This document shows positions 1-58,640 of a stretch of DNA of 58,640 nucleotides, one piece after another. The stretch spans positions 425,046 through 483,685 of the forward strand of contig QPGO01000051.1 of the NCBI GenBank assembly GCA_008632985.1. Reading direction: 5' to 3'. The position numbers and the translations under genes were made by a program. The notes below the pieces were generated by a model. The model searched no databases, was not told the DNA's origin, and saw only the letters and a list, made by a program, of their open reading frames with translations. Source of the DNA: Psammoneis japonica (Eukaryota). The stretch's first letter is position 1; each line of letters opens with the position of its first letter.

Positions 1-99
1 GCTGCCAAAGTGTTCTTTCCATGCCATTGAGTGGGATTTCACTGAGCGCAGAGAGCCACACACTCGCCCTCACCGTGAAGACCTTGGCATTGAAGTCTT

Positions 100-228
100 C
101 TCTGCAGACAGGCCCAAGTCCCGCTCTGGCACTCAACTGTCAGCTTGTGCTCTGCACAAAACCCTCGGACACTGCTTGGCTCCAATTGGTGCCCAGAGGA
201 CTCAGCTGAAGAAAATCTTGCACAAGAT
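100..228 (+). repeat. Dispersed repeat fragment, inverted copy at ~41070-41195
   Basis: gcagacaggcccaagtcccgctctggcactca...ccagaggactcagctgaagaaa matches the reverse complement of 41070-41195 with scattered transitions. Confidence 0.8.
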
Positions 229-374
229 GGCGCAACGCACCAAATTCTGTTGAGAGCATCCAGGTTCCGACCTCAGAGACAACCGCATTTTTCAACTTGG
301 CAAAACGCCGTTGTCTGCGCCATTTTCATCGGGCAGGTTCTTGCTGTTCTGCAGCTCTGTCGTGGCCAGCAAAA

Positions 375-1205
375 TGGCCAAGGGCACAAAATCAAAAAGG
401 ACAAAAAATGTCTGTTGAGGGCGCCAAATCACAAAGAGCACAAACCAGGCAGGGGCACAAAATTGCTGAGGTCACAAAATGGCTGAGGGCGCAAAATGGT
501 GGCTGAGGGCACAAAGCTGCCAAGGGCAAAAAATCAGAAAGGGCCCAAGGTGGCAAAGGGCACAAAACCACAATGGCCAAAAATTGCTGAAGGCACAAAA
601 TCATGAGGGGCACCAAATGCGGCTGAGGGCCCAAAACCAAAAAAGGCACAAAGTGGACAAGGGCACAAAGTCACAAAGGGTGCAAAATGGCAAGGGCACA
701 AAACCACAAAAAGCACAAAATGCTCAAGGGCACAAAACAGCCAAGGGCACAAAAAGGTCAAGGGCACAAAGTCAAGAATTGCGCAACATGGCTGAGGGCC
801 CAAAACCAAAAAAGGCACAAAATGGCCAAGGGCACAAAGTCACAAAGGGCACAAAGTCACAAAGGGTGCAAAATGGCAAGGGCACAAAACCACAAAAAGC
901 ACAAAATGCTCAAGGGCACAAAAAAAGGAAAGGGCACAAAACAGCCAAGGGCACAAAAAGGTCAAGGGCACGAAGTCAAGAATTGCACAACATGGCTGAG
1001 GGCCCAAAGCCAAAAAAGGCACAAAATGGCCAAGGGCACAAAGCCACAAAGGGTGCAAAATGGCCAAGGGCACAAAACCACGAGATGTGGCAAAGTGCTC
1101 AAGGGCACAAAAAAAGGAAAGGGTGCAAAACAGCCAAGGGCACAAAAAGGTCAAGGGCGCAAAGTCAACAATTGCGCGACATGGCTGAGGGCACAAAGCC
1201 TCAAA
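375..1205 (+). repeat. Degenerate satellite built on (a/g)agggcacaaa / ccaagggcacaaaa
   Basis: Dozens of GGGCACAAA cores with 15-25 nt spacing; the K/Q/G-rich ORFs here are repeat translations. Confidence 0.9.
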
Positions 1206-1329
1206 GGTGCCCCCAGCGCCAAACACTTGCGCCGCAAATCTTGTTTGATCAGCGCCCTGCCAGTGGGCTGCGTCTCTTCAGTGCCCCGCTGCAACATGTG
1301 GCGAGATTGTTCTCGATTTAAAGACCACC

Positions 1330-1547
1330 GAAAATGCGAAAATGCAAAAATGCGAAAATGCAAAAATGCGAAAATGCGAAAATGCGAAAAAAAAAAATGC
1401 GAAAATGCAAAAAAAATGCGAAAATGCAAAAAAAATGCGAAAATGCAAAATGCGAAAATGCGAAAATGCGAAAATGCGAAAATGCGAAAATGCGAAAATG
1501 CGAAAATGCGAAAATGCGAAAATGCGAAAATGCGAAAATGCGAAAAT
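1330..1547 (+). repeat. (GCGAAAAT)n 8-mer microsatellite, 5' half degenerate
   Basis: Direct reading; variants gcaaaaat and A-run expansions in the 5' part. Confidence 0.97.
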
Positions 1548-2122
1548 GATGTGACGCACCAAATTCCGTTGAGAGTGTCCAGATTCCGACCTCAGAGACA
1601 ATCGCATTTTTCCATTTGGTGAAACGCCGTTGTCCGTGCTGTTTTGCGTGTTGCTTTGAGCCGCAGAGCCAGAAAACACTCCCAAAAAATTGCCCTGCAG
1701 GGCAAACAAAAGAGCAGCACAGAAAGAGAAACTGTGCGCAAATTGAGCGGTTGCAAACATGTGAAGCCTCAGCAAAATACACAGCACGAATGGCAGCGCA
1801 TGAGGTCGGCTGCGATGCAACAGAAGCGACGTTGTCAATGCGAACCTTCGGCAAGAATTTTTGCCATGATCTGCCCATGCGGGCCTTGACGTTCTCGAGC
1901 TTGTCTCACAGAAGATGATGTGACAGCGCCAAGCTCCATTGAGAGCATCCAGGTTCCGACCTCAGAGATGACTGCATTTTTCAGTTTGGCAAAACGCCGT
2001 TGTCCGCGCCACTTTGCGTGTCATTTTGAGCCGCGAGCCAGAGAACACTCCAAAAAACTGCTCTGCAGGGCAAAGTGCACTGAGTCTGCATGGATTTGGG
2101 TTGTTCCAGGCCACGTGGAAAG

Positions 2123-3312
2123 CCCAGTTTGGTTTCACTGTGCAGCTTCTCAAAGCTCCCCGGGATCACCACCTTTTGCCCTGTTTTTCCGTGGGAAGGG
2201 TGAGCTCCCGGGGAGCCGCCACGAATTTCCGTTCGTTGCGTGTGTGCTTGACACGCGAACAAAAAACAACACATTGGCAATTCCCTGTGCTTCCCTTCTC
2301 GCACATTTCCGCACGTTCTGCGCACCGGCATGTGCGGAGCCACACACCAGACGCGCAACAATCAACCATCGACCGACGACCCCAGCCAAAAATGGGCAAC
2401 ACGCCATGGAGCGTTCGCATCCCATCCACGACGGCTCTTGTCAAACAAAAATGACACCAGCCAATCCAGTGAGTGAGATTGCGGTCGACAGTGTAAAACA
2501 AAAATGAGCAGAAGTGTGGCAGATGATGTTGAGCAGAAAACCAGCGCATTGATCGTTGCACTCATTTTTCTTTCCTGCGGTCACAAATGTGAGCCATGCG
2601 GCGTTTGTGGCAAAGTTCAAGGCAAAAGTGGAGCCGCACATGGCTGACAAAAATGCGGCGGATTGAATGGTCATGGTTTTTGTTTCAACTGACACGCCTC
2701 ACATGCAGAATGAAGCGGATCGTTTGGAATCACTCCGTTGTCGTGCAGCCACAAATGCAAACCATGAGGCATCTGGAGCGAAGGCTGAGGCAAAAGCAGA
2801 GCCTCACAAGGTCAGTGAAAATGTGGCGGATTGATCAACAATGTTCGTTCTTCCCTTTGACCTGTCTCATGCACAGAATGCAGTGCATCATTTTTTCCTT
2901 CTTGTGTCGTGTGGTCACAAATGCAAACCACAACGGCTCCAGAGCAAAGGCCAAGGCAAAAACAGAGCCACATGTGAGCAGTGTCAACATGTGTGATTTA
3001 ATGGCGAAGCTCATTCTTCCCTTGCTCTGCCACAAGGGGGCGCTTTGTGTCGATTTGTCGATGCACCCGTCATGGTCATGCATCTTTTTTTCCGTGCGCC
3101 GGTCACCACGAGGATGAAAGCACATCCGCCTGTCCACAATTGCCGCACATCACCACACTCCATTCGTTTTTTGTTCCCCTCCCCTGAGCCCTTTTGGTCG
3201 TTCCTTCCCGCCAAATTGCCCTCATTTCACGGGAATTCCCCAAAAGGGCAAGGCAATTCCCCCTTGCCCTTGCCATTTTGGGGAATCCCCAAAAGGGCAA
3301 AACCAAACCAAG
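2123..3312. mobile_element. Non-autonomous DNA transposon (1190 bp), ~16-bp imperfect TIRs, 8-bp TSD GTGGAAAG
   Basis: TSD at 2115-2122 and 3313-3320; left end cccagtttggtttcac vs reverse complement of right end cttggtttggttttgc; empty paralogous sites ccacgtagaaagtgagc at ~9815 and ~12904 and cacgaagaaagtgagc at 11701. Confidence 0.85.
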
Positions 3313-4476
3313 GTGGAAAGTGAACGGGCCAAAAACTCCGGCGGACCCACTCAAACACATTCAACAACTGACTGACAACAGATCGGTTGACTGGTTTCCC
3401 AAAGCGCCGCTTGTGTTGTGCCCTTCCCCAGCTGCTCTCCAGCTGGCGCCATGGAATGCAGTCGCTCAATTTAGATTGTGTCTGCAACGTCATTTGCAAC
3501 AAACGTGGCTGCCGCTTTTCACACGTTGTCCGCCAAACAGGTTTTGGCCCCAGCTCATGTGTCTCAGCACAACCCGCCACGTGGCTTTCCTCATCCCCCA
3601 ACCCACTGCCCCCCTCCTCCACTTTCCTGTCACGCTCTGCCACAATCTTCTTGCAAAAATCCTCCCTCTTGCGTTTCCTGGGTGCACTCCCTCCCGCATC
3701 TCCGTTCTTGGAGTTCCCTGTCGTGAAGTGCTCCAGGCATCTCGCGCACTTTCGTGCAAACAAGCCACATGTTCCCAGGTTGCAAACTGCCCCACAGCCA
3801 AAAGAAGCAATCTTTGCCTTTGGAGTCACCATGATGCGCTGGTCTGCCAAATCAAACTCAGCATCGCCATGGACAGTGGGGGAGAAATGTTGTCAAAACT
3901 GCACGATGATGTGTCTGAGCTCTTGAGAGCTCACCCAGCTCAAGACGTCATGGCTCCAAGTCGCCGTGTTTGTCTTGAACTCTTCCTGATGCTGTGTCTG
4001 TGACTTGGCTTCGTCGCTGAATTGCCGTGGCCACCGCACTTTAGAGATGACGTTCCAGACAAGAAAAAGTGTCTCTGGGGTGCCTCATGACAACAGAGGC
4101 CCCACAGAACAAAAGAGCAGCGCAGAAAGAGAAATTGCACGTAAATTGAACGACTGCAAACACATGAAGCCTCGACAAAACACACAGCACAAATGGCAGC
4201 GCATGAGGTTGGTCGTGAAGCAACAGAAGCGACGTTGTCAATGCGAACCTTCAGCAAGAATTTTTGCCACAATCTGCCCATGTGAGCCTGGATGCTCTTG
4301 AGCTCATCTCGCACAAGATCACACAACGAACCGAGTTCTGTTGAGAGCATCCAGGTTCCGACCTCAGAGACAATCGCATTTTTCAACTTGGCAAAACGCC
4401 ATTGTCCGCACCATTTTGCGTGTCATTTTGAGCCGCGAGCCAGAGAACACTCCCAAAAACTGTTCTGCAGGGCAAA

Positions 4477-4908
4477 TGCCCCATGCATGCACTGGGCGCT
4501 GAAAAAGAAGATGTGTTGCGACTTTGTCGTTGTGAAAATTATGAGCCAGTTTAGAGCAGAGAAAATGGGATCGTGCAAATGGGGGATCTTGCCAAATCCC
4601 TGTTCGTTCGCATTTGGATCACATTAAATCGATCGTGCACTCGCATCATGGATCGTGCGAATCAAGCCATCACGTGCCATGCATGAGTGATGTCATCGTG
4701 TGGAATCACGCTGTCATCGTGGGCCAGACGACGGGCCAGTGTGCCCCACACGGACGCTCTCTCAGCATCCTTCTGGAATTGCCTGAGACCCAGAGCCACG
4801 CCCTCCTGTGGTCGTGCTTCCCAGGTGCGTGTTGACAACACTGCGTTGCCACGTGCAAGAGGCTTGTGCACGGTCTCGCCGTGTTGTCCAGTGGCGAGGC
4901 ATGCTGCA
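4477..4908 (-). repeat. 3' LTR of gypsy element
   Basis: Colinear with 9343-9774 (offset 4866); preceded on the minus strand by a polypurine tract. Confidence 0.95.
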
Positions 4909-4918
4909 CACTCCCCCA
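4909..4918 (-). other. Polypurine tract of gypsy element
   Basis: Minus strand TGGGGGAGTG directly abuts the 3' LTR. Confidence 0.8.
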
Positions 4919-4949
4919 TGATCAGGGCCGCCAAGTGACAGAATGTCTT

Positions 4950-6780
4950 GCTGGTGACAGGGCACAATCTGCCGTAGATTGCACGTGTCTGTCAGCGCTC
5001 CATTCTGGACATGCAACGTGCCGTTGTCACACACACGGACAACTCTGGCGGGTCCTGCACAGCTGTCAGAACCGCGTTTGGAGGATTGTTCCTGTTTGAC
5101 AAGTGCCAATTGCCCTGCGGCATGTTGATGCTCCTTGCGTTTCTGATTTTCACGCTTGTTGTTCAAGTGGACAAGCTTCTGCTTTCTGGTTTCTATGTGC
5201 TTCCACTCAGCACAATGGGCAATGGATGAAACCGCATCGCGTCCGAAGACCAATTGCGTGGGACTTGCACGCATGGTCATGTGTGCCGCAGCTCCAATGG
5301 CGAAGGCCACTGCGGAGAGGATGCCACTCCATGGGTCATCTTCGTCCAGTTCCACACCCTGCACTGAAAAGGAACGTGCCATGTTGCCAAGTGTCTGGTG
5401 CACACATTCCACTGTGGCATTTGCCTGTGGATTCCATTTGCTTGTGGGTTTCTTCAAAATCCCACAGTCATTTTTAATCATCTGGCTAAATTCTGCCACA
5501 AATTCTGTTCCACGGTCATAAACTGCCTGGGTTGGCCACGGATGTCTGCATGGCCACGTTTGTTCCACGACGTTTGCTGCGACGTCTGCGCGTTTCGCAG
5601 ACACTTCTTTAATCTCGAACTGCCCGGTTGCTGGGTCAATCATTGTGACTGCCCACAATTGCAAGGTGTCCTTTCCGCGTCTTTGAATTTTGTGTGGCCC
5701 CATCATGTCCATGCATGGAGTCTCCCATGGAATTATCTCTGCGACCTTTTCTGGTGGCTTCCCATGATGCTGCGTTCGGCGTTTTGTCTTCTGGCATCGA
5801 TCGCACTTAACGCACGTAGAATGCACCGCAGACCTCACACTGGGCCAATGGAAGTGCTGGGCAATGGACATTTCCGTGCGTGTCTCACCTGGATGACACA
5901 GTGTCTCGTGGCGCCATTCAGTCAGCGGAACCTGCAATGACTGTGGTGCTGCGATTTTGTCCTTATGACAGATTAACTGTTGTGATGACCCTCCCCCACG
6001 ATGCGCGCGAATGGAGCAGTCGGGCGAGTCCCCAGCTCTTGAGAGCAGGCGCTTGTCCTTTTGTTGTGCTTTTTGAATGCGCTTGAAGCTAACAGGCAGA
6101 GACAGCTCATCTTGCACGTCTGCATTAAAAGCTTCATGCAAAGGACGACTCGATGGAGTGTCTTTTACATCCGGATTAGCCTCGGAAGGCAAGCTGGGTG
6201 CCAGTCGAAGGCAACCAAGAGCGTCAGCGACTGGGTTGTGGGCACCCTTGACACAGCGTAATTCGGGACCGTGTTCTTCACATGTTGGCCGCCAGCGCAT
6301 GACGCGCTCGGCATTGAACACTTTGTGCGCAAGATTTTTATGATCAGCAAATGTGACCACACGATGACCAAGGAGAATCGTTCGAAATTCTTTCAACGTC
6401 TCCACAATGGCGAGCAATTCTCTCTCCGTTGTTGCATGATTTAATTGCGCATTGTCAAGCTTTCTGCTGTAAAAGGCGACAGGTTCATTGTCTTGGGATG
6501 TGACTGCTCCCAATTGACATTTAGAGGCATCGGCATGCATCTCAAAGGGTTCATTAAAATCAGGATGTGACAACAAAACATCATCCGACATTGCCCGTTT
6601 GACGGTTTCGAACGCCTCGTCTTCAACGGACGTCCACTCCCACTTGACAGTCTCGCTTGCGAGTCGTGTCAGCGGAGCCAAGACTTCAGAATGTCTAATC
6701 CACGTGTCGCGGCAGTGGCCCCACCATGCCAACAAATGAACGCAGGTCGCGTTTGTTGGTTGGGGTCGCGATTCGCTCAA
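4950..6780 (-). pseudogene. pol: Gypsy pol: RNase H + integrase (decayed)
   Basis: HADASKCQLGAV, PVAFYSRKL, ERELLAIVETLKEFR (RNase H); H-x3-H...C-x2-C zinc finger (HETLCHPG...CVKCDRC); DRGTEF and NPQANATVE integrase core. Confidence 0.95.
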
Positions 6781-7500
6781 TGGCGTCGACTTTATCAGGT
6801 GTTGGTCGCATTCTGTCTCTGTTGACCAGATGACCCAAGCACTCTAATTGGGTTTGACAGAAGTGAGATTTAGTTGCGTTGACTTTTAGTCCTGCTTTCT
6901 GGACCCTCAATGAAACTTCTTCAAGTTTGTTGAGGTGATCTTCACAGGTGCCTTTCGTCACGACGAGAAGGTCATCTAAGTGCGTTCGAACGAACGACAG
7001 ATCTTCAAATGAGCCTGACATGCGTTCTTGGAAAATGTCTGGCGAGTTGCACAATCCCATGGGCAACACCTGCATCTCATGCTTGCCCCACGGGAAGATG
7101 AGCGTGCAGAGCTTCTTGCTGTCAGCATCCAATCGGACATGACAATGGCCCACATTTAAATCCAGCGATGTGGCCCACACAAAGCCTTCGAGCTTGAGCA
7201 GCATGTCTTGGACATGAGGAATCGGATGAGGCAATCGCTTGATCCGTTTGTTCAGCTCTCTCAAATCATCAACAAAGCGCACCGTAAATCTTTCTTCGGC
7301 ATGACAAATGATGGAGCTGCCCATTGGGATCGGTCAACGCGTTTGAGAACACCGACAGATGCGCACCAGGCGTTCTACTTCTTTGCGCAGCGCAGCTTCG
7401 CACGCACGAGGTGCTTCACACGGACGAGCGTGGCATGGTTCTACACCCTCCTTGAGTTGGGTGTGGCAGGGTTCTCCCTTCCATTCTCCCAATGTCCCAT
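6695..7500 (-). pseudogene. pol: Gypsy reverse transcriptase (frameshifted, YLDD->HLDD)
   Basis: VRFVDDLRELNKRIKRLPHPIP, LDLNVGHCH, LPMGLCNSPDIFQ, RTHLDDLLV, ECLGH. Confidence 0.95.
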
Positions 7501-7521
7501 CAAATGAGGACTCATGGCGTT

Positions 7522-8172
7522 TCAACAGCGCCAAAAGGTCGTTTTGTTGAACTGCAGAAAGACCCATTGCCCCTCGCTTATGTCCTCGAGGCAGGCCGGC
7601 GCGTGCTTGGCGTCCAAAATGCGCGAAATCCGGTCGGTTTCCGAAGACAAGGCTTCTGGATCTTGAAGATAGAAGGAGGTTTCCACCGTGGCATCTGCGT
7701 GCCTCATTGGCACTTCTCCATTGACTGATGGCCACTCTGTCATCTGTTTGGAGAAGACAACATTAATGCCTTGCGTCTCCAGAATGTCACGTCCAACAAT
7801 CACATCGCACTTGCCCAACTTTCCGTTGTGTGCGTGGACGGCATGCTTGAGTTCTGCAGTTTCGGACAATTCTGGCAACCAAAATTTAACGGCACAGTCG
7901 TCAGACGTGCCAAACGAGCCTGCTGCCGCAGCCCAGTTTGTCTCAGCCATTGAATGGCTTCGCAGACGTTTGCAGTGTCGACTGTCAAGTAGAGTGCTGC
8001 TGGCGCCACCATCCAGCAGTGCCTCAACAGTTTGAGTCTTGCCCTTGCCATGTTCAGCATTCATGGCCACAAACAAGATTGGAGCAAGATGAGTCTTTTT
8101 AACTCGTTTGCGGGATTGGCCTGCAACACGTGTACAATGGCAGTTCAGTTGTTCATTTGTACATTCATCCAA
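7522..8172 (-). pseudogene. Gypsy aspartic protease region
   Basis: ALLDGGASSTL (degenerate D-S-G-A) and DVIVGRDIL flap/end motif. Confidence 0.85.
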
Positions 8173-8208
8173 TGTGTCAAAACTGCCTGTGTCGTGTCGG
8201 CCCCCTTC

Positions 8209-9281
8209 TCAGGCGTCCGAATCTTCGGAATCACCCAAGTTGAGGTCGCGGAAGTGATTGAGCTCCTCCTCGTGGGCCTTGCGCTTTTTCTGAGCGTTGG
8301 CAAAGAACTCCTCGACCTTCGATCCGATGAGAGCATTGACATCTTCCTCATTCCGAGGTTTTGCATTTGGCTTGCCGCCTCCGTCATTGGAATGTCCAGT
8401 CTTGACACGTTTCACGTGGTGCTTGAGCTGACGGCAATCCTCCGTGTGATGTCCACAGTTGGTCCCGTGCAGCATGCACGACTTCTGGGTGTTCCGTTGG
8501 GTCGTGATCAACGACTCAGGATTGTCCGTTCTACGTCCCCGCTTGCGTGGAACCTCAGCATGTTGGTCCTGGTTACCTTCGGCAAGCTCGACCTGCTCGA
8601 TGCGCTCGCAGAACTGTGCAAATTTGGCGACAGTGTGCGCCAGCGGGTCAAAATTCTGCAGCGTCATGAACTTCTGCCATGCGTTCGGCACACCGCACTC
8701 GAACATGTCGCACAGTTCATCATTGGGTGATGGTGCCGGTGTTTCTCCATCCTCCGTCACGGGTGGAAACTGAGAGATGCAGCCGTTAATTTCAACAGCC
8801 CTCACGACGTGGTCACGAGCAGAAACCTCTGCGGGCTTGCGCATGAAGCATGCAGATGACGCTTCTGCAACAGTGCCGCCCCATGTGGGAAGATGCTTTC
8901 CTTTAGCTTCGCGACACATGCTGCGTGCGTGCGTGAGTTTGGGATGCCTGCTTGTCAGCGGCATTGTCAAATGACGTCAGAGCATCGCCCTGTGGCAGGT
9001 CACGCACAAGGGCAAATTTCCTGGCCCGGTCGTGATGTTTTGTCCTTCGTGCACGCGATCCACGTTGCGCAGAAAGATTGGGAGTGTCTCGCATGTGGCC
9101 GCAGAAAGGTGCGGAATGCCCATCTCGTGCGTTGGACCATCCGGATCAGCGGGGTTGTACGCAGCTTGAACGTCTGGCACTCGCCCTGCTGCAACTCTTT
9201 CTTCTCCGGCCGTGCAAACGGAATCGGCGGCTCAATCCGCTTCTTCATGGTCGTTTTAAGATTTGTCGGTCCTGCCAACAT
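8209..9281 (-). pseudogene. gag: Gypsy gag (frameshifted)
   Basis: Position between 5' LTR and protease; CMLHGTNCGHHTEDC zinc-knuckle-like motif; split over ORFs 9000-9281, 8977-9180, 8209-8970. Confidence 0.8.
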
Positions 9282-9331
9282 TTCGTAGTTTCGTTTCTGC
9301 AGATTTCGTCACCTCGCACAACATGCGGGAG

Positions 9332-9341
9332 TGACATCACT
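9332..9341 (-). other. Primer-binding site complementary to the element's own LTR (self-priming type)
   Basis: tgacatcact (9332-9341) is the exact reverse complement of agtgatgtca (9552-9561) inside the 5' LTR; no TGG tRNA-type PBS. Confidence 0.65.
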
Positions 9342-9342
9342 G

Positions 9343-9774
9343 TGCCCCATGCATGCACTGGGCGCTGAAAAAGAAGATGTGTTGCGACTTTGTCGTTGTG
9401 AAAATTGTGAGCCAGTTTAGAGCAGAGAAAATGGGATCGTGCGAATGGGGGATCTTGCCAAATCCCCATTCGTTCGCATTTGGATCGCATCAAATCGATC
9501 GTGCGCTCGCATTGTGGATCGTGCGAATCAAGCCATCACGCGCCATGCACGAGTGATGTCATCGTGTGGAATCACGCCATCATCGTGGGCCAGACGACGG
9601 GCTGGTGTGCTTCACACGGACGCTCTCTTGGCATCCTTCTGGAGTTGCCTGAGACCTGGAGCCACGCCCTCCTGTGGTCGTGCTTCCCAGGTGCGTGTTG
9701 ACAATGCTGCGTTGCCACGTACAAGAGGCTTGTGCACGGTCTCGCCGTGTTGTCCAGCAGCGAGGCACACTGCA
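9343..9774 (-). repeat. 5' LTR of gypsy element
   Basis: Colinear with 4477-4908. Confidence 0.95.
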
Positions 9775-10279
9775 CAAAGTGTGCTGAGCCCACACAGATT
9801 TGGGTTGCACCAGGCCACGTAGAAAGTGAGCGGGCCAAAAACTCCGGCGCACCCACTCAAACACATTCAACAACTGGCTGACAACAGATCGGTTGACTGG
9901 CTTCCCAAAGCGCCACTTGTGTCATGCCCTTCCCCGGCTGCTCTCCGGCTGGTGCCGTGGAGTGCAGTCACTCAATTTAGATTGTGCCTGCAACGTCATT
10001 TGCAACAAACGTGACTGCCACTTTTCACACATTGTCTGCCAAACAGGTGTTGGCTCCAGCTCATGTGTCTGGGTCCACCCCCCCACGCGGCTTTCCTCAC
10101 CCCCCAACCCATTGCCCCCCTCCTCCACTTTCCTGCCGCGCTCTGCCACAATCTTCCTGCAAAAATCCTCCCTCTTCCCTGCCATGAAGTGCTCCAGGCA
10201 TCTCGCGCACTTTCTCTCCTTTGCCCCACGTTCTTCATCAGGCAGGTTCTTGTTGTTCTGCAGCTCTGTCGTGACCAGC

Positions 10280-10740
10280 AAAATGGCCAAGGGCACAAAA
10301 TCAAAAAGGACAAAAAATGTCTGTTGAGGGCGCCAAATCACGAAGAGCACAAACCAGGCAGTGGCACAAAGTTGCTGAGGTCACAAAATGGCTGAGGGCG
10401 CAAAATGGTGGCTGAGGGCACAAAGCTGCCAAGGGCAAAAAATCAGAAAGGGCCCAAGGTGGCAAAGGGCACAAAACCACAATGGCCAAAAATTGCTGAA
10501 GGCACAAAATCAGGAGGGGCGCCAAATGCGGCTGAGGGCCCAAAGCCAAACAAGGCACAAAATGGCCAAGGGCACAAAGCCACAAAGGGCACAAAATGGC
10601 CAAGGGCACAAAGCTGCGAGATGGGGCAAAGTGCTCAAGGGCACAAAAAAAGGAAAGGGCGCAAAACAGCCAAGGGCACAAAAAGGTCAAGGGCACAAAA
10701 CCAAGAATTGCGCAACACGGCTGAGGGCACAAAGCCTCAA
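10280..10740 (+). repeat. GGGCACAAA satellite, second block
   Basis: Colinear with 375-1205 but shorter. Confidence 0.9.
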
Positions 10741-10874
10741 AGGTGCCCCCAGTGCCAAACACTTGCGCCGCAAATCTTGTTTGATCAGCGCCCTGCCAGT
10801 GGGCTGTGTCTCTTCAGTGCCCCCCCCGCAACATGTGGCGAGATTGTTCTCGATTTGAAGACCGCCTTTGGAGT

Positions 10875-11146
10875 GAAAATGCGAAAATGCGAAAATGCGA
10901 AAATGCGAAAATGCGAAAATGCGAAAATGCGAAAATGCGAAAATGCGAAAATGCGAAAATGCGAAAATGCGAAAATGCGAAAATGCGAAAATGCGAAAAT
11001 GCGAAAATGCGAAAATGCGAAAATGCGAAAATGCGAAAATGCGAAAATGCGAAAATGCGAAAATGCGAAAATGCGAAAATGCGAAAATGCGAAAATGCGA
11101 AAATGCGAAAATGCGAAAATGCGAAAATGCGAAAATGCGAAAATGC
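10875..11146 (+). repeat. Perfect (GAAAATGC)n microsatellite, ~34 units
   Basis: Direct reading, no interruptions seen. Confidence 0.98.
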
Positions 11147-13426
11147 ACCAAACTCCGTTGAGAGTGTCCAGATTCCGACCTCAGAGATGACCGCATTTTT
11201 CAATTTGGCGAAACGCCGCTGTCCGTGCTGTTTTGCACGTTGTTTCAAGCCGCAGAGCCAGAAAACACTCCAAAAAAATTGCCCCGCAGGGCAAACAAAA
11301 GAGCAACGTAGAAAGAGAAAATGCACGCAAATTGAATGGCTGCATGCATGTGAAGCCTCAACAAAACACACAGCACGAATGGCAGCACATGAGGTTGGTT
11401 GTGATGCAACAGAAGCAACGTTGTCAGCGCGAACCTTCAGCAAGAATTTTCGCCATGATCTGCCCATGTGAGCCTGGATGTTCTCGAGCTTGTCTCGCAG
11501 AAGATGATGTGACAGTGACGAGCTCCATTGAGAGCATCCAGGCTCCGACCTCAGAGATGACCGCATTTTTCAATTTGGCAAAACGCCGTTGTTCGCGCCA
11601 TTTTGCGCGTCACTTTGAGCTGTGAGCCAGAAAACACTCCCAAAAACTGCTCTGCAGGGCAAAGCGCACTGAACCCACACAGACTTGGGTTGCTCCAGGC
11701 CACGAAGAAAGTGAGCGGGCCAAAAACTCCGGCGGACCCACTCAAACACATTCAACAACTGACTGACAACAGATCGGCTGACTGGTTTCCCAAAGTGCCA
11801 CTTGTGTTGTGCCCTTCCCCAGCTTCTCTCCAGCTGGCACCGTGGAATGCAGTCGCTCAATTTAGATTGTGTCTGCAACGTCATTTGCAACAAACGTGAC
11901 TGCCGCTTTTCACACATTGTCCGCCAAACAGGTTTTGGCTCCAGCTCATGTGTCTCAGCGCAACCCGCCACGTGGCTTTCCTCATCCCCCAAGCCATTGC
12001 CCCCCTCCTCCACTTTCCTGTCACGCTCTGCCACAATCTTCCTGCAAAAAACTTCCCTCTTGCGTTTCCTGGGTGCACTCCCTCTCGCATCTCCGTTCTT
12101 GGAGTTCCCTGTCGTGAAGTGCTCCAGGCATCTCGCGCACTTTCGTGCAAACAAGCCACATGTTCCCAGGCTTCAAACTGCCCCACAGCCAAAAGAAGCA
12201 ATCTTTGCCTTTAGAGTCACCATGATGTGCTGGTCTGCCAAATCAAACTCAGCATCGCCATGGACAGTGGGGGAGAAATGTTGTCAAAACTGCGCGATGA
12301 TGTGTTTGAGCTCTTGTGAGCTCACCCAGCTCAAGACATCATGGCTCCAAGTCGCCATGTTTGTCTTGAACTCTTCCTGATTCTGTGTCTGTGACTTGGC
12401 TTCGTCGCTGAATTGCCATGGCCACCGCACTTCAGAGACGACATTCTTGACAAGAAAAAGTGTCTCTGGGGTGCCTCATGACAACAGAGGCCCCACAGAA
12501 CAAAAGAGCAGCGCAGAAAGAGAAATTGCACGTAAATTGAACGACTGCAAACACATGAAGCCTCGACAAAACACACAGCACAAATGGCAGCGCATGAGGT
12601 TGGTCGTGAAGCAACAGAAGCGACGTTGTCAATGTGAACCTTCAGCAAGAATTTTTGCCACAATCTGCCCATGTGAGCCTGGATGCTCTCAAGCTCATCT
12701 CGCACAAGATGACACAATGAACCGAGTTCTGTTGAGAGCATCCAGGTTCCGACCTCAGAGACAATCGCATTTTTCAACTTGGCAAAACGCCATTGTCCGC
12801 GCCATTTTGCGTGTCATTTTGAGCTGCGAGCCAGAGAACACTCCCAAAAACTGTTCTGCAGGGCAAAGCGTGCTGAGCCCACACAGATTTGGGTTGCACC
12901 AGGCCACGTAGAAAGTGAGCGGGCCATGTGCTCCGGCGCACCCACTCAAACACATTCAACAACTGGCTGACAACAGATCGGTTGACTGGCTTCCCAAAGC
13001 GCTGCTTGTGTTGTGCCCTTCCCCGGCTGCTCTCTGGCTGGTGCCCTGGAGCGCAGTCACTCAATTTAGATTGTGCCTGCAACGTCATTTGCAACAAACG
13101 TGACTGCCGCTTTTCACACGTTGTCTGCCAAACAGGTGTTGGCTCTAGCTCATGTGTCTGGGTCCACCCCCCCATGCGGCTTTCCTCACCCCCCAACCCG
13201 TTGCCCCCCTCCTCCACTTTCCTGTCTTGCTCTGCCACAATCTTCCTGCAAAAATCCTCCCTCTTGCATTTCCTGGGTGCACTCCCTTCCGCATCTCCGT
13301 TCTTGGAGTTCCCTGCCATGGAGTGCTTCAAGCATCTCATGCACTTTCTCTCCTTTGCCCCACGTTCTTCATCGGGCAGGCTCTTGTTGTTCTGCAGCTC
13401 TGTCGTGACCAGCAAAGTGGCCAAGG

Positions 13427-13656
13427 GAGTCAAAATGTCAAAGTCATTCTGTCAACGTCATTTTGGACATTTCCACATGTCGCTTGCGTCATCGAGATTC
13501 AAATCTCTTCTCTTCTCACAAACTCGGTTGTTGAGACCTCTCGTCAGTTTGCAATCACAATTTCTCCATGGAGAACTTTGACAACGACTTCTGCTGCTCT
13601 GTTGAAACCTTGAGCTCTTGCTCTTTCTAACACAAGCTGCTTTGTCGCATCTTCAG
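13427..13656 (+). repeat. 5' LTR of copia element
   Basis: gagtcaaaatgtcaaagtcattctg...catcttcag colinear with 20785-21014; boundary uncertain by 1 nt. Confidence 0.92.
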
Positions 13657-13670
13657 TGGTTGTGAGTCCC
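13657..13670 (+). other. Primer-binding site, copia/hemivirus-type (internal tRNA-Met fragment)
   Basis: tggttgtgagtccc resembles the GGTTATGRGCCC copia-type PBS with TA->TG. Confidence 0.55.
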
Positions 13671-14161
13671 AATTTCGCATGGCGTTCGTTCCGCCGCCGG
13701 GAAAGCGCTGTCGATTTGTTCATCGAAGCTTCCATCCGCCACCAACGTCGATTCGTTTGCTTCTGCCAAAACGGTCGCGTTGTTTGATGTCTGAACGACA
13801 CCTCCAGTCAATGTCAGACACTCCCCACATTGCCACCAGCCGCCGTCGTTCGATTGACAAGCTGGTGGCCTGTTTTTGCTTCGCGGAATCGATCTGCAAT
13901 CTCCAACGAGTTCCGAGTTTGAAACCCCAACGTCCGTGTGTTTTAAACCAAACCCAGATCGAGTTCCTGCAACTCTCCGGTCCTTCATCAATCAAGAACA
14001 GCTCCTCAAGTCACGTCACGGGTCACTCATGTCGTGCCGTTGATTGCCGCAATCGTCTGGCGCCGCTCTACAAGCTCTGCGACTCGAAGTTCGTTCCATT
14101 GATCCGTTGTCGAGTTGACTGCGTACATTTGGTGCTGCAGCTGCACAAAAGTTGTCTCTGC

Positions 14162-16596
14162 CATGACGAACAATCCTCCTCCGCCCAAGACTCCTGCTGG
14201 TCAGCCTCCACCGCCTCCCGCGGCACAACAAAACCAGCCCACCGGTGCTGCCGCTCAACAGAATCAGTCTGCCAGTGCTGCCGCTCAACAGAGCCAGTCT
14301 GCCGGTGCCACTGCTCAACAGTCACATTCCAACCAACAGTCGTCGCATTCCAACGTTCAGCACCCTCGTCCACCTCCGATCCGTGGCGGAATCCATCCGG
14401 AACATGGTCGCCACATGGGTGGATCACCGCTGAATGACGAGTGCCATCTCAAGCTCAAGCGCACCTGTCGCTCTGCCAACCAGTCTCGGGACAAGAAGAT
14501 TCTTCCTCACACAGAGCGCAATCTCCAAGATGCCCAAGATGGAACCGATGTTGTCAAGTTCGATGGGAACCCAGAGATTCCCAACGGCAAGACGAATGAG
14601 CTGACAAGGAACACACGTCAGTGAATGAGCACGGATTGGAAAATTTTTCATCATGAAGTTGGACAAGAAGGTCGTTGACCTCTTCACTCACCTCCGTGGC
14701 TTCACTGTCGACAAGGTCATTGCGGAGCATGATGAATGCGCCAACAAGGCAACAGACGATTCGGCACACGATGAACATGAGCACGACGATGTCAATCTTT
14801 CACGTCTTGTCGTCGAGTCTCATGTCACTCACCAATTCGGCGAGAAGATTGAAACTCAATTCGGTCATCGCGACCTCTTCCGATGCTGCCCTGGGCAAAT
14901 CATTCCCATGATGGCTCTCGAGACTTGCAATGCCTCCGCCATGCATGATGTTGCTCAAGCCGCTGAAGACTTCGAGGCTTTGACGCTTGACTCCCATGCT
15001 GGCGAGGATGTTGCCGAGTTTGCTGCCGAAGCTCTCCGCCTCACCAAGATCCTGCAAACAGGACATGCGCTCCCCATCTCTCTTGGGTCCGATCTCCTTC
15101 GGAAGTGCTCCAAGACCTCTGGCGAAGCGTTCAATCAAGCAATCTTCGCCCAGTTAGACAAGGTGACGGCCATGGAACGCAAGCATTGTTTGACGGACCC
15201 AGCGCCACTTGCCAAGGACAAGGACTGCGGAACTCTTGGTCCGACTGCGTGCATCACCTTCCTTCAAACGAGGCATCGTGACTTCGTTGCTGACAAGGAC
15301 TGGCCCGGTCTCTCTGCTAAACTCCCTCAGGGTGACCACACCGAGCGCAAGGGAGCTTGCAACGCTTGTGGTGCTCCAGACCACTGGGCCAACGACAAAA
15401 AGTGCCCCAAGCATGCGGAGCGTCAGCGCCTGAAGAAGCTTGCCCGCCAACAACGTGAGGGTCAACCGCCAGCAGGTGCTCCACCCCCTCCTTCCACGTC
15501 TCCTCCCGGCACTGTTGCTCCAGCGAATGCACCTGCGGACAAACAAGCGAAGTTCAAGGAGCTGTTTGCGAATGAGCCCCATCGCCACACTCGTCCGGCT
15601 GATCTCAACCAGCCAGTCGTCAACAAGTGTGGGTCAACTGCTCACTTTTGCACCAAGTGCGCGTGCCGCCACACTGGCATCAAGAGCCTCTGTGCTGGTC
15701 ACAAGGATGCCGCCCACACCAACAAGCCACCCAAGAAGGAACAGCCGGATGCCAACCTTGCTTCCGTGGCCGATCCCGACTCCGGCGTGCCGGCTGGGCC
15801 ACCCGCTCAGACCACCGCCAATCCTACATCCACCAAGCCCGATCCGTCGTCTGACGATGATGCTCCCCCTGTTTTGGAGGAGGAACCAGTCTGGACTGGG
15901 TTCTGTTGCTGTCCTGTCGAGGACGCATCCGGCAATGCCGCTCCCATTGTGCGAGTCTCCGTCCTTCCCAGTCCTGCCGCTGAGAGGGAGCAGCGCACAA
16001 TTTTGGTTGAGACGGTTGACCTGGAAGACGCTGATGATTTCAGCGATTGCTGCGATGCTTGCGACAATTTGGATTGGGATGATTCGGTCATCCTCTTTCC
16101 TGCTTCAATGTTCCCACTGGAGCCTTCTATCTTGGACATTCCGCCAACTCCTGTTGAGTCTCCTGCACTCGACGACGAGTTCTACGATGCGATCTCTGAG
16201 CCTGCTCTGAATGTCCTTGACGTGGAACCTCAGCCCACTTCTTGCTGGCTCTGGTCCCTCCTCAAGATCCCAGTCTTTTGGTTCTCTGCTCTTCTTTGGG
16301 AAGGCATCCTGTGGCCAGCGGGTGCTGGTGGTGATCCGCCGCTGCCCTCACGTCGCTGTCGCCATCTCAAGCGCAAGCCTGCTCTTTTCAGTTGTCCGTG
16401 TCGTTGGGGCGTGATCTCCTGTGCAATTGCGCTTTGGCTCTCCATCTGTCTCGGCCGCGCCCCGCCCCATCCTGGCATTCCCTTGCAGCGTCTCTGCTCT
16501 CAGACCCACGAGGTTGTTCAAGCTCTTGACGAATGTGTCGTCTTGACCCCTGGCACCCTGCTGCAGCATCATCATCTGAAGATCAAGCAGTTCTAG
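14162..16596 (+). pseudogene. gag: Copia gag region with CCHC zinc knuckle and long extension
   Basis: CNACGAPDHWANDKKC knuckle; one frameshift near 14600; same frame as downstream pol. Confidence 0.8.
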
Positions 16597-19500
16597 CATG
16601 AGGTCTTGGTGCCAGAGGGAGCAACGCATGACACGACGACCTTGCCTTTTGAGCTTCACGAGTTGATTGAGGCCTGTGAGCTCGATGACTGCTTTGACAC
16701 CTGTGAGGACCCACCTGTCTTTCAAGAGTCCTTCTTTGATGCTGCTGCCTTTCGCGAGTCGGACTTCTCCAGTCCTGACATCTTTGGGATCTCCGAGTTG
16801 TGTCGAGCCCACCATGTGGTTGACTGCACCGAGTTCCAACCTTCTGTCGCGGCACTGGCTGCTCAAGCTGCCAGTGCGTCCCCTGCTTCCATTGGACAAC
16901 CTGCCGCAGCTGCTGTCCAGGCTCTCACCGGAGCCACCCAACTGTCTTGCCTGGCTGGGGACCCTGCCGTTCTCATGTCTGCCGGGCAGTCGTCACTGGA
17001 GGCAGTCGTCGACACTGGCGCCTCGCTCGCCATCTCTCCGGATGAGGAGGACTTTGATGGCGAGATTGAGTTGCCATCCAAGCCTCTCAAGCTTGGTGGG
17101 ATGGCTGACGGCCTTCCCGTTGAGGGCGTTGGTGCTGTCTCTTGGTGCTTCCAGGCTGCCGACGGTGGCGACATCAATGTCCAGACTCGCTGCTGTTGTG
17201 TCCCTCGTTCCAAGGTGCGCCTTCTGTCCCCTCAACATCTCTTTCATCCTGCGGGTGTTCGAGGCCATTTTTGGGGCGACAGTGAGATCTTCAAGATTTG
17301 TTTTTACGGCACACCTGAGATCCAAGTTCCACATGATGAGCGCTCGAACTTGCCAGTTGGTCATGCATCTTGCGGCACTGTGTTCGCTCCTCAGGTCAAT
17401 TTGAGTGCTGTTGCTGACCCTGACAATCTAAATCTGTCCTCTGGGCAGAAGCCACTCGTGGATGTACATGCTCGGTTTGGGCATCTCAATTTTCCACGCA
17501 TCCAAGCTCTTCTCCGCCGGCCTCCTTTCACCGCTCTCAAGTTCGCATCTGCTTCCAAGTGTGACATCCCCAAATGCGATTCCTGCGAGCATGCCAAGGC
17601 TCATCGCCGTCCTGCTGAGGCCCAACGAAAGACTGCTGTCCCCAAACACGATGGTGCATTCGAGGCTGGTCATCTCCATCCAGGTCAGTCCGTGAGCGTT
17701 GATCACTTCGAGTCGCGTCTGAAGGGTCGCACCTGCAATTCCCATGGCAAACCCTCCTCCCAGCAGTGTGTTGGCGGATGCATTTTCGTCGATCATGTCT
17801 CTGGGCTCACACACGTTGAGCATCAAGTTGGTTTCTCTGCAGTTGAGACGATGCGGGCAAAACAAGGTTATGAGCAGATGGCTCTGGGTCACGGCGTCGT
17901 CATGCAGGAGCACCTTGCCGACAATGGTGCTTTCAAGGCCAACAAGTTTGTCACCCATGTCCGCGAATCTCAGCAACGCATCCACTGTTGTGGAACAAAC
18001 GCCCATCACCAGAATGGCGTTGCGGAGCGGTCCATTTGTTCCATGTCCAATGTGGTGCGAGCCATGATCCTCCATGCGTCCATCCATTGGCACAGTGGCA
18101 TTGACAGCTCCTTGTGGCCTGTGGCGGTCAACTGTGCTGCCCACATTTACAACAACACTCCGGGATCAAATGGACTTTGTCCTGCCAACATTTTCGCCGG
18201 ATCCACCGTCCCACGCCACCGTTTGCTCGATTTACACACTTGGGGGTGTCCTGTCTACGTCTTGGATCCCAAGTTGCAGCAAGGACAGAAATTGCCGCAT
18301 TGGCAACCACAATCACGGCGTGGTGTTTTTCTCAGCCTCAGCTTGGTTCGCGCTGGCAAGGTTCCACTGGTCCTGAACTTGAGTGCTGGGTCCATCACTC
18401 CTCAGCATCATGTGGCATTCGACGATCTCTTCACCATGGTCGCATCAATCGAGAGGGAGAGCGAGCCACCTGATCACTGGGAAGAGCTCTGTTTGGAGAG
18501 TTTTGTCCAGATGCCACTGGATTTGAGTGACAAACAATTGTTCCTCCAAGACGATTGGCTTGCTCCTGCAGAACTCGAGCAGAAACGGCGACATGAAGAA
18601 CGTGAGCATCTTGTCAGGAATGCACGTCAACAACAGCCTGCCGCTGTGAAGTCTTCAAAGCCCATCGCTCCAGTCATCGAACCGCCGCCATCTGCACGTC
18701 CTGGCGCGTCCACACCATCGAATGCAGACGACTTGCCATCGGTGCCACCACAGGAACCACCATCGCAGCCACCGCAAAACCCCAATCCATCAACGAGCGA
18801 TTCTGAAGTTGGTCATGCACCGCCTCTCGTACGTCCGCCACCTCAATCTGGCCCGGAGTCATCGGACATCCCAGTCCCGGCTCCTGATGTTCCAGTCCCA
18901 TCCACGACTGAGCAGAACGTGCGTCGCTCACAAAGATCAAACAAAGGCAAGCGAGCTACAACTCGTTTTGCCGACGAAGTCCATTCAGCCTCAGTCGAGC
19001 CATTGGATGCTGGAGGACACCATTCCCAGCTCGCCCATCTCGCTGAGATCCAGACCTGCTGTGACAGTGGACAATTGGACATTCAAGACCCTCGTGTCTA
19101 CGCTGCAAAGGCCAAGAAGAATGACGACACGCCGAACATGCGAGAAGCTCTCACGGGCGAATTCACTGAGCAATGCGTCGAGGCCATGAAGACCGAAGTG
19201 GCCGCGCTTGTTCATCACAAAACTTGGAAATTTGTCAAGCTCGATTCATCCATGAATGTGTTGAAATCAACATGGGCACTTAAGTTGAAACGCTTGCCTG
19301 ACGGTGCTCCGCTGAAATTCAAGGCTCGATTTTGTTGTTGTGGCGATTTGCAGCAAGAGGGAGTCGACCACTTCGAGACTTGCGCTCCAGTGGTCCAGTG
19401 GTCGACTGTTCGTTTGCTGTTGAGCACTGTGTTGCAAGAAGGGTGGACAACTCGTCAAGTTGACTGCACAAATGCGTTTGCACAAGCTGATGTCACTGAA

Positions 19501-20778
19501 GACGTTTGTGTCGAACCTCCCAAGTGCTTTGGTCACTCTTCAGGTGCAAACGTGGTTCTCAAGCTACTCAAGATGCTCTGTGGGTTGAAACAAGCCCCGA
19601 AATGCTTCTGCGAAAAGCTCCGCGAAGGATCACTTGAATGAGGGTGGATTCAGTCAGCTGCAGATCCATGTCTGTTCTTCAAGGATGGCATGATTTGTGT
19701 CGCATGCGTCGACGACACTGTCCTCGCTGGTGCTGACGGAGACCTTCTGGAATGCGAGATCACCGCTCTAGGAATTCAAAAGGAAGAACAACGTCACATT
19801 TTTGAGCTTCGCAACGAAGGAGAAGTTGGCGACTTCCCAGGCACCAAGATTTGCAAGACCGGACCCAAGGAGTTCCTGCTGACTCAACCAGGTCTGACTG
19901 ACAAGGTCCGCAAAGCTGCTGGCATGGAAGATTGTCGTCCTTCTCCCACGCCTTGCACTGCTTCTCTGTGCCATGCTGATTCAGAGGGAGCTGATTTCGC
20001 CGAACCATGGGATTGCCAATCTGTTGTCGGGATGCTTGTGCACTTGTCGGCAAACTCCCGTCCTGACATCACGTGTGCCACCCATCAAGCCGCTGTCTCC
20101 TCCTGTGCTCCTGAACACTCTCATGCTGTTGCAGTGAAGCGCATTCTTCGTTGTCTTCAAGGTGCCAAGGACAAGGGCCTCCATCTGCACCCCAGCAACA
20201 ACAAACGAGTTGATTGTTTCATGGATGCCGATTTTGCTGGACTCTGCGGTCATGAAAACTCCCAAGACCCCGTGAGTGTCAAGTCTTGTGCAGGATGCGT
20301 CATTTTGCATTGCGACTGTCCCATTCTGTGGGTCTCCAAGCTGCAGATGCAGACTGCCCTCTCTGCCATGGAGGCAGAATGTCTGGCACTGTCGGCTGGC
20401 ATGCGCGACCTGATTCTGATCTGAGAAATTTTGAAAGAAATTCAGTGTCACGCACTCGGGCGCAAGAATGCTTCTGCTCCCACTGCTGCCAAATCTAAAG
20501 CCTTTTCTGATGTGAAAGACGGTGCGATTCCTTCCTCCATTGTCTGCAAGGACAACCAAGCGTGTCTCAAGTTCGCGAAAATGGCAAAGATGTCTCCTCG
20601 CACCAAACACATTGGCATTCCCTGCCATTGGTTCCGCGCTAAAGTTGAAGTGCTCGAGATTGTCATTGAGCCTGAAGGAACCGACTCTCAGCTTGCAGAT
20701 CAGTTTGCAAAGGGGTCAGTCCAAGCTCTGTTTGAATCCAGTCGGAAGAGTCTGTCTGGCTGGCAGCTCTGTGTTTGA
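16597..20778 (+). pseudogene. pol: Copia pol: protease, GAG-pre-integrase, integrase, RT, RNase H; one frame with in-frame stops at 16594, 19639, 20422
   Basis: VVDTGASLAIS; HARFGH..CDSC; SVDH, ADNG, HHQNGVAER; KFKARFC, VDCTNAF, LCGLKQAP, ACVDD (YVDD); DADFAG, EAECLAL, DNQAC, RTKHI, QLADQFAKG. Confidence 0.97.
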
Positions 20779-20785
20779 GAGGGAG
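20775..20785 (+). other. Polypurine tract of copia element
   Basis: ttgagagggag immediately before the 3' LTR. Confidence 0.8.
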
Positions 20786-21014
20786 AGTCAAAATGTCAAA
20801 GTCATTCTGTCAACGTCATTTTGGACATTTCTGTGTGTCGCTCACATCATCGAGATTCAAATCTCTTCTCTTCTCACAAATTTGGTCGTTGAGACCTCTC
20901 GTCAGTTTGCAATCACAACTTCTCCACAGAGAACTTTGACAACAACTTCTGCCACTCTGTTGCAACCTTGAGCTCTTGCTCTTTCTAACACAAGCTACTT
21001 TGTTGTATCTTCAG
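20785..21014 (+). repeat. 3' LTR of copia element
   Basis: Colinear with 13427-13656. Confidence 0.92.
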
Positions 21015-21495
21015 CAAGGACACAAAATCAAAAAGGACAAAAAATGTCTGTTGAGGGTGCCAAATCACAAAGAGCACAAACCAGGCAGGGGCACAAAATT
21101 GCTGAGGTCACAAAATGACTGAGGGTGCAAAATGGTGGCTGAGGCCACAAAGCTGCCAAGGGCAAAAAATCAGAAAGGGCCCAAGGTGGCAAAGGGCACA
21201 AAACCACAATGGCCAAAAATTGCTGAAGGCACAAAATCATGAGGGGCACCAAATGCGGCTGAGGGCCCAAAACCAAAAAAGGCACAAAATGGCCAAGGGC
21301 ACAAAGTCACAAAGGGCGCAAAATGGCCAAGGGCACAAAACCACGAGATGGGGCAAAATGCTCAAGGGCACAAAAAAAGGAAAGGGCACAAAACAGCCAA
21401 GGGCACAAAAAGGTCAAGGGCACAAAATCAAGAATTGCGCAACATGGCTGAGGGCACAAAATCTCAAAGGTGCAAAATGGCCAAGGGCGCAAAAC
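21015..21495 (+). repeat. GGGCACAAA satellite, third block
   Basis: Continuation of macro-unit 3 after the copia insertion. Confidence 0.9.
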
Positions 21496-21990
21496 AAAAA
21501 ATTGCATGTGGTGCATTTGGGATGGGAGGGTTTGGGTTTGGGCCATGAGGTGGCACGAAATGCTTCTGGTTGAATGACAGACCCCACCTGATCGATGCCA
21601 AGTGGCCACGGTTGAAGGACAGACCATGCCAAATGGATGCGCACCCACATCTGTTTCTCACCCACAGTCGACCTCAGGACATGCATTCGCCAAAGCGTTC
21701 GATGCAATTTTGCTCCTGTCAATGGACAGACCATGCCAAATGGGTGTGCACCCGCATCTGTTTCTCACCCACAGTCGAACTCAGGACATGCCGCTGCACA
21801 CATCGAATCAGTCAAGCATCATTTTCACATGTTGTGACTGGCAGCGTGACTGAAAGCAACACCCAAAACAAGTGGCTGAATGCCAAAATTGCCACAAACC
21901 TGAAAACAAAAAGTGGACAATGAGTGTTGCGGGATTAACAGCAATGCAGCCATTTTGAGACTGCTTCCCCCCCCTCACACATTTTTGTGG

Positions 21991-24810
21991 TCAATGCATG
22001 TGCCCAACTGCCTGAACTTCATTTTTGTTGTTTTTTGTTCTGCGGGCAGTTGCACGTCTTTTTTTCTTTGCCGAATTTGTTGGGGTGGGTGGGGGTTGTT
22101 CTGCCCTCACTCTTCCTGTTGGCGGCGTGTCCTTCTTTGGCTTGCTGGCATTCTTCATTTTTTCCTTTTCCTTTCTCGCCGCCTCCATTGCCTTCACTCT
22201 GCCACCGCCTTCCCCCCCTTTTCTTGTCTGCCTCAATTCTCTTCCTCCTTGCCTGTTCCTTTTTCCCTCCTTTTCGGCCTGCGCCATCGCCCTGCATTTC
22301 CTTGCATCCATTTTTGTCTCACGATCCGGAGTTGCTTGAACAACTCTTTTCCTCATGTTCTTGTTTTGTGGTTCAGACACTTTCGACAGGGTTTTCATCT
22401 TGGCTGAAACTTTGGCAGCAGCCACAGCACTTGAAGGGTCGTCATCATCTGATGCGCCAATCTCCGATTCAGAGGATGATTCAGAGGATGAGGAGACAAC
22501 ATCCATTCTCCACCATTTTTTCCTTGCAGCAGAACGCGGCACTTGATGCGTTCCAGGTCTAGGTGGGACCTCGTGCTGCTGAACTGTGACATCGACAGTT
22601 TTTTGAATCGCGTCGTATGTGCGCACGTAGATTTCTACGTGTTTTGGCAAAATTTTGCATCATTTTACAGTGCAAACATCAGGCGATCCATTCAGCAACT
22701 TTTAACATTTTTTTCTTCTACGCCATTCTAGAGTGTCTTAAGAATGGCGTGGGGCAGGCGTGTTGTCCAAAACTTTGAGTGCGAAGAGAGACACATGTGC
22801 TGCAAACTTGGCCACTCATTTTGTGTGAAGACAAACACATCCATCAACCAGAGTGCGAACTGCAGAGCTCGCACGCAGAATTCTGCAGGGCAGATGTCAC
22901 AAAAAGTCACACCTGGGGCTGGAACCCATCACTTGTTGGCTTTGATTCAGGAGGGAGCAACTGCTGTCGCTGTCACTCCTGCTTGGAAGGGGTTCGTCAC
23001 TCGAATCTGCATCACTCTGCCAAGCCACATCCATGTTTTGGTTGTCCTCTTCCACCTGTTTCTCAGGGTTTGCAGCAGACGGTTCCTCTTCATCTGCTTT
23101 GTCATTTCCTTGCCCCCCCTGTTGCTGGTCGTTCTCCTCTGACATTCCATCTCTGTCAGAAGTCACTGTGTCATCTGGTGGCTGGCCGGTGCCCCCCTCG
23201 CCCCCCTCATCTGAACTGTCTTTCTTTTGCTCTCCATCTTGAGGGGGTGCGCCATCTCCGTCCATGTCAGGGGTGTGATCTCCATCTTTGTCGTCATCAT
23301 CATTGTCGTTGTTGTCGCGTGTTTCCTCCTCATCCTGCTCTGATGTCTCCTCCTCCTTCTCCTCTTCCTCATCCGCTTCCTTGTCATGTTCCACAGTGGG
23401 GTTGCCGGCTGCATCCTCACCCACTTGTTGTGTGCTCCCATCTTTGTGCCGCAGTTGTGCCAAGGTGGTGTTCATCATCCCTTCGTCGTCGTCTCCCCCT
23501 TGCTGTTCCTCCACTGTGACCTCTGCTCGTGCCGCTTCGTCCTTCTTTGCCTGCTTTTTTTTCTTTTTCGCCTTCCTTTTCTCACTCTCTTCCTTCACTC
23601 TGTCTTCCAAAATCATCTTTCTCATTTTGTCCTCATTCTCCAGTCTTTCCTTCTTGAATCCATTGCGCATTGTGTTGTTGTGCGCCCGCGGCATTGCCTT
23701 GCTGAAGTTCTTGTGAATCAAGTCGCACTCGTGCTCAAATCGTTTCTTTGTCTCTGTGTCTTCATCAAAAAGAGGTTGGAAATTCTGGCAGTTGACAACC
23801 CTTGGAGATGTGCCATCCATTCGGTTCATCGCGTCTTGTAGGTTTGACAGGTGACTCCGAATGTCTGCCCCAACTCTGGCTCTTCAGGTGCAAAAGTGTC
23901 CTCCTCGTCTTTGCTGTTCAATCCTCTGAAGTGAATCTGTTCCTTCACATCCTTCACTGTCAATTTGAGTTGCTTTGCAGGCAGCAGATCGCTGTTCCAA
24001 GAGCCGCCTGTGTTTGACAGGTCCCAACACACTCTTGTTGCAACTTCACGAAAGCCTCCTGTCGGTTGTCGTCTGCGTCCAGGGTGTTGTCCAATGCGCC
24101 ACTGACAGACTTGCACATCTCGGAATTCTTGTTCCACTTCATTCTCTTGCGTTGTTTTTTCGCGGCAGGTTTTGCAGTTTCTTTGTCGGGCTCGTCCTCA
24201 TCGTCCCTTTTCCTTTTCTTGCTCTGTTTCGATTTCCCCACCACCTCAATGAGTCTCTTGTTTGGTTCTTCCAACCATTTCTTCAGCCTTTGGTGGTTGA
24301 GCTCGACTCCGTCTGAAACAGCCACATCGTACACATCGCTCATGCCTGCCATGCAAATCTCCTCAATCAATTCCTTCAAGGTTAACTTGGCATGCTTTGC
24401 ATTTCCTGCGTGGAAACAATCACCAAACAGGTTGGACGGGACCGCAAAACAGATGCACCGGTGTTCCGATCCTGCAAACAATCCGATGCACAGACAGACA
24501 ATGCCAAATCGGTGCAATGGCGTGTTGATTCCGCAGAACAATGCCGATGAGGACAGACCGTGCAACACAGAGACGATGTGGTGTCGATTTCTCGGTCACA
24601 CTCACCGCTGCCCTTCTTGACTGGATCGATTTCAAATCTGGGAACAAAGTCTTCGGTGGAGGCTGTTTTCTGGTTTGCCTCAATGGACAAAATGTTCCCT
24701 GGCTCTTCCAGGTGTTCGATCAGAGAGAGCAGTTTGAGGCTCTTCTTCTTTGTCAACCATTCGCAAATGAACGCAACCATCTGAGGCATGTTTGTGACTT
24801 TCTCTGGAAA
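21991..24810 (-). pseudogene. Unknown protein with acidic low-complexity C-terminus, paralog 1, disrupted by MITE and frameshifts
   Basis: Consecutive minus ORFs 24382-24960, 23960-24568, 22897-23829, 21991-22650 with natural-looking charged sequence. Confidence 0.6.
22545..22930 (+). mobile_element. MITE family A (386 bp), ~25-bp TIRs, 4-bp TSD ACTT
   Basis: gatgcgttccaggtctaggtgggac ... gtcacacctggggctggaacccatc; ACTT at 22541-22544 and 22931-22934; absent from duplicate copy B (~29780). Confidence 0.92.
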
Positions 24811-24896
24811 GTCAGAGACTGTTTCCAATGGGAGAGTGCATTTGCCAAACCTGTGTGGAACATGGCAAAACAACGTGAGCGAATGATCCTCGCCCA

Positions 24897-26555
24897 TTGT
24901 TCGAGATGACTGCTTTGAGGTCGTTGGTGATTGGTTGTGTGTTCTTGGACCTGAAGGCACACGATGAAGAAGGATCTCCCAAGATGGTGTTTCCTCACCA
25001 GACCAATTGTGCCTGGGTGGCCAATCCTCCGCATCAGATCAAAGCCAATGAAAAAGCACTTGCGGAATGCACAACCTGCAAGGATTTTGATGCGGTTTCT
25101 CCAAAACTGATGAACCGAATCAAGTTGAGAAGGGAGCATTGTGACAGGTCACGACATGAATCGGACGATGACCTCTCTGACACGGACAACTGCGTTGATC
25201 CAATGAAAGAGCCTTGCGATCAACTTGCAGTTCGCGTGATTCTCTGGTGTCCCAACTGCAAGAAGGAAGTTTGTCGGGAGCTGTTTTTGAACAATCAGGA
25301 TCATGGACTGCCCAAGCTCCAGTGGATTGCTCCCTGGATTTTCAGAGAGTCAATGACCAAGTTCATTGACCATGCAACCTCGATCCGCCAGCCAAGTGCA
25401 ACAGCCGGATGAACCACAAAGTGCGCGCTGCCTTGATGACCTCCGTCAACTCCGATTGTGAGCCAGTGAAATGCTTTTCTACCGACGTGGTCAGGAATTG
25501 GCACTGTGAGGCAGCAATGGAGCACGTTGCGTTTTGGTGTGGCGAGGCTTTTCGTTTCACACAATGCCAACAGAATCAAGCCATCTGCCAGATTCAATGC
25601 CAGCACGTGGCAAATGTTGCACGCAAGAGGAATTGCAGCAATCGCGGTGTTGTTGGCGTCAACCTCAGCTTTGCACAGAGGTCTGAGAGAACTTTGCAGC
25701 AAATCGTGGGGAAAGACAACGTTCAGGGATTGCTTTGTAAGAAGCACCCCACACAACAGCATGCAATGCCGGAGGAAGCCACTGCCCGTTGCTCGGCGTT
25801 AGTTGCTTGTGACGATGCGCACAACTTGCGAAAAATTGAACTCATGGAAAGGATGCACCAGCTGGCAGAGCCGCTGATGCAACACCCTGTCCCAGAAATT
25901 CATTGCAATGCGCTGATCCGCATTTGTTTGGTTGGTTTAAAGGTGCGAGCAATGGCCGAGCCCTTGCGGAAGAACACTTCAACCCAAGCAACGACAGTGG
26001 TGCAGCGGGAATGGGCCGCATCAGGCGGGTGATCTCTCGTGTCAAGAATGCTCCCAACACCCCTGCGAAATTGGACAAGAAGTTGTGCGACATTTTGGAC
26101 AAGCGCGCAGACGCTCAGATCAATGCCGGTCAAATCTGCAAAGTGCAAGCCCTGGCTGAGCAAGAAATGGAAACTGTTGGGCGTGCGGCAGACAATCTGG
26201 AAGACGAGGAGGAGCAACCCAATTTCAGAGCATGGACAGCAGCGGGTGAGCGCCAAGAGTGTCACTCCTGCAAATGGGCAAGGCTCAATTTCAAAGACCG
26301 TCATCCCGGTGTGTGCAAAGCAATGATTTGCTTCCAACCATCGGCCCGCGGGCAGTGCATTTGCAAGGAGATGGAGACACCTGTGTTTTTTCGTCATTGG
26401 CAAGTGCTCTTCATCATCTTCGGGATGAGCCAATGGAACGTTGCATCATGAGCCTCATTGACAAATCGTCGGAGTCGGAGGCAAGTGACAATCTTTGCGT
26501 GAGGCAGGCGGTCTCTTTGCTCGAAGGACTGTTGAGCAAAGATCATCCACCAGCC
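24897..26555 (+). pseudogene. Decayed unknown gene fragment ending in a Q-x4-C..SALH motif
   Basis: Overlapping plus ORFs 24897-25412, 25409-26032, 25903-26451, 26259-; HLQGDGDTCVFSSLASALHHL. Confidence 0.4.
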
Positions 26556-28740
26556 GATGCTGGCATGGAATTCTGCAATGCAAAACGTGTCAACTGCACC
26601 TTGCCCGCCAGCATCTTCAGGGTTGGGGTTGGGGTTGGGGTTAGCATGTGTGTCTTTTTGGTTTGGTTTTGGGTTGGGGCAAGAGTCTGCACGTCGTCCG
26701 TCAATGGTTTCCCATCATCGTTGTTGCCTGGTGACTCCACATCCTCCTGCTCAACTTCCTCCTGGCTTTGCTCTTCATCTTTGCTTCCCTCTTCTGCCTG
26801 GCTTTCCTCTCCAGCTTCACTTGCTTCTTCAGATGCACTGTCAAATTCTTGAGAAGCCGCTTCAGACTGATCACCCTCAGAGGCTTCGTGTGAATTCAGA
26901 GATGCAACGGGATCCTCAATGCTGTCTTGTGATGCCTGCATCTCGCCACCGTCGTCTTGGGCTGGAAAGGAGTCATGGTCTTGCACATTTCCAGAAATGT
27001 CCTGCCCAGCATGGGGTGAGCCATTTGGGTCCAGTGCTGGGTCCATTTCGACCAAGTCCTGTTTGTCTGCATGGCATTCGGAAGGTTTGACGTGAGAAAC
27101 AAAGACAGCGCCATTTGGGACCATGGCTGGTTCCATTTCGCCTTTGCTCACCTGATTGAAATGCTTCACCTGACAATGTCTTCTGTCCCTCTTCAGACTT
27201 GCCTTCTTCTGCCTTCTGGCCATCACCATGGCCCTTTTGTTGCACAGATGCAAGGTCGTCTTTTTCCGGCTTGTCACTGGCTGCATCTCGTGCTGCATCA
27301 CCATTGCCGCTTTCTGATGCTTCTGGCTCTGTGGTGACCAGTTTCGCCCTGACTGTGATCTTTCGTCGCATCTTCCTGAATCTCGGTTCCTTCTGGGACT
27401 TTGCATTCATCATCTTGAAAACTTTCAGAAATGATGCCTTGTTCATGTTCAACCGACTCGGCATTTTCTGCATCATGTTCAGAATCGACGTGTGAGGTGC
27501 AGACTGTGTCATTTTGGGACCATCGCTGGCTCCATTTTGCCCCACTTGCCTGACCGACCAGAAGTTCCTGTTGTTTCATTCGTCTCGACAACGTCAACCT
27601 CTGGATTTTCCTGCTGCCTTGCAGCTGACAGCTGAGATTTAGCAGTCTGCTCGGAATCTCCAGTTTTTTGAGAATGATCGATGTCCTGGCCTCTGTCGAA
27701 CCCACCTTTGTTGACCTCCAAGTGTTCATGTCGGGAAGTGTTGAAGTGATTCTGGTGGATGAGTGTTGCCTTGATCATTGCACACTCTTCTGCTGATTTT
27801 GGGTCCTTGTGGGACTCGTCAAAGTTGTTGCAGTCGCTGCAACTTTGATCTTCGTCAAACACAAATTTCCCGACAGCCTCGCCCCACAGTTTCTCTTTTT
27901 CGAATTGGACGACAGCTCGAAACTTGATTTTGGAAGGGTCGGCATCTGAGCAATCAAGTTCGTCATCGGCGTTGCATCCCCTGCAGTGGATTTTCATCCT
28001 TCAGCCGCTTTGGAGTCACATTTTTGTTCAGTTGCATGCAAGCAATGGCACAAGCAACGGCGCCACGCTGTTTGTTCAATTTGGTGAATTCTGCCTTCAA
28101 CTTGTGCACCGCCTCTTCATTGCTGTCCGTTGTGTCGACAGTCTTTGACAGGCACCTGTCAACCAGCTGGTGTGTGCTTGAATTCTTGTTCCACTTGCCA
28201 ATTGATCGTCCACCAAAAAGGGGTTCGTGTGCCAGCATCGCTTTAGCTGCAGATGTTGGGTCGGCCACAACCGTGGGTTGGGCTTTTTCGAGCCAACCTT
28301 GAAAAACAGCAATGGTCATCTGCACACCATCATCTCGTGCCTTTTCGTAAATGCCATCTTCAACAAGAATGATGTCCAGCACCAACTCAGACAGGCTGCT
28401 GCAAACGCTCCCTCCAACCTTGCACTTCGTGCAAAAGGTGTTGAGTGCAAGGTCTTGATTGTTTCCTCTGCCACAAGGTTCCCTTTGCTGTCCACAAATT
28501 TGGCTCGCCCCTCCTCCTTGTCCATCACGGCAAATCTTCTGACAGAAACACTCAAGCTCTTTTCCTTGCTCAACCACTCACAGACAAAGGCCACCATTGT
28601 TGGAATGTTCGTCATGACATCCGGGTCGGCCTTGCTTTTTCTCACCAACTCTCTGTGTGATTTCAAAGTGTCCTTGTCAAACATTGCTGCTTGTGCACCA
28701 GTGTCTTCATCAGGGTCTTCAAGCAGCATGGAGTGGTGCA
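26555..28740 (-). pseudogene. Unknown acidic protein, divergent paralog 2
   Basis: TNIPTMVAFVCEWLSKEKSL and KWNKNS...AIACMQLNKNVT..IHCRG align by eye with TNMPQMVAFICEWLTKKKSL and KWNKNS...AICCLQSNSNLT..IHFRG of paralog 1. Confidence 0.6.
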
Positions 28741-28747
28741 ATTGTGT

Positions 28748-31610
28748 GTGGTGCATTTGGGATGGGAGGGTTTGGGTTTGGGTTGTGAGGTGGCACGAAA
28801 CGCTTCCGGTTGAATGACAGACCCCACCTGATCGATGCCAAGTGGCCACGGTTGAAGGACAGACCATGCCAAATGGATGCGCACCCGCATCTATTTCTCA
28901 TCCACAGTCGACCTCAGGACATGCATTTGCCAAAGCGATCAATGCAATTTGCTCCTGTCAACGGACAGACCATGCCAAATGGGTGCGCACCCGCATCTGT
29001 TTCTCATCCACAGTCAAACTCAGGACATGTCGCTGCACACATCAAATCAGTCAAGCATTGTTTTCACATGTTGTGACCAACAGCGTGACTAAAAGCAACA
29101 CCCAAAACAAGCAACTGAATGCTAAAATTGCCACAAACCTGAAAACAAAAAGTGGACAATGAGTGTTGCGGGATTCACAGCAGTGCAGCCATTTTGAGAC
29201 TGCGATGCTCCCCGCACACATTTTTGTGGTCGATGCATGTGCCCAACTGCCCAAACTTCATTTTTGTTGTTTTTTGTTCTGCGGGCAGTTGCACGTCTTT
29301 TTTTCTTAACCGAATTCATTGGGATGGGTGGGGGTTGTTCCACCGTCACTCTTCCTGTTGGCGGCGTGTCCTTCTTTGGCTTGCTGGCGTTCTTCATTTT
29401 TCCTTTTCCTTTCTCTTTGCCTCCATTGCCTTCGCTCTTGCCGCGGCCTTCCACCCCTTTTCTTGTCTGCCTCAATTCTCTTCCTCCTTGCCTGTTCCTT
29501 TCTTTCCTCCTTTTCGGCCTGCGCCATCGCCCTGCGTTTCCTTGCGTCCGTTTTTGTCTCACCATCTGGAGTTGCTCGAACAATTCTTTCCCTCACATTC
29601 TTGTTTTGTGGTTCAGACACTTTTGACAGGGTTTTCATCTTGGCTGAAACCTTGGCAGCAGCCACAGCACTTGAAGGGTCGTCATCATCTGATGCACCAA
29701 TCTCCGATTCAGAGGATGATTCAGAGGATGAGGAGACTAAATCCATTCTCATCCGTCTTTTCCTTGCAGCGGAACGTGGCACGTGGTCGATTCGATTCAG
29801 GAGGGAGCAACTGCTGTCGCTGTCACTCCCGCTTGGAAGGGATCCGTCATTCGAATCTGCGTCACTCTGCCAATCCACATCCATGTTTTGGTTGTCCTCT
29901 TCCTCCTGTTGCTCAGGGTTTGCAGCAGACAGTTCCTCTTCATCTGCTTTGTCATTTCCTTGCCCCCCGTGTTGCTGGTCATTCTCCTCTGACATTCCGT
30001 CTCTGTCAGAAGTCACTTTGTCATCTGGTGGCTGGTCGGTTCCCCCCTCGCCCCCCTCATCTGAACGATCTTTCTTTTGTTCTTTATCTTGAGGGGGTGT
30101 GCCATCTCCGTCTTTGTCAGGGGTGTGATCTCCATCTTTGTCATTGTCATCATTGTCGTTGTTGTCATGTGTTTCCTCGTCCTTCTGCTCTGATGTCTCC
30201 TCCTCCTTCTCCTCTTCCTCATCCGCTTCCTTGTCATGTTCCACAGTGGGGTTGCCGACTGCATCCTCGCCCACTTGTTGTGTGCTCCCATCTTGGTGCT
30301 GCAGTTCTTCCAAGGTGGTGTTCATCATCCCTTCGTCGTTGTCTCCCCCTTGCTGTTCCTCCGCTGTGACCTCTGCTCGCGCCGCTTCATCCTTCTTTGC
30401 CTGCTTTTTTTCTTTTTTGCCTTCCTTTTCTCGCTCTCTTCCTTCATTCTGTCTTCCAAAATCGTCTTTCTCATTTTGTCCTCATTCTCCAGTCTTTCCT
30501 TCTTGAATCCATTGTGCACTGTGTTGTTGTGCGACCATGGCATTGCCTTGCTGAAGTTCTTGTGAATCAAGTCGCACTCGTGCTCAAATCGTTTCTTTGT
30601 CTCTGTGTCTTCATCAAAAAGAGTTTGGAAATTCCGGCAGTTGACAACCCTTGGAGATGTGCCATCTGTTCGGTTCATCGCATCTTCACAGGTTTGACAG
30701 GTGACTCCAAATGTCTGCCCCAATTCCTGCTCTTCAGGTGCAAAACTGTCCTCCTCCTCTTTGCTGTTCAATCCTCTGAAGTGAATCTGTTCCTTCACAT
30801 CCTTCACTGTCAGATTTGAGTTGCTTTGCAGGCAGCAGATCACTGTTCCAAGAGCCGCCTGTGTTTGACAGGTCCTGACGCACCCTTGTTGCAACTTCAC
30901 GAAAGCCTCCTGTCGGTTGTCGTCTGCATCCAGGGTGTTGTCCAATGCACCACTGACAGACTTGCACATCTCAGAATTCTTGTGAATTCTTGTTCCACTC
31001 CTCATCGTCCCTTTTCCTTTTCTTGCTCTGTTTCGATTTCCCCACCACCTCAATGAGTCTCTTGTTTGGTTCTTCCAACCATTTCTTCAGCCTTTGGTGG
31101 TTGAGCTCGACTCCCGTCTGAAACAGCCACATTGTACACATCGCTCATGCCTGCCATGCAAATCTCCTCAATCTAATCCTTCAAGGTTGACTTGGCATGC
31201 TTTGCATTTCCTGCGTGGAAACAATCACCAAACAGGTCAGACGGGGACTGAAAAATAGATGCATTGGTGTTCCAATCCTTCAAACAATCCAATGCACAGA
31301 CAGACAACACCAAATCGGTGCAATGGCGTGTTGATTCCGCAGAACAATGCCAACGAGGACAGACCGTGCGACACAGAGACGACGTGGCATTGATTTCTGG
31401 TCACACTCACCGCTGCCCTTCTTGACTGGATCGATTTCAAATTTGGGAACAAAGTCTTCGGTGGAGACTGTTTTCTGGTTTGCCTCATGGACAAAATGTT
31501 CCCTGGCTCTTCCAGGTGTTCAATCAGAGAGAGCAGTTTGAGGCTCTTCTTCTTTGTCAACCATTTGCAAATGAACGCAACCATCTGAGGCATGTTTGTG
31601 ACTTTCTCTG
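28748..31610. repeat. Segmental duplication copy B, carrying paralog 3 on the minus strand (coding remnants ~29306-31959)
   Basis: Colinear with 21508-24810; ORFs 31237-31959, 30325-31053, 29306-30328. Confidence 0.93.
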
Positions 31611-32070
31611 GACAGTTTGTGTCATCGCGAAACATCAATTCATGAAAGGGCTCCTCACTCAACACCTCCTGTTCATCATCGTCAAGACCAGACGTTTCTT
31701 TGGGAAGCATTGCCTGAAAAAGAAACGTTTTTTGATTTTCTTCACCAGCATCCAACCAACATTTGTTGACAGGGATCACATCTCCGAAGTGACAAAATGC
31801 CTCCATTGTTGCCTTTCCGGCACCAGCCAGCAACTTTGGACACAGATTTTTGTCGGTCCACCTCCCTTTTCCGCACTGCACCATTTTTGTCATCGTCAAA
31901 CCAAGGATGACCTGTGTTTTGATGTGGACATCAAAGACACACAGTGCGGCTTTGGGCAAACCGCTCTTGAAACATCGGTTTTGTTGAGATTTGCAAAAAT
32001 TCCCTTCAAAAAGAAAAGAAAAGACAACTGGTTTTCAGGCACACGACAAACAATTCACGGTTTTCACTTG

Positions 32071-34870
32071 TCATGTGTTTCCGTTGCTCCAACACTCACC
32101 GAATGTAATTTGCCCTTTTTTGTTCCCTGCAATGTCAAGGGAAAGGAGTGATTGAGCAAATGTTGAGCACCGTTTCTCGAGAATGAAATCATGGTGGGCT
32201 CCCAAAGCAAGGAATTGTCTCACCTTGTGTCCATCATTGTCAGCGGTTTCCGCCACCAGGAACTCCGTTGACAGGCCCATCACCTCTCCCTGTGCATTTT
32301 CAGCCAAATTGTTCAGCACTGTGCAGTTGCAAAGGACTTTTCCATCTTCTCCTTCTCCCAATTCCGTTGCAAACGAGACTCGCAATCCCTCCGGCAGGGT
32401 GGGTTCAGATTGGTGGCATCTTCTGATGACTTGTTTCAGTGTTTTGGCCGACCGGCTGTTGAAAACAAAATTCGTGAACAACATCATTGGTCCGGCAATG
32501 CTGGCCCTTTCTCTCGTTGGCTTTGTGCTGTTGTGCAACCCGGGATGTTTCCTTTCACGCAAGGTTTTGGTCATTGCATTGGCAAACTTTCCTGCTTCGT
32601 CGACATCACCACCCAGCTCAAGGTTCCTGTTGGTGTCCTCCCTTGCCTTTTGAACCACGGCCTTCACAGATTTGCAATCGGAAGTGAACAGACACTTGAG
32701 CACCATTTTCCTGAGTCCCTCGTGCGCTTCGATGTGCTTGACGCTGTCACTGCCTTTTTCCTTTGGTTGCATCGCCTCCTCGTCTGTGACCACCTTCCTG
32801 CATTGCAGCTCACCCAACATTTGTGTGTGTTCAGTTGCGTGTCGTTGAGCAAACTGATTGAGACGTCAATGAAGCTTCGCCTTGAACCCGATGTGGTGTC
32901 AGCTTGGATGACCTCGCTGCATCTTTTGCAGAGGAACAAACTTCTTTCCCCAAACAAACCAAGCTTGATGTGCGGCTCGGATTTTTCTTCAATGCACGGA
33001 GACAACATCGCCAATGGCGCTCTCTTTGATGTCCTGTCCATGAGTGCTTGTTGTTCACAATTCAATTTTTTCCCCAACAACTCACTGAATTGCCTTGGGG
33101 GAAACATCTGCATCAGTGCCAGGTCAACGCCCAACACGCGGCACTGTCCATCGAGGAAGGAGTTTCGAATGGCTGCAATTGCTTGCAACATCAGCTTGCG
33201 TTCCAACATGAGAACAGATTTGTTGTGTGTCGTCTTGTTCTTGCAGTGCGTGAAAGGGGCGAAATGTGCATTTTGAATGGCAAAAGTTTGGCACAAGATG
33301 TTTTGCAATCTTTTGTGCAAGGATTCAAAATCAGCCATCTTCCTCAAAGAATTGCATTGTTGATCCAAAAGCACATGAAGTGCGCATGTCAGGAAAAGTC
33401 CCTTCTGCCGACTGCTCCAGTTGTCTTTCACATTTGTCAATTGCGCCCTTGTGTCCGCATTGTCGCCCTCCATCTTGGCGTGTGTGAGCAATGCAAACAG
33501 CCCAAGCGCGTGTTCCTTGGCAACAATGGATGCGCCGGCATTGCTCAAACTTGGTTTGCTGCAATCACAGCAGAGCTCACAGGCCGGAACCACCTTTTCA
33601 AATTTTGCAGGTTGATGTGTGACCGCGCAGGGCATCACTGTGTGTGGCACAATGTTGAATGATTTGCTGGAAAGCCCATGCGCACTCTGCAAAGTCCCCA
33701 CACGGTTCTTGTCGGAGACAGGCGCCAGCGGGTTGCAATCTGGGTTGTAGATCTTTTCGTTGTTGGCATGCCTTTGGTTGACATCTGGTTGACTGAGAGG
33801 ACACATGGCTGCAACATCGCGGTTTCTTGCACAAGTCACCCCCGCAAACAGAGAGATGACCACCGGACTGATGTTTGCGTTGACCCTGTCAAAGCAATCT
33901 CCCATGTCTGCTCCCTTTTCTCTGTTGTTCTTTTGACGATTCATCAGTTTTTCCAAATCTGCATTGGCGATTTCCTTCAGTTTGTAGGGGACACCTTTCG
34001 ACAGAGGACATGACGGTGGCTTCAATTTCTTGAAGCATCCGTCATCTGATTTCACATCCCCCATTGGATTCTTTGGCACTGTTGCGTCCTTCACGATCAC
34101 TTTGCCACAAATGACCCTGAAAATGGTGTGCACCTGCTCCACTGTCAATTCTTTGTCAATCGGTGAGATTTTGTTGTGCACTGCTGCCACACACCCTGGA
34201 CTGCCCATCTCTTGCAACATCAAGGTTCCCACCAAATTTCCAATTGCACATTCTTTGCCGATCAGGTCTTTCATCATTTCCCTGTCATTGTCGCTGACGG
34301 CTGCATGGAATCTCAACGCCTGTTTGCTGTTGGTTGCACAAGGGAAAAAAGGTCAAATTGTCATTTGGCAACTCTTGTCACGCCTGTGAGAAACAGAGAC
34401 GGCGTCGTCTCTGTTTTGCACAGCACGCTGTGTTGGACAGACATCCTCATGCCAGTGCATGATTGGTGCGGGCACGTGTCAATTTTTCCAAACAAACTTG
34501 GTGATGGACAGACCGTGCGAAATGGAGATGGCAACGTCTCCATCTCGCGCAACACGCAACGTCAGACAGACGCTTCTTCAATGCCGGATGCAGTGACGCA
34601 CGGTCATCAACTTCAACAATGGAACCAGGAACTGGGAATCAACGCATGCTTGCCATTTCAGTTTGGCATTTTTGCCCTTGGCCACCCATTGCTTGTTGAA
34701 CCGCAGACGAATGCCATGGCAATCATCCTCATTCCACCAGTCGCAGATTTTGTTGTGAGTGCCCCCTTTTTCCTAGTTTTCTTTAAACTTGCAAGGCAAG
34801 GCATCCACAAACACCCAATCGACACCGTCCTCCCCCCTGCAGCAAGTTTTCACAGTCATGCCTGTTGGTG
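32071..34870 (-). pseudogene. Long decayed unknown coding region
   Basis: ORFs 32664-34316 (550 aa) and 32071-32820 read as globular protein with Cys/His excess; no family recognised. Confidence 0.45.
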
Positions 34871-34874
34871 CATG

Positions 34875-35423
34875 ATGAAAAGACATGTTTGTTTTCTTTG
34901 AAACCACATGTTTGTTTTCCTTGAAACGACATGTTTGTTTTCATTGAAAAGACATGTTTGATTTCCTTGAAACAACATGTTTGTTTTCCTTGAAATGACA
35001 TGTTTGTTTTCCTTGAAAAGACACATTTGTGTTCCTTGAAACAACATGTTTGTTTTCCTTGAAATGGCGTGTTTGTTTTCCTTGAAACGACATGTTTGTT
35101 TTCCTTGAAAACACACATTTGTTTTCCTTGAAACGACAGACACGTTCCAGGTCTAGGTGGGACCTCACACTGCTGAACTGTGACATTGACAGTTTTTTGA
35201 ATCGCGTCGTGTGTTGCGCGCGCACATTTCTGCGTGACTGTGGCGAAATTTTGTGTGATTTTACAGTGCAATTGTCAGGCCATGCATTGATCAACTTTTG
35301 ACATTTTTTTCTTCTACGCCATTCTCGCTCCTTGAAAAGACATGTTTGTTTTTTTTGAAACCACATGTTTGTTTTCCTTGAAACGACACGTTTGTTTTCC
35401 TTGAAAAGACATGTTTGTTTTCC
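34875..35423 (-). repeat. 23-bp satellite block interrupted by a partial MITE A (35139-~35325)
   Basis: Reverse complement of TCAAGGAAAACAAACATGTCTTT; gacacgttccaggtctaggtgggacc at 35139. Confidence 0.9.
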
Positions 35424-35424
35424 T

Positions 35425-36180
35425 GCCGGTGAGTGATCCCGAGAACGACGCACGCGAACAACACGACTTTCACATTCGCTGCCATGGGGCCAACGCTGTT
35501 GCTCCAGATTGGGACATTTTGAATGAGATTCTCCACACCCAGCAAGCTTTGATGCAACTGTTGGATGCAGCCGATCTTGCTCTGCCTCCAGTGCGATGGG
35601 CAAAAGGACATCAAGACAGGCAATCTCCCGTCCACTCATTGCCGTTAAATGCCAGAGTTAACATCCCAGTGGACAAATTGGCAGGAGCTTGCCAAGGACA
35701 TTGCCTGCACAACACGAATCAGGTCAAGCACCTGCCACATTGCCACTTGCATCTGGAGATCGACGGGGGTGCAATCACGATGAATTGCAAGAAACAAATT
35801 CGGTGCGCTGCTGCTGCTCCTGAATTGATGCAACATGTTGTCGAACGGAACCAATGGGATCCTTCAGTGGCTGACCTTGTCGGCTGGAATGCTCGTGTGG
35901 TTCTGGTGAAACGTCACTCACAACAGCATGTTGACACAGTCAAACTGGCCGACTGACAAGATCGCAAATCAACACAACCCAGTTCGACCGCACCAATGCA
36001 TCACATGTGAGCATCCGATGGAAGACAGGGACCACATGCTTTTGGTGTCCAAACAACGAACAGTGGAGAAGGAAGTTCCTGCAGGGTCTTTGATGCTGCT
36101 GCGACAAGATCAATGCTGTGCCTGCTCTCCGAGACTTCCTCCTGGACATGCTTCAAGCCTGGTTTGATGACAAAATGACG
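35425..36180 (+). pseudogene. Non-LTR retrotransposon fragment: RNase H C-terminus and CCHC-like zinc finger
   Basis: DWDILNEI...VRWAKGHQD...LNARVNIPVDKLAG (RNase H WVKGH..N..D motif) followed by CITCEHPMEDRDHML. Confidence 0.75.
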
Positions 36181-36384
36181 TGCTTCGACAATGTGGACTG
36201 TCGATGCAAGGAACTTTGGTGAGCTCAATTGGGTGTTGGTTGGAGACAGGTTTTCAACGGCAGATGCTCGCACATGTGGAATCTTTTACAATCCGGACAC
36301 CTGCGCGATTCTGGCATTCTACGACAATGTCAGGAAGAAAACAAACAGCCACCAGATTGGACGGTTCAGATCGGGTCTTTCAAT

Positions 36385-36681
36385 GTGTTTGTCTTCAACA
36401 TCAAACAAACGGCCAAGTTTGTGGCACAATCATGCCTCTTGCCACTCAATGTTTTTGCAAATGCACCTGCCCTGCACGATTCTTAAGACATTGTAGAATC
36501 GCGCTGTAACAAAAAATGTCAAAAGTTGTTGGATGGATCGCTCAACAAGTGCACCGTAAAATGACACAAAATGTCAAAAAAATCACGTAGAAATCTACGT
36601 GCGCGACATGCGACGTGATTCAAAAAACTGTCGATGTCACAGTTCAGCAGTGCGAGGTCCCACCTGGACCTGGAACGCGTC
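36385..36681 (-). mobile_element. MITE family A, partial, reverse orientation
   Basis: Ends gtcccacctggacctggaacgcgtc; colinear with ~45157-45453. Confidence 0.85.
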
Positions 36682-36852
36682 AAACATGTCGTTTAAAGGA
36701 AAACAAACATGTTGTTTCAAAGAAAACAAACGTGTCTTTTCAAGGAAAACAAACATGTCTTTTCAAGGAAGGAAAACAAATGCGTTGTTTCAAGGAAAAC
36801 AAACATGTCCTTTTGACAAAAACAAACATGTCTTTTCAAGAAAAACAAACAA
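36682..36852 (+). repeat. 23-bp satellite block
   Basis: caaggaaaacaaacatgtctttt units. Confidence 0.92.
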
Positions 36853-37760
36853 CTTGGAGCACGCCAAGAAAGCCTTGATGACAGCTGGTCGTTTTGGCAT
36901 TTAACTCAGGCGAGCCATCCAGTTCAGGCCTGTTTCCCAAGCTCAAGGGCATCGACGCATTTGTCGGAAGACACCTGTCAATTTGCTTGAGCTCCAACTC
37001 AACATCAGCCAATGCCCATTTGACTCAAAGGTCAGAGGACATGGCCCAGCGTGCCTTGCTTTCCAAGTCAGACAACTGCCACTTTCTGATCTGGGTGCAC
37101 TTCTGTCCGTGAGCGTGCACCCAGTGCTCACTCAACCCATGATCTTGAAGTTGCAGACCCCTGCCTGGGCGTCACTCTGAGGGTGTTCTTGGCAGCCGTC
37201 AGACCAATGTTCCACCTCTTGGAGAGCATCTCTGGCGTGACAGTCGATGCACGACTCAAGGTCAACAGTGCATGCACCCCTTTCCACTTGGCACAATCCA
37301 GGTGGATGTCCAGATTGTTCCATTCATGTGGCCGGTCTCCCCCAGTGTCATTGTGAGATGCACTGGCCTGAGCAGCCAAGCAGCGATGCAGAGAATCATC
37401 GTCATTTGCACCCACAATGATGCTCTCATTGTGATGGGATGTCTGACACGAACAAGCCAAAGCAATGCACCTGGTTGCACTCATCATTGTCACCCTGATT
37501 TTCAAGTCAAGGAAAACAACAGAGTGTGCGCTGTTGGGATCAAACTGGCGAGGGGTGTCGTGGACAGTCAGCTCACTTGCTCACAGTTGGCTGGGGCACA
37601 GCAGGGTGTCAGTCATTCTTTCCCTGAAAAACACAGCCTCGTGGGCTGGCAGTGGGCGTGGCTGTCCATTGGCTGGATCAACCCACATGGCAGCAGCCAC
37701 GCAAATGGGGACATTCCTCATTGGCGCACACTCTTCGGAGCAAGGATGCACTGCAGCCCG
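36853..37760 (-). pseudogene. Internally deleted CoDi-like copia remnant (RT C-terminal piece joined to a copy of ~42070-42870)
   Basis: Minus translation RWAMSSDL..LADVELELKQIDRCLPTNASMPLSLGNRPELDGSPELNA; VTPEMLSKRWNIGLTAAKNTL. Confidence 0.75.
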
Positions 37761-38616
37761 AGACTTCAGGCAGTGTTGAAGAGAACGGGCACGCAGGCAG
37801 CGCATGGTGTGCTGAAACCAGAAGAGGAGAAGGTGGCTGGAAATGATCTCTTTCCACAGGTGAAGTTTCTCAGCCCGTCAGAATTGGCAAGCAATGGGAG
37901 CATCTCAATGTTTGTCAAGAAACAGATTGCTGGTGGCAACATGGACACTTCAAATTGGTCAGGAACTTGGGAGGAATGGGCAAAAAAGGTGGCAAAAAGG
38001 CAAGTTGACAATCTCAGAAACACGGTGTGTTCGGCTGTTGGGGCGGAGGCAATGGCCCGCAAGTTGGGTGACCAATGTGTGTGACTCGAGAGTTGCGCGC
38101 ATCTCACAAGAAGATGACAGTGATGCTTTGTCTGTGCAGGCGTTGTCACCAAGGAAGAGGGAAAGGAAAAAGAAAAGAAACTCAAGGCGGCAGTCAAGAG
38201 GAAAAAGCAAGGCAGGAAAAGTCAAGCCATGACAAGAATGAAAAGAAAGACATCCCGATTGTGCCGACATGGGATCCGCCCAGCCCAGACACTGTCGCCG
38301 GCAGCAAATGAAGGAACAAGAAGGCATGCAAGCGGTTCTGTGATCACACCCCTGTTTGCAAAAATTGACAAACCAAGGATTGTGCGGCAATGCAATCACA
38401 GATTGGCACATGGCAACAAGGTGGAGGCAGAAATGGCGATGTGGACACAGTGAAAAATGGCACACATGATTCTCAACAAGTTGTTGTGACATTGGCACAG
38501 CAAACTTGCAACCAGAGGTTGGCCTGTCATTGTGCGACAACAATTTTTTGCAACATTTTGACAAATTGTCATCATGCAAATCCACACATTTTTAACATTT
38601 CGTGCACTGTGATGCA

Positions 38617-39479
38617 TGTGTTGTGCACAGCATCATCACACAGCATTTGTCCAACTCTCCCTCTCATTGCAGGATGGGTTGTCGCCATGTGGCACATCTG
38701 CACAGTGGACTTGCGAATTTGACCATGCACTCCCTCTGTCAGGCAGGATGGGTTGGTGCCATGTGGCGCATCCGGCCAAGGGAGGAGTGGGTTCGAAGCC
38801 CAGCCGCCCACCCCGGATGGGGTTGGAAAGGGGCAGGCCGAGAAAGAAAAGGAGGCTTGGATTTGAGGCCAAATCGAGCCAGCGACCTCAGGAAGCGCAA
38901 AGACTCACAACCACTCAGAATGCTGCACACTGTCCTGGCGAGTGCAGGAGTTTCTCAACAACCCAAAAGGCAAAGAAGTTGCCACTCGGCTGGCTGTTGA
39001 GTCCCTTCTCCGCGCACACATTTGGGCGTGTGTTGTGCACAGCATCGTCACACAGCATTTGTCCAACTCTCTCTCTCGTTGCAGGGTGGGTTGTCACCAT
39101 GTGGCGCATCCGCATGGAGGACTCATGAATTTGACCATGCACTCCTCATGTTGGGCAGGATGGGCCAGCGCCATGTGGCGCATCCGGCCAAGGGAGGAGC
39201 GGGCTCGAAGCGCAGCCGCCCACCCCGGATGGGGTTGGAAAGGGCAGGCTGAGAAAGAAAAGGAGGCTTGGATTTGAGGCCGATTCAAGCCAGCGACCTC
39301 AGGAAGCACAAAGACTCACAACCACTCAGAACACTGCACACTGTCCTGGCGAGTGCAGGAGGTTCTCAACAACCCAAGAGGCAAAGAAGTTGCCACTCAG
39401 CAAGCTGTTGAGCCCCTTCTCCGCACACACATTCAGGCATGTGTTGTGCACAGCATCATCACACAGCATTTGTCCAACT
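38617..39479 (+). repeat. Tandem repeat, period ~412 bp, ~2.1 copies
   Basis: tgtgttgtgcacagcatc.tcacacagcatttgtccaact at 38617, 39029, 39440. Confidence 0.92.
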
Positions 39480-40585
39480 GAACATGTCCTTTCAAGGAAA
39501 ACAAGCATGTTTTCCTTGAAAAGACATGTTTGTTTTCCTTAAAAAGACATGTTTGTTTTCAGGACATGTTTGTTTTCATTGAAAAGACATGTTTGTTTTC
39601 CTTGAAACCACATGTTCGTTTTCCTTGAAACAACACGTTTGTTTTCCTTGAAAAGACACATTTTTTTTTCCTTGAAACGACACGCTCGTTTTCCTTGAAA
39701 AGACATGTTTGTTTTCCTTGAAACGACATGTTTGTTTTCCTTGAAAAGATGTGTTTGTTTTCCCTGAAAAGACACATTTGTTTTCCTTGAAAACACATGT
39801 TTGTTTTCCTTGAAATGACACGTTTGTTTTCCCTGAAACAACGTGTTTGTTTTCTTTGAAATGACATGTTTGTTTTCCTTGAAATGACATGTTTGTTTTC
39901 ATTGAAAAGACATGTTTGTTTTCCTTGAAAACACATGTTTGTTTACCTTGAAACGACATGTTTGTTTTCCTTGAAAAGACATGTTTGTTTTCCTTGAAAT
40001 GACGTGTTTGGACGTGTTCCAGCTCTAGGTGGGACCTTGCACTGCTGAACTGTGACACAATTGTTTTTTGTCATCCGTCGCATGTTTTGCACGTGCATTT
40101 CTACGTGTTCTGTTGTAAAAAATTGTTCCACACTGCCTGTTTTGCGGAGCCAAAGGCTTTCTGTTGTCTGCACTTGTGTCAATGAAAATGCGCTGGGCAT
40201 GTTCTTTAATGTCTAAAGAATGCACCCGGGCACACTGTAAAGAATGTGCTTCAAGTGTGGAGGAGGAGATGCGTTCGCAAAATTGCCTGTTTTTCTGTTG
40301 GCGATCATTCATGCATGCATTGCTTGACAATTTTGCTGCGGAGCTCGCACGTAGAATTCTGCGGGCCCAATGTCACAAAAAAGTCCCACCTGGGGCTGGA
40401 ACCTGTCTTTGTTTGTCTTGAAAAGACATGCTTGTTTTCTTTGGAACAACATGTTTGTTTTCTTTGAAACGACGTGTTTGTTTTCTTTTAAAAGACACGC
40501 TTGTTTTCCTTGAAAGAACATGTTTGTTTTCCTTGAATTGACATTTTTGTTGAAATGACACGTTTGTCTTTCTTAAAACAACATG
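39480..40585 (-). repeat. 23-bp satellite block containing a MITE
   Basis: Minus-orientation units on both sides of 40011-40407. Confidence 0.92.
40011..40407 (+). mobile_element. MITE family A, divergent interior, TSD TTTG
   Basis: gacgtgttccagctctaggtgggac ... gtcccacctggggctggaacctgtc; TTTG at 40007-40010 and 40408-40411. Confidence 0.9.
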
Positions 40586-41244
40586 AGTTTGCCTTGATTT
40601 CTGCGCAAGAATGCACTGACGGAAGCAAACCAACATGATTCCATGTGCAGGAGAACAGCATCTGCACCCCACAAGAAGCTCATGCCTGTCCCCAAGTTCA
40701 GTTGGATCCATGAGACTGCAATGTGCAGCAATTTGTGGGGTTGATCCTCTCCCAGATGAAAATGTGTGACACCTCTGGAATGCTTGAGCAGCACCCGCAA
40801 TTGAGCAACTCCTTTTTTGATGTCTGGCGGTCAAAACCTGCCACCGCCAAGAGCTTGCGGGCCACACAAGATGAGCCAATTTGTGTTTCAGCTGCGCCCA
40901 CATTTGACAATGTGACCCGCGCTGCTCTCTGTTCAGCGGCGAGCAACTGTTTGGTGAGAAAGGTCCAGCCAGGGAGAACACAGGTCATCAAGGAGAGATG
41001 ACATGCACGGCAGCATCTCCATGGTTCCACATGATCATGTCAACAAGATCAAAGGAAAAGAGCTGTTGCTCTTGTGTCAGAGTTTCTTCAACTGAGTCCT
41101 CTGGGTGCCAGTTGGAGCCAAGCATTGTCTGAGGGTTTTGTGCGGAGCACAAGCTGAGAGCTGAGTGCCAGAGCGGGACTTGAGCCTGTCTGCAAGTTTT
41201 GGCGGTGCTGCTCCATGCCTGCTTTTGCTTGGTTTGAGGTGGGG

Positions 41245-41508
41245 TGTTTGTTTTCCTTGAAAAGACACGTTTGTTTTCCTTGAAATGACACGCTTGTTTT
41301 CCCTGAAACGACGTGTTTGTTTTCTTTGAAATGACATGTTTGTTTTCCTTGAAATGACATGTTTGTTTTCATTGAAAAGACATGTTTGTTTTCATTGAAA
41401 ATGCGTGTTTGTTTTCCTTGAAACGACATGTTTGTTTTCCTTGAAAAGACATTTTTTTCCCCTTGAAACGACATGTTTGTTTTCCTTGAAAAGACATGTT
41501 TGTTTTCA
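41245..41508 (-). repeat. 23-bp satellite block
   Basis: Direct reading. Confidence 0.92.
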
Positions 41509-44500
41509 CCAATCAAAGAGAGAGAGGGAAGAGATGTCGGGTGTTGAACCTGTCACCTCCTCTTCTGGGACTCGTCCTCCCATGTCTGACACACTGGCTG
41601 CAATCATGCGTCGGATGTCACATGTCCATTTGGTGCTGTGGGACCAAAGTCGTCTGTGAGCGCCAGTCCAGCGCAGAGTCACACGGACTCTTTTCTTCAA
41701 CTCATGAATGGATGCCTCGGCCAGGTTCTGCCAGGGGCTGCATGGAGTGGACACCTCCTGGTGCATCCTGCATTCCTTGCAGATCTCCTTGGTCTGGCCT
41801 TCCGCCATTTCCGGCGCGCCATCCGACACAAGGACCTGCGGTGTGCCAACGTCATGCACAAATGACATGACGGCATCTGGGTGGTCCTGTTTCCTCTTCC
41901 AAGGATGGAACCTGTCACACCCTCTTCCGTTGGCAAGTGCGCTTCCTCCCATCTTGCCATGTGTCAATTTGACCTTTGAAAACATCTGGTCGGAGTAGAG
42001 TCATCCCTTGACAGCAGGGAACTTGAGCCAAGGGGCTTTCTTCCGGACTTTCCGTTTGGATGGTGTGCAGACATTGCGGACCCCTGCCTGGGTCATCACT
42101 CTGATGGTGTTCTCAGCAGCCGTCAGGCCAATGTTCCACCTTTTAGAGAGTGTCTCGGGCGTGACAGTTGATGCACGACTCAAGGTCGACAGTGCATGCA
42201 CCCGTTTCCGCTCGGCACAATCCAGGTGGACATCCAGGTCATGCCGGTCGTGTGGCCCGTCTCCCTCGGTGTCATTGTGGGAGACATTCGCCTGAGCAAC
42301 CATGCGGCGATGCAATGAATTGTCATCATCAGTGTCCACAATGACGCTCTCGTCATGACAGGACATTTGGTGTGAATGAATGGAAGCAACACACCTGGTC
42401 ACATTCATTGTCGTCGACCATCTGCCTGACTTTGCTGGTTCTTGGCGCACACTGGCACATGTGTGCGCTTCCTCCTTTTGCACCATGGCATCAGCAGAAG
42501 GCTCCCATCTCGGGGGTGATGTGAGTTCCAGCCGGGGGAGGTTCTCCAGATCCTCATTTGTTGGCTCGTGTGAATCAAAGACAGAAGCAACGCCTCTTGT
42601 TCGCAGCGGCACCCTGATCTTCAAGTCAGGGAAAGCAATGGAGTGCGTGCCAGTTGGATCAAACTGGCAAGGGGTGTCGTGGACAATCAGCCCATTTGCT
42701 TGCAGTTGGTTTTGGCACAGAAGGGTGTTGGTCATCTTGTCCCCAAAAAACATGGCCTCGTGGACTGGCAGCAAGCACGGTTGTCCATCAGTTGGATCAA
42801 CCCACACGGCAGCAGCCATGCAAACAGGAGTGTTTTCCATTGGCGCGTGCTCTTCGGAGTGGGGGTGCACCACGACAGTTCTGTCGATGTCAGAGCACAT
42901 CACAAAATTGGACCCAACAGCACACGTGTCAGCGTGCGAGTCTAAATCAGTGGTGGCTTGTCATCTGAATTTCCAGCAGATGACAAAGAGACACGCACAT
43001 CCTTTGAGAATCACCCAGACAAACAAACAGTGCCAGCAGGTTTAGCAACATTTGGTTCTGTGCCTTTCAGTGCTGGCGCAATTGTCCATTCCTCATTCTG
43101 AGGTTTCTCATGTGCGCTGCATCCAAACTGGGTGCCTGCATTGGCGGCAGGTTCATCAGGCTCGTCGGAGTCTTTCGGTGCATCAGCAGGTTGAGCAGCA
43201 GGCTCGGCAACAGCCGCTTTCTTTGCAGCAAGAGTTTCGGCATCGACCGACTCAGCTTCCAAGGACACAGCAGCAGCTTTGCATTTCTTTTTGGCCTTCT
43301 TGGCATCGCGGAGCTTTTGGACTTGCTCTCACTTGGGACCGTCAAGAGCACTCCGGTCGGAGATGCCCTTCAGAAAGTCAGAGACCTTCTTGGTCTCGGC
43401 CACCAGTTCATCAAGCTCAGACAAGTCGTTGTGAGCCTTTTGATGATGCTGAATGTGCTGGTCAAATGCAAATCGACCCCATCCGGTGCACTTCGCGGCA
43501 GCAATCTGTGCATGAGCACGGTTCTTTTGGGTGGTGGCGGCAGCTGATCCTTCCGCCTGCCTCTCAAGTGCAAAGAAAGCAGTGCGACCATCGCGGCTGC
43601 GATTGGAAGGTTTGACAAAAGCCCATCCGGGCCCCCCCATCACTGACTTCTTCAGGAGATCATGCAGTTGTTGCCTGTCCTGCGCATGCTGAGTGCCCGC
43701 AAGGCGGGTGGCAGCAATGAGGTCCTCGTCAATGGCAGCGCAGGTGGCAGCCAACATCTCGGCGGTGACTTCCTCATGTTCCCCAGCTGGACAGATGAGG
43801 GGAACTCCGGTGACGGTGCTGCGGTGGTGGCGCAGTTCGGTCTCCAGCAACTCTTGGAAGGTGGGCCAGTTGTGTGGGTTCTTGAGCTCCACGGCCGTTT
43901 TGGCAGCCAATTCGTTGTCCGAGTCGGCGGACTTGAATTGCTCCAGTTCCATCAGACGTGCCGCCCATGTTCCAACAACGTCGCCAGCGAAGAGAGCAGC
44001 GGTCGGCTGTTGGTTCCGGGCTCTGCGGCAGTCAATCCATGCGTGCAGTGCCTTGAGCTTTCGATTCGCCAGGTGTGGAAAGCGGACTTGAGGGCTGGCA
44101 GCGGCGCCCACGCTTTTCATGGTGCCCTTCGTCATGTCAGCAATTTCAGTCAAAGGGACCTGCTCCAGGTCCTCGACAGCAGTGAAGCCTTGATGGGCCA
44201 TGTGGGTGCGCGTCTGTGCACTGTGCCCACAACGCGCAAGACAGGCAGCAAAGGCTGCAGCAGCGGCCATGGCGCATCAGCAGTTGTTCGCGTTTCGATG
44301 CGTGAGCATCCACTTGTGTGAGTGGAGGAAAGTGAGAAAAATGCATGGCTCTCGTGCGATTTGGCGGTTTCTGCTTGGCGAACCCATGAGCAGGCGGTGT
44401 TGCCCCCAAGCGACAATGTCCAACAGACATGCATCCACATGTGCAGTGTCCAAACAATTTGATGATGCACTTTGATTGATGAGATGTGTGTGGTCAAATG

Positions 44501-44996
44501 ACAGACAGCGCACAAATCATTGTGTTGTCTTCATCACGAATGTTTGCGTGTCTCAGCCGACATGTTCCATCCACATGATCAAACATTTTGTGTGATGATG
44601 TCATGTCTGACGGATCACAGCTCTGGTCTCCAAGAGCATGTTGTTCATGTCCATGAATGTTGACACACACAAAGGACTCAGCAATTGCACGAGCAACCAT
44701 GGGACCAACATGGCACTTGCCACAAAAATCAATTGATCGCAACGATGCCGTCACACCGTTTGCAATGCCCGTTCCAGGCGATGAACATCACAGCACACTG
44801 GCTCTGACAAAGTGACCAAATGCCACCATGATGGCTGAGAATTGGGTGCAAGACAAGACAGAGTGTTGAGCAGCATCAGCAGGTTCTAGAGTTGTGAGAT
44901 GTTGCGCCATTGGGGCCACTGATCAAGCAACAGTGAGCCAATCGCCAACAGCACACAAACTGCCTGTGTTTGTGACAGCACACCAGCATTTGTTCA
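41509..44996 (-). mobile_element. 5' half of a CoDi-like Ty1/copia element: putative 5' LTR ~44477-44996, gag 43329-44270, protease region 42001-42960, integrase part 41509-41985
   Basis: DLDSHADTCAVGSN protease motif; LSKRWNIGL; VSDGAPEM, PWQNLAEASIHELKK, GRVPEEEVTGSTPDIS; LTR inferred from TG start at the satellite junction. Confidence 0.85.
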
Positions 44997-47125
44997 AAAC
45001 GACATGTTTGTTTTCCTTGAAACGACATGTTTGTTTTCCTTGAAAAGACACGTTTGTTTTCAGACGCGCTCCAGCCCTGGGTGGGACTCCGTGTGACATT
45101 GGGCCCGCAGAATTCTGCGTGCGAGCTCCGCAGCACGAGAATTTAATTGGTGGATGCATTTGTCTTCAACATCAAACAAACGGCCAAGTTTGTGGTGCAA
45201 TTGTGCCTCTTGCCACTCGACGATTTTTGCAAATGCGTCTGCCCCACGCGATTCTTGAGACATTGTAGAATCGCGCTGTGACAAAAAATGTCAAAAGTTT
45301 TTGGACAGATCGCTCAATGAGTGCACCGTAAAATGACACAAAACATCAAAAAAATGGTGCAGAAATCTACGTGCGCGACATGCGACGAGATTCAAAAAAC
45401 TGTCGATGTCACAGTTCAGCAGTGCGAGGTCCCACCTAGACCTGGAACGCGTCTTCAAGACATGTTTGGTTTCCTTGAAAAGACACGCTTGTTTTCCCTG
45501 AAACCACATGTTTGTTTTCCTTGAAAACACATGTTTGTTTTCATTGAAAAGACATGTTTGATTTCCTTGAAACGACAAGTTTGTTTTCCTTGAAAACACA
45601 TGTTTGTTTTCCTTGAAATGACACGTTTGTTTTCCTTGAAACGACATGTTTGTTTTCCTTAAAAAGACATGTTTGTTTTCCTTGAAACAACATGTTTGTT
45701 TTCACCACATGTTTGTTTTCTTTGAAAAGACATGTTTGATTTCCTTGAAACGACAAGTTTGTTTTCATTGAAAAGACATGTTTGATTTCCTTGAAACGAC
45801 ACGTTTGTTTTCCTTGAAACGACATGTTTGTTTTCCTTGAAAAGACACACTTGTTTTCCTTGAAACAACATGTTTGTTTTCCTTGAAATGACATGTTTGT
45901 TTTCCTTGAAAAGACACATTTGTTTTCCTTGAAACGACATGTTTGTTTTCCTTGAAACCACATGTTTGTTTTCCTTGAAACAACATGATTGTTTTCCTTG
46001 AAATGGCATGTTTGTTTTCTTTGAAATGACACGTTTGTTTTCTCTGAAAAGACATGTTTGTTTTCCTTGAAAAGACATGTTTTTTTTTCCTTGAAACCAC
46101 ATGTTTGTTTTCCTTAAAATGACACGTTTGTTTTCCTTGAAACGACATGTTTGTTTTCATTAAAAAGACATGTTTGTTTTCTTTGAAATGAAATGTTTGT
46201 TTTCTTGAAAAGACATGTTTGTTTTCCTTGAAAAGACATGTTTGTTTTCTTTGAAACAACATGTTTGTTTTCCTTGAAACGACATGTTTGTTTCAATTGA
46301 AAAGACATGTTTGATTTCCTTGAAACGACATGTTTGTTTTCCTTGAAACAACATGTTTGTTTTCCTTGAAAAGACACATTTGTTTTCCTTGAAACAACAT
46401 GTTTGTTTTCTGTGAAATGGCATGTTTGTTTTCCTAGAAACGACATGTTTGTTTTCCTTGAAACCACATGTTTGTTTTCCTTGAAATGACATGTTTGTTT
46501 TCCTTGAAACGACATGTTTGTTTTCATTGAAAAGACACGCTTGTTTTCTTTGAAACAAAATGTTTGTTTTCCTTGAAAAGACATGTTTGTTTTCCTTGCA
46601 AAGACATGTTTGTTTTCTTTGAAACCACATGTTTGTTTTCCTTGAAACGACATGTTTGTTTTCATTGAAAAGAAATGTTTGATTTCCTTGAAACGACATG
46701 TTTGTTTTCCTTGAAACGACATGTTTGTTTTCCTTGAAAAGACACATTTGTTTTCCTTGAAACAACATGTTTGTTTTTCTTGAAACAACATGTTTGTTTT
46801 CCTTGAAAAGACACATTTGTTTTCCTTGAAACAACATGTTTGTTTTCCTTCAAATGGCGCGTTTGTTTTCCTTGAAACGACATGTTTGTTTTCCTTGAAA
46901 ACACACAATTGTTTTCCTTGAAACAACATGATTGTTTTCCTTGAAATGGCGCGCTTGTTTTCTTTGCAACAACGTGTTCATTTTCCTTGAAACAACATGT
47001 TTGTTTTCCTTGAAAAGACATGTTTGTTTTCCTTGAAACCACATGTTTGTTTTCCTTGAAATGACATGTTTGTTTTCCTTGAAAAGACACATTTGTTTTC
47101 CTTGAAACGACATGTTTTTTTCCTT
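44997..47125 (-). repeat. Large 23-bp satellite array, minus orientation, with MITE
   Basis: Continuous units apart from 45063-45453. Confidence 0.96.
45063..45453 (-). mobile_element. MITE family A (391 bp), TSD TTCA
   Basis: gacgcgctccagccctgggtgggac ... gtcccacctagacctggaacgcgtc; TTCA on both sides. Confidence 0.93.
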
Positions 47126-48648
47126 GGAAGAGGAAACAGGACCACCCAGATGCTGTCATGTCATTTGTGCATGACGTTGGCGCACCGCAGGTCCTTGTGT
47201 CGGATGGCGCCCCGGAAATGGCGGAAGGCCAGACCAAGGAGATCTGCAGGGAATGCAGGATGCACCAGGAGGTGTCCACCCCATGCAGCCCCTGGCAGAA
47301 CCTGGCCGAGGCACCCATTTGTGAGTTGAAGAAAAGAGTCCATGTGACTCTGCGCCGGGCTGGTGCTCACAGATGACTTTGGCCCCACAGCACCAAATGG
47401 ACATGTGACATCCGACGCATGATTGCGGCCAGTGTGTCAGACGTGGGAGGACGAGTCCCAGAAGAGGAGGTGACAGGTTCAACACCCGACATCTCTTCCC
47501 TCTCTCTCTTTGATTGGTGTCAACCTGTGCATTGCTGCGTGCCTGTGGTGGAGTTCCCACACAAAAAGAAGTGCACTGGCCATTGGCTTGGCGCAGCTGA
47601 CAATCATTGTTTTGCCCGAATCAGGCAAACCCATCATTCGGAAGGATGTCTGGGCCACGCCAGAGGATGACCTTAAAACTCTGGTGATCCAGACGGATCT
47701 TGCATTGGTCGATCAAGCTTTGATCAAACGGCTCAGCATCACGGAAAAGGGCGCCAGTGCTGACTTCCCTGAACTCCCTGACGACTTCATGGACAAATGG
47801 GACGATGCCGTTAAACCTGTGGAACCCGACGCTTCCAAACCGGAAGCTGATGAGCACACCCTGGAAGGGCTGGATGAATGTCTCACAGCTCAAGTCATGT
47901 CACCACGAGGAGGCGAGCTGACTCATGATGGGGTCATTGCGCACAAGTGAGATGGTGACGGGGTTCCTGTTGGCACTGGGAACGACTTGAGGACATGCAA
48001 CATGGAATTCCCTGACGGATCCACCGACTCCCATGCTGCTGACACAGTTGCAGAGAACCCATTCACTCAGATCGACTCTGAAGGGAATGCCCGCCAGATC
48101 ATGACCTTTGTGACATTTAAATTGCAACACATCGCCGTGATGCATTGGCTCTTGTCAGCAGCTGCACACTGCACTCCTCCCCATGTGTTGCGCGTCCACG
48201 CGGCTCTTTGCTGACGTGCACTGAAACTGCGCGGTTTTGGCGGAACAGTGTGGGTGTGCGCAAAGGAACACAAAGAACTGCACAGAGTTTTGCGCACTCG
48301 ACAGTGACCAACGTTGCTGCAGACAACTCCCACTCAGGGTTTCGAACCCCTGGCCTCCTGCCCAATGGTTGCGATGAACCACTCCGCCAAAAATTCATGA
48401 TGCAGCACGCATGCAGACAAAAGGTTGTTTTTGTCACAACCTTTGTGACATTTAAATTGCAGCACGTTGCCATGATGCATCAACTCTCATTGGCAGCTGT
48501 GCATTGCAACGTGCTGCAACGGCCAATGACGGGTGCACAACGACCAAGACTGGCAGGTGTGCTCCTGGGAGGACGACTGCAGGCTGGGACCTGCAAGTCA
48601 AATGGAAGGATGGGACTGCATCCTGGGTTCTCTCAAGGATTTGAAGTC
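47120..48648 (+). pseudogene. CoDi-like copia integrase/linker fragment, inverted relative to 41509-41910 and extending it
   Basis: 47120-47515 is the reverse complement of ~41510-41910; continues GHWLG, EFPDGSTDSHAADTVAEN, GWDLQVKWKDGTASW; interrupted by ~48104-48510. Confidence 0.85.
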
Positions 48649-51600
48649 AAAGAAAACAAACATGTCTTTCAAGGAAAACAAACGTGTCATTTCAAGGAAA
48701 ACAAACGCGCGGTTTCAAGGAAAACAAACACATGGTTTCAAGGAAAACAAACATGTCTTTTCAAGGAAAACAAACATGTCTTTTCAAGGAAAACAAACGT
48801 GTTGTTTCAAGGAAAACAAATGTGTGTTTTCAAGGAAAACAAACGTGTGGTTTCCAGGAAAGCAAACATGTCATTTCATGGAAAACAAGCATGTCTTTTC
48901 AAAGAAAACAAGCATGTCTTTTCAAGGAAAACAAACATGTCTTTCAAGGAAAACAAACGTGTCGTTTCAAGGAAAACAAACATGTCTTTTCAAGGAAAAC
49001 AAACATGTTTTTTCAAGGAAAACCAACACGTCTTTTCAAGGAAAACAAATGTGTTGTTTCAGGGAAAAACAAACATGTGGTTTCAGAGAAAACAAACATG
49101 TGTTTTCAAAGAAAACAAATGTGTCGTTTCAAGAAAAACAAACGTGTTGTTTCAAAGAAAACAAACATGTCTTTTCAAGGAAAACAAATGTGTCCATTCA
49201 AGGAAAACAAACGTGTCGTTTCAGGGAAAACAAACATGTCGTTTAAAGACAAACATGTTGTTTCAAAGAAAACAAACACATCTTTTCAAGGAAAACAAAC
49301 ATGTCGTTTCAAGAAAACAAACGTGTCATTTCAAGGGAAACAAACACATCTTTTCAGAGAAAACCAAGGTGTCATTTCATGAAAAACAAACATGTGGTTT
49401 CAAGGAAAACAAACGTGTCATTTCAAGGAAAACAAACATGTCTTTTCAAGGAAAACAAACATGTCTTTTCAAGGAAAACAAAAATGTCGTTTCAAGGAAA
49501 ACAAACATGTCTTTTCAGAGAAAACAAACGTGTCATTTCAAGAAAAACAAACATGTCGTTTCAAGGAAAACAGACATGTCTTGAAAACAAACATGTCGTT
49601 TCAAGGAAAACAAACATGCGTTTTCAAGGAAAACAAACGTGTTTTTTCAAGGAAAACAAATGTGTCTTTTCAGGGAAAACAAACATGTCGTTTCAGGGAA
49701 AACAAAGTGTCGTTTCAAGGAAAACAAACATGTTGTTTCAAGGAAAACAAACATGTCTTTTCAAGGAAAACAAACATGTCTTTTCAAGGAAAACAAACAT
49801 TTCGTTTCAAAGAAAACAAACATGTCTTTTTGATGAAAACAAACATGTCATTTCAAGGAAAACAAACGTGTCATTTTAAGGAAAACAAACATGTGGTTTC
49901 AAGGAAAACAAACATGTCTTTTCAAGAAAAACAAACATGTTGTTTCAAGGAAAACAAACACGTCGTTTCAAAGAAACAAACATGCCATTTCAAGGAAAAA
50001 AATCATGTTGTTTCAAGGAAAACAAATGTGTGTTTTCAAGGAAAACAAACATGTCGTTTCAAGGAAAACAAACATGCCATTTCAAGGAAAACAAACATGT
50101 TGTTTCAAAGAAAACAAATGTGTCTTTCAAGGAAAACAAACATGTGGTTTCAAGGAAAACAAACATGTGGTTTCAAAGAAAACAAACATGTCTTTTCAAG
50201 GAAAACAAACATGTCATTTCAAGGAAAATAAACACGTCGTTTCAAAGAAAATAAACATGCCATTTCAAGGAAAACAATCATGTTGTTTCAAGGAAAACAA
50301 TTGTGTGTTTTCAAGGAAAACAAACATGTCGTTTCAAGGAACACAAACGTGCCATTTCAAGGAAAACAAACATGTTGTTTCAAGGAAAACAAATGTGTCT
50401 TTTCAAGGAAAACAAACATGTTGTTTCAAGGAAATCAAACATGTCTTTTCAATGAAAACAAACATGTGGTTTCAATGAAAACAAACATGTCTTTTCAAGG
50501 AAAACAAACATTTTGTTTCAAAGAAAACAAACATGTCTTTGCAATGAAAACAAACATGTCATTTCAAGGAAAACAAACATGTCATTTCAAGGAAAACAAA
50601 CATGTGGTTTCAAGGAAAACAAACATGTTGTGTCAAGGAAAACAAACATGTCTTTTTAAGGAAAACAAACACGTCATTTCAAGGAAAACAAACGTGTCAT
50701 TTCAAGGAAAACAAACATGTGTTTTCAAGGAAAACAAACTTGTTGTTTCAAGGAAATCAAACATGTCTTTTCAATGAAAACAAACATGTGTTTTCAAGGA
50801 ACCAAACATGTGGTTTCAGGGAAAACAAGCGTGTCTTTTCAAGGAAACCAAACATGTCTTGAAGACGCGTTCCAGGTCTAGGTGGGACCTCGCACTGCTG
50901 AACTGTGACATCGACAGTTTTTTGAATCTCGTCGCATGTTGTGCACGTAGATTTCCATGCCATTTTTTTGATGTTTTGTGTCATTTTACGGCACACTCAT
51001 TGAGCGATCCATCCAAAAACTTTTGACATTTTTTGTTGCAGCGCAATTCTACAATGTCTCAAGAATCGCGTGGGGCAGACGCATTTGCAAAAACGTCGAG
51101 TGGCAAGAGGCACAGTTGCACCACAAACTTGGCCGATTGTTTGATGTTGAAGACAAATGCATCCACCAATTAAATTCTTGTGCTGCGGAGCTCGCACGTA
51201 GAATTCTGTGGGCCCAATGTCACACGGAGTCCCACCCAGGGCTGGAGCGCGTCTGAAAACAAACGTGTCTTTTCAAGGAAAACAAACATGTTGTTTCAAG
51301 GAAAACAAACATGTTGTTCTGAACAAATGCTGGTGTGCTGTCACAAACACAGGCAGCTTGTGTGCTGTTGGCGATTGGCTCTCGTTTCAGGAAAAACAAA
51401 CATGTCGTTCAAAGACAAACATGTTGTTTCAAAGAAAACAAACACATCTTTTCAAGGAAAACAAACATTTCATTTCAAGAAAAACAAACGTGTCATTTCA
51501 AGGAAAACAAACACATCTTTTCAGAGAAAACCAAGGTGTCATTTCAAGAAAAACAAACATGTGGTTTCAAGGAAAACAAACCTGTGGAAAACAAACGTGT

Positions 51601-53340
51601 CATTTCAAGAAAAACAAACATGTCTTTTCAAGGAAAACAAACACGTTGTTTCAAGGAAAACAAACATGTGGTTTCAAGGGAAAACAAACATGTGGTTTCA
51701 AAGAAAACAAACATGTCTTTTCAAAGAAAACAAACATGTCTTGTCAAGGAAAACAAACACGTCATTTCAAGGAAAACAAACATGTCGTTTCAAGGAAAAC
51801 AAACACGTCATTTCAAGGAAAACAAACATGTCTTGAAAACAAACATGTCTTTTCAAGGAAAACAAACATGTCGTTTCAAGGAAAACAAACATGTTGCTTC
51901 AAGGGAAAAATGCCTTTCAAGGAAAACAAACATGTCTTTCAAGGAAAACAAACATGTCGTTCAAGGAAAACAAACGTGTCGTTTCAAGGAAAACAAACAT
52001 GTGTTTTCAAGGAAAACAAACAAATGGTTTCAAAGAAAGCAAACATGTCGTTTCATGGAAAACAAGCATGTCTTTTCAAGGAAAACAAACATGTCTTTTC
52101 AAGGAAAACAAACATGTCGTTTCAAGGAAAACAAAAGTGTCGTTTCAGGGAAAACAAACATGTGGTTTCAAGGAAAACAAACATGTCTTTTCAAGGAAAA
52201 CAAACATGTCTTTTCAAGAAAAACAAACGTGTTGTTTCAAAGAAAACAAACATGTCTTTTCAAGGAAAACAAACGTGTCATTTTAAAGAAAACAAACATG
52301 TGGTTTCAAGGAAAACAAACATGTCATTTCAGGGGAAAAAAACACGTCATTTCAAGGAAAACAAGCGTGTCTTTTCAAAGAAAACAAACACCTTGTTTCA
52401 AAGAAAACAGACATGTTGTTTCAAAGTCACCTCAACAAACATGTCATTTCAAAGAAAACAAACATGTCTTTTCAAAAAAAAACAAACATGTCGTTTCAAA
52501 GAAAACAAACATGTCTTTTCAAGGAAAACAAATGTGACATTTCAAAGAAAACAAACATGTTTTTCAAGGAAACGAATCATGTCTTTTCAAGGAAAACAAG
52601 CGCATCGTTTCAAGGAAAACAAACATGTCGTTTCAAGGAAAACAAACATGTTGTTTCAAGGAAAACAAACATGTTGTTTCAAAGAAAACAAACATGTGGT
52701 TTCAAGGAAAGCAAACATGTCGTTTCATGGAAAACAAGCATGTCTTTTCAAAAAAACAAACATGTCTTTTCAAGGAAAACAAACGTGTCTTTTCAAGGAA
52801 AACAAACGTGTTGTTTCAAGGCAAACAAACATGTCTTTTCAAGGAAAACAAACATGTTTTTTCAAGGAAAACAAACATGTCTTTTCAAAGAAAACAAATG
52901 TGTTGTTTCAGGGAAAACAAACATGTGGTTTCAGAGAAAACAAACATGTCTTTTCAACGAAAACAAACATGTTGTTTCAAGAAAAACAAACGTGTCATTT
53001 CAAAGAAAACAAACATGTCTTTTCAAGGAAAACAAACGTGTCTTTTCAAGGAAAACAAACGTGTCGTTTCAGGGAAAACAAACATGTCTTTCAAAGACAA
53101 ACATGTTGTTTCAAAGAAAACAAACACATCTTTTCAAGAAAACAAACGTGTCATTTCAAGAAAAACAAACGTGTCATTTCAAGGAAAACAAACACATCTT
53201 TTCAGAGAAAACCAAGGTGTCATTTCAAGAAAAACAAACATGTGGTTTCAAGGAAAACAAACCTGTCATTTCAAGGAAAACAAACATGTCTTTTCAAGGA
53301 AAACAAACATGTCTTTTCAAGGAAAACAAACATGTCGTTT
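48648..53340 (+). repeat. Largest 23-bp satellite array (~4.7 kb), consensus TCAAGGAAAACAAACATGTCTTT
   Basis: 23-nt period (23-aa periodic ORFs FQGKQTCLFKENKHVFSRKTNMS); includes MITE 50864-51253 and LTR tip ~51320-51381. Confidence 0.97.
50864..51253 (+). mobile_element. MITE family A (390 bp), TSD TGAA; inverted duplicate of 45063-45453
   Basis: TGAA at 50860-50863 and 51254-51257; flanks match the reverse complement of the 45063 copy. Confidence 0.93.
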
Positions 53341-53746
53341 TGAGCAAATCCAGCTGCCGAATGGCTCAGCTGCTCACAGCATTGGTGTGACAACAATCTG
53401 ACGATCCAAAGACACTCTTGGGCCTGTTGCAACTGCTCGTAACAAGTGAGCGCCATTGGAGGGAAATCCAACGCTTCCCTCCGATGGCACGTCACAACGG
53501 CTGGCTCAGCACCAGCCGTCACCAACAGCACTCTAACAACAGCACTCTAACTAAATCCAACACATCGGATTTCTTTCGGTCCCCTTGAAATGTTTCTAAC
53601 AAGCCAAGGGCGTGCTTGACAGGCACAATTCAACCAATGCAATCAACCATGTCAACACTCCGTGCTGGCCATGGTGCAAACCCTCACTGGGGAAGAAAAT
53701 CACCACCAACCCGATTCCCAAAATCCAAACCCCATTTGCCGCCAAT

Positions 53747-56471
53747 TCAATGAGCGAACTTGTCCAACAGGAAATTGTGACAAATCGAAGTCACAACCTT
53801 TGTGAACAAATCCGCAAGGTTGGTTTCCGCATCCTCCTTTGCTGGGCGAACAGTCCCCGCAGCAACAGCTTCCCTGTTGCGATGGCATGCAATGGAATGA
53901 TGCTTCTTCTTGAGAGCAGACTCCGGGATGGAGCAATTCTTGCACACTGCTTCATTGTCACAGAACACGTTCGTAGAACCTTCAACAGGAACTCCAAACA
54001 TTCGAAGCTTGTGCCTCAGACCTTCAACAAGTTCCACCGCAACCTTGAGTGCCACGATCTCGGCGCCAAAAGCACCAGTCTCCACGGTGTTCTGTCTCTT
54101 CGAACACCAGATGATGGGTGCTCGGCACAGGAATGTCAGAACACCTGCATGACTGCGGCGAGTTGATGCATCACCAGCATGGTTGGCATCCACGAAACAA
54201 TGAGCAGACACAACGTCACCTCGAGGTGGTGGCATGTTGGGGGGAATCGCCTCTTGCGCGTCTCGGCAGAAGTCGAGCCAATCGCACTCCTTGAACCTAG
54301 ACTCGTCGATGACCGGATGCGTAGGATCGAACGCCACCCGACGCTTTGGGACCTGTTTGAGGCATGCACAGACATGCAATGCCTGTTCCAAGTGACCAAT
54401 GCGCGGCAAGGCAAGGTGAGCCGACACACTTGACACTTCCAAAATGACATCGACCCTGCCCAACTCCACGGCCCAAATCAAAACGCCAATCAGCTCTTGG
54501 CAGCAGTTGAGGCCTTCTGCATCCAGTTCGCCCGAAGTGTCCAACTCTGGCTTGTGTCCGCTGCTTGAAGGTGTGCATGCTTTGCTCGGTGGCCGTTTTC
54601 CTTCCTTGGCCAATTTGTCCTCAACATTCCGGACCGCCGCCTTGCAGCAATCTTCTGCTGACATCGTCCAGCAGGCAGCACCATCAGCAAGGTCCATCTT
54701 CGACAACTTGGCGCCCAAGTGGGATTCAGGCTCCGCTGCTTTGTCGTCTTTGAGCTTGAACTTCGACTTGATGCCATCCATGGTCTTCATTGGCTCATGG
54801 CCAATCGACAGCAAGTCGTCGACGTACACCAAGATGCACTCGTAGCACTCGAATCCGTCTGGCTTCACTGCTGGCCTCATCCAAACATCGGGATCAGCCT
54901 TGTTGGGCTTGCATCCTAGATCACAAAGCGTCTCCGCAAGGAAGGCCCTGAATGCCGCGCCGGAGCTCTTCAATCCGTAGAGTGCCCTGACTGCAATCAT
55001 GATCTCACTGCGTTCTGCACCAAACTCTTCACCGGCACGAGTCCAAATTTTCTCTCGGCACGGCGCTGTCAAGCAGGCATTCTGGATGTCGCAGGCAAAG
55101 ACTTGTGAGTCATCAAGCGCGGCAAGTGCAAGGGCAATCCTCACCAAATCCCTGGAAACAACTGAGGAGCAGGCAATGGCAGTTGGGGCATCGGTCATGT
55201 GACCACCCGCAACCATCCCACTCTTGCGCCGAAAGTTCTCTCCCAACTTGATGTCAAAAATCATGTGACAATCGATTTGTTGGCACCCAGGAGGCAGCTC
55301 CGTTTCGTCCCCCTCGAACTTGTCGAACGCAACTCGAACATTCTTCATTTCCAAGCAAATGGCGTCATGCCACAAGGTGTTGCTGTTCGCACGATCGAGC
55401 TCCAGTGCCTCCTTCACAGTCTTGGGAATTCGCGTGCCAAATTTGTGGGTTCTCAACCAATGCTTCGACTTGACCTTCACAATGGAACGCTTGCGGGTCC
55501 TCATTGCGTGCGGAACCCACCAAGCAAACGCCGGCTCCTTCGAGATCTTGCGTTGGATGGCGAGCTCGGCGACCTGGACAGGGAGTCCTTCCTTCGCGTC
55601 CTTTGGGTCAACCCAAGTGGCACTGCCATCCTTCCATTGGAACAAGAGTTCCCATCCTTTCGTGGTCCTGCGCTGCCTCTTGTTGCCTTGCTCAGTTTCA
55701 AAGAAATCGGATTCCGGGACGTCCCATTCGCACGGAAGTCTGTAATCTCATCGAACAGAACATGCCGATTTCCGTCCTCGTCAATCTGTGCAAACATGTT
55801 CATGGCAACAGAGTCAGCTGAAAGTGCTGCAGTGTGACCATCGGGACACTCCACCTGACACATTCGAGTGTCTAGGATTGGGTTGTCGTTGGCTGTCCCA
55901 ATGGGAATGCCACTCGCATCCCTCAACCTCTTCGTTGCACGCGCGAACTCGGGACCATCATCATCTCTCGGCAAAGCCAATTCCATGTTGAGATGACCCC
56001 AATCCGCCGCTTCCGGGGAGGCTTCCTCGTCTTTCTTGTCGTCGTCCTTGTTCAACACATCTTCAGAACTGATGACGCGATCGCACTCATCGAGGAATTC
56101 GTCGTCACACCCAAGATGGTCCTTCCAGTCTTCGGGGCTGATCCTGCGCTCTTCGTCTTCGGGAAACTCTTGGTCACGAAGTCTGCGCTGGATCTCCTCA
56201 TCAAAAGCCTTGAACCGATCTTGATTCTCTTGAGTGCCAGCTTCCAAGTTGGTGACTCGCTGAACAGATGTTCGCGATGTGACACGACCGGTTTGCGTCA
56301 ACACGTGATGTGACATTAGACTGCCAATCCGGTGGGACACTCCGAGCCACCTGCCGAGCTTCTGGTCACCAAGACCAGCGTTCTCCCTGTGCCAAACCCA
56401 ATCGTAGAATCCGAAGTCAAGGTGCTCTGAGATGTCAACAGTTTCGCCAAGCATTTCTTCCAGAGGAACGC
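53747..56471 (-). pseudogene. pol: CoDi-like pol: integrase C-terminus, chromo-like linker, RT, RNase H
   Basis: GRWLGVSHRIG; WKDGSATW; CHMIFDIK, DIQNACL, ALYGLKSSGAAF, LVYVDDLL; FVDANHAGD, FCDNEAV, LKKKH, NLADLFTK; frameshift near 55650. Confidence 0.95.
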
Positions 56472-57038
56472 NNNNNNNNNNNNNNNNNNNNNNNNNNNNN
56501 NNNNNNNNNNNNNNNNNNNNNNNNNNNNNNNNNNNNNNNNNNNNNNNNNNNNNNNNNNNNNNNNNNNNNNNNNNNNNNNNNNNNNNNNNNNNNNNNNNNN
56601 NNNNNNNNNNNNNNNNNNNNNNNNNNNNNNNNNNNNNNNNNNNNNNNNNNNNNNNNNNNNNNNNNNNNNNNNNNNNNNNNNNNNNNNNNNNNNNNNNNNN
56701 NNNNNNNNNNNNNNNNNNNNNNNNNNNNNNNNNNNNNNNNNNNNNNNNNNNNNNNNNNNNNNNNNNNNNNNNNNNNNNNNNNNNNNNNNNNNNNNNNNNN
56801 NNNNNNNNNNNNNNNNNNNNNNNNNNNNNNNNNNNNNNNNNNNNNNNNNNNNNNNNNNNNNNNNNNNNNNNNNNNNNNNNNNNNNNNNNNNNNNNNNNNN
56901 NNNNNNNNNNNNNNNNNNNNNNNNNNNNNNNNNNNNNNNNNNNNNNNNNNNNNNNNNNNNNNNNNNNNNNNNNNNNNNNNNNNNNNNNNNNNNNNNNNNN
57001 NNNNNNNNNNNNNNNNNNNNNNNNNNNNNNNNNNNNNN
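56472..57038. other. Assembly gap (567 N)
   Basis: Run of n. Confidence 1.
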
Positions 57039-58621
57039 GCTCAAGTCAACAGCGGTGACAGAGCTGTGCCGTTCCTTGGACATGAAAGTCTTCGGGGACG
57101 GTGCGTCTTCGAGTTCCGAGCCGATCGTCTCAGTGGCCGCGATCTGAACATCCGCTTCCACCTGGACTGACGCTGTCAATCTTGATTGAACTTGGTCCAC
57201 ACCGCAGACAAGTCTCCTGTCACAACAGTCCCCGGTCTGAGGGTTGCTGTGATCAGGATCCTGACCAAACGCGCAGCTGGGGCTTGACCGAACAGTTGCG
57301 ACCAACCGAGTCAACTCCATTTCCTCCTCCACAGAACGTCGAGGTCTGGATTGCTCAAACTTGACGTTGTGTGGATCCCAAGGTTGTTGGGAGGTCAACT
57401 GGATGTGTGGGCACTCTTGGAGCTCCCTTTCAGTGGGGGTCCGAGTTGCCGCAACGATGCCAGTTCCCATCAACTCAAGGGGCAGCATAAATCCCTTGTC
57501 CTCCGTAAGGACATGCAACGGCGACTCGGAACAGGGGTCATCCTGAACCGTGACACTGAAATGCCTCATCTGATTCGGGTCAAGGAGAGAATTCTCCATG
57601 GAATCTGCCATCCAAAGCCCTTCATGGAATGCCAGGACATGCGTTGCTCCCGTCGCCGGTGAGGTCCACGCAGTGGCCGCCGATGCGATTGGGACACTCT
57701 TGATGGCTTCGCATCCCTCGTTGTAAGGTGATGCGTCGCATTCTCTGCCAGTGCAACCCAAGAGGGTAAAGTTAGAACCAAAAACAGCAGTGTCAGCATG
57801 TGAGTCCAACTCCAGTCGCCCATGCTTTACCTGATCGTCTGTTCGGACGTGAGTGGCACGCGTGTAGTCGTGCCGCAGAGACTCGTCGTGCAGAAGTGGC
57901 AATTTCACAAATGCAACGACAGTCCCCATGAACCAACATTTCTTTCGAACGATGCGGCTGGCCCCCACCCCAATGAAGCAGCCACAATGCAAACTGGATG
58001 AGGCCACATGACAGGGTCCAGCTCAGGAGTCAGCTGCGTTGCTGACGCTCCTGGCATCCCCCAAATGCATCTCCGGCATTGTTGCCGCCTTGACGCCAGT
58101 TCCTGCACCAACCTTTCCGGATCGGTGCCGGCAGTGGTCTCCAAGGAAGAAACAGTGCAGTTTGCTTGCTCAAGCTGGGGCGTCAGCTTCCGATTCTTCT
58201 TTTCAAGCAATCTGACGGATGCAGCGCGGCGCTTCGGGTCACCCGGCTTCTTCTTGAGTCCCAAACGCACACGCTCGTCCATGACCTTCTTCTTGTCTTC
58301 CTTGCTCAATTGATGCCAATTTTTATGAAATCCGGTGTCAATGGACCCATCTTCTTTGCAAATGGAATCACCTTCCTTGCCAACGCCGGATGCAACAGAG
58401 GAAATTGCACGACGGTGCGCAACTGTTTCCGGGAGAGTGGCGACTTTAGCGGCAAGATGGTTGCACGCTGCAGCAAAACTGATCCCTCCTCCGAACTCAT
58501 TCTGCGCCTTCAGGGTCTCTGCTGCGTTCTGCAACTGCTGGTGTTGCACCTTGTCAAACAGCAATCGCAGCTTCTGAGCCTCCGTCTTGGGTTCATCATT
58601 CTCTTCGAAAATGTTGAACAT
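57039..58621 (-). pseudogene. CoDi-like gag C-terminus and protease region
   Basis: ELDSHADTAVFGSNF, HEGLWM, SLLDPNQMRHF, LTSQQPWDP; gag-like KLRLLFDKVQ..WHQLSKEDKKKV. Confidence 0.88.
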
Positions 58622-58640
58622 CTCCCCTGAAGCTTGTTCA

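Follow-up and report, generated by a model that had tools for sequence, protein, structure and literature searches.

Repeat content and TA depletion of the window

We analysed a 58,640-nt stretch of DNA from Psammoneis japonica (GCA_008632985.1, contig QPGO01000051.1, positions 425,046–483,685, forward strand), which is referred to below at its full length as the window. Nested retrotransposons, together with satellites and unclassified repeats, make up this stretch (Table 1). All of its sequence is repeated, without any unique sequence or gene that could serve as a single-copy control, and this repeat-rich block is probably heterochromatic. When 69 ORFs of at least 150 aa were compared with Pfam, the matches were limited to the gypsy and copia ORFs, and no host gene was recognised.

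Table 1. Features of the window, with positions counted from its first nucleotide
Feature	Position	Strand	Evidence
TA-erased block: nested retrotransposons, unclassified repeats, satellites	1–58640	.	TA obs/exp 0.06
Gypsy-type LTR retrotransposon	4477–9776	−	Pfam RVT_1, RT_RNaseH, Integrase_H2C2
Gypsy LTRs	4477–4910 and 9343–9776	−	LTR alignment, 434 bp, TG...CA ends
Gypsy motifs	HLDD 6971–6982; GHCH 7139–7150; PHPIP 7217–7231; ECLG 6833–6844	−	relatives have Tyr
Copia-type (CoDi-like) LTR retrotransposon	13427–21015	+	Pfam RVT_2, gag_pre-integrs
Copia LTRs	13427–13657 and 20785–21015	+	LTR pair, 231 bp
Copia pol frame	16597–19641, then 19642–20424	+	
Copia motifs	CVDD 19705–19716; LCGLKQ 19576–19593; EAEC 20371–20382	+	relatives have Tyr
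Unclassified repeat of ∼3.3 kb, two copies	21500–24812 and 28740–31616	+	self-BLAST, 92–95% identical
23-bp satellite, smaller arrays	34876–35138, 39508–40010, 41245–41507	.	Tandem Repeats Finder
23-bp satellite, two arrays in opposite orientation	45459–47126 and 48647–53340	.	Tandem Repeats Finder; inverted repeats I1–I25
Second copia pol fragment	53747–55747	−	Pfam RVT_2
Assembly gap, 567 N	56472–57038	.	N run

No target-site duplication was recognised at the gypsy element, and the search for its relatives gave no close named one. The nearest relatives of the copia element were ∼50% identical, the named ones being from diatoms; the closest named transposon proteins were those of Fragilaria crotonensis and other diatoms (34–53% identity). 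Scanning of viral contigs revealed no relatives there, and the ∼3.3-kb unclassified repeat (21500–31616) had no match in Pfam.

From the dinucleotide composition, we counted 212 TA in the whole window against ∼3,690 expected (obs/exp 0.06). The depletion extends over 30 of the 30 two-kb bins (obs/exp 0.02–0.21), with the maximum values in the gypsy element at 4–10 kb. A first-pass annotation, made by eye, had reported this near-absence of TA, and its estimate of ∼30 TA for the copia element was close to the 28 that we counted in 13427–21014, where 398 are expected. The gypsy element is the least eroded of the window (51 TA, 288 expected), and the consensus unit of the 23-bp satellite has zero TA. 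TG (5364) and CA (5631) are in excess, with an obs/exp of 1.53 for each; the values for the other dinucleotides were 0.72 for CG, 1.47 for AA, 1.32 for TT and 0.79 for AT. Biased gene conversion was ruled out, as AA, TT and AT are still abundant.

Conversion of TA into TG or CA removes the TAA and TAG stops, and all six frames therefore become unusually open. The stop triplets of the window are 92 TAA, 64 TAG and 1123 TGA, and 132 ORFs of at least 150 aa were found over its six frames. As TAA and TAG are missing from such regions, many long spurious ORFs arise, and the annotation of TA-erased DNA should be read with this warning.

Loss of tyrosine codons and the polarity of the change

The polarity was read from alignment columns in which the relatives have Tyr. 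Of the 73 such columns in seven ORF segments of the three retrotransposons, 27 hold Cys in the window, 17 hold His, 7 hold Phe and 16 another residue, and Tyr is kept at 6. In the copia pol, the 14 conserved Tyr columns held seven Cys, three His, three Tyr and one Phe, whereas conserved Gly (37/39), Pro (31/35) and Trp (11/12) were mostly kept. Among the 26 Tyr columns of the gypsy element we observed 11 His, 8 Cys, 6 other residues and a single Tyr. The gypsy and copia motifs named in the first-pass annotation were found at or near the places it had given, and the relatives have Tyr in those columns. NACL occurs at seven places, one of which (55070–55081, −) is within the RVT_2 span of the second copia fragment; this fragment retains one YVDD at 54815–54826 (−). 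Other replacements, namely Leu to Ser or Pro, Val to Ala, and Thr to Ala after T, match TA dinucleotides that span or end the codons.

These columns show that A:T pairs within TpA change to G:C on either strand and yield TG as well as CA, in agreement with the polarity that had been proposed earlier. The surviving TA dinucleotides, TTAA, TAGA and TACG being among their contexts, also point to a dependence on the 3′ neighbour, TAT being the most lost and TAA the least; at the Tyr codons, the numbers are too few for reading the direction (TG or CA) by flanking bases.

The first-pass annotation also held that fungal RIP and 5mC decay are unable to explain the loss of Tyr, and both comparisons agree with this. 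Fungal RIP resembles what is seen in the window in that transitions hit a particular sequence context at high speed, inactivate mobile DNA after its integration and can be recognised afterwards from the dinucleotide composition. However, RIP runs in the opposite direction: it changes C to T mainly at CpA and thereby creates TpA and stops, whereas in the window TpA is destroyed, GC goes up and no in-frame stop can arise from the change. Its signature was not found here, as is evident from the TA obs/exp of 0.06 and from the stop triplets counted above. Deamination of 5mC in methylated transposons likewise gives TG and CA, but it consumes CG and not TA, and it cannot make Cys or His from Tyr codons.

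Such CpG decay, which had been overlooked in the first-pass annotation, runs in parallel in the window. In alignments of repeat copies covering 10,388 positions, there were 236 dinucleotide mismatches of CG with TG or CA (110 with TG, 126 with CA) against 259 positions where CG is kept in both copies, and CG is depleted (obs/exp 0.72). It is a second, slower process that supplies part of the TG and CA excess but does not account for the loss of TA. Sites having TG in one copy and CA in the other (TG–CA sites) are ambiguous as a general hallmark, because CG decay on the two strands predicts ∼27 of the 68 found between copies. Both copies of the ∼3.3-kb repeat were TA-poor already, with few sites where TA survives in one copy and many CpG-decay sites.

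Timing and rate of TA loss

An element inserts with two identical LTRs. Of the 29 mismatched positions in the 434-bp alignment of the gypsy LTRs, 21 were TA-derived, five were due to CpG decay and three were of other kinds, in keeping with the fast hypermutation of inserted elements that had been suggested earlier. The pair has nine TG–CA sites, where double CpG decay predicts 0.11, and three sites with TA in one LTR and TG or CA in the other. The copia LTR pair (231 bp) has five TG–CA sites, two sites with TA in one LTR, five CpG sites and four other mismatched positions. The clean TG–CA signal belongs to the LTR pairs only, and the counts are small. As the LTRs of the elements differ at TA-derived sites, the TA change postdates integration, and we conclude from this comparison that TA was lost after the elements had inserted.

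Arithmetic from the pair counts gives ∼21 TA for a gypsy LTR at insertion (4.9% of dinucleotides), of which ∼92% would since have been lost per LTR, compared with 8% of CG; this is a relative rate from small counts. On the same small counts, TA loss outpaced CpG decay ∼30-fold and other changes by a factor of a few hundred. A gradient with age was also visible: the gypsy element, with an LTR divergence outside TA and CpG of 3/434, keeps 51 of 288 TA, and the copia element (4/231) keeps 28 of 398. Along the gypsy LTR the products follow the order TG CA TG CA CA CA CA TG TG, with no same-strand run, so the data are silent on processivity. In the multi-copy families most of the TA loss is common to the copies, and five ancestral TA sites are left where at least three copies align. 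Polarisation by parsimony with at least three copies was uninformative, given these five shared sites and the parallel CpG decay, which mimics A→G.

The LTR pairs also bear on the suggestion that retrotransposon RNA underwent ADAR-like A-to-I editing and was then reverse transcribed, so that the copies were edited before integration. Most of the recognisable elements in the window are indeed retroelements, and the TA context fits the 5′-neighbour preference of ADAR as given in the Discussion of a recent preprint (bioRxiv 10.64898/2026.01.13.699255). However, instead of sharing identical edited sites, the gypsy LTRs differ at the nine TG–CA sites and the three sites with TA in one LTR; depletion is equally strong in the unclassified repeats and in the 23-bp satellite; and the two strands are affected about equally, as the TG and CA counts indicate. 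We therefore consider editing of RNA highly improbable.

Further evidence came from other copies and data sets. The Logan contigs of one public run contained 51% of the window's sampled words; this run may be the source data of the window, and the comparison was made at the level of contigs. RNA data sets were absent from the list of those containing the window. The other copies in these contigs differed by transitions at 907 places and by transversions at 122, and still had TA at some sites, as 6 of the 40 differences listed create TA. Two of 80 metagenome copia loci were as TA-erased as the window, on contigs that came from other records and represented a different copia family. The signature is not confined to the window's assembly. 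Among 120 listed copia relatives, the three poorest in Tyr had replaced it by Phe or kept it, and had not changed it to Cys or His. In one copia family, L055, the reading frames appear to be intact, and Tyr appears to be replaced by Phe, not by Cys or His.

If TA were avoided throughout the genome, the window would not be specially targeted. The LTR pairs argue against this, because elements that arrived with ∼4.9% TA and lost it afterwards must have come from source copies that had kept TA and Tyr. The TA-creating differences in the public-run copies and the need of the proteome for Tyr codons also speak against genome-wide avoidance, which we regard as very unlikely. The assembly gap inside the window, and the fact that the sole public run containing the window may be its own source, would be consistent with a technical artefact that arose in sequencing chemistry, base calling or assembly. 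But a separate assembly of that run has the same words, the erasure recurs in another copia family on the two metagenome contigs, which come from other records, and the TA sites that survive depend on sequence context and show a gradient with element age. The signature has also been measured in NovaSeq-sequenced lines of Bigelowiella natans, according to the preprint, and an artefact is extremely unlikely.

Comparison with Bigelowiella natans and a candidate mechanism

The first-pass annotation knew of no described pathway of this kind, and on this point it has to be corrected. The preprint describes de novo TpA→TpG/CpA hypermutation, at >1000-fold over baseline, that in B. natans is confined to integrated viral DNA, with the signature also borne by transposon-like genes (Mettrop et al., bioRxiv 10.64898/2026.01.13.699255). 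In mutation-accumulation lines sequenced by Illumina NovaSeq, two viral regions had gained 231 mutations, of which 230 were A→G or T→C, the GC-biased mutations are stated to be all at TpA, and the rate was ∼6e-7 per site per generation versus 3.5e-10 elsewhere (bioRxiv 10.64898/2026.01.13.699255). The same source reports 324 CDS with a TpA frequency of 0.0018, in which domains of reverse transcriptase and DDE endonuclease are over-represented, and proposes, by analogy, an ADAT2-like adenine deaminase (bioRxiv 10.64898/2026.01.13.699255). According to its authors, the hypermutation chiefly hits a single-copy target (bioRxiv 10.64898/2026.01.13.699255). This speaks against triggering by homology, and the RIP-like, repeat-targeted label given in the first-pass annotation is not supported.

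The two cases have in common that TpA changes solely by A:T→G:C, with TG and CA as the outcome, a rate far over the background with long-term loss of TpA and gain of CpA and TpG, and transposon-type domains among the TpA-erased sequences. They differ in their targets, which are LTR retrotransposons, unclassified repeats and satellite in the window but giant-virus and virophage inserts in B. natans. They also differ in the degree of erasure, with TA almost exhausted across 58.6 kb here (obs/exp 0.06) as against a Rho of 0.45 in the NCLDV region, and in the type of evidence, a sequence signature here and a de novo rate in lines there. Beyond this preprint, we found no other description in the literature on TpA hypermutation, diatoms, genome defence and Bigelowiella retrotransposons. 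The window bears the same signature as that described for B. natans; such a signature is unusual, but a description of it now exists.

The DNA itself shows the signature and its polarity, that the change followed insertion, how fast it went compared with CpG decay and which neighbours it favours, and it is likely that all this arises from a TpA-specific mutational process on integrated DNA. We infer that the process is enzymatic and targeted and serves to defend the genome. It would act on the gypsy element, the two copia elements, the unclassified repeats and the 23-bp satellite, turning TA into TG or CA (A:T→G:C on either strand) at a pace well beyond that of any other substitution, and nearly to completion. 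As TA→TG/CA never makes an in-frame stop, the elements would be crippled by missense, through the removal of Tyr, among others from the catalytic YxDD motif of their reverse transcriptase. The remainder of the genome would be spared, judging from the apparently normal TA density of the elements at insertion and by analogy with the preprint.

ADAT2/TadA-like enzymes naturally meet U33-A34 in tRNA, and our leading guess for the chemistry of this defence is adenine deamination in a 5′-TA context by a candidate enzyme of this type. ADAR and ADAT2/3/TadA resemble the putative activity in changing A to I, which is read as G, and in having U or T 5′ of the edited A; to our knowledge, their natural substrates are RNA. 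ADARs have a 3′-G preference, which does not match the pattern of the TA survivors in the window.

The same targeted process could instead place its lesion on thymine, for instance if a TET/JBP-type enzyme oxidised the T of TpA to 5-hydroxymethyl- or 5-formyl-uracil; such a base mispairs with G, and T→C results. A TA→CA event on one strand reads as TA→TG on its complement, and all the sequence results fit either base; in dinoflagellates, moreover, 5hmU is found preferentially at TpA and TpC. The preprint favours adenine deamination by analogy only, and the sequence is neutral. We regard the thymine lesion as rather unlikely.

Fungi (RIP) and animals (APOBEC, ADAR) have genome defences that act by hypermutation. 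A TpA-specific, GC-increasing hypermutation was first reported in one alga, in the 2026 preprint. The window adds the end state of TpA erasure on retrotransposons and satellites, an estimate of timing from LTR pairs that is independent of culture experiments, and a neighbour-context profile that any candidate enzyme must reproduce and from which ATAT is predicted to be a far better substrate than TTAA. It also hints that the signature is present in environmental samples and may drive counter-adaptation of transposons. Tentatively, and with more doubt than confidence, we suggest that TpA hypermutation may not be limited to a single chlorarachniophyte but may be a genome defence in at least one further algal lineage, that carrying diatom-type transposons, where it would silence LTR retrotransposons and shape satellite-rich heterochromatin until saturated, and that under its pressure some copia lineages, such as the L055 family, may have escaped it by means of TA-free, intact frames with Phe in place of Tyr.

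TpA depletion and the direction of change

The dinucleotide TA occurs only 212 times in the window despite 15,044 T and 14,383 A, an observed/expected ratio of 0.06, and the ratio lies between 0.02 and 0.21 in all 30 two-kb bins. The near-erasure of TpA that had been proposed in the first-pass annotation is therefore borne out by the counts. TG (5364) and CA (5631) both stand at 1.53 of expectation, and the ratios are 0.72 for CG, 1.47 for AA and 1.32 for TT. Among the stop triplets, 92 TAA and 64 TAG compare with 1123 TGA. TpA loss across the LTR retrotransposons and satellite of these 58.6 kb is near saturation. All proteins recognised by Pfam belong to mobile elements, 65 of the 69 scanned ORFs have no Pfam match, and the rest of the window consists of unclassified repeats and a 23-bp satellite.

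Coordinates of elements, repeats and TA-erased environmental contigs
Feature	Coordinates	Strand	Basis or remark
Gypsy element	4477-9776	-	Pfam RVT_1, RNase H, integrase zinc domain
Copia element	13427-21015	+	Pfam
Second copia pol fragment	53747-55747	-	Pfam
23-bp satellite arrays	45459-47126 and 48647-53340		mutually inverted
Gap	56472-57038		567 N
Metagenome loci of another copia family	L055:744-2156, L073:1-1500		TA-erased environmental contigs

The two inverted satellite arrays make a large imperfect palindrome with arms of up to 734 nt that are 86–90% complementary, and minor arrays of the same unit are dispersed at 34.9, 39.5 and 41.2 kb. We also observed an 8-bp microsatellite, GAAAATGC: one copy of the repeat that carries it (10875-11146) has 34 perfect units, whereas in the paralogue (1329-1548) the 27 units match at only 86%; this suggests recent expansion or homogenisation.

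The direction of change was read from conserved Tyr columns. Relatives of the copia pol frame are ∼50% identical, those named being the diatoms Fragilaria crotonensis, Nitzschia inconspicua and Cylindrotheca closterium; none exceeded 55% identity among the 120 proteins listed, and for gypsy none exceeded 51% among the matches listed. Of the 14 copia pol columns where 70% or more of 15 relatives have Tyr, three are still Tyr in the window, seven are Cys, three His and one Phe, and other conserved residues are largely retained (Gly 37/39, Pro 31/35, Asp 22/24, Trp 11/12). In the gypsy frames, 26 Tyr columns now read His at 11, Cys at 8, Tyr at one and other residues at 6. Pooling seven ORF segments from the three elements (60% threshold, 12 relatives), we obtained 73 Tyr columns, of which 27 are now Cys, 17 His, 7 Phe and 16 other residues, with Tyr kept at 6, in agreement with the proposed conversion of Tyr codons to Cys or His. 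Further substitutions, Leu to Ser or Pro, Val to Ala, and Thr to Ala after T, are consistent with TA at a codon end or boundary. The gypsy and copia motifs on which the original proposal rested were located at or near their reported positions; NACL, reported without a coordinate, occurs seven times, once inside the second copia pol fragment.

Within 16597-20424 of the copia element, Tyr is replaced by Cys 19 times and by His 6 times, TG being dominant on the plus strand, whereas the gypsy replacements are closer to parity. This difference may mean that the process is locally biased towards one strand.

Rate of TpA loss and context of surviving sites

The two LTRs of one element are identical at insertion. 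The gypsy pair (434 bp, gap-free) differs at 29 positions: nine sites with TG facing CA (18 positions), three with TA facing TG or CA, five of CpG decay and three other positions. The nine products, in the order TG CA TG CA CA CA CA TG TG, form no strand run. CG decay on both strands could also place TG opposite CA, but only 0.11 such sites are predicted in this pair, because CG faces CG at 28 sites and just five show a single decay. A simple fit to these small counts, with a loss y per LTR and TG and CA equiprobable, gave y ∼0.92 and ∼21 TA at insertion (4.9% of dinucleotides, a normal density), TA being lost ∼30 times faster than CpG decays and at a few hundred times the rate of other changes. 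The copia pair (231 bp) has five TG–CA sites, two retaining TA in one LTR, five of CpG decay and four other mismatched positions. Residual LTR divergence is lower in the gypsy than in the copia element, and gypsy also keeps more TA (51 of 288 expected, against 28 of 398), forming an age gradient.

The 786 mismatches found in 10,388 aligned positions of 16 copy pairs comprised 613 transitions and 173 transversions, and CA faced TG in 68 of the 157 adjacent double mismatches; single CpG-decay dinucleotide mismatches, of which there were 236, could account for ∼27 of these 68. In these families, the copies have most of their TA loss in common. CpG decay accompanies TA loss and is much slower.

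In counts inflated by repeated copies, TTAA is the main context of the survivors (48 of 212), and ATA (7) and TAT (14) are rare against TTA (91) and TAA (92). With two flanking bases considered, TAGA, TACG and TAAA are over-represented 1.9- to 3-fold, and TAT-, TACC and TACT stand at 0.2–0.3. We regard this profile as a lead. The six Tyr codons that survive all read TAC; G follows four of them (TACG) and A precedes none. A CpG adjoining TA may protect that TA. A short element present in two inverted copies (22601-22740, 36480-36620) retains TA in ACGTAGA...TCTACGT and TTTAC in both.

Related sequences and a published parallel

In one public run, from which the assembly may have been built, 51% of sampled words of 13500-21000 were present. 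Many copies of 11200-21000 occur in its assembled contigs, and these show transitions at 907 places and transversions at 122; six of 40 listed differences restore TA, and many carry CG opposite TG or CA of the window.

Among 80 metagenome loci encoding copia relatives, 78 have TA observed/expected ratios of 0.36–0.88. The two erased loci, L055 (1 TA in 2158 bp) and L073 (4 TA in 1516 bp), share 67% DNA identity and belong to another copia family than that of the window. L055 retains a 471-codon open frame, and Tyr is below 0.7% in 14 of 120 database relatives of its family. At eight columns that are Tyr in Tyr-bearing members, 11 Tyr-poor members, few and related, carry Phe 32 times and Tyr 14 times; the remainder are His (5), Cys (4), Leu (3) and others (5). 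Since TA to TG or CA changes do not make Phe, these lineages may have become TA-free by selection (escape) rather than decay, a lead drawn from these few, related sequences.

Full-text literature on diatoms, TpA, hypermutation, RIP, genome defence, and Bigelowiella with Copia/CoDi yielded nothing relevant apart from one preprint (bioRxiv 10.64898/2026.01.13.699255, dated 2026-04-14). It describes 15 mutation-accumulation lines of Bigelowiella natans, in which 231 of 302 nuclear mutations fell inside two integrated viral regions; 230 of these 231 were A to G or T to C, the GC-biased ones all on TpA according to the text. The rate was ∼6e-7 per site per generation versus 3.5e-10 elsewhere, and hypermutation appeared in some lines only. 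The preprint also reports 324 CDS whose TpA frequency is 0.0018 and among which domains of reverse transcriptase and DDE endonuclease are enriched, as well as 124 clusters of TpA-depleted windows; it states that the main target is single-copy, and offers an ADAT2 homologue as candidate enzyme, as a proposal only. The signature has therefore already been described; the first-pass annotation knew of no matching pathway and could not have been aware of this description. What the window adds is a near-saturated 58.6-kb case, an LTR-pair estimate of the loss rate after insertion, the slower CpG decay alongside, and the context profile.

Coding consequence

By the genetic code, TA to TG or CA changes turn TAY codons into TGY or CAY and xTA into xTG or xCA; they never create an in-frame stop, and TAA and TAG stops are lost. 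Because TAA and TAG are rare, 132 stop-to-stop ORFs of at least 150 aa lie in all six frames of the window, most of them having no Pfam match, and gene callers would over-predict genes here. With no new stops and TAA and TAG erased, the elements are disabled by missense, as in the reverse transcriptase motifs CVDD for YVDD and HLDD for YLDD, and are left with long open frames, an outcome opposite to that of RIP.

What the first reader, a model, noticed from the sequence alone, without database searches (positions are those of the whole stretch)
4477..9774. Sister LTRs show the mutation happened on DNA after integration, on both strands
LTRs are identical at insertion (established). Here they differ by TA vs TG (4540-41 vs 9406-07), TA vs CA (4625-26 vs 9491-92) and many TG vs CA swaps (4601-02 vs 9467-68; also catcatgg/cattgtgg, gctgtc/gccatc, gccagt/gctggt, tctcagc/tcttggc), with no indel seen. 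A TG/CA swap is one palindromic dinucleotide hit on opposite strands in the two copies. Some swaps may come from CpG, but the TA-retaining sites show TA is a source. This argues against RNA editing or RT error, which would be strand-biased or copied into both LTRs. It also means LTR-divergence dating overestimates age here.
Basis: partly seen in the sequence, partly recalled or inferred. Interest (0 to 1): 0.8.

Follow-up and report, generated by a model that had tools for sequence, protein, structure and literature searches.

The report
TA-erasing mutation in sister LTRs
The two end-repeats of one jumping gene, identical when it inserted, now differ almost only where a TA step became TG in one and CA in the other, so a TA-destroying mutation process acted on the chromosome, on both DNA strands, after insertion.

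Summary
Observation confirmed. 4477-9774 is one Ty3/gypsy insertion on the minus strand, with 432-nt LTRs, a CAAA target duplication and an uninterrupted paralogous empty site. The LTRs align without gaps and differ at 29 of 432 places: 29 transitions, 0 transversions, 0 indels. There are nine TG/CA swaps, three TA-vs-TG/CA sites, five CG-vs-TG/CA sites and three other differences.

A saturation model with TA as ancestor fits. It gives 88% of TA hit per copy and 21.3 ancestral TA, against 21-22 expected from composition. CG as ancestor is rejected (0.11 swaps expected, 9 seen).

With protein relatives as outgroup, 21 of 31 conserved tyrosines are now His (11) or Cys (10). Among single-transition changes, 54 trace to TA and 11 to CG. 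Outcomes are balanced between strands (LTRs 11:10) and interleaved.

A copia element (13427-21014) repeats the pattern. A TIR-bounded (presumably DNA-transposon) element and satellites, which presumably have no RNA or cDNA stage, are TA-poor too.

LTR dating is inflated about fourfold (6.7% vs 1.6%). Not obtained: the states of other genomic LTR copies at the swap sites.

This scan already reported the same process in other pieces of this genome. The only published parallel I found is a 2026 preprint on Bigelowiella natans. New detail here: ATA is erased fastest and TTA slowest.

The parts
4473..4476 (.). target-site duplication CAAA, left copy
   Evidence: same 4 nt at 9775-9778; single copy at the empty paralog 12864-12867
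4477..4908 (-). LTR (3' LTR in the element's own sense), 432 nt, TG...CA ends, 3 TA left
4909..9342 (-). internal region of the Ty3/gypsy element; 46 TA where 245 are expected from composition; polypurine tract GGGGGAG beside the LTR at 4908
4762..6843 (-). open frame with RNase H, integrase zinc-binding and integrase core domains; Tyr 0.29%
   Evidence: PF17919 5e-28, PF17917, PF17921, rve weak
6695..7333 (-). reverse transcriptase frame; no Tyr left
   Evidence: RVT_1 4e-19
7522..8208 (-). probable aspartic protease frame (weak match)
   Evidence: RVP E 0.0095, below the Pfam cut-off
8209..8976 (-). probable gag frame, assigned by position and by alignment to relatives' N-terminal parts only
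   Evidence: no Pfam match
9343..9774 (-). sister LTR (5' LTR in the element's sense), 2 TA left
9775..9778 (.). target-site duplication CAAA, right copy
12864..12867 (.). empty-site paralog of the host repeat (no insertion)
   Evidence: 3316-4476 matches 11707-12867 and 9775-10176 matches 12864-13265
13427..13656 (+). 5' LTR of a Ty1/copia element, followed by a TGG... primer-binding site; TSD CAAGG at 13422-13426
13657..20784 (+). copia internal region (gag-pre-integrase, integrase SH3, RVT_2, RNase H-like)
20785..21014 (+). 3' LTR of the copia element; TSD CAAGG at 21015-21019; empty-site paralog at 10288-10292

Best explanation
A gypsy retrotransposon inserted with normal TA content into a host repeat that had already lost its TA. 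After insertion, a process acting on the integrated DNA turned TpA into TpG or CpA, which is an A:T to G:C change on one strand or the other. It did so site by site and independently in each LTR, until about 88% of TA steps were gone. Where both sisters were hit on opposite strands, a TG/CA swap resulted. The rate at TA was about 137 times that of sites outside Y-R steps and about 25 times that of CpG. Shown here: the spectrum, the TA origin, strand symmetry, independence of the two LTRs, the same pattern in a copia element, and the same low TA and TG/CA excess in a TIR-bounded (presumably DNA-transposon) element. Inferred, not shown: the chemistry. I think enzymatic deamination of adenine to inosine at TpA in silenced mobile DNA is most likely, with a preference for A two bases upstream (ATA fastest, TTA slowest). 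This matches the proposal made for Bigelowiella natans. The confidence given is for the process (post-insertion, DNA-level, two-stranded TA erasure); for the deaminase chemistry alone I would say about 0.45.
For: Sister status: TSD and empty site, plus contigs bridging the empty site. Spectrum: 29 of 29 transitions, 26 of 29 in Y-R steps, 21 of 29 at swap or TA-retaining sites. TA-ancestor model: p 0.883, G 1.6, implied 21.3 TA against 21-22 expected. CG-ancestor model rejected, 0.11 swaps expected against 9 seen. Pair 2: TA model fits, and CG predicts 0.78 swaps against 5 seen, P 0.0013. Host-repeat paralog pairs of 3.4-10.7% divergence have only 0-3 swaps and 4-11 transversions, so swaps mark the newly inserted elements. 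Outgroup for gypsy, 12 relatives at 40-51% identity: of 31 conserved Tyr columns, 1 kept Tyr, 11 His, 10 Cys, 2 Arg(CGC), 7 other. Among 738 conserved columns, single-transition changes are 54 TA-type, 11 CG-type, 15 other AT>GC and 8 other GC>AT. Outgroup for copia: 43 Tyr columns give 3 Tyr, 16 Cys, 12 His, 12 other, with 56 TA-type against 27 CG-type. All 94 gypsy relatives have 1.6-4.8% Tyr, against 0-0.44% in the window's frames. Strand balance: LTR1 11:10, LTR2 6:6, Tyr-only Cys 26 to His 23. Gypsy interior: 25 runs against 27.1 expected. Mass balance in the gypsy element: TA deficit 237, CG deficit 37, TG+CA excess 328. Elements with presumably no cDNA stage are also TA-poor: the TIR element has TA O/E 0.2-0.33, and the whole window 0.06. 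Context: converted N-T-A counts are A27 C19 G14 T15, retained are A9 C21 G20 T52, chi-square 27.1, P 6e-6. Across copies in a DNA run, 522 of 540 variable places are transitions. Precedent: de novo TpA>TpG/CpA mutations in integrated viral DNA of B. natans mutation-accumulation lines (abstract, Results and Discussion read).
Against: No outgroup was obtained at the nine LTR swap sites themselves. The table of other copies' letters was cut (504 rows hidden) and no whole genome is held. TA ancestry there therefore rests on the model, composition and the interior. In the five-copy TIR family, of 21 columns that mix TG and CA, 5 also keep CG, 2 keep TA and 14 keep neither. A single-rate model explains those 14 from neither ancestor, so site heterogeneity must be assumed. 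Five of 29 LTR differences are CpG-type, and at 4621 other copies show that CG is ancestral. Three differences lie outside TpA; at 4745-46 other copies have TT, so T>C also occurred off-target. Pooled interiors lean to sense-strand A>G, 67:43 (P 0.028, uncorrected and open to detection bias). The copia interior shows weak same-strand clustering, 20 runs against 27.2 expected, z -2.09. The window holds no genes, so restriction to mobile DNA cannot be tested here. Nothing here bears on the enzyme. The DNA run may be the assembly's own sample.
Confidence: 0.85

Rival explanations
1. The TG/CA swaps come from methylated CpG. Each LTR would have lost the same CG by 5-methylcytosine deamination on opposite strands.
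For: CpG decay is active in this window. Five of 29 LTR differences are CG vs TG/CA, and other copies show CG ancestral at 4621. In the older duplicate 21500-24812/28740-31616 there are 67 CG-vs-TG/CA sites, which by my own working from the counts would yield about 9 of its 15 swaps. Five of 7 resolvable swap columns in the TIR family keep a CG.
Against: In LTR pair 1, 28 CG are intact in both copies and only 5 are changed in one. That predicts 0.11 swaps against 9 seen (P 7e-15), and the CG-ancestor model is rejected at G 28.8. CG O/E in the LTRs is already 0.87-0.99, whereas TA is 2-3 against about 21-22 expected. The interior outgroup test gives 54 TA-type against 11 CG-type. The CG deficit of 37 cannot supply the TG+CA excess of 328.
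Confidence: 0.04
2. The changes were made before integration, by ADAR-like editing of the element's RNA, by editing of cDNA, or by reverse-transcriptase error.
For: ADARs favour a U before the edited A, as stated in the Discussion of the B. natans preprint. Pooled interiors show a slight excess of sense-strand A>G, 67:43. Some of the TG and CA shared by both LTRs could predate integration.
Against: Changes in the RNA would be copied into both LTRs, yet 21 of 29 sister differences are at TA-derived sites. One-strand editing cannot give 11 TG to 10 CA in the LTRs or His 11 to Cys 10. A TIR-bounded (presumably DNA-transposon) element, satellites and the host repeat, which presumably have no cDNA stage, are equally or more TA-poor. 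Editing of finished double-stranded cDNA just before integration is not excluded by the LTRs alone.
Confidence: 0.04
3. The two LTRs are not sisters. A recombinant element or a chimeric assembly in a family of hundreds of copies would make the differences family polymorphism.
For: The family is very abundant: 6531 contigs of one run lie on 4300-9950 at 80% or more, and some joints suggest LTR-LTR recombinants (4552 to 9429).
Against: Identical 4-nt TSD on both sides, and flanks that are collinear with an uninterrupted paralog. There are 0 indels and 0 transversions between the LTRs. Even if true, the swaps would still show independent hits on different copies of integrated DNA.
Confidence: 0.03
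4. Same process but different chemistry. Instead of a dedicated adenine deaminase, a symmetric base modification placed at TpA in silent chromatin (for example N6-methyladenine, or an oxidised or hypermodified thymine) mispairs or decays passively, as 5-methylcytosine does at CpG.
For: TpA is palindromic, so a modified T and a modified A give the same two products. The strand symmetry, site-by-site independence and gradual accumulation seen here are what passive decay of a symmetric mark would give. That oxidised thymines can mispair with G is recalled, not from a call.
Against: In B. natans the hypermutation appeared in only 11 of 15 lines, which its authors read as a regulated activity. The upstream-base preference fits either an editing or a modifying enzyme.
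Confidence: 0.25

Closest known systems
TpA-restricted hypermutation of integrated NCLDV and virophage DNA in Bigelowiella natans (Mettrop et al., bioRxiv 10.64898/2026.01.13.699255; abstract, Results and Discussion read)
   Same: Almost only A:T>G:C. Only at TpA, giving TpG or CpA according to strand. Acts on integrated DNA of foreign origin. TpA falls and CpA+TpG rises. In that study TpA-poor coding sequences were enriched in reverse-transcriptase and DDE domains.
   Different: That work is on a chlorarachniophyte, while named relatives of the copia element here are diatoms. Its evidence is de novo mutations in mutation-accumulation lines, whereas here the evidence is sister LTRs. Depletion there is moderate (Rho 0.45) against near saturation here (O/E 0.06). 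The text has no occurrence of diatom, LTR, retrotransposon or trinucleotide. The upstream-base hierarchy is not reported there. Supplements of the preprint could not be seen.
Repeat-induced point mutation (RIP) of Neurospora and other fungi (features recalled; the preprint's Discussion, describes it as C>T mutation of sequences with high homology)
   Same: Heavy, transition-only, dinucleotide-specific mutation of mobile and repeated DNA in place, on both strands. It inflates divergence-based ages.
   Different: The direction is opposite. RIP makes TpA from CpA and creates stop codons. Here TpA is destroyed and TAA/TAG vanish: 92 TAA and 64 TAG against 1123 TGA on the plus strand. Dependence on duplication and on meiosis is untested here.
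APOBEC editing of LTR retrotransposons during reverse transcription (Knisbacher and Levanon 2015, PMC4866542; search listing and start of abstract only)
   Same: Deaminase scars preserved in integrated LTR elements.
   Different: That is C>U on one cDNA strand before integration (G>A on the plus strand). Here the changes are A:T>G:C, on both strands, and differ between sister LTRs.
CpG decay through 5-methylcytosine deamination
   Same: A palindromic dinucleotide decays to TG or CA according to the strand hit. It is present here as a minor component (5 of 29 LTR differences).
   Different: The source dinucleotide is CG and the direction is G:C>A:T. In LTR pair 1 it runs about 25 times slower per site than the TA process.

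Membership tests
TpA>TpG/CpA hypermutation of integrated DNA (B. natans type) | Changes are almost only A:T>G:C transitions | tested here: met
   29 of 29 LTR differences are transitions. Direction by outgroup in the interior: 54 TA-type plus 15 other AT>GC, against 11 CG-type plus 8 other GC>AT. Direction at the LTR swap sites is inferred from the model.
TpA>TpG/CpA hypermutation of integrated DNA (B. natans type) | Restricted to TpA | tested here: met
   21 of 29 differences fall at swap or TA-retaining sites. The rest are 5 CpG-type and 3 off-target. TA O/E is 0.06 with CA and TG at 1.53.
TpA>TpG/CpA hypermutation of integrated DNA (B. natans type) | Both products, TpG and CpA, meaning either strand is hit | tested here: met
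   11:10 and 6:6 in the two LTR pairs. Cys 26 to His 23 at conserved Tyr in both elements.
TpA>TpG/CpA hypermutation of integrated DNA (B. natans type) | Confined to foreign or mobile DNA while host genes keep normal TA | tested here: inconclusive
   The whole 58.6-kb window is repeats, with TA O/E 0.02-0.21 in every 2-kb bin, and holds no gene for comparison. Earlier scan notes on other pieces say neighbouring genes are untouched; I did not check this.
TpA>TpG/CpA hypermutation of integrated DNA (B. natans type) | Seen as de novo mutations, episodic between lines | not testable with these tools
   Needs resequenced lineages.
TpA>TpG/CpA hypermutation of integrated DNA (B. natans type) | ADAT2-like candidate deaminase in the genome | not testable with these tools
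   No whole genome is held.
RIP (fungal) | C>T at CpA, enriching TpA | tested here: not met
   TpA is depleted to O/E 0.06 and CpA/TpG enriched to 1.53.
Pre-integration RNA or cDNA editing (ADAR/APOBEC type) | One-strand bias; changes made on the RNA are shared by both LTRs | tested here: not met
   Sister LTRs differ at 12 TA-derived sites with balanced outcomes.
Ty3/gypsy LTR retrotransposon (the carrier element) | LTRs with TG...CA ends, TSD, polypurine tract, and pol order PR-RT-RNase H-integrase | tested here: met
   The protease match is weak (E 0.0095). The frames are broken and Tyr-free, so the copy is dead.

The most novel reading that the evidence does not exclude
Diatoms carry a DNA-editing genome defence that recognises newly integrated mobile DNA of any class (gypsy, copia, TIR elements, satellites). 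It deaminates adenine at TpA on both strands in place, with an ATA > CTA/GTA > TTA preference, until the element's tyrosine codons and TAA/TAG stops are gone. Its presence in both a stramenopile and a rhizarian would make TpA editing an old or repeatedly evolved eukaryotic counterpart of RIP. Sister LTRs would then serve as a built-in clock for measuring its rate.
Probability: 0.35. Interest if true: 0.85.

Novelty: new member of a known kind. Interest (0 to 1): 0.7.

Why it matters
It gives sequence-only evidence that the TA loss in these repeats is mutation of integrated DNA on both strands, not inheritance, RNA editing or selection. It puts a number on the process: about 88% of TA per LTR, roughly 137-fold over background (CI 47-666) and 25-fold over CpG. 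It extends a process known from one preprint on a rhizarian alga to LTR retrotransposons of a probable diatom. There are practical consequences. LTR-divergence dating in such genomes is inflated about fourfold unless Y-R sites are masked. Repeat and gene finders will see Tyr-free, stop-poor pseudo-ORFs: 39 ORFs of at least 180 aa in 21.5 kb. The upstream-base preference is a testable fingerprint for the enzyme.

Tried and rejected
- Whole-genome search for other LTR copies: no genome is held.
- Read laying on 4300-9950 showed the family is very abundant, but the table of other letters was cut (40 rows shown, 504 hidden). The states of other copies at the swap sites were therefore not visible.
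- No RNA holder was listed among the runs.
- A metagenome scan with a 20-nt LTR word gave 4 loci that match over only 20-35 nt, which is chance.
- Look-up of earlier notes by LTR sequence found nothing.
- Column analysis of the 23-nt satellite (282 units) had no column diagnostic of a TA ancestor.
- A single-rate model on the five-copy TIR family predicts 0.2 pure TG+CA columns from either ancestor, against 14 seen. That family cannot settle ancestry without assuming rate heterogeneity.
- The protein atlas gave only a weak taxon hint, one cluster with Bacillariophyta known for 2 members.
- CG-ancestor model, RIP, one-strand editing and non-sister LTRs were considered and rejected, as set out under rivals.
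- Literature searches found no description of TpA erasure in diatoms or in LTR elements. Only listings and abstract starts were seen, apart from the Mettrop preprint.

Full report
**What is at the coordinates**

The window is 58,640 nt with one N run (56472-57038). It consists entirely of repeats. TA is at 0.06 of expectation (212 TA in all), CA and TG are at 1.53, and CG is at 0.72.

The direct repeat 4477-4908 / 9343-9774 bounds a 5,298-nt element. Its minus strand carries frames with reverse transcriptase (RVT_1, 4e-19), RNase H (5e-28), integrase zinc-binding and core domains, and a weak protease match. This is the Ty3/gypsy order.

The element is flanked by CAAA on both sides. The flanks (3316-4476 and 9775-10176) are collinear with an uninterrupted paralog (11707-12867 / 12864-13265), where CAAA occurs once. 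Contigs of a public DNA run also join 4473 to 9780 and beyond. So this is a single insertion, and its LTRs are true sisters.

**The observation**

The LTRs align without gaps and differ at 29 of 432 places: 29 transitions, no transversion, no indel. The differences break down as follows:
- nine TG/CA swaps (18 places);
- three sites where one copy keeps TA (4540, 4625, 9720);
- five CG-vs-TG/CA sites;
- one CC/TT pair (4745-46) and one A/G (4778).

26 of 29 differences lie in pyrimidine-purine (Y-R) steps, which hold 240 of 432 positions (P 9e-5).

**TA or CG as the source**

I counted the states of all Y-R sites in the pair:

| State in the two LTRs | Sites |
|---|---|
| TA/TA | 1 |
| TA vs TG or CA | 3 |
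| TG/CA swap | 9 |
| CG/CG | 28 |
| CG vs TG or CA | 5 |

If each copy is hit independently with probability p, then intact, single-hit and swap counts must fit one p.
- With TA as ancestor they do: p is 0.883, G 1.6, P 0.2. The implied number of ancestral TA is 21.3, and base composition predicts 21-22.
- With CG as ancestor they do not (G 28.8, P 8e-8). From the intact and single-hit CG sites, only 0.11 swaps are expected.

Host-repeat paralog pairs of similar or greater divergence (3.4-10.7%) have 0-3 swaps, 4-11 transversions and mainly CG-type differences. Those copies were duplicated when their TA was already gone. Swaps therefore mark elements that arrived with TA.

**Outgroup test inside the same element**

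Twelve full-length relatives (40-51% identity, Tyr 3.1-3.9%) were aligned to the window's frames, which have Tyr 0-0.44%. Of 31 columns where at least 8 of 12 relatives have Tyr, the window has:
- Tyr in 1;
- His in 11;
- Cys in 10;
- Arg (CGC) in 2;
- other residues in 7.

Other conserved residues are mostly kept. All 94 relatives found have 1.6-4.8% Tyr.

Over 738 conserved columns, 268 are changed.
- 107 cannot be explained by one base change, 67 need a transversion, and 6 are ambiguous.
- Of the 88 explained by one transition, 54 are window TG/CA from TA, 11 are TG/CA from CG, 15 are other AT>GC, and 8 are other GC>AT.

Mass balance agrees: the TA deficit is 237, the CG deficit 37, and the TG+CA excess 328.

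**Both strands, site by site**

- At TA-derived LTR sites the outcomes are 11 TG to 10 CA.
- In the gypsy interior, 32 are sense-strand A>G and 22 are T>C (P 0.22). They are interleaved, with 25 runs against 27.1 expected.

This excludes one-strand editing of RNA or cDNA as the origin of the sister differences, and it argues against long same-strand tracts.

**Replication**

13427-21014 is a Ty1/copia element, with RVT_2, gag-pre-integrase and integrase SH3 domains. It has a CAAGG target duplication, a TGG... primer-binding site and an empty-site paralog at 10288-10292.
- Its 230-nt LTRs differ at 20 places (19 transitions), with 5 swaps, 2 TA-retaining sites and no indel.
- The TA model fits. 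CG predicts 0.78 swaps against 5 seen, P 0.0013.
- Its 43 conserved Tyr columns give 3 Tyr, 16 Cys, 12 His and 12 other. TA-type changes number 56 against 27 CG-type.
- Named relatives of this element come from Fragilaria, Nitzschia and Cylindrotheca. That supports the diatom origin stated in earlier scan notes.

**Results that cut the other way**

- CpG decay is real. It gives 5 of 29 differences in pair 1, and other copies show CG ancestral at 4621.
- In the older duplicate 21500-24812 / 28740-31616 there are 184 mismatches, 42 of them transversions. Its 67 CG-type sites would, by my own working from the counts, yield about 9 of its 15 swaps.
- In a five-copy TIR family of about 390 nt, 21 columns mix TG and CA. 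Five of them also keep CG, 2 keep TA and 14 keep neither. A single-rate model explains those 14 from neither ancestor.
- Off-target T>C occurred at 4745-46, where other copies have TT.
- Pooled interiors lean to sense-strand A>G, 67:43 (P 0.028, uncorrected and open to detection bias). Tyr-only counts are 26:23.
- The copia interior shows weak same-strand clustering (z -2.09).
- I could not see the states of other LTR copies at the swap sites.

**What "after integration" rests on**

Sister LTRs show only that the hits came after the LTRs were made. That the substrate is chromosomal follows from three things.
- A TIR-bounded (presumably DNA-transposon) element (TA O/E 0.2-0.33), the satellites and the host repeat, all of which presumably lack a cDNA stage, show the same TA loss.
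- There is an age gradient: host repeat 0.02-0.03, copia 0.07, gypsy 0.18, TIR element 0.2-0.33.
- De novo chromosomal TpA>TpG/CpA mutations have been observed directly in B. natans.

**Rates and dating**

An 88% loss corresponds to 2.15 hits per TA site per copy. Sites outside Y-R steps show 3 differences in 192 positions. Per nucleotide, the TA rate is about 137 times background (CI 47-666) and about 25 times CpG. Naive LTR divergence is 6.7%. Outside Y-R steps it is 1.6%, and excluding TA-derived sites it is 2.1%.

**A new detail: upstream-base preference**

Survivors are not random. Among the 424 upstream neighbours of the 212 remaining TA (both strands), A occurs 21 times, G 97, C 123 and T 183. 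ATAT is absent and TTAA is the commonest context. Within the gypsy element, converted targets have N-T-A counts of A27 C19 G14 T15, against retained counts of A9 C21 G20 T52 (chi-square 27.1, P 6e-6). ATA is therefore erased fastest and TTA slowest. The converted set is shaped by codon context, so this needs genome-wide confirmation.

**Mechanism and comparison**

The spectrum, the TpA restriction and the two products match the hypermutation of integrated NCLDV and virophage DNA in Bigelowiella natans. Its authors propose adenine deamination by an ADAT2-like enzyme. That text has no occurrence of diatom, LTR, retrotransposon or trinucleotide.

I take the same process as the best explanation, and enzymatic A-to-inosine deamination as its most likely chemistry. 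The chemistry is inferred, not shown. Because TpA is palindromic, a modified thymine or N6-methyladenine that mispairs would give the same picture, and I keep that as the main rival on chemistry.

The process runs opposite to RIP. It differs from APOBEC or ADAR scars in being two-stranded and unequal between sisters.

Five literature searches found no report of this in diatoms or in LTR elements. This scan had already reported the same process in other pieces of this genome, including the same LTR logic on a copia pair. This report is therefore a replication, with added statistics, rates and the context preference.

Noticed in passing
22543-22940; also 36383-36683 (-), 50864-51246, 45070-45450 (-), 35143-35325: A TIR-bounded element of about 390 nt with no coding capacity (MITE-like). 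It is inserted into satellite and into one copy of an older duplicate, and is absent at 29783-29790. Its TA O/E is 0.2-0.33, less erased than its surroundings (0.02-0.09), as expected for a later arrival.
   Followed up: partly
whole window; element 4477-9774: Surviving TA are strongly biased by the upstream base: A 21, G 97, C 123 and T 183 of 424, with no ATAT and TTAA commonest. Converted sites show the reverse bias (P 6e-6). This points to an ATA > CTA/GTA > TTA substrate preference.
   Followed up: partly
13300-34800 and whole window: TAA (92) and TAG (64) are almost gone while TGA (1123) remains. As a result, long spurious open frames appear in all six frames: 39 ORFs of at least 180 aa in 21.5 kb.
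   Followed up: partly
5911-5913 and 5074-5076 (minus-strand codons): Two conserved tyrosines now read Arg (CGC). That is TA changed on both strands to CG, so some CG in erased DNA may be TA-derived. Some of the 'CpG-type' LTR differences could be second hits rather than CpG decay.
   Followed up: no
13657-20784: In the copia interior, same-strand outcomes cluster weakly (20 runs against 27.2 expected, z -2.09). No such clustering is seen in the gypsy interior (25 against 27.1).
   Followed up: partly
21500-24812 vs 28740-31616: An older duplication of about 3 kb with 184 mismatches: 142 transitions, 42 transversions, 67 CG-vs-TG/CA sites and 15 swaps. Here CpG decay, not TA erasure, dominates the differences. 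No Pfam domain was found in its long ORFs.
   Followed up: partly
34876-35138, 39508-40010, 41245-41507, 45459-47126, 48647-53340: Arrays of a 23-nt satellite totalling about 7.8 kb, with the large array at 48647-53340 in the opposite orientation. Unit position 5 varies T (213) / C (63), and one CG/TG/CA/AG site is variable. The origin of these variants is unresolved.
   Followed up: partly
10875-11146 and 1329-1548: An 8-nt microsatellite (GAAAATGC), with 34 perfect copies at 10875-11146 and a degraded array at 1329-1548, embedded in the repeated host sequence.
   Followed up: no
381-1197, 10279-10769, 21015-21498: Degenerate 17/34-nt AGGGCACAAAA-type tandem arrays that form part of the host repeat into which both LTR elements inserted.
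   Followed up: no
4300-9950: 6531 contigs of one DNA run lie on the gypsy element at 80% identity or more, with summed word depth of about 8,000-59,000 per bin against about 27-63 for single listed contigs. The family probably has hundreds of copies. 522 of 540 variable places are transitions.
   Followed up: partly
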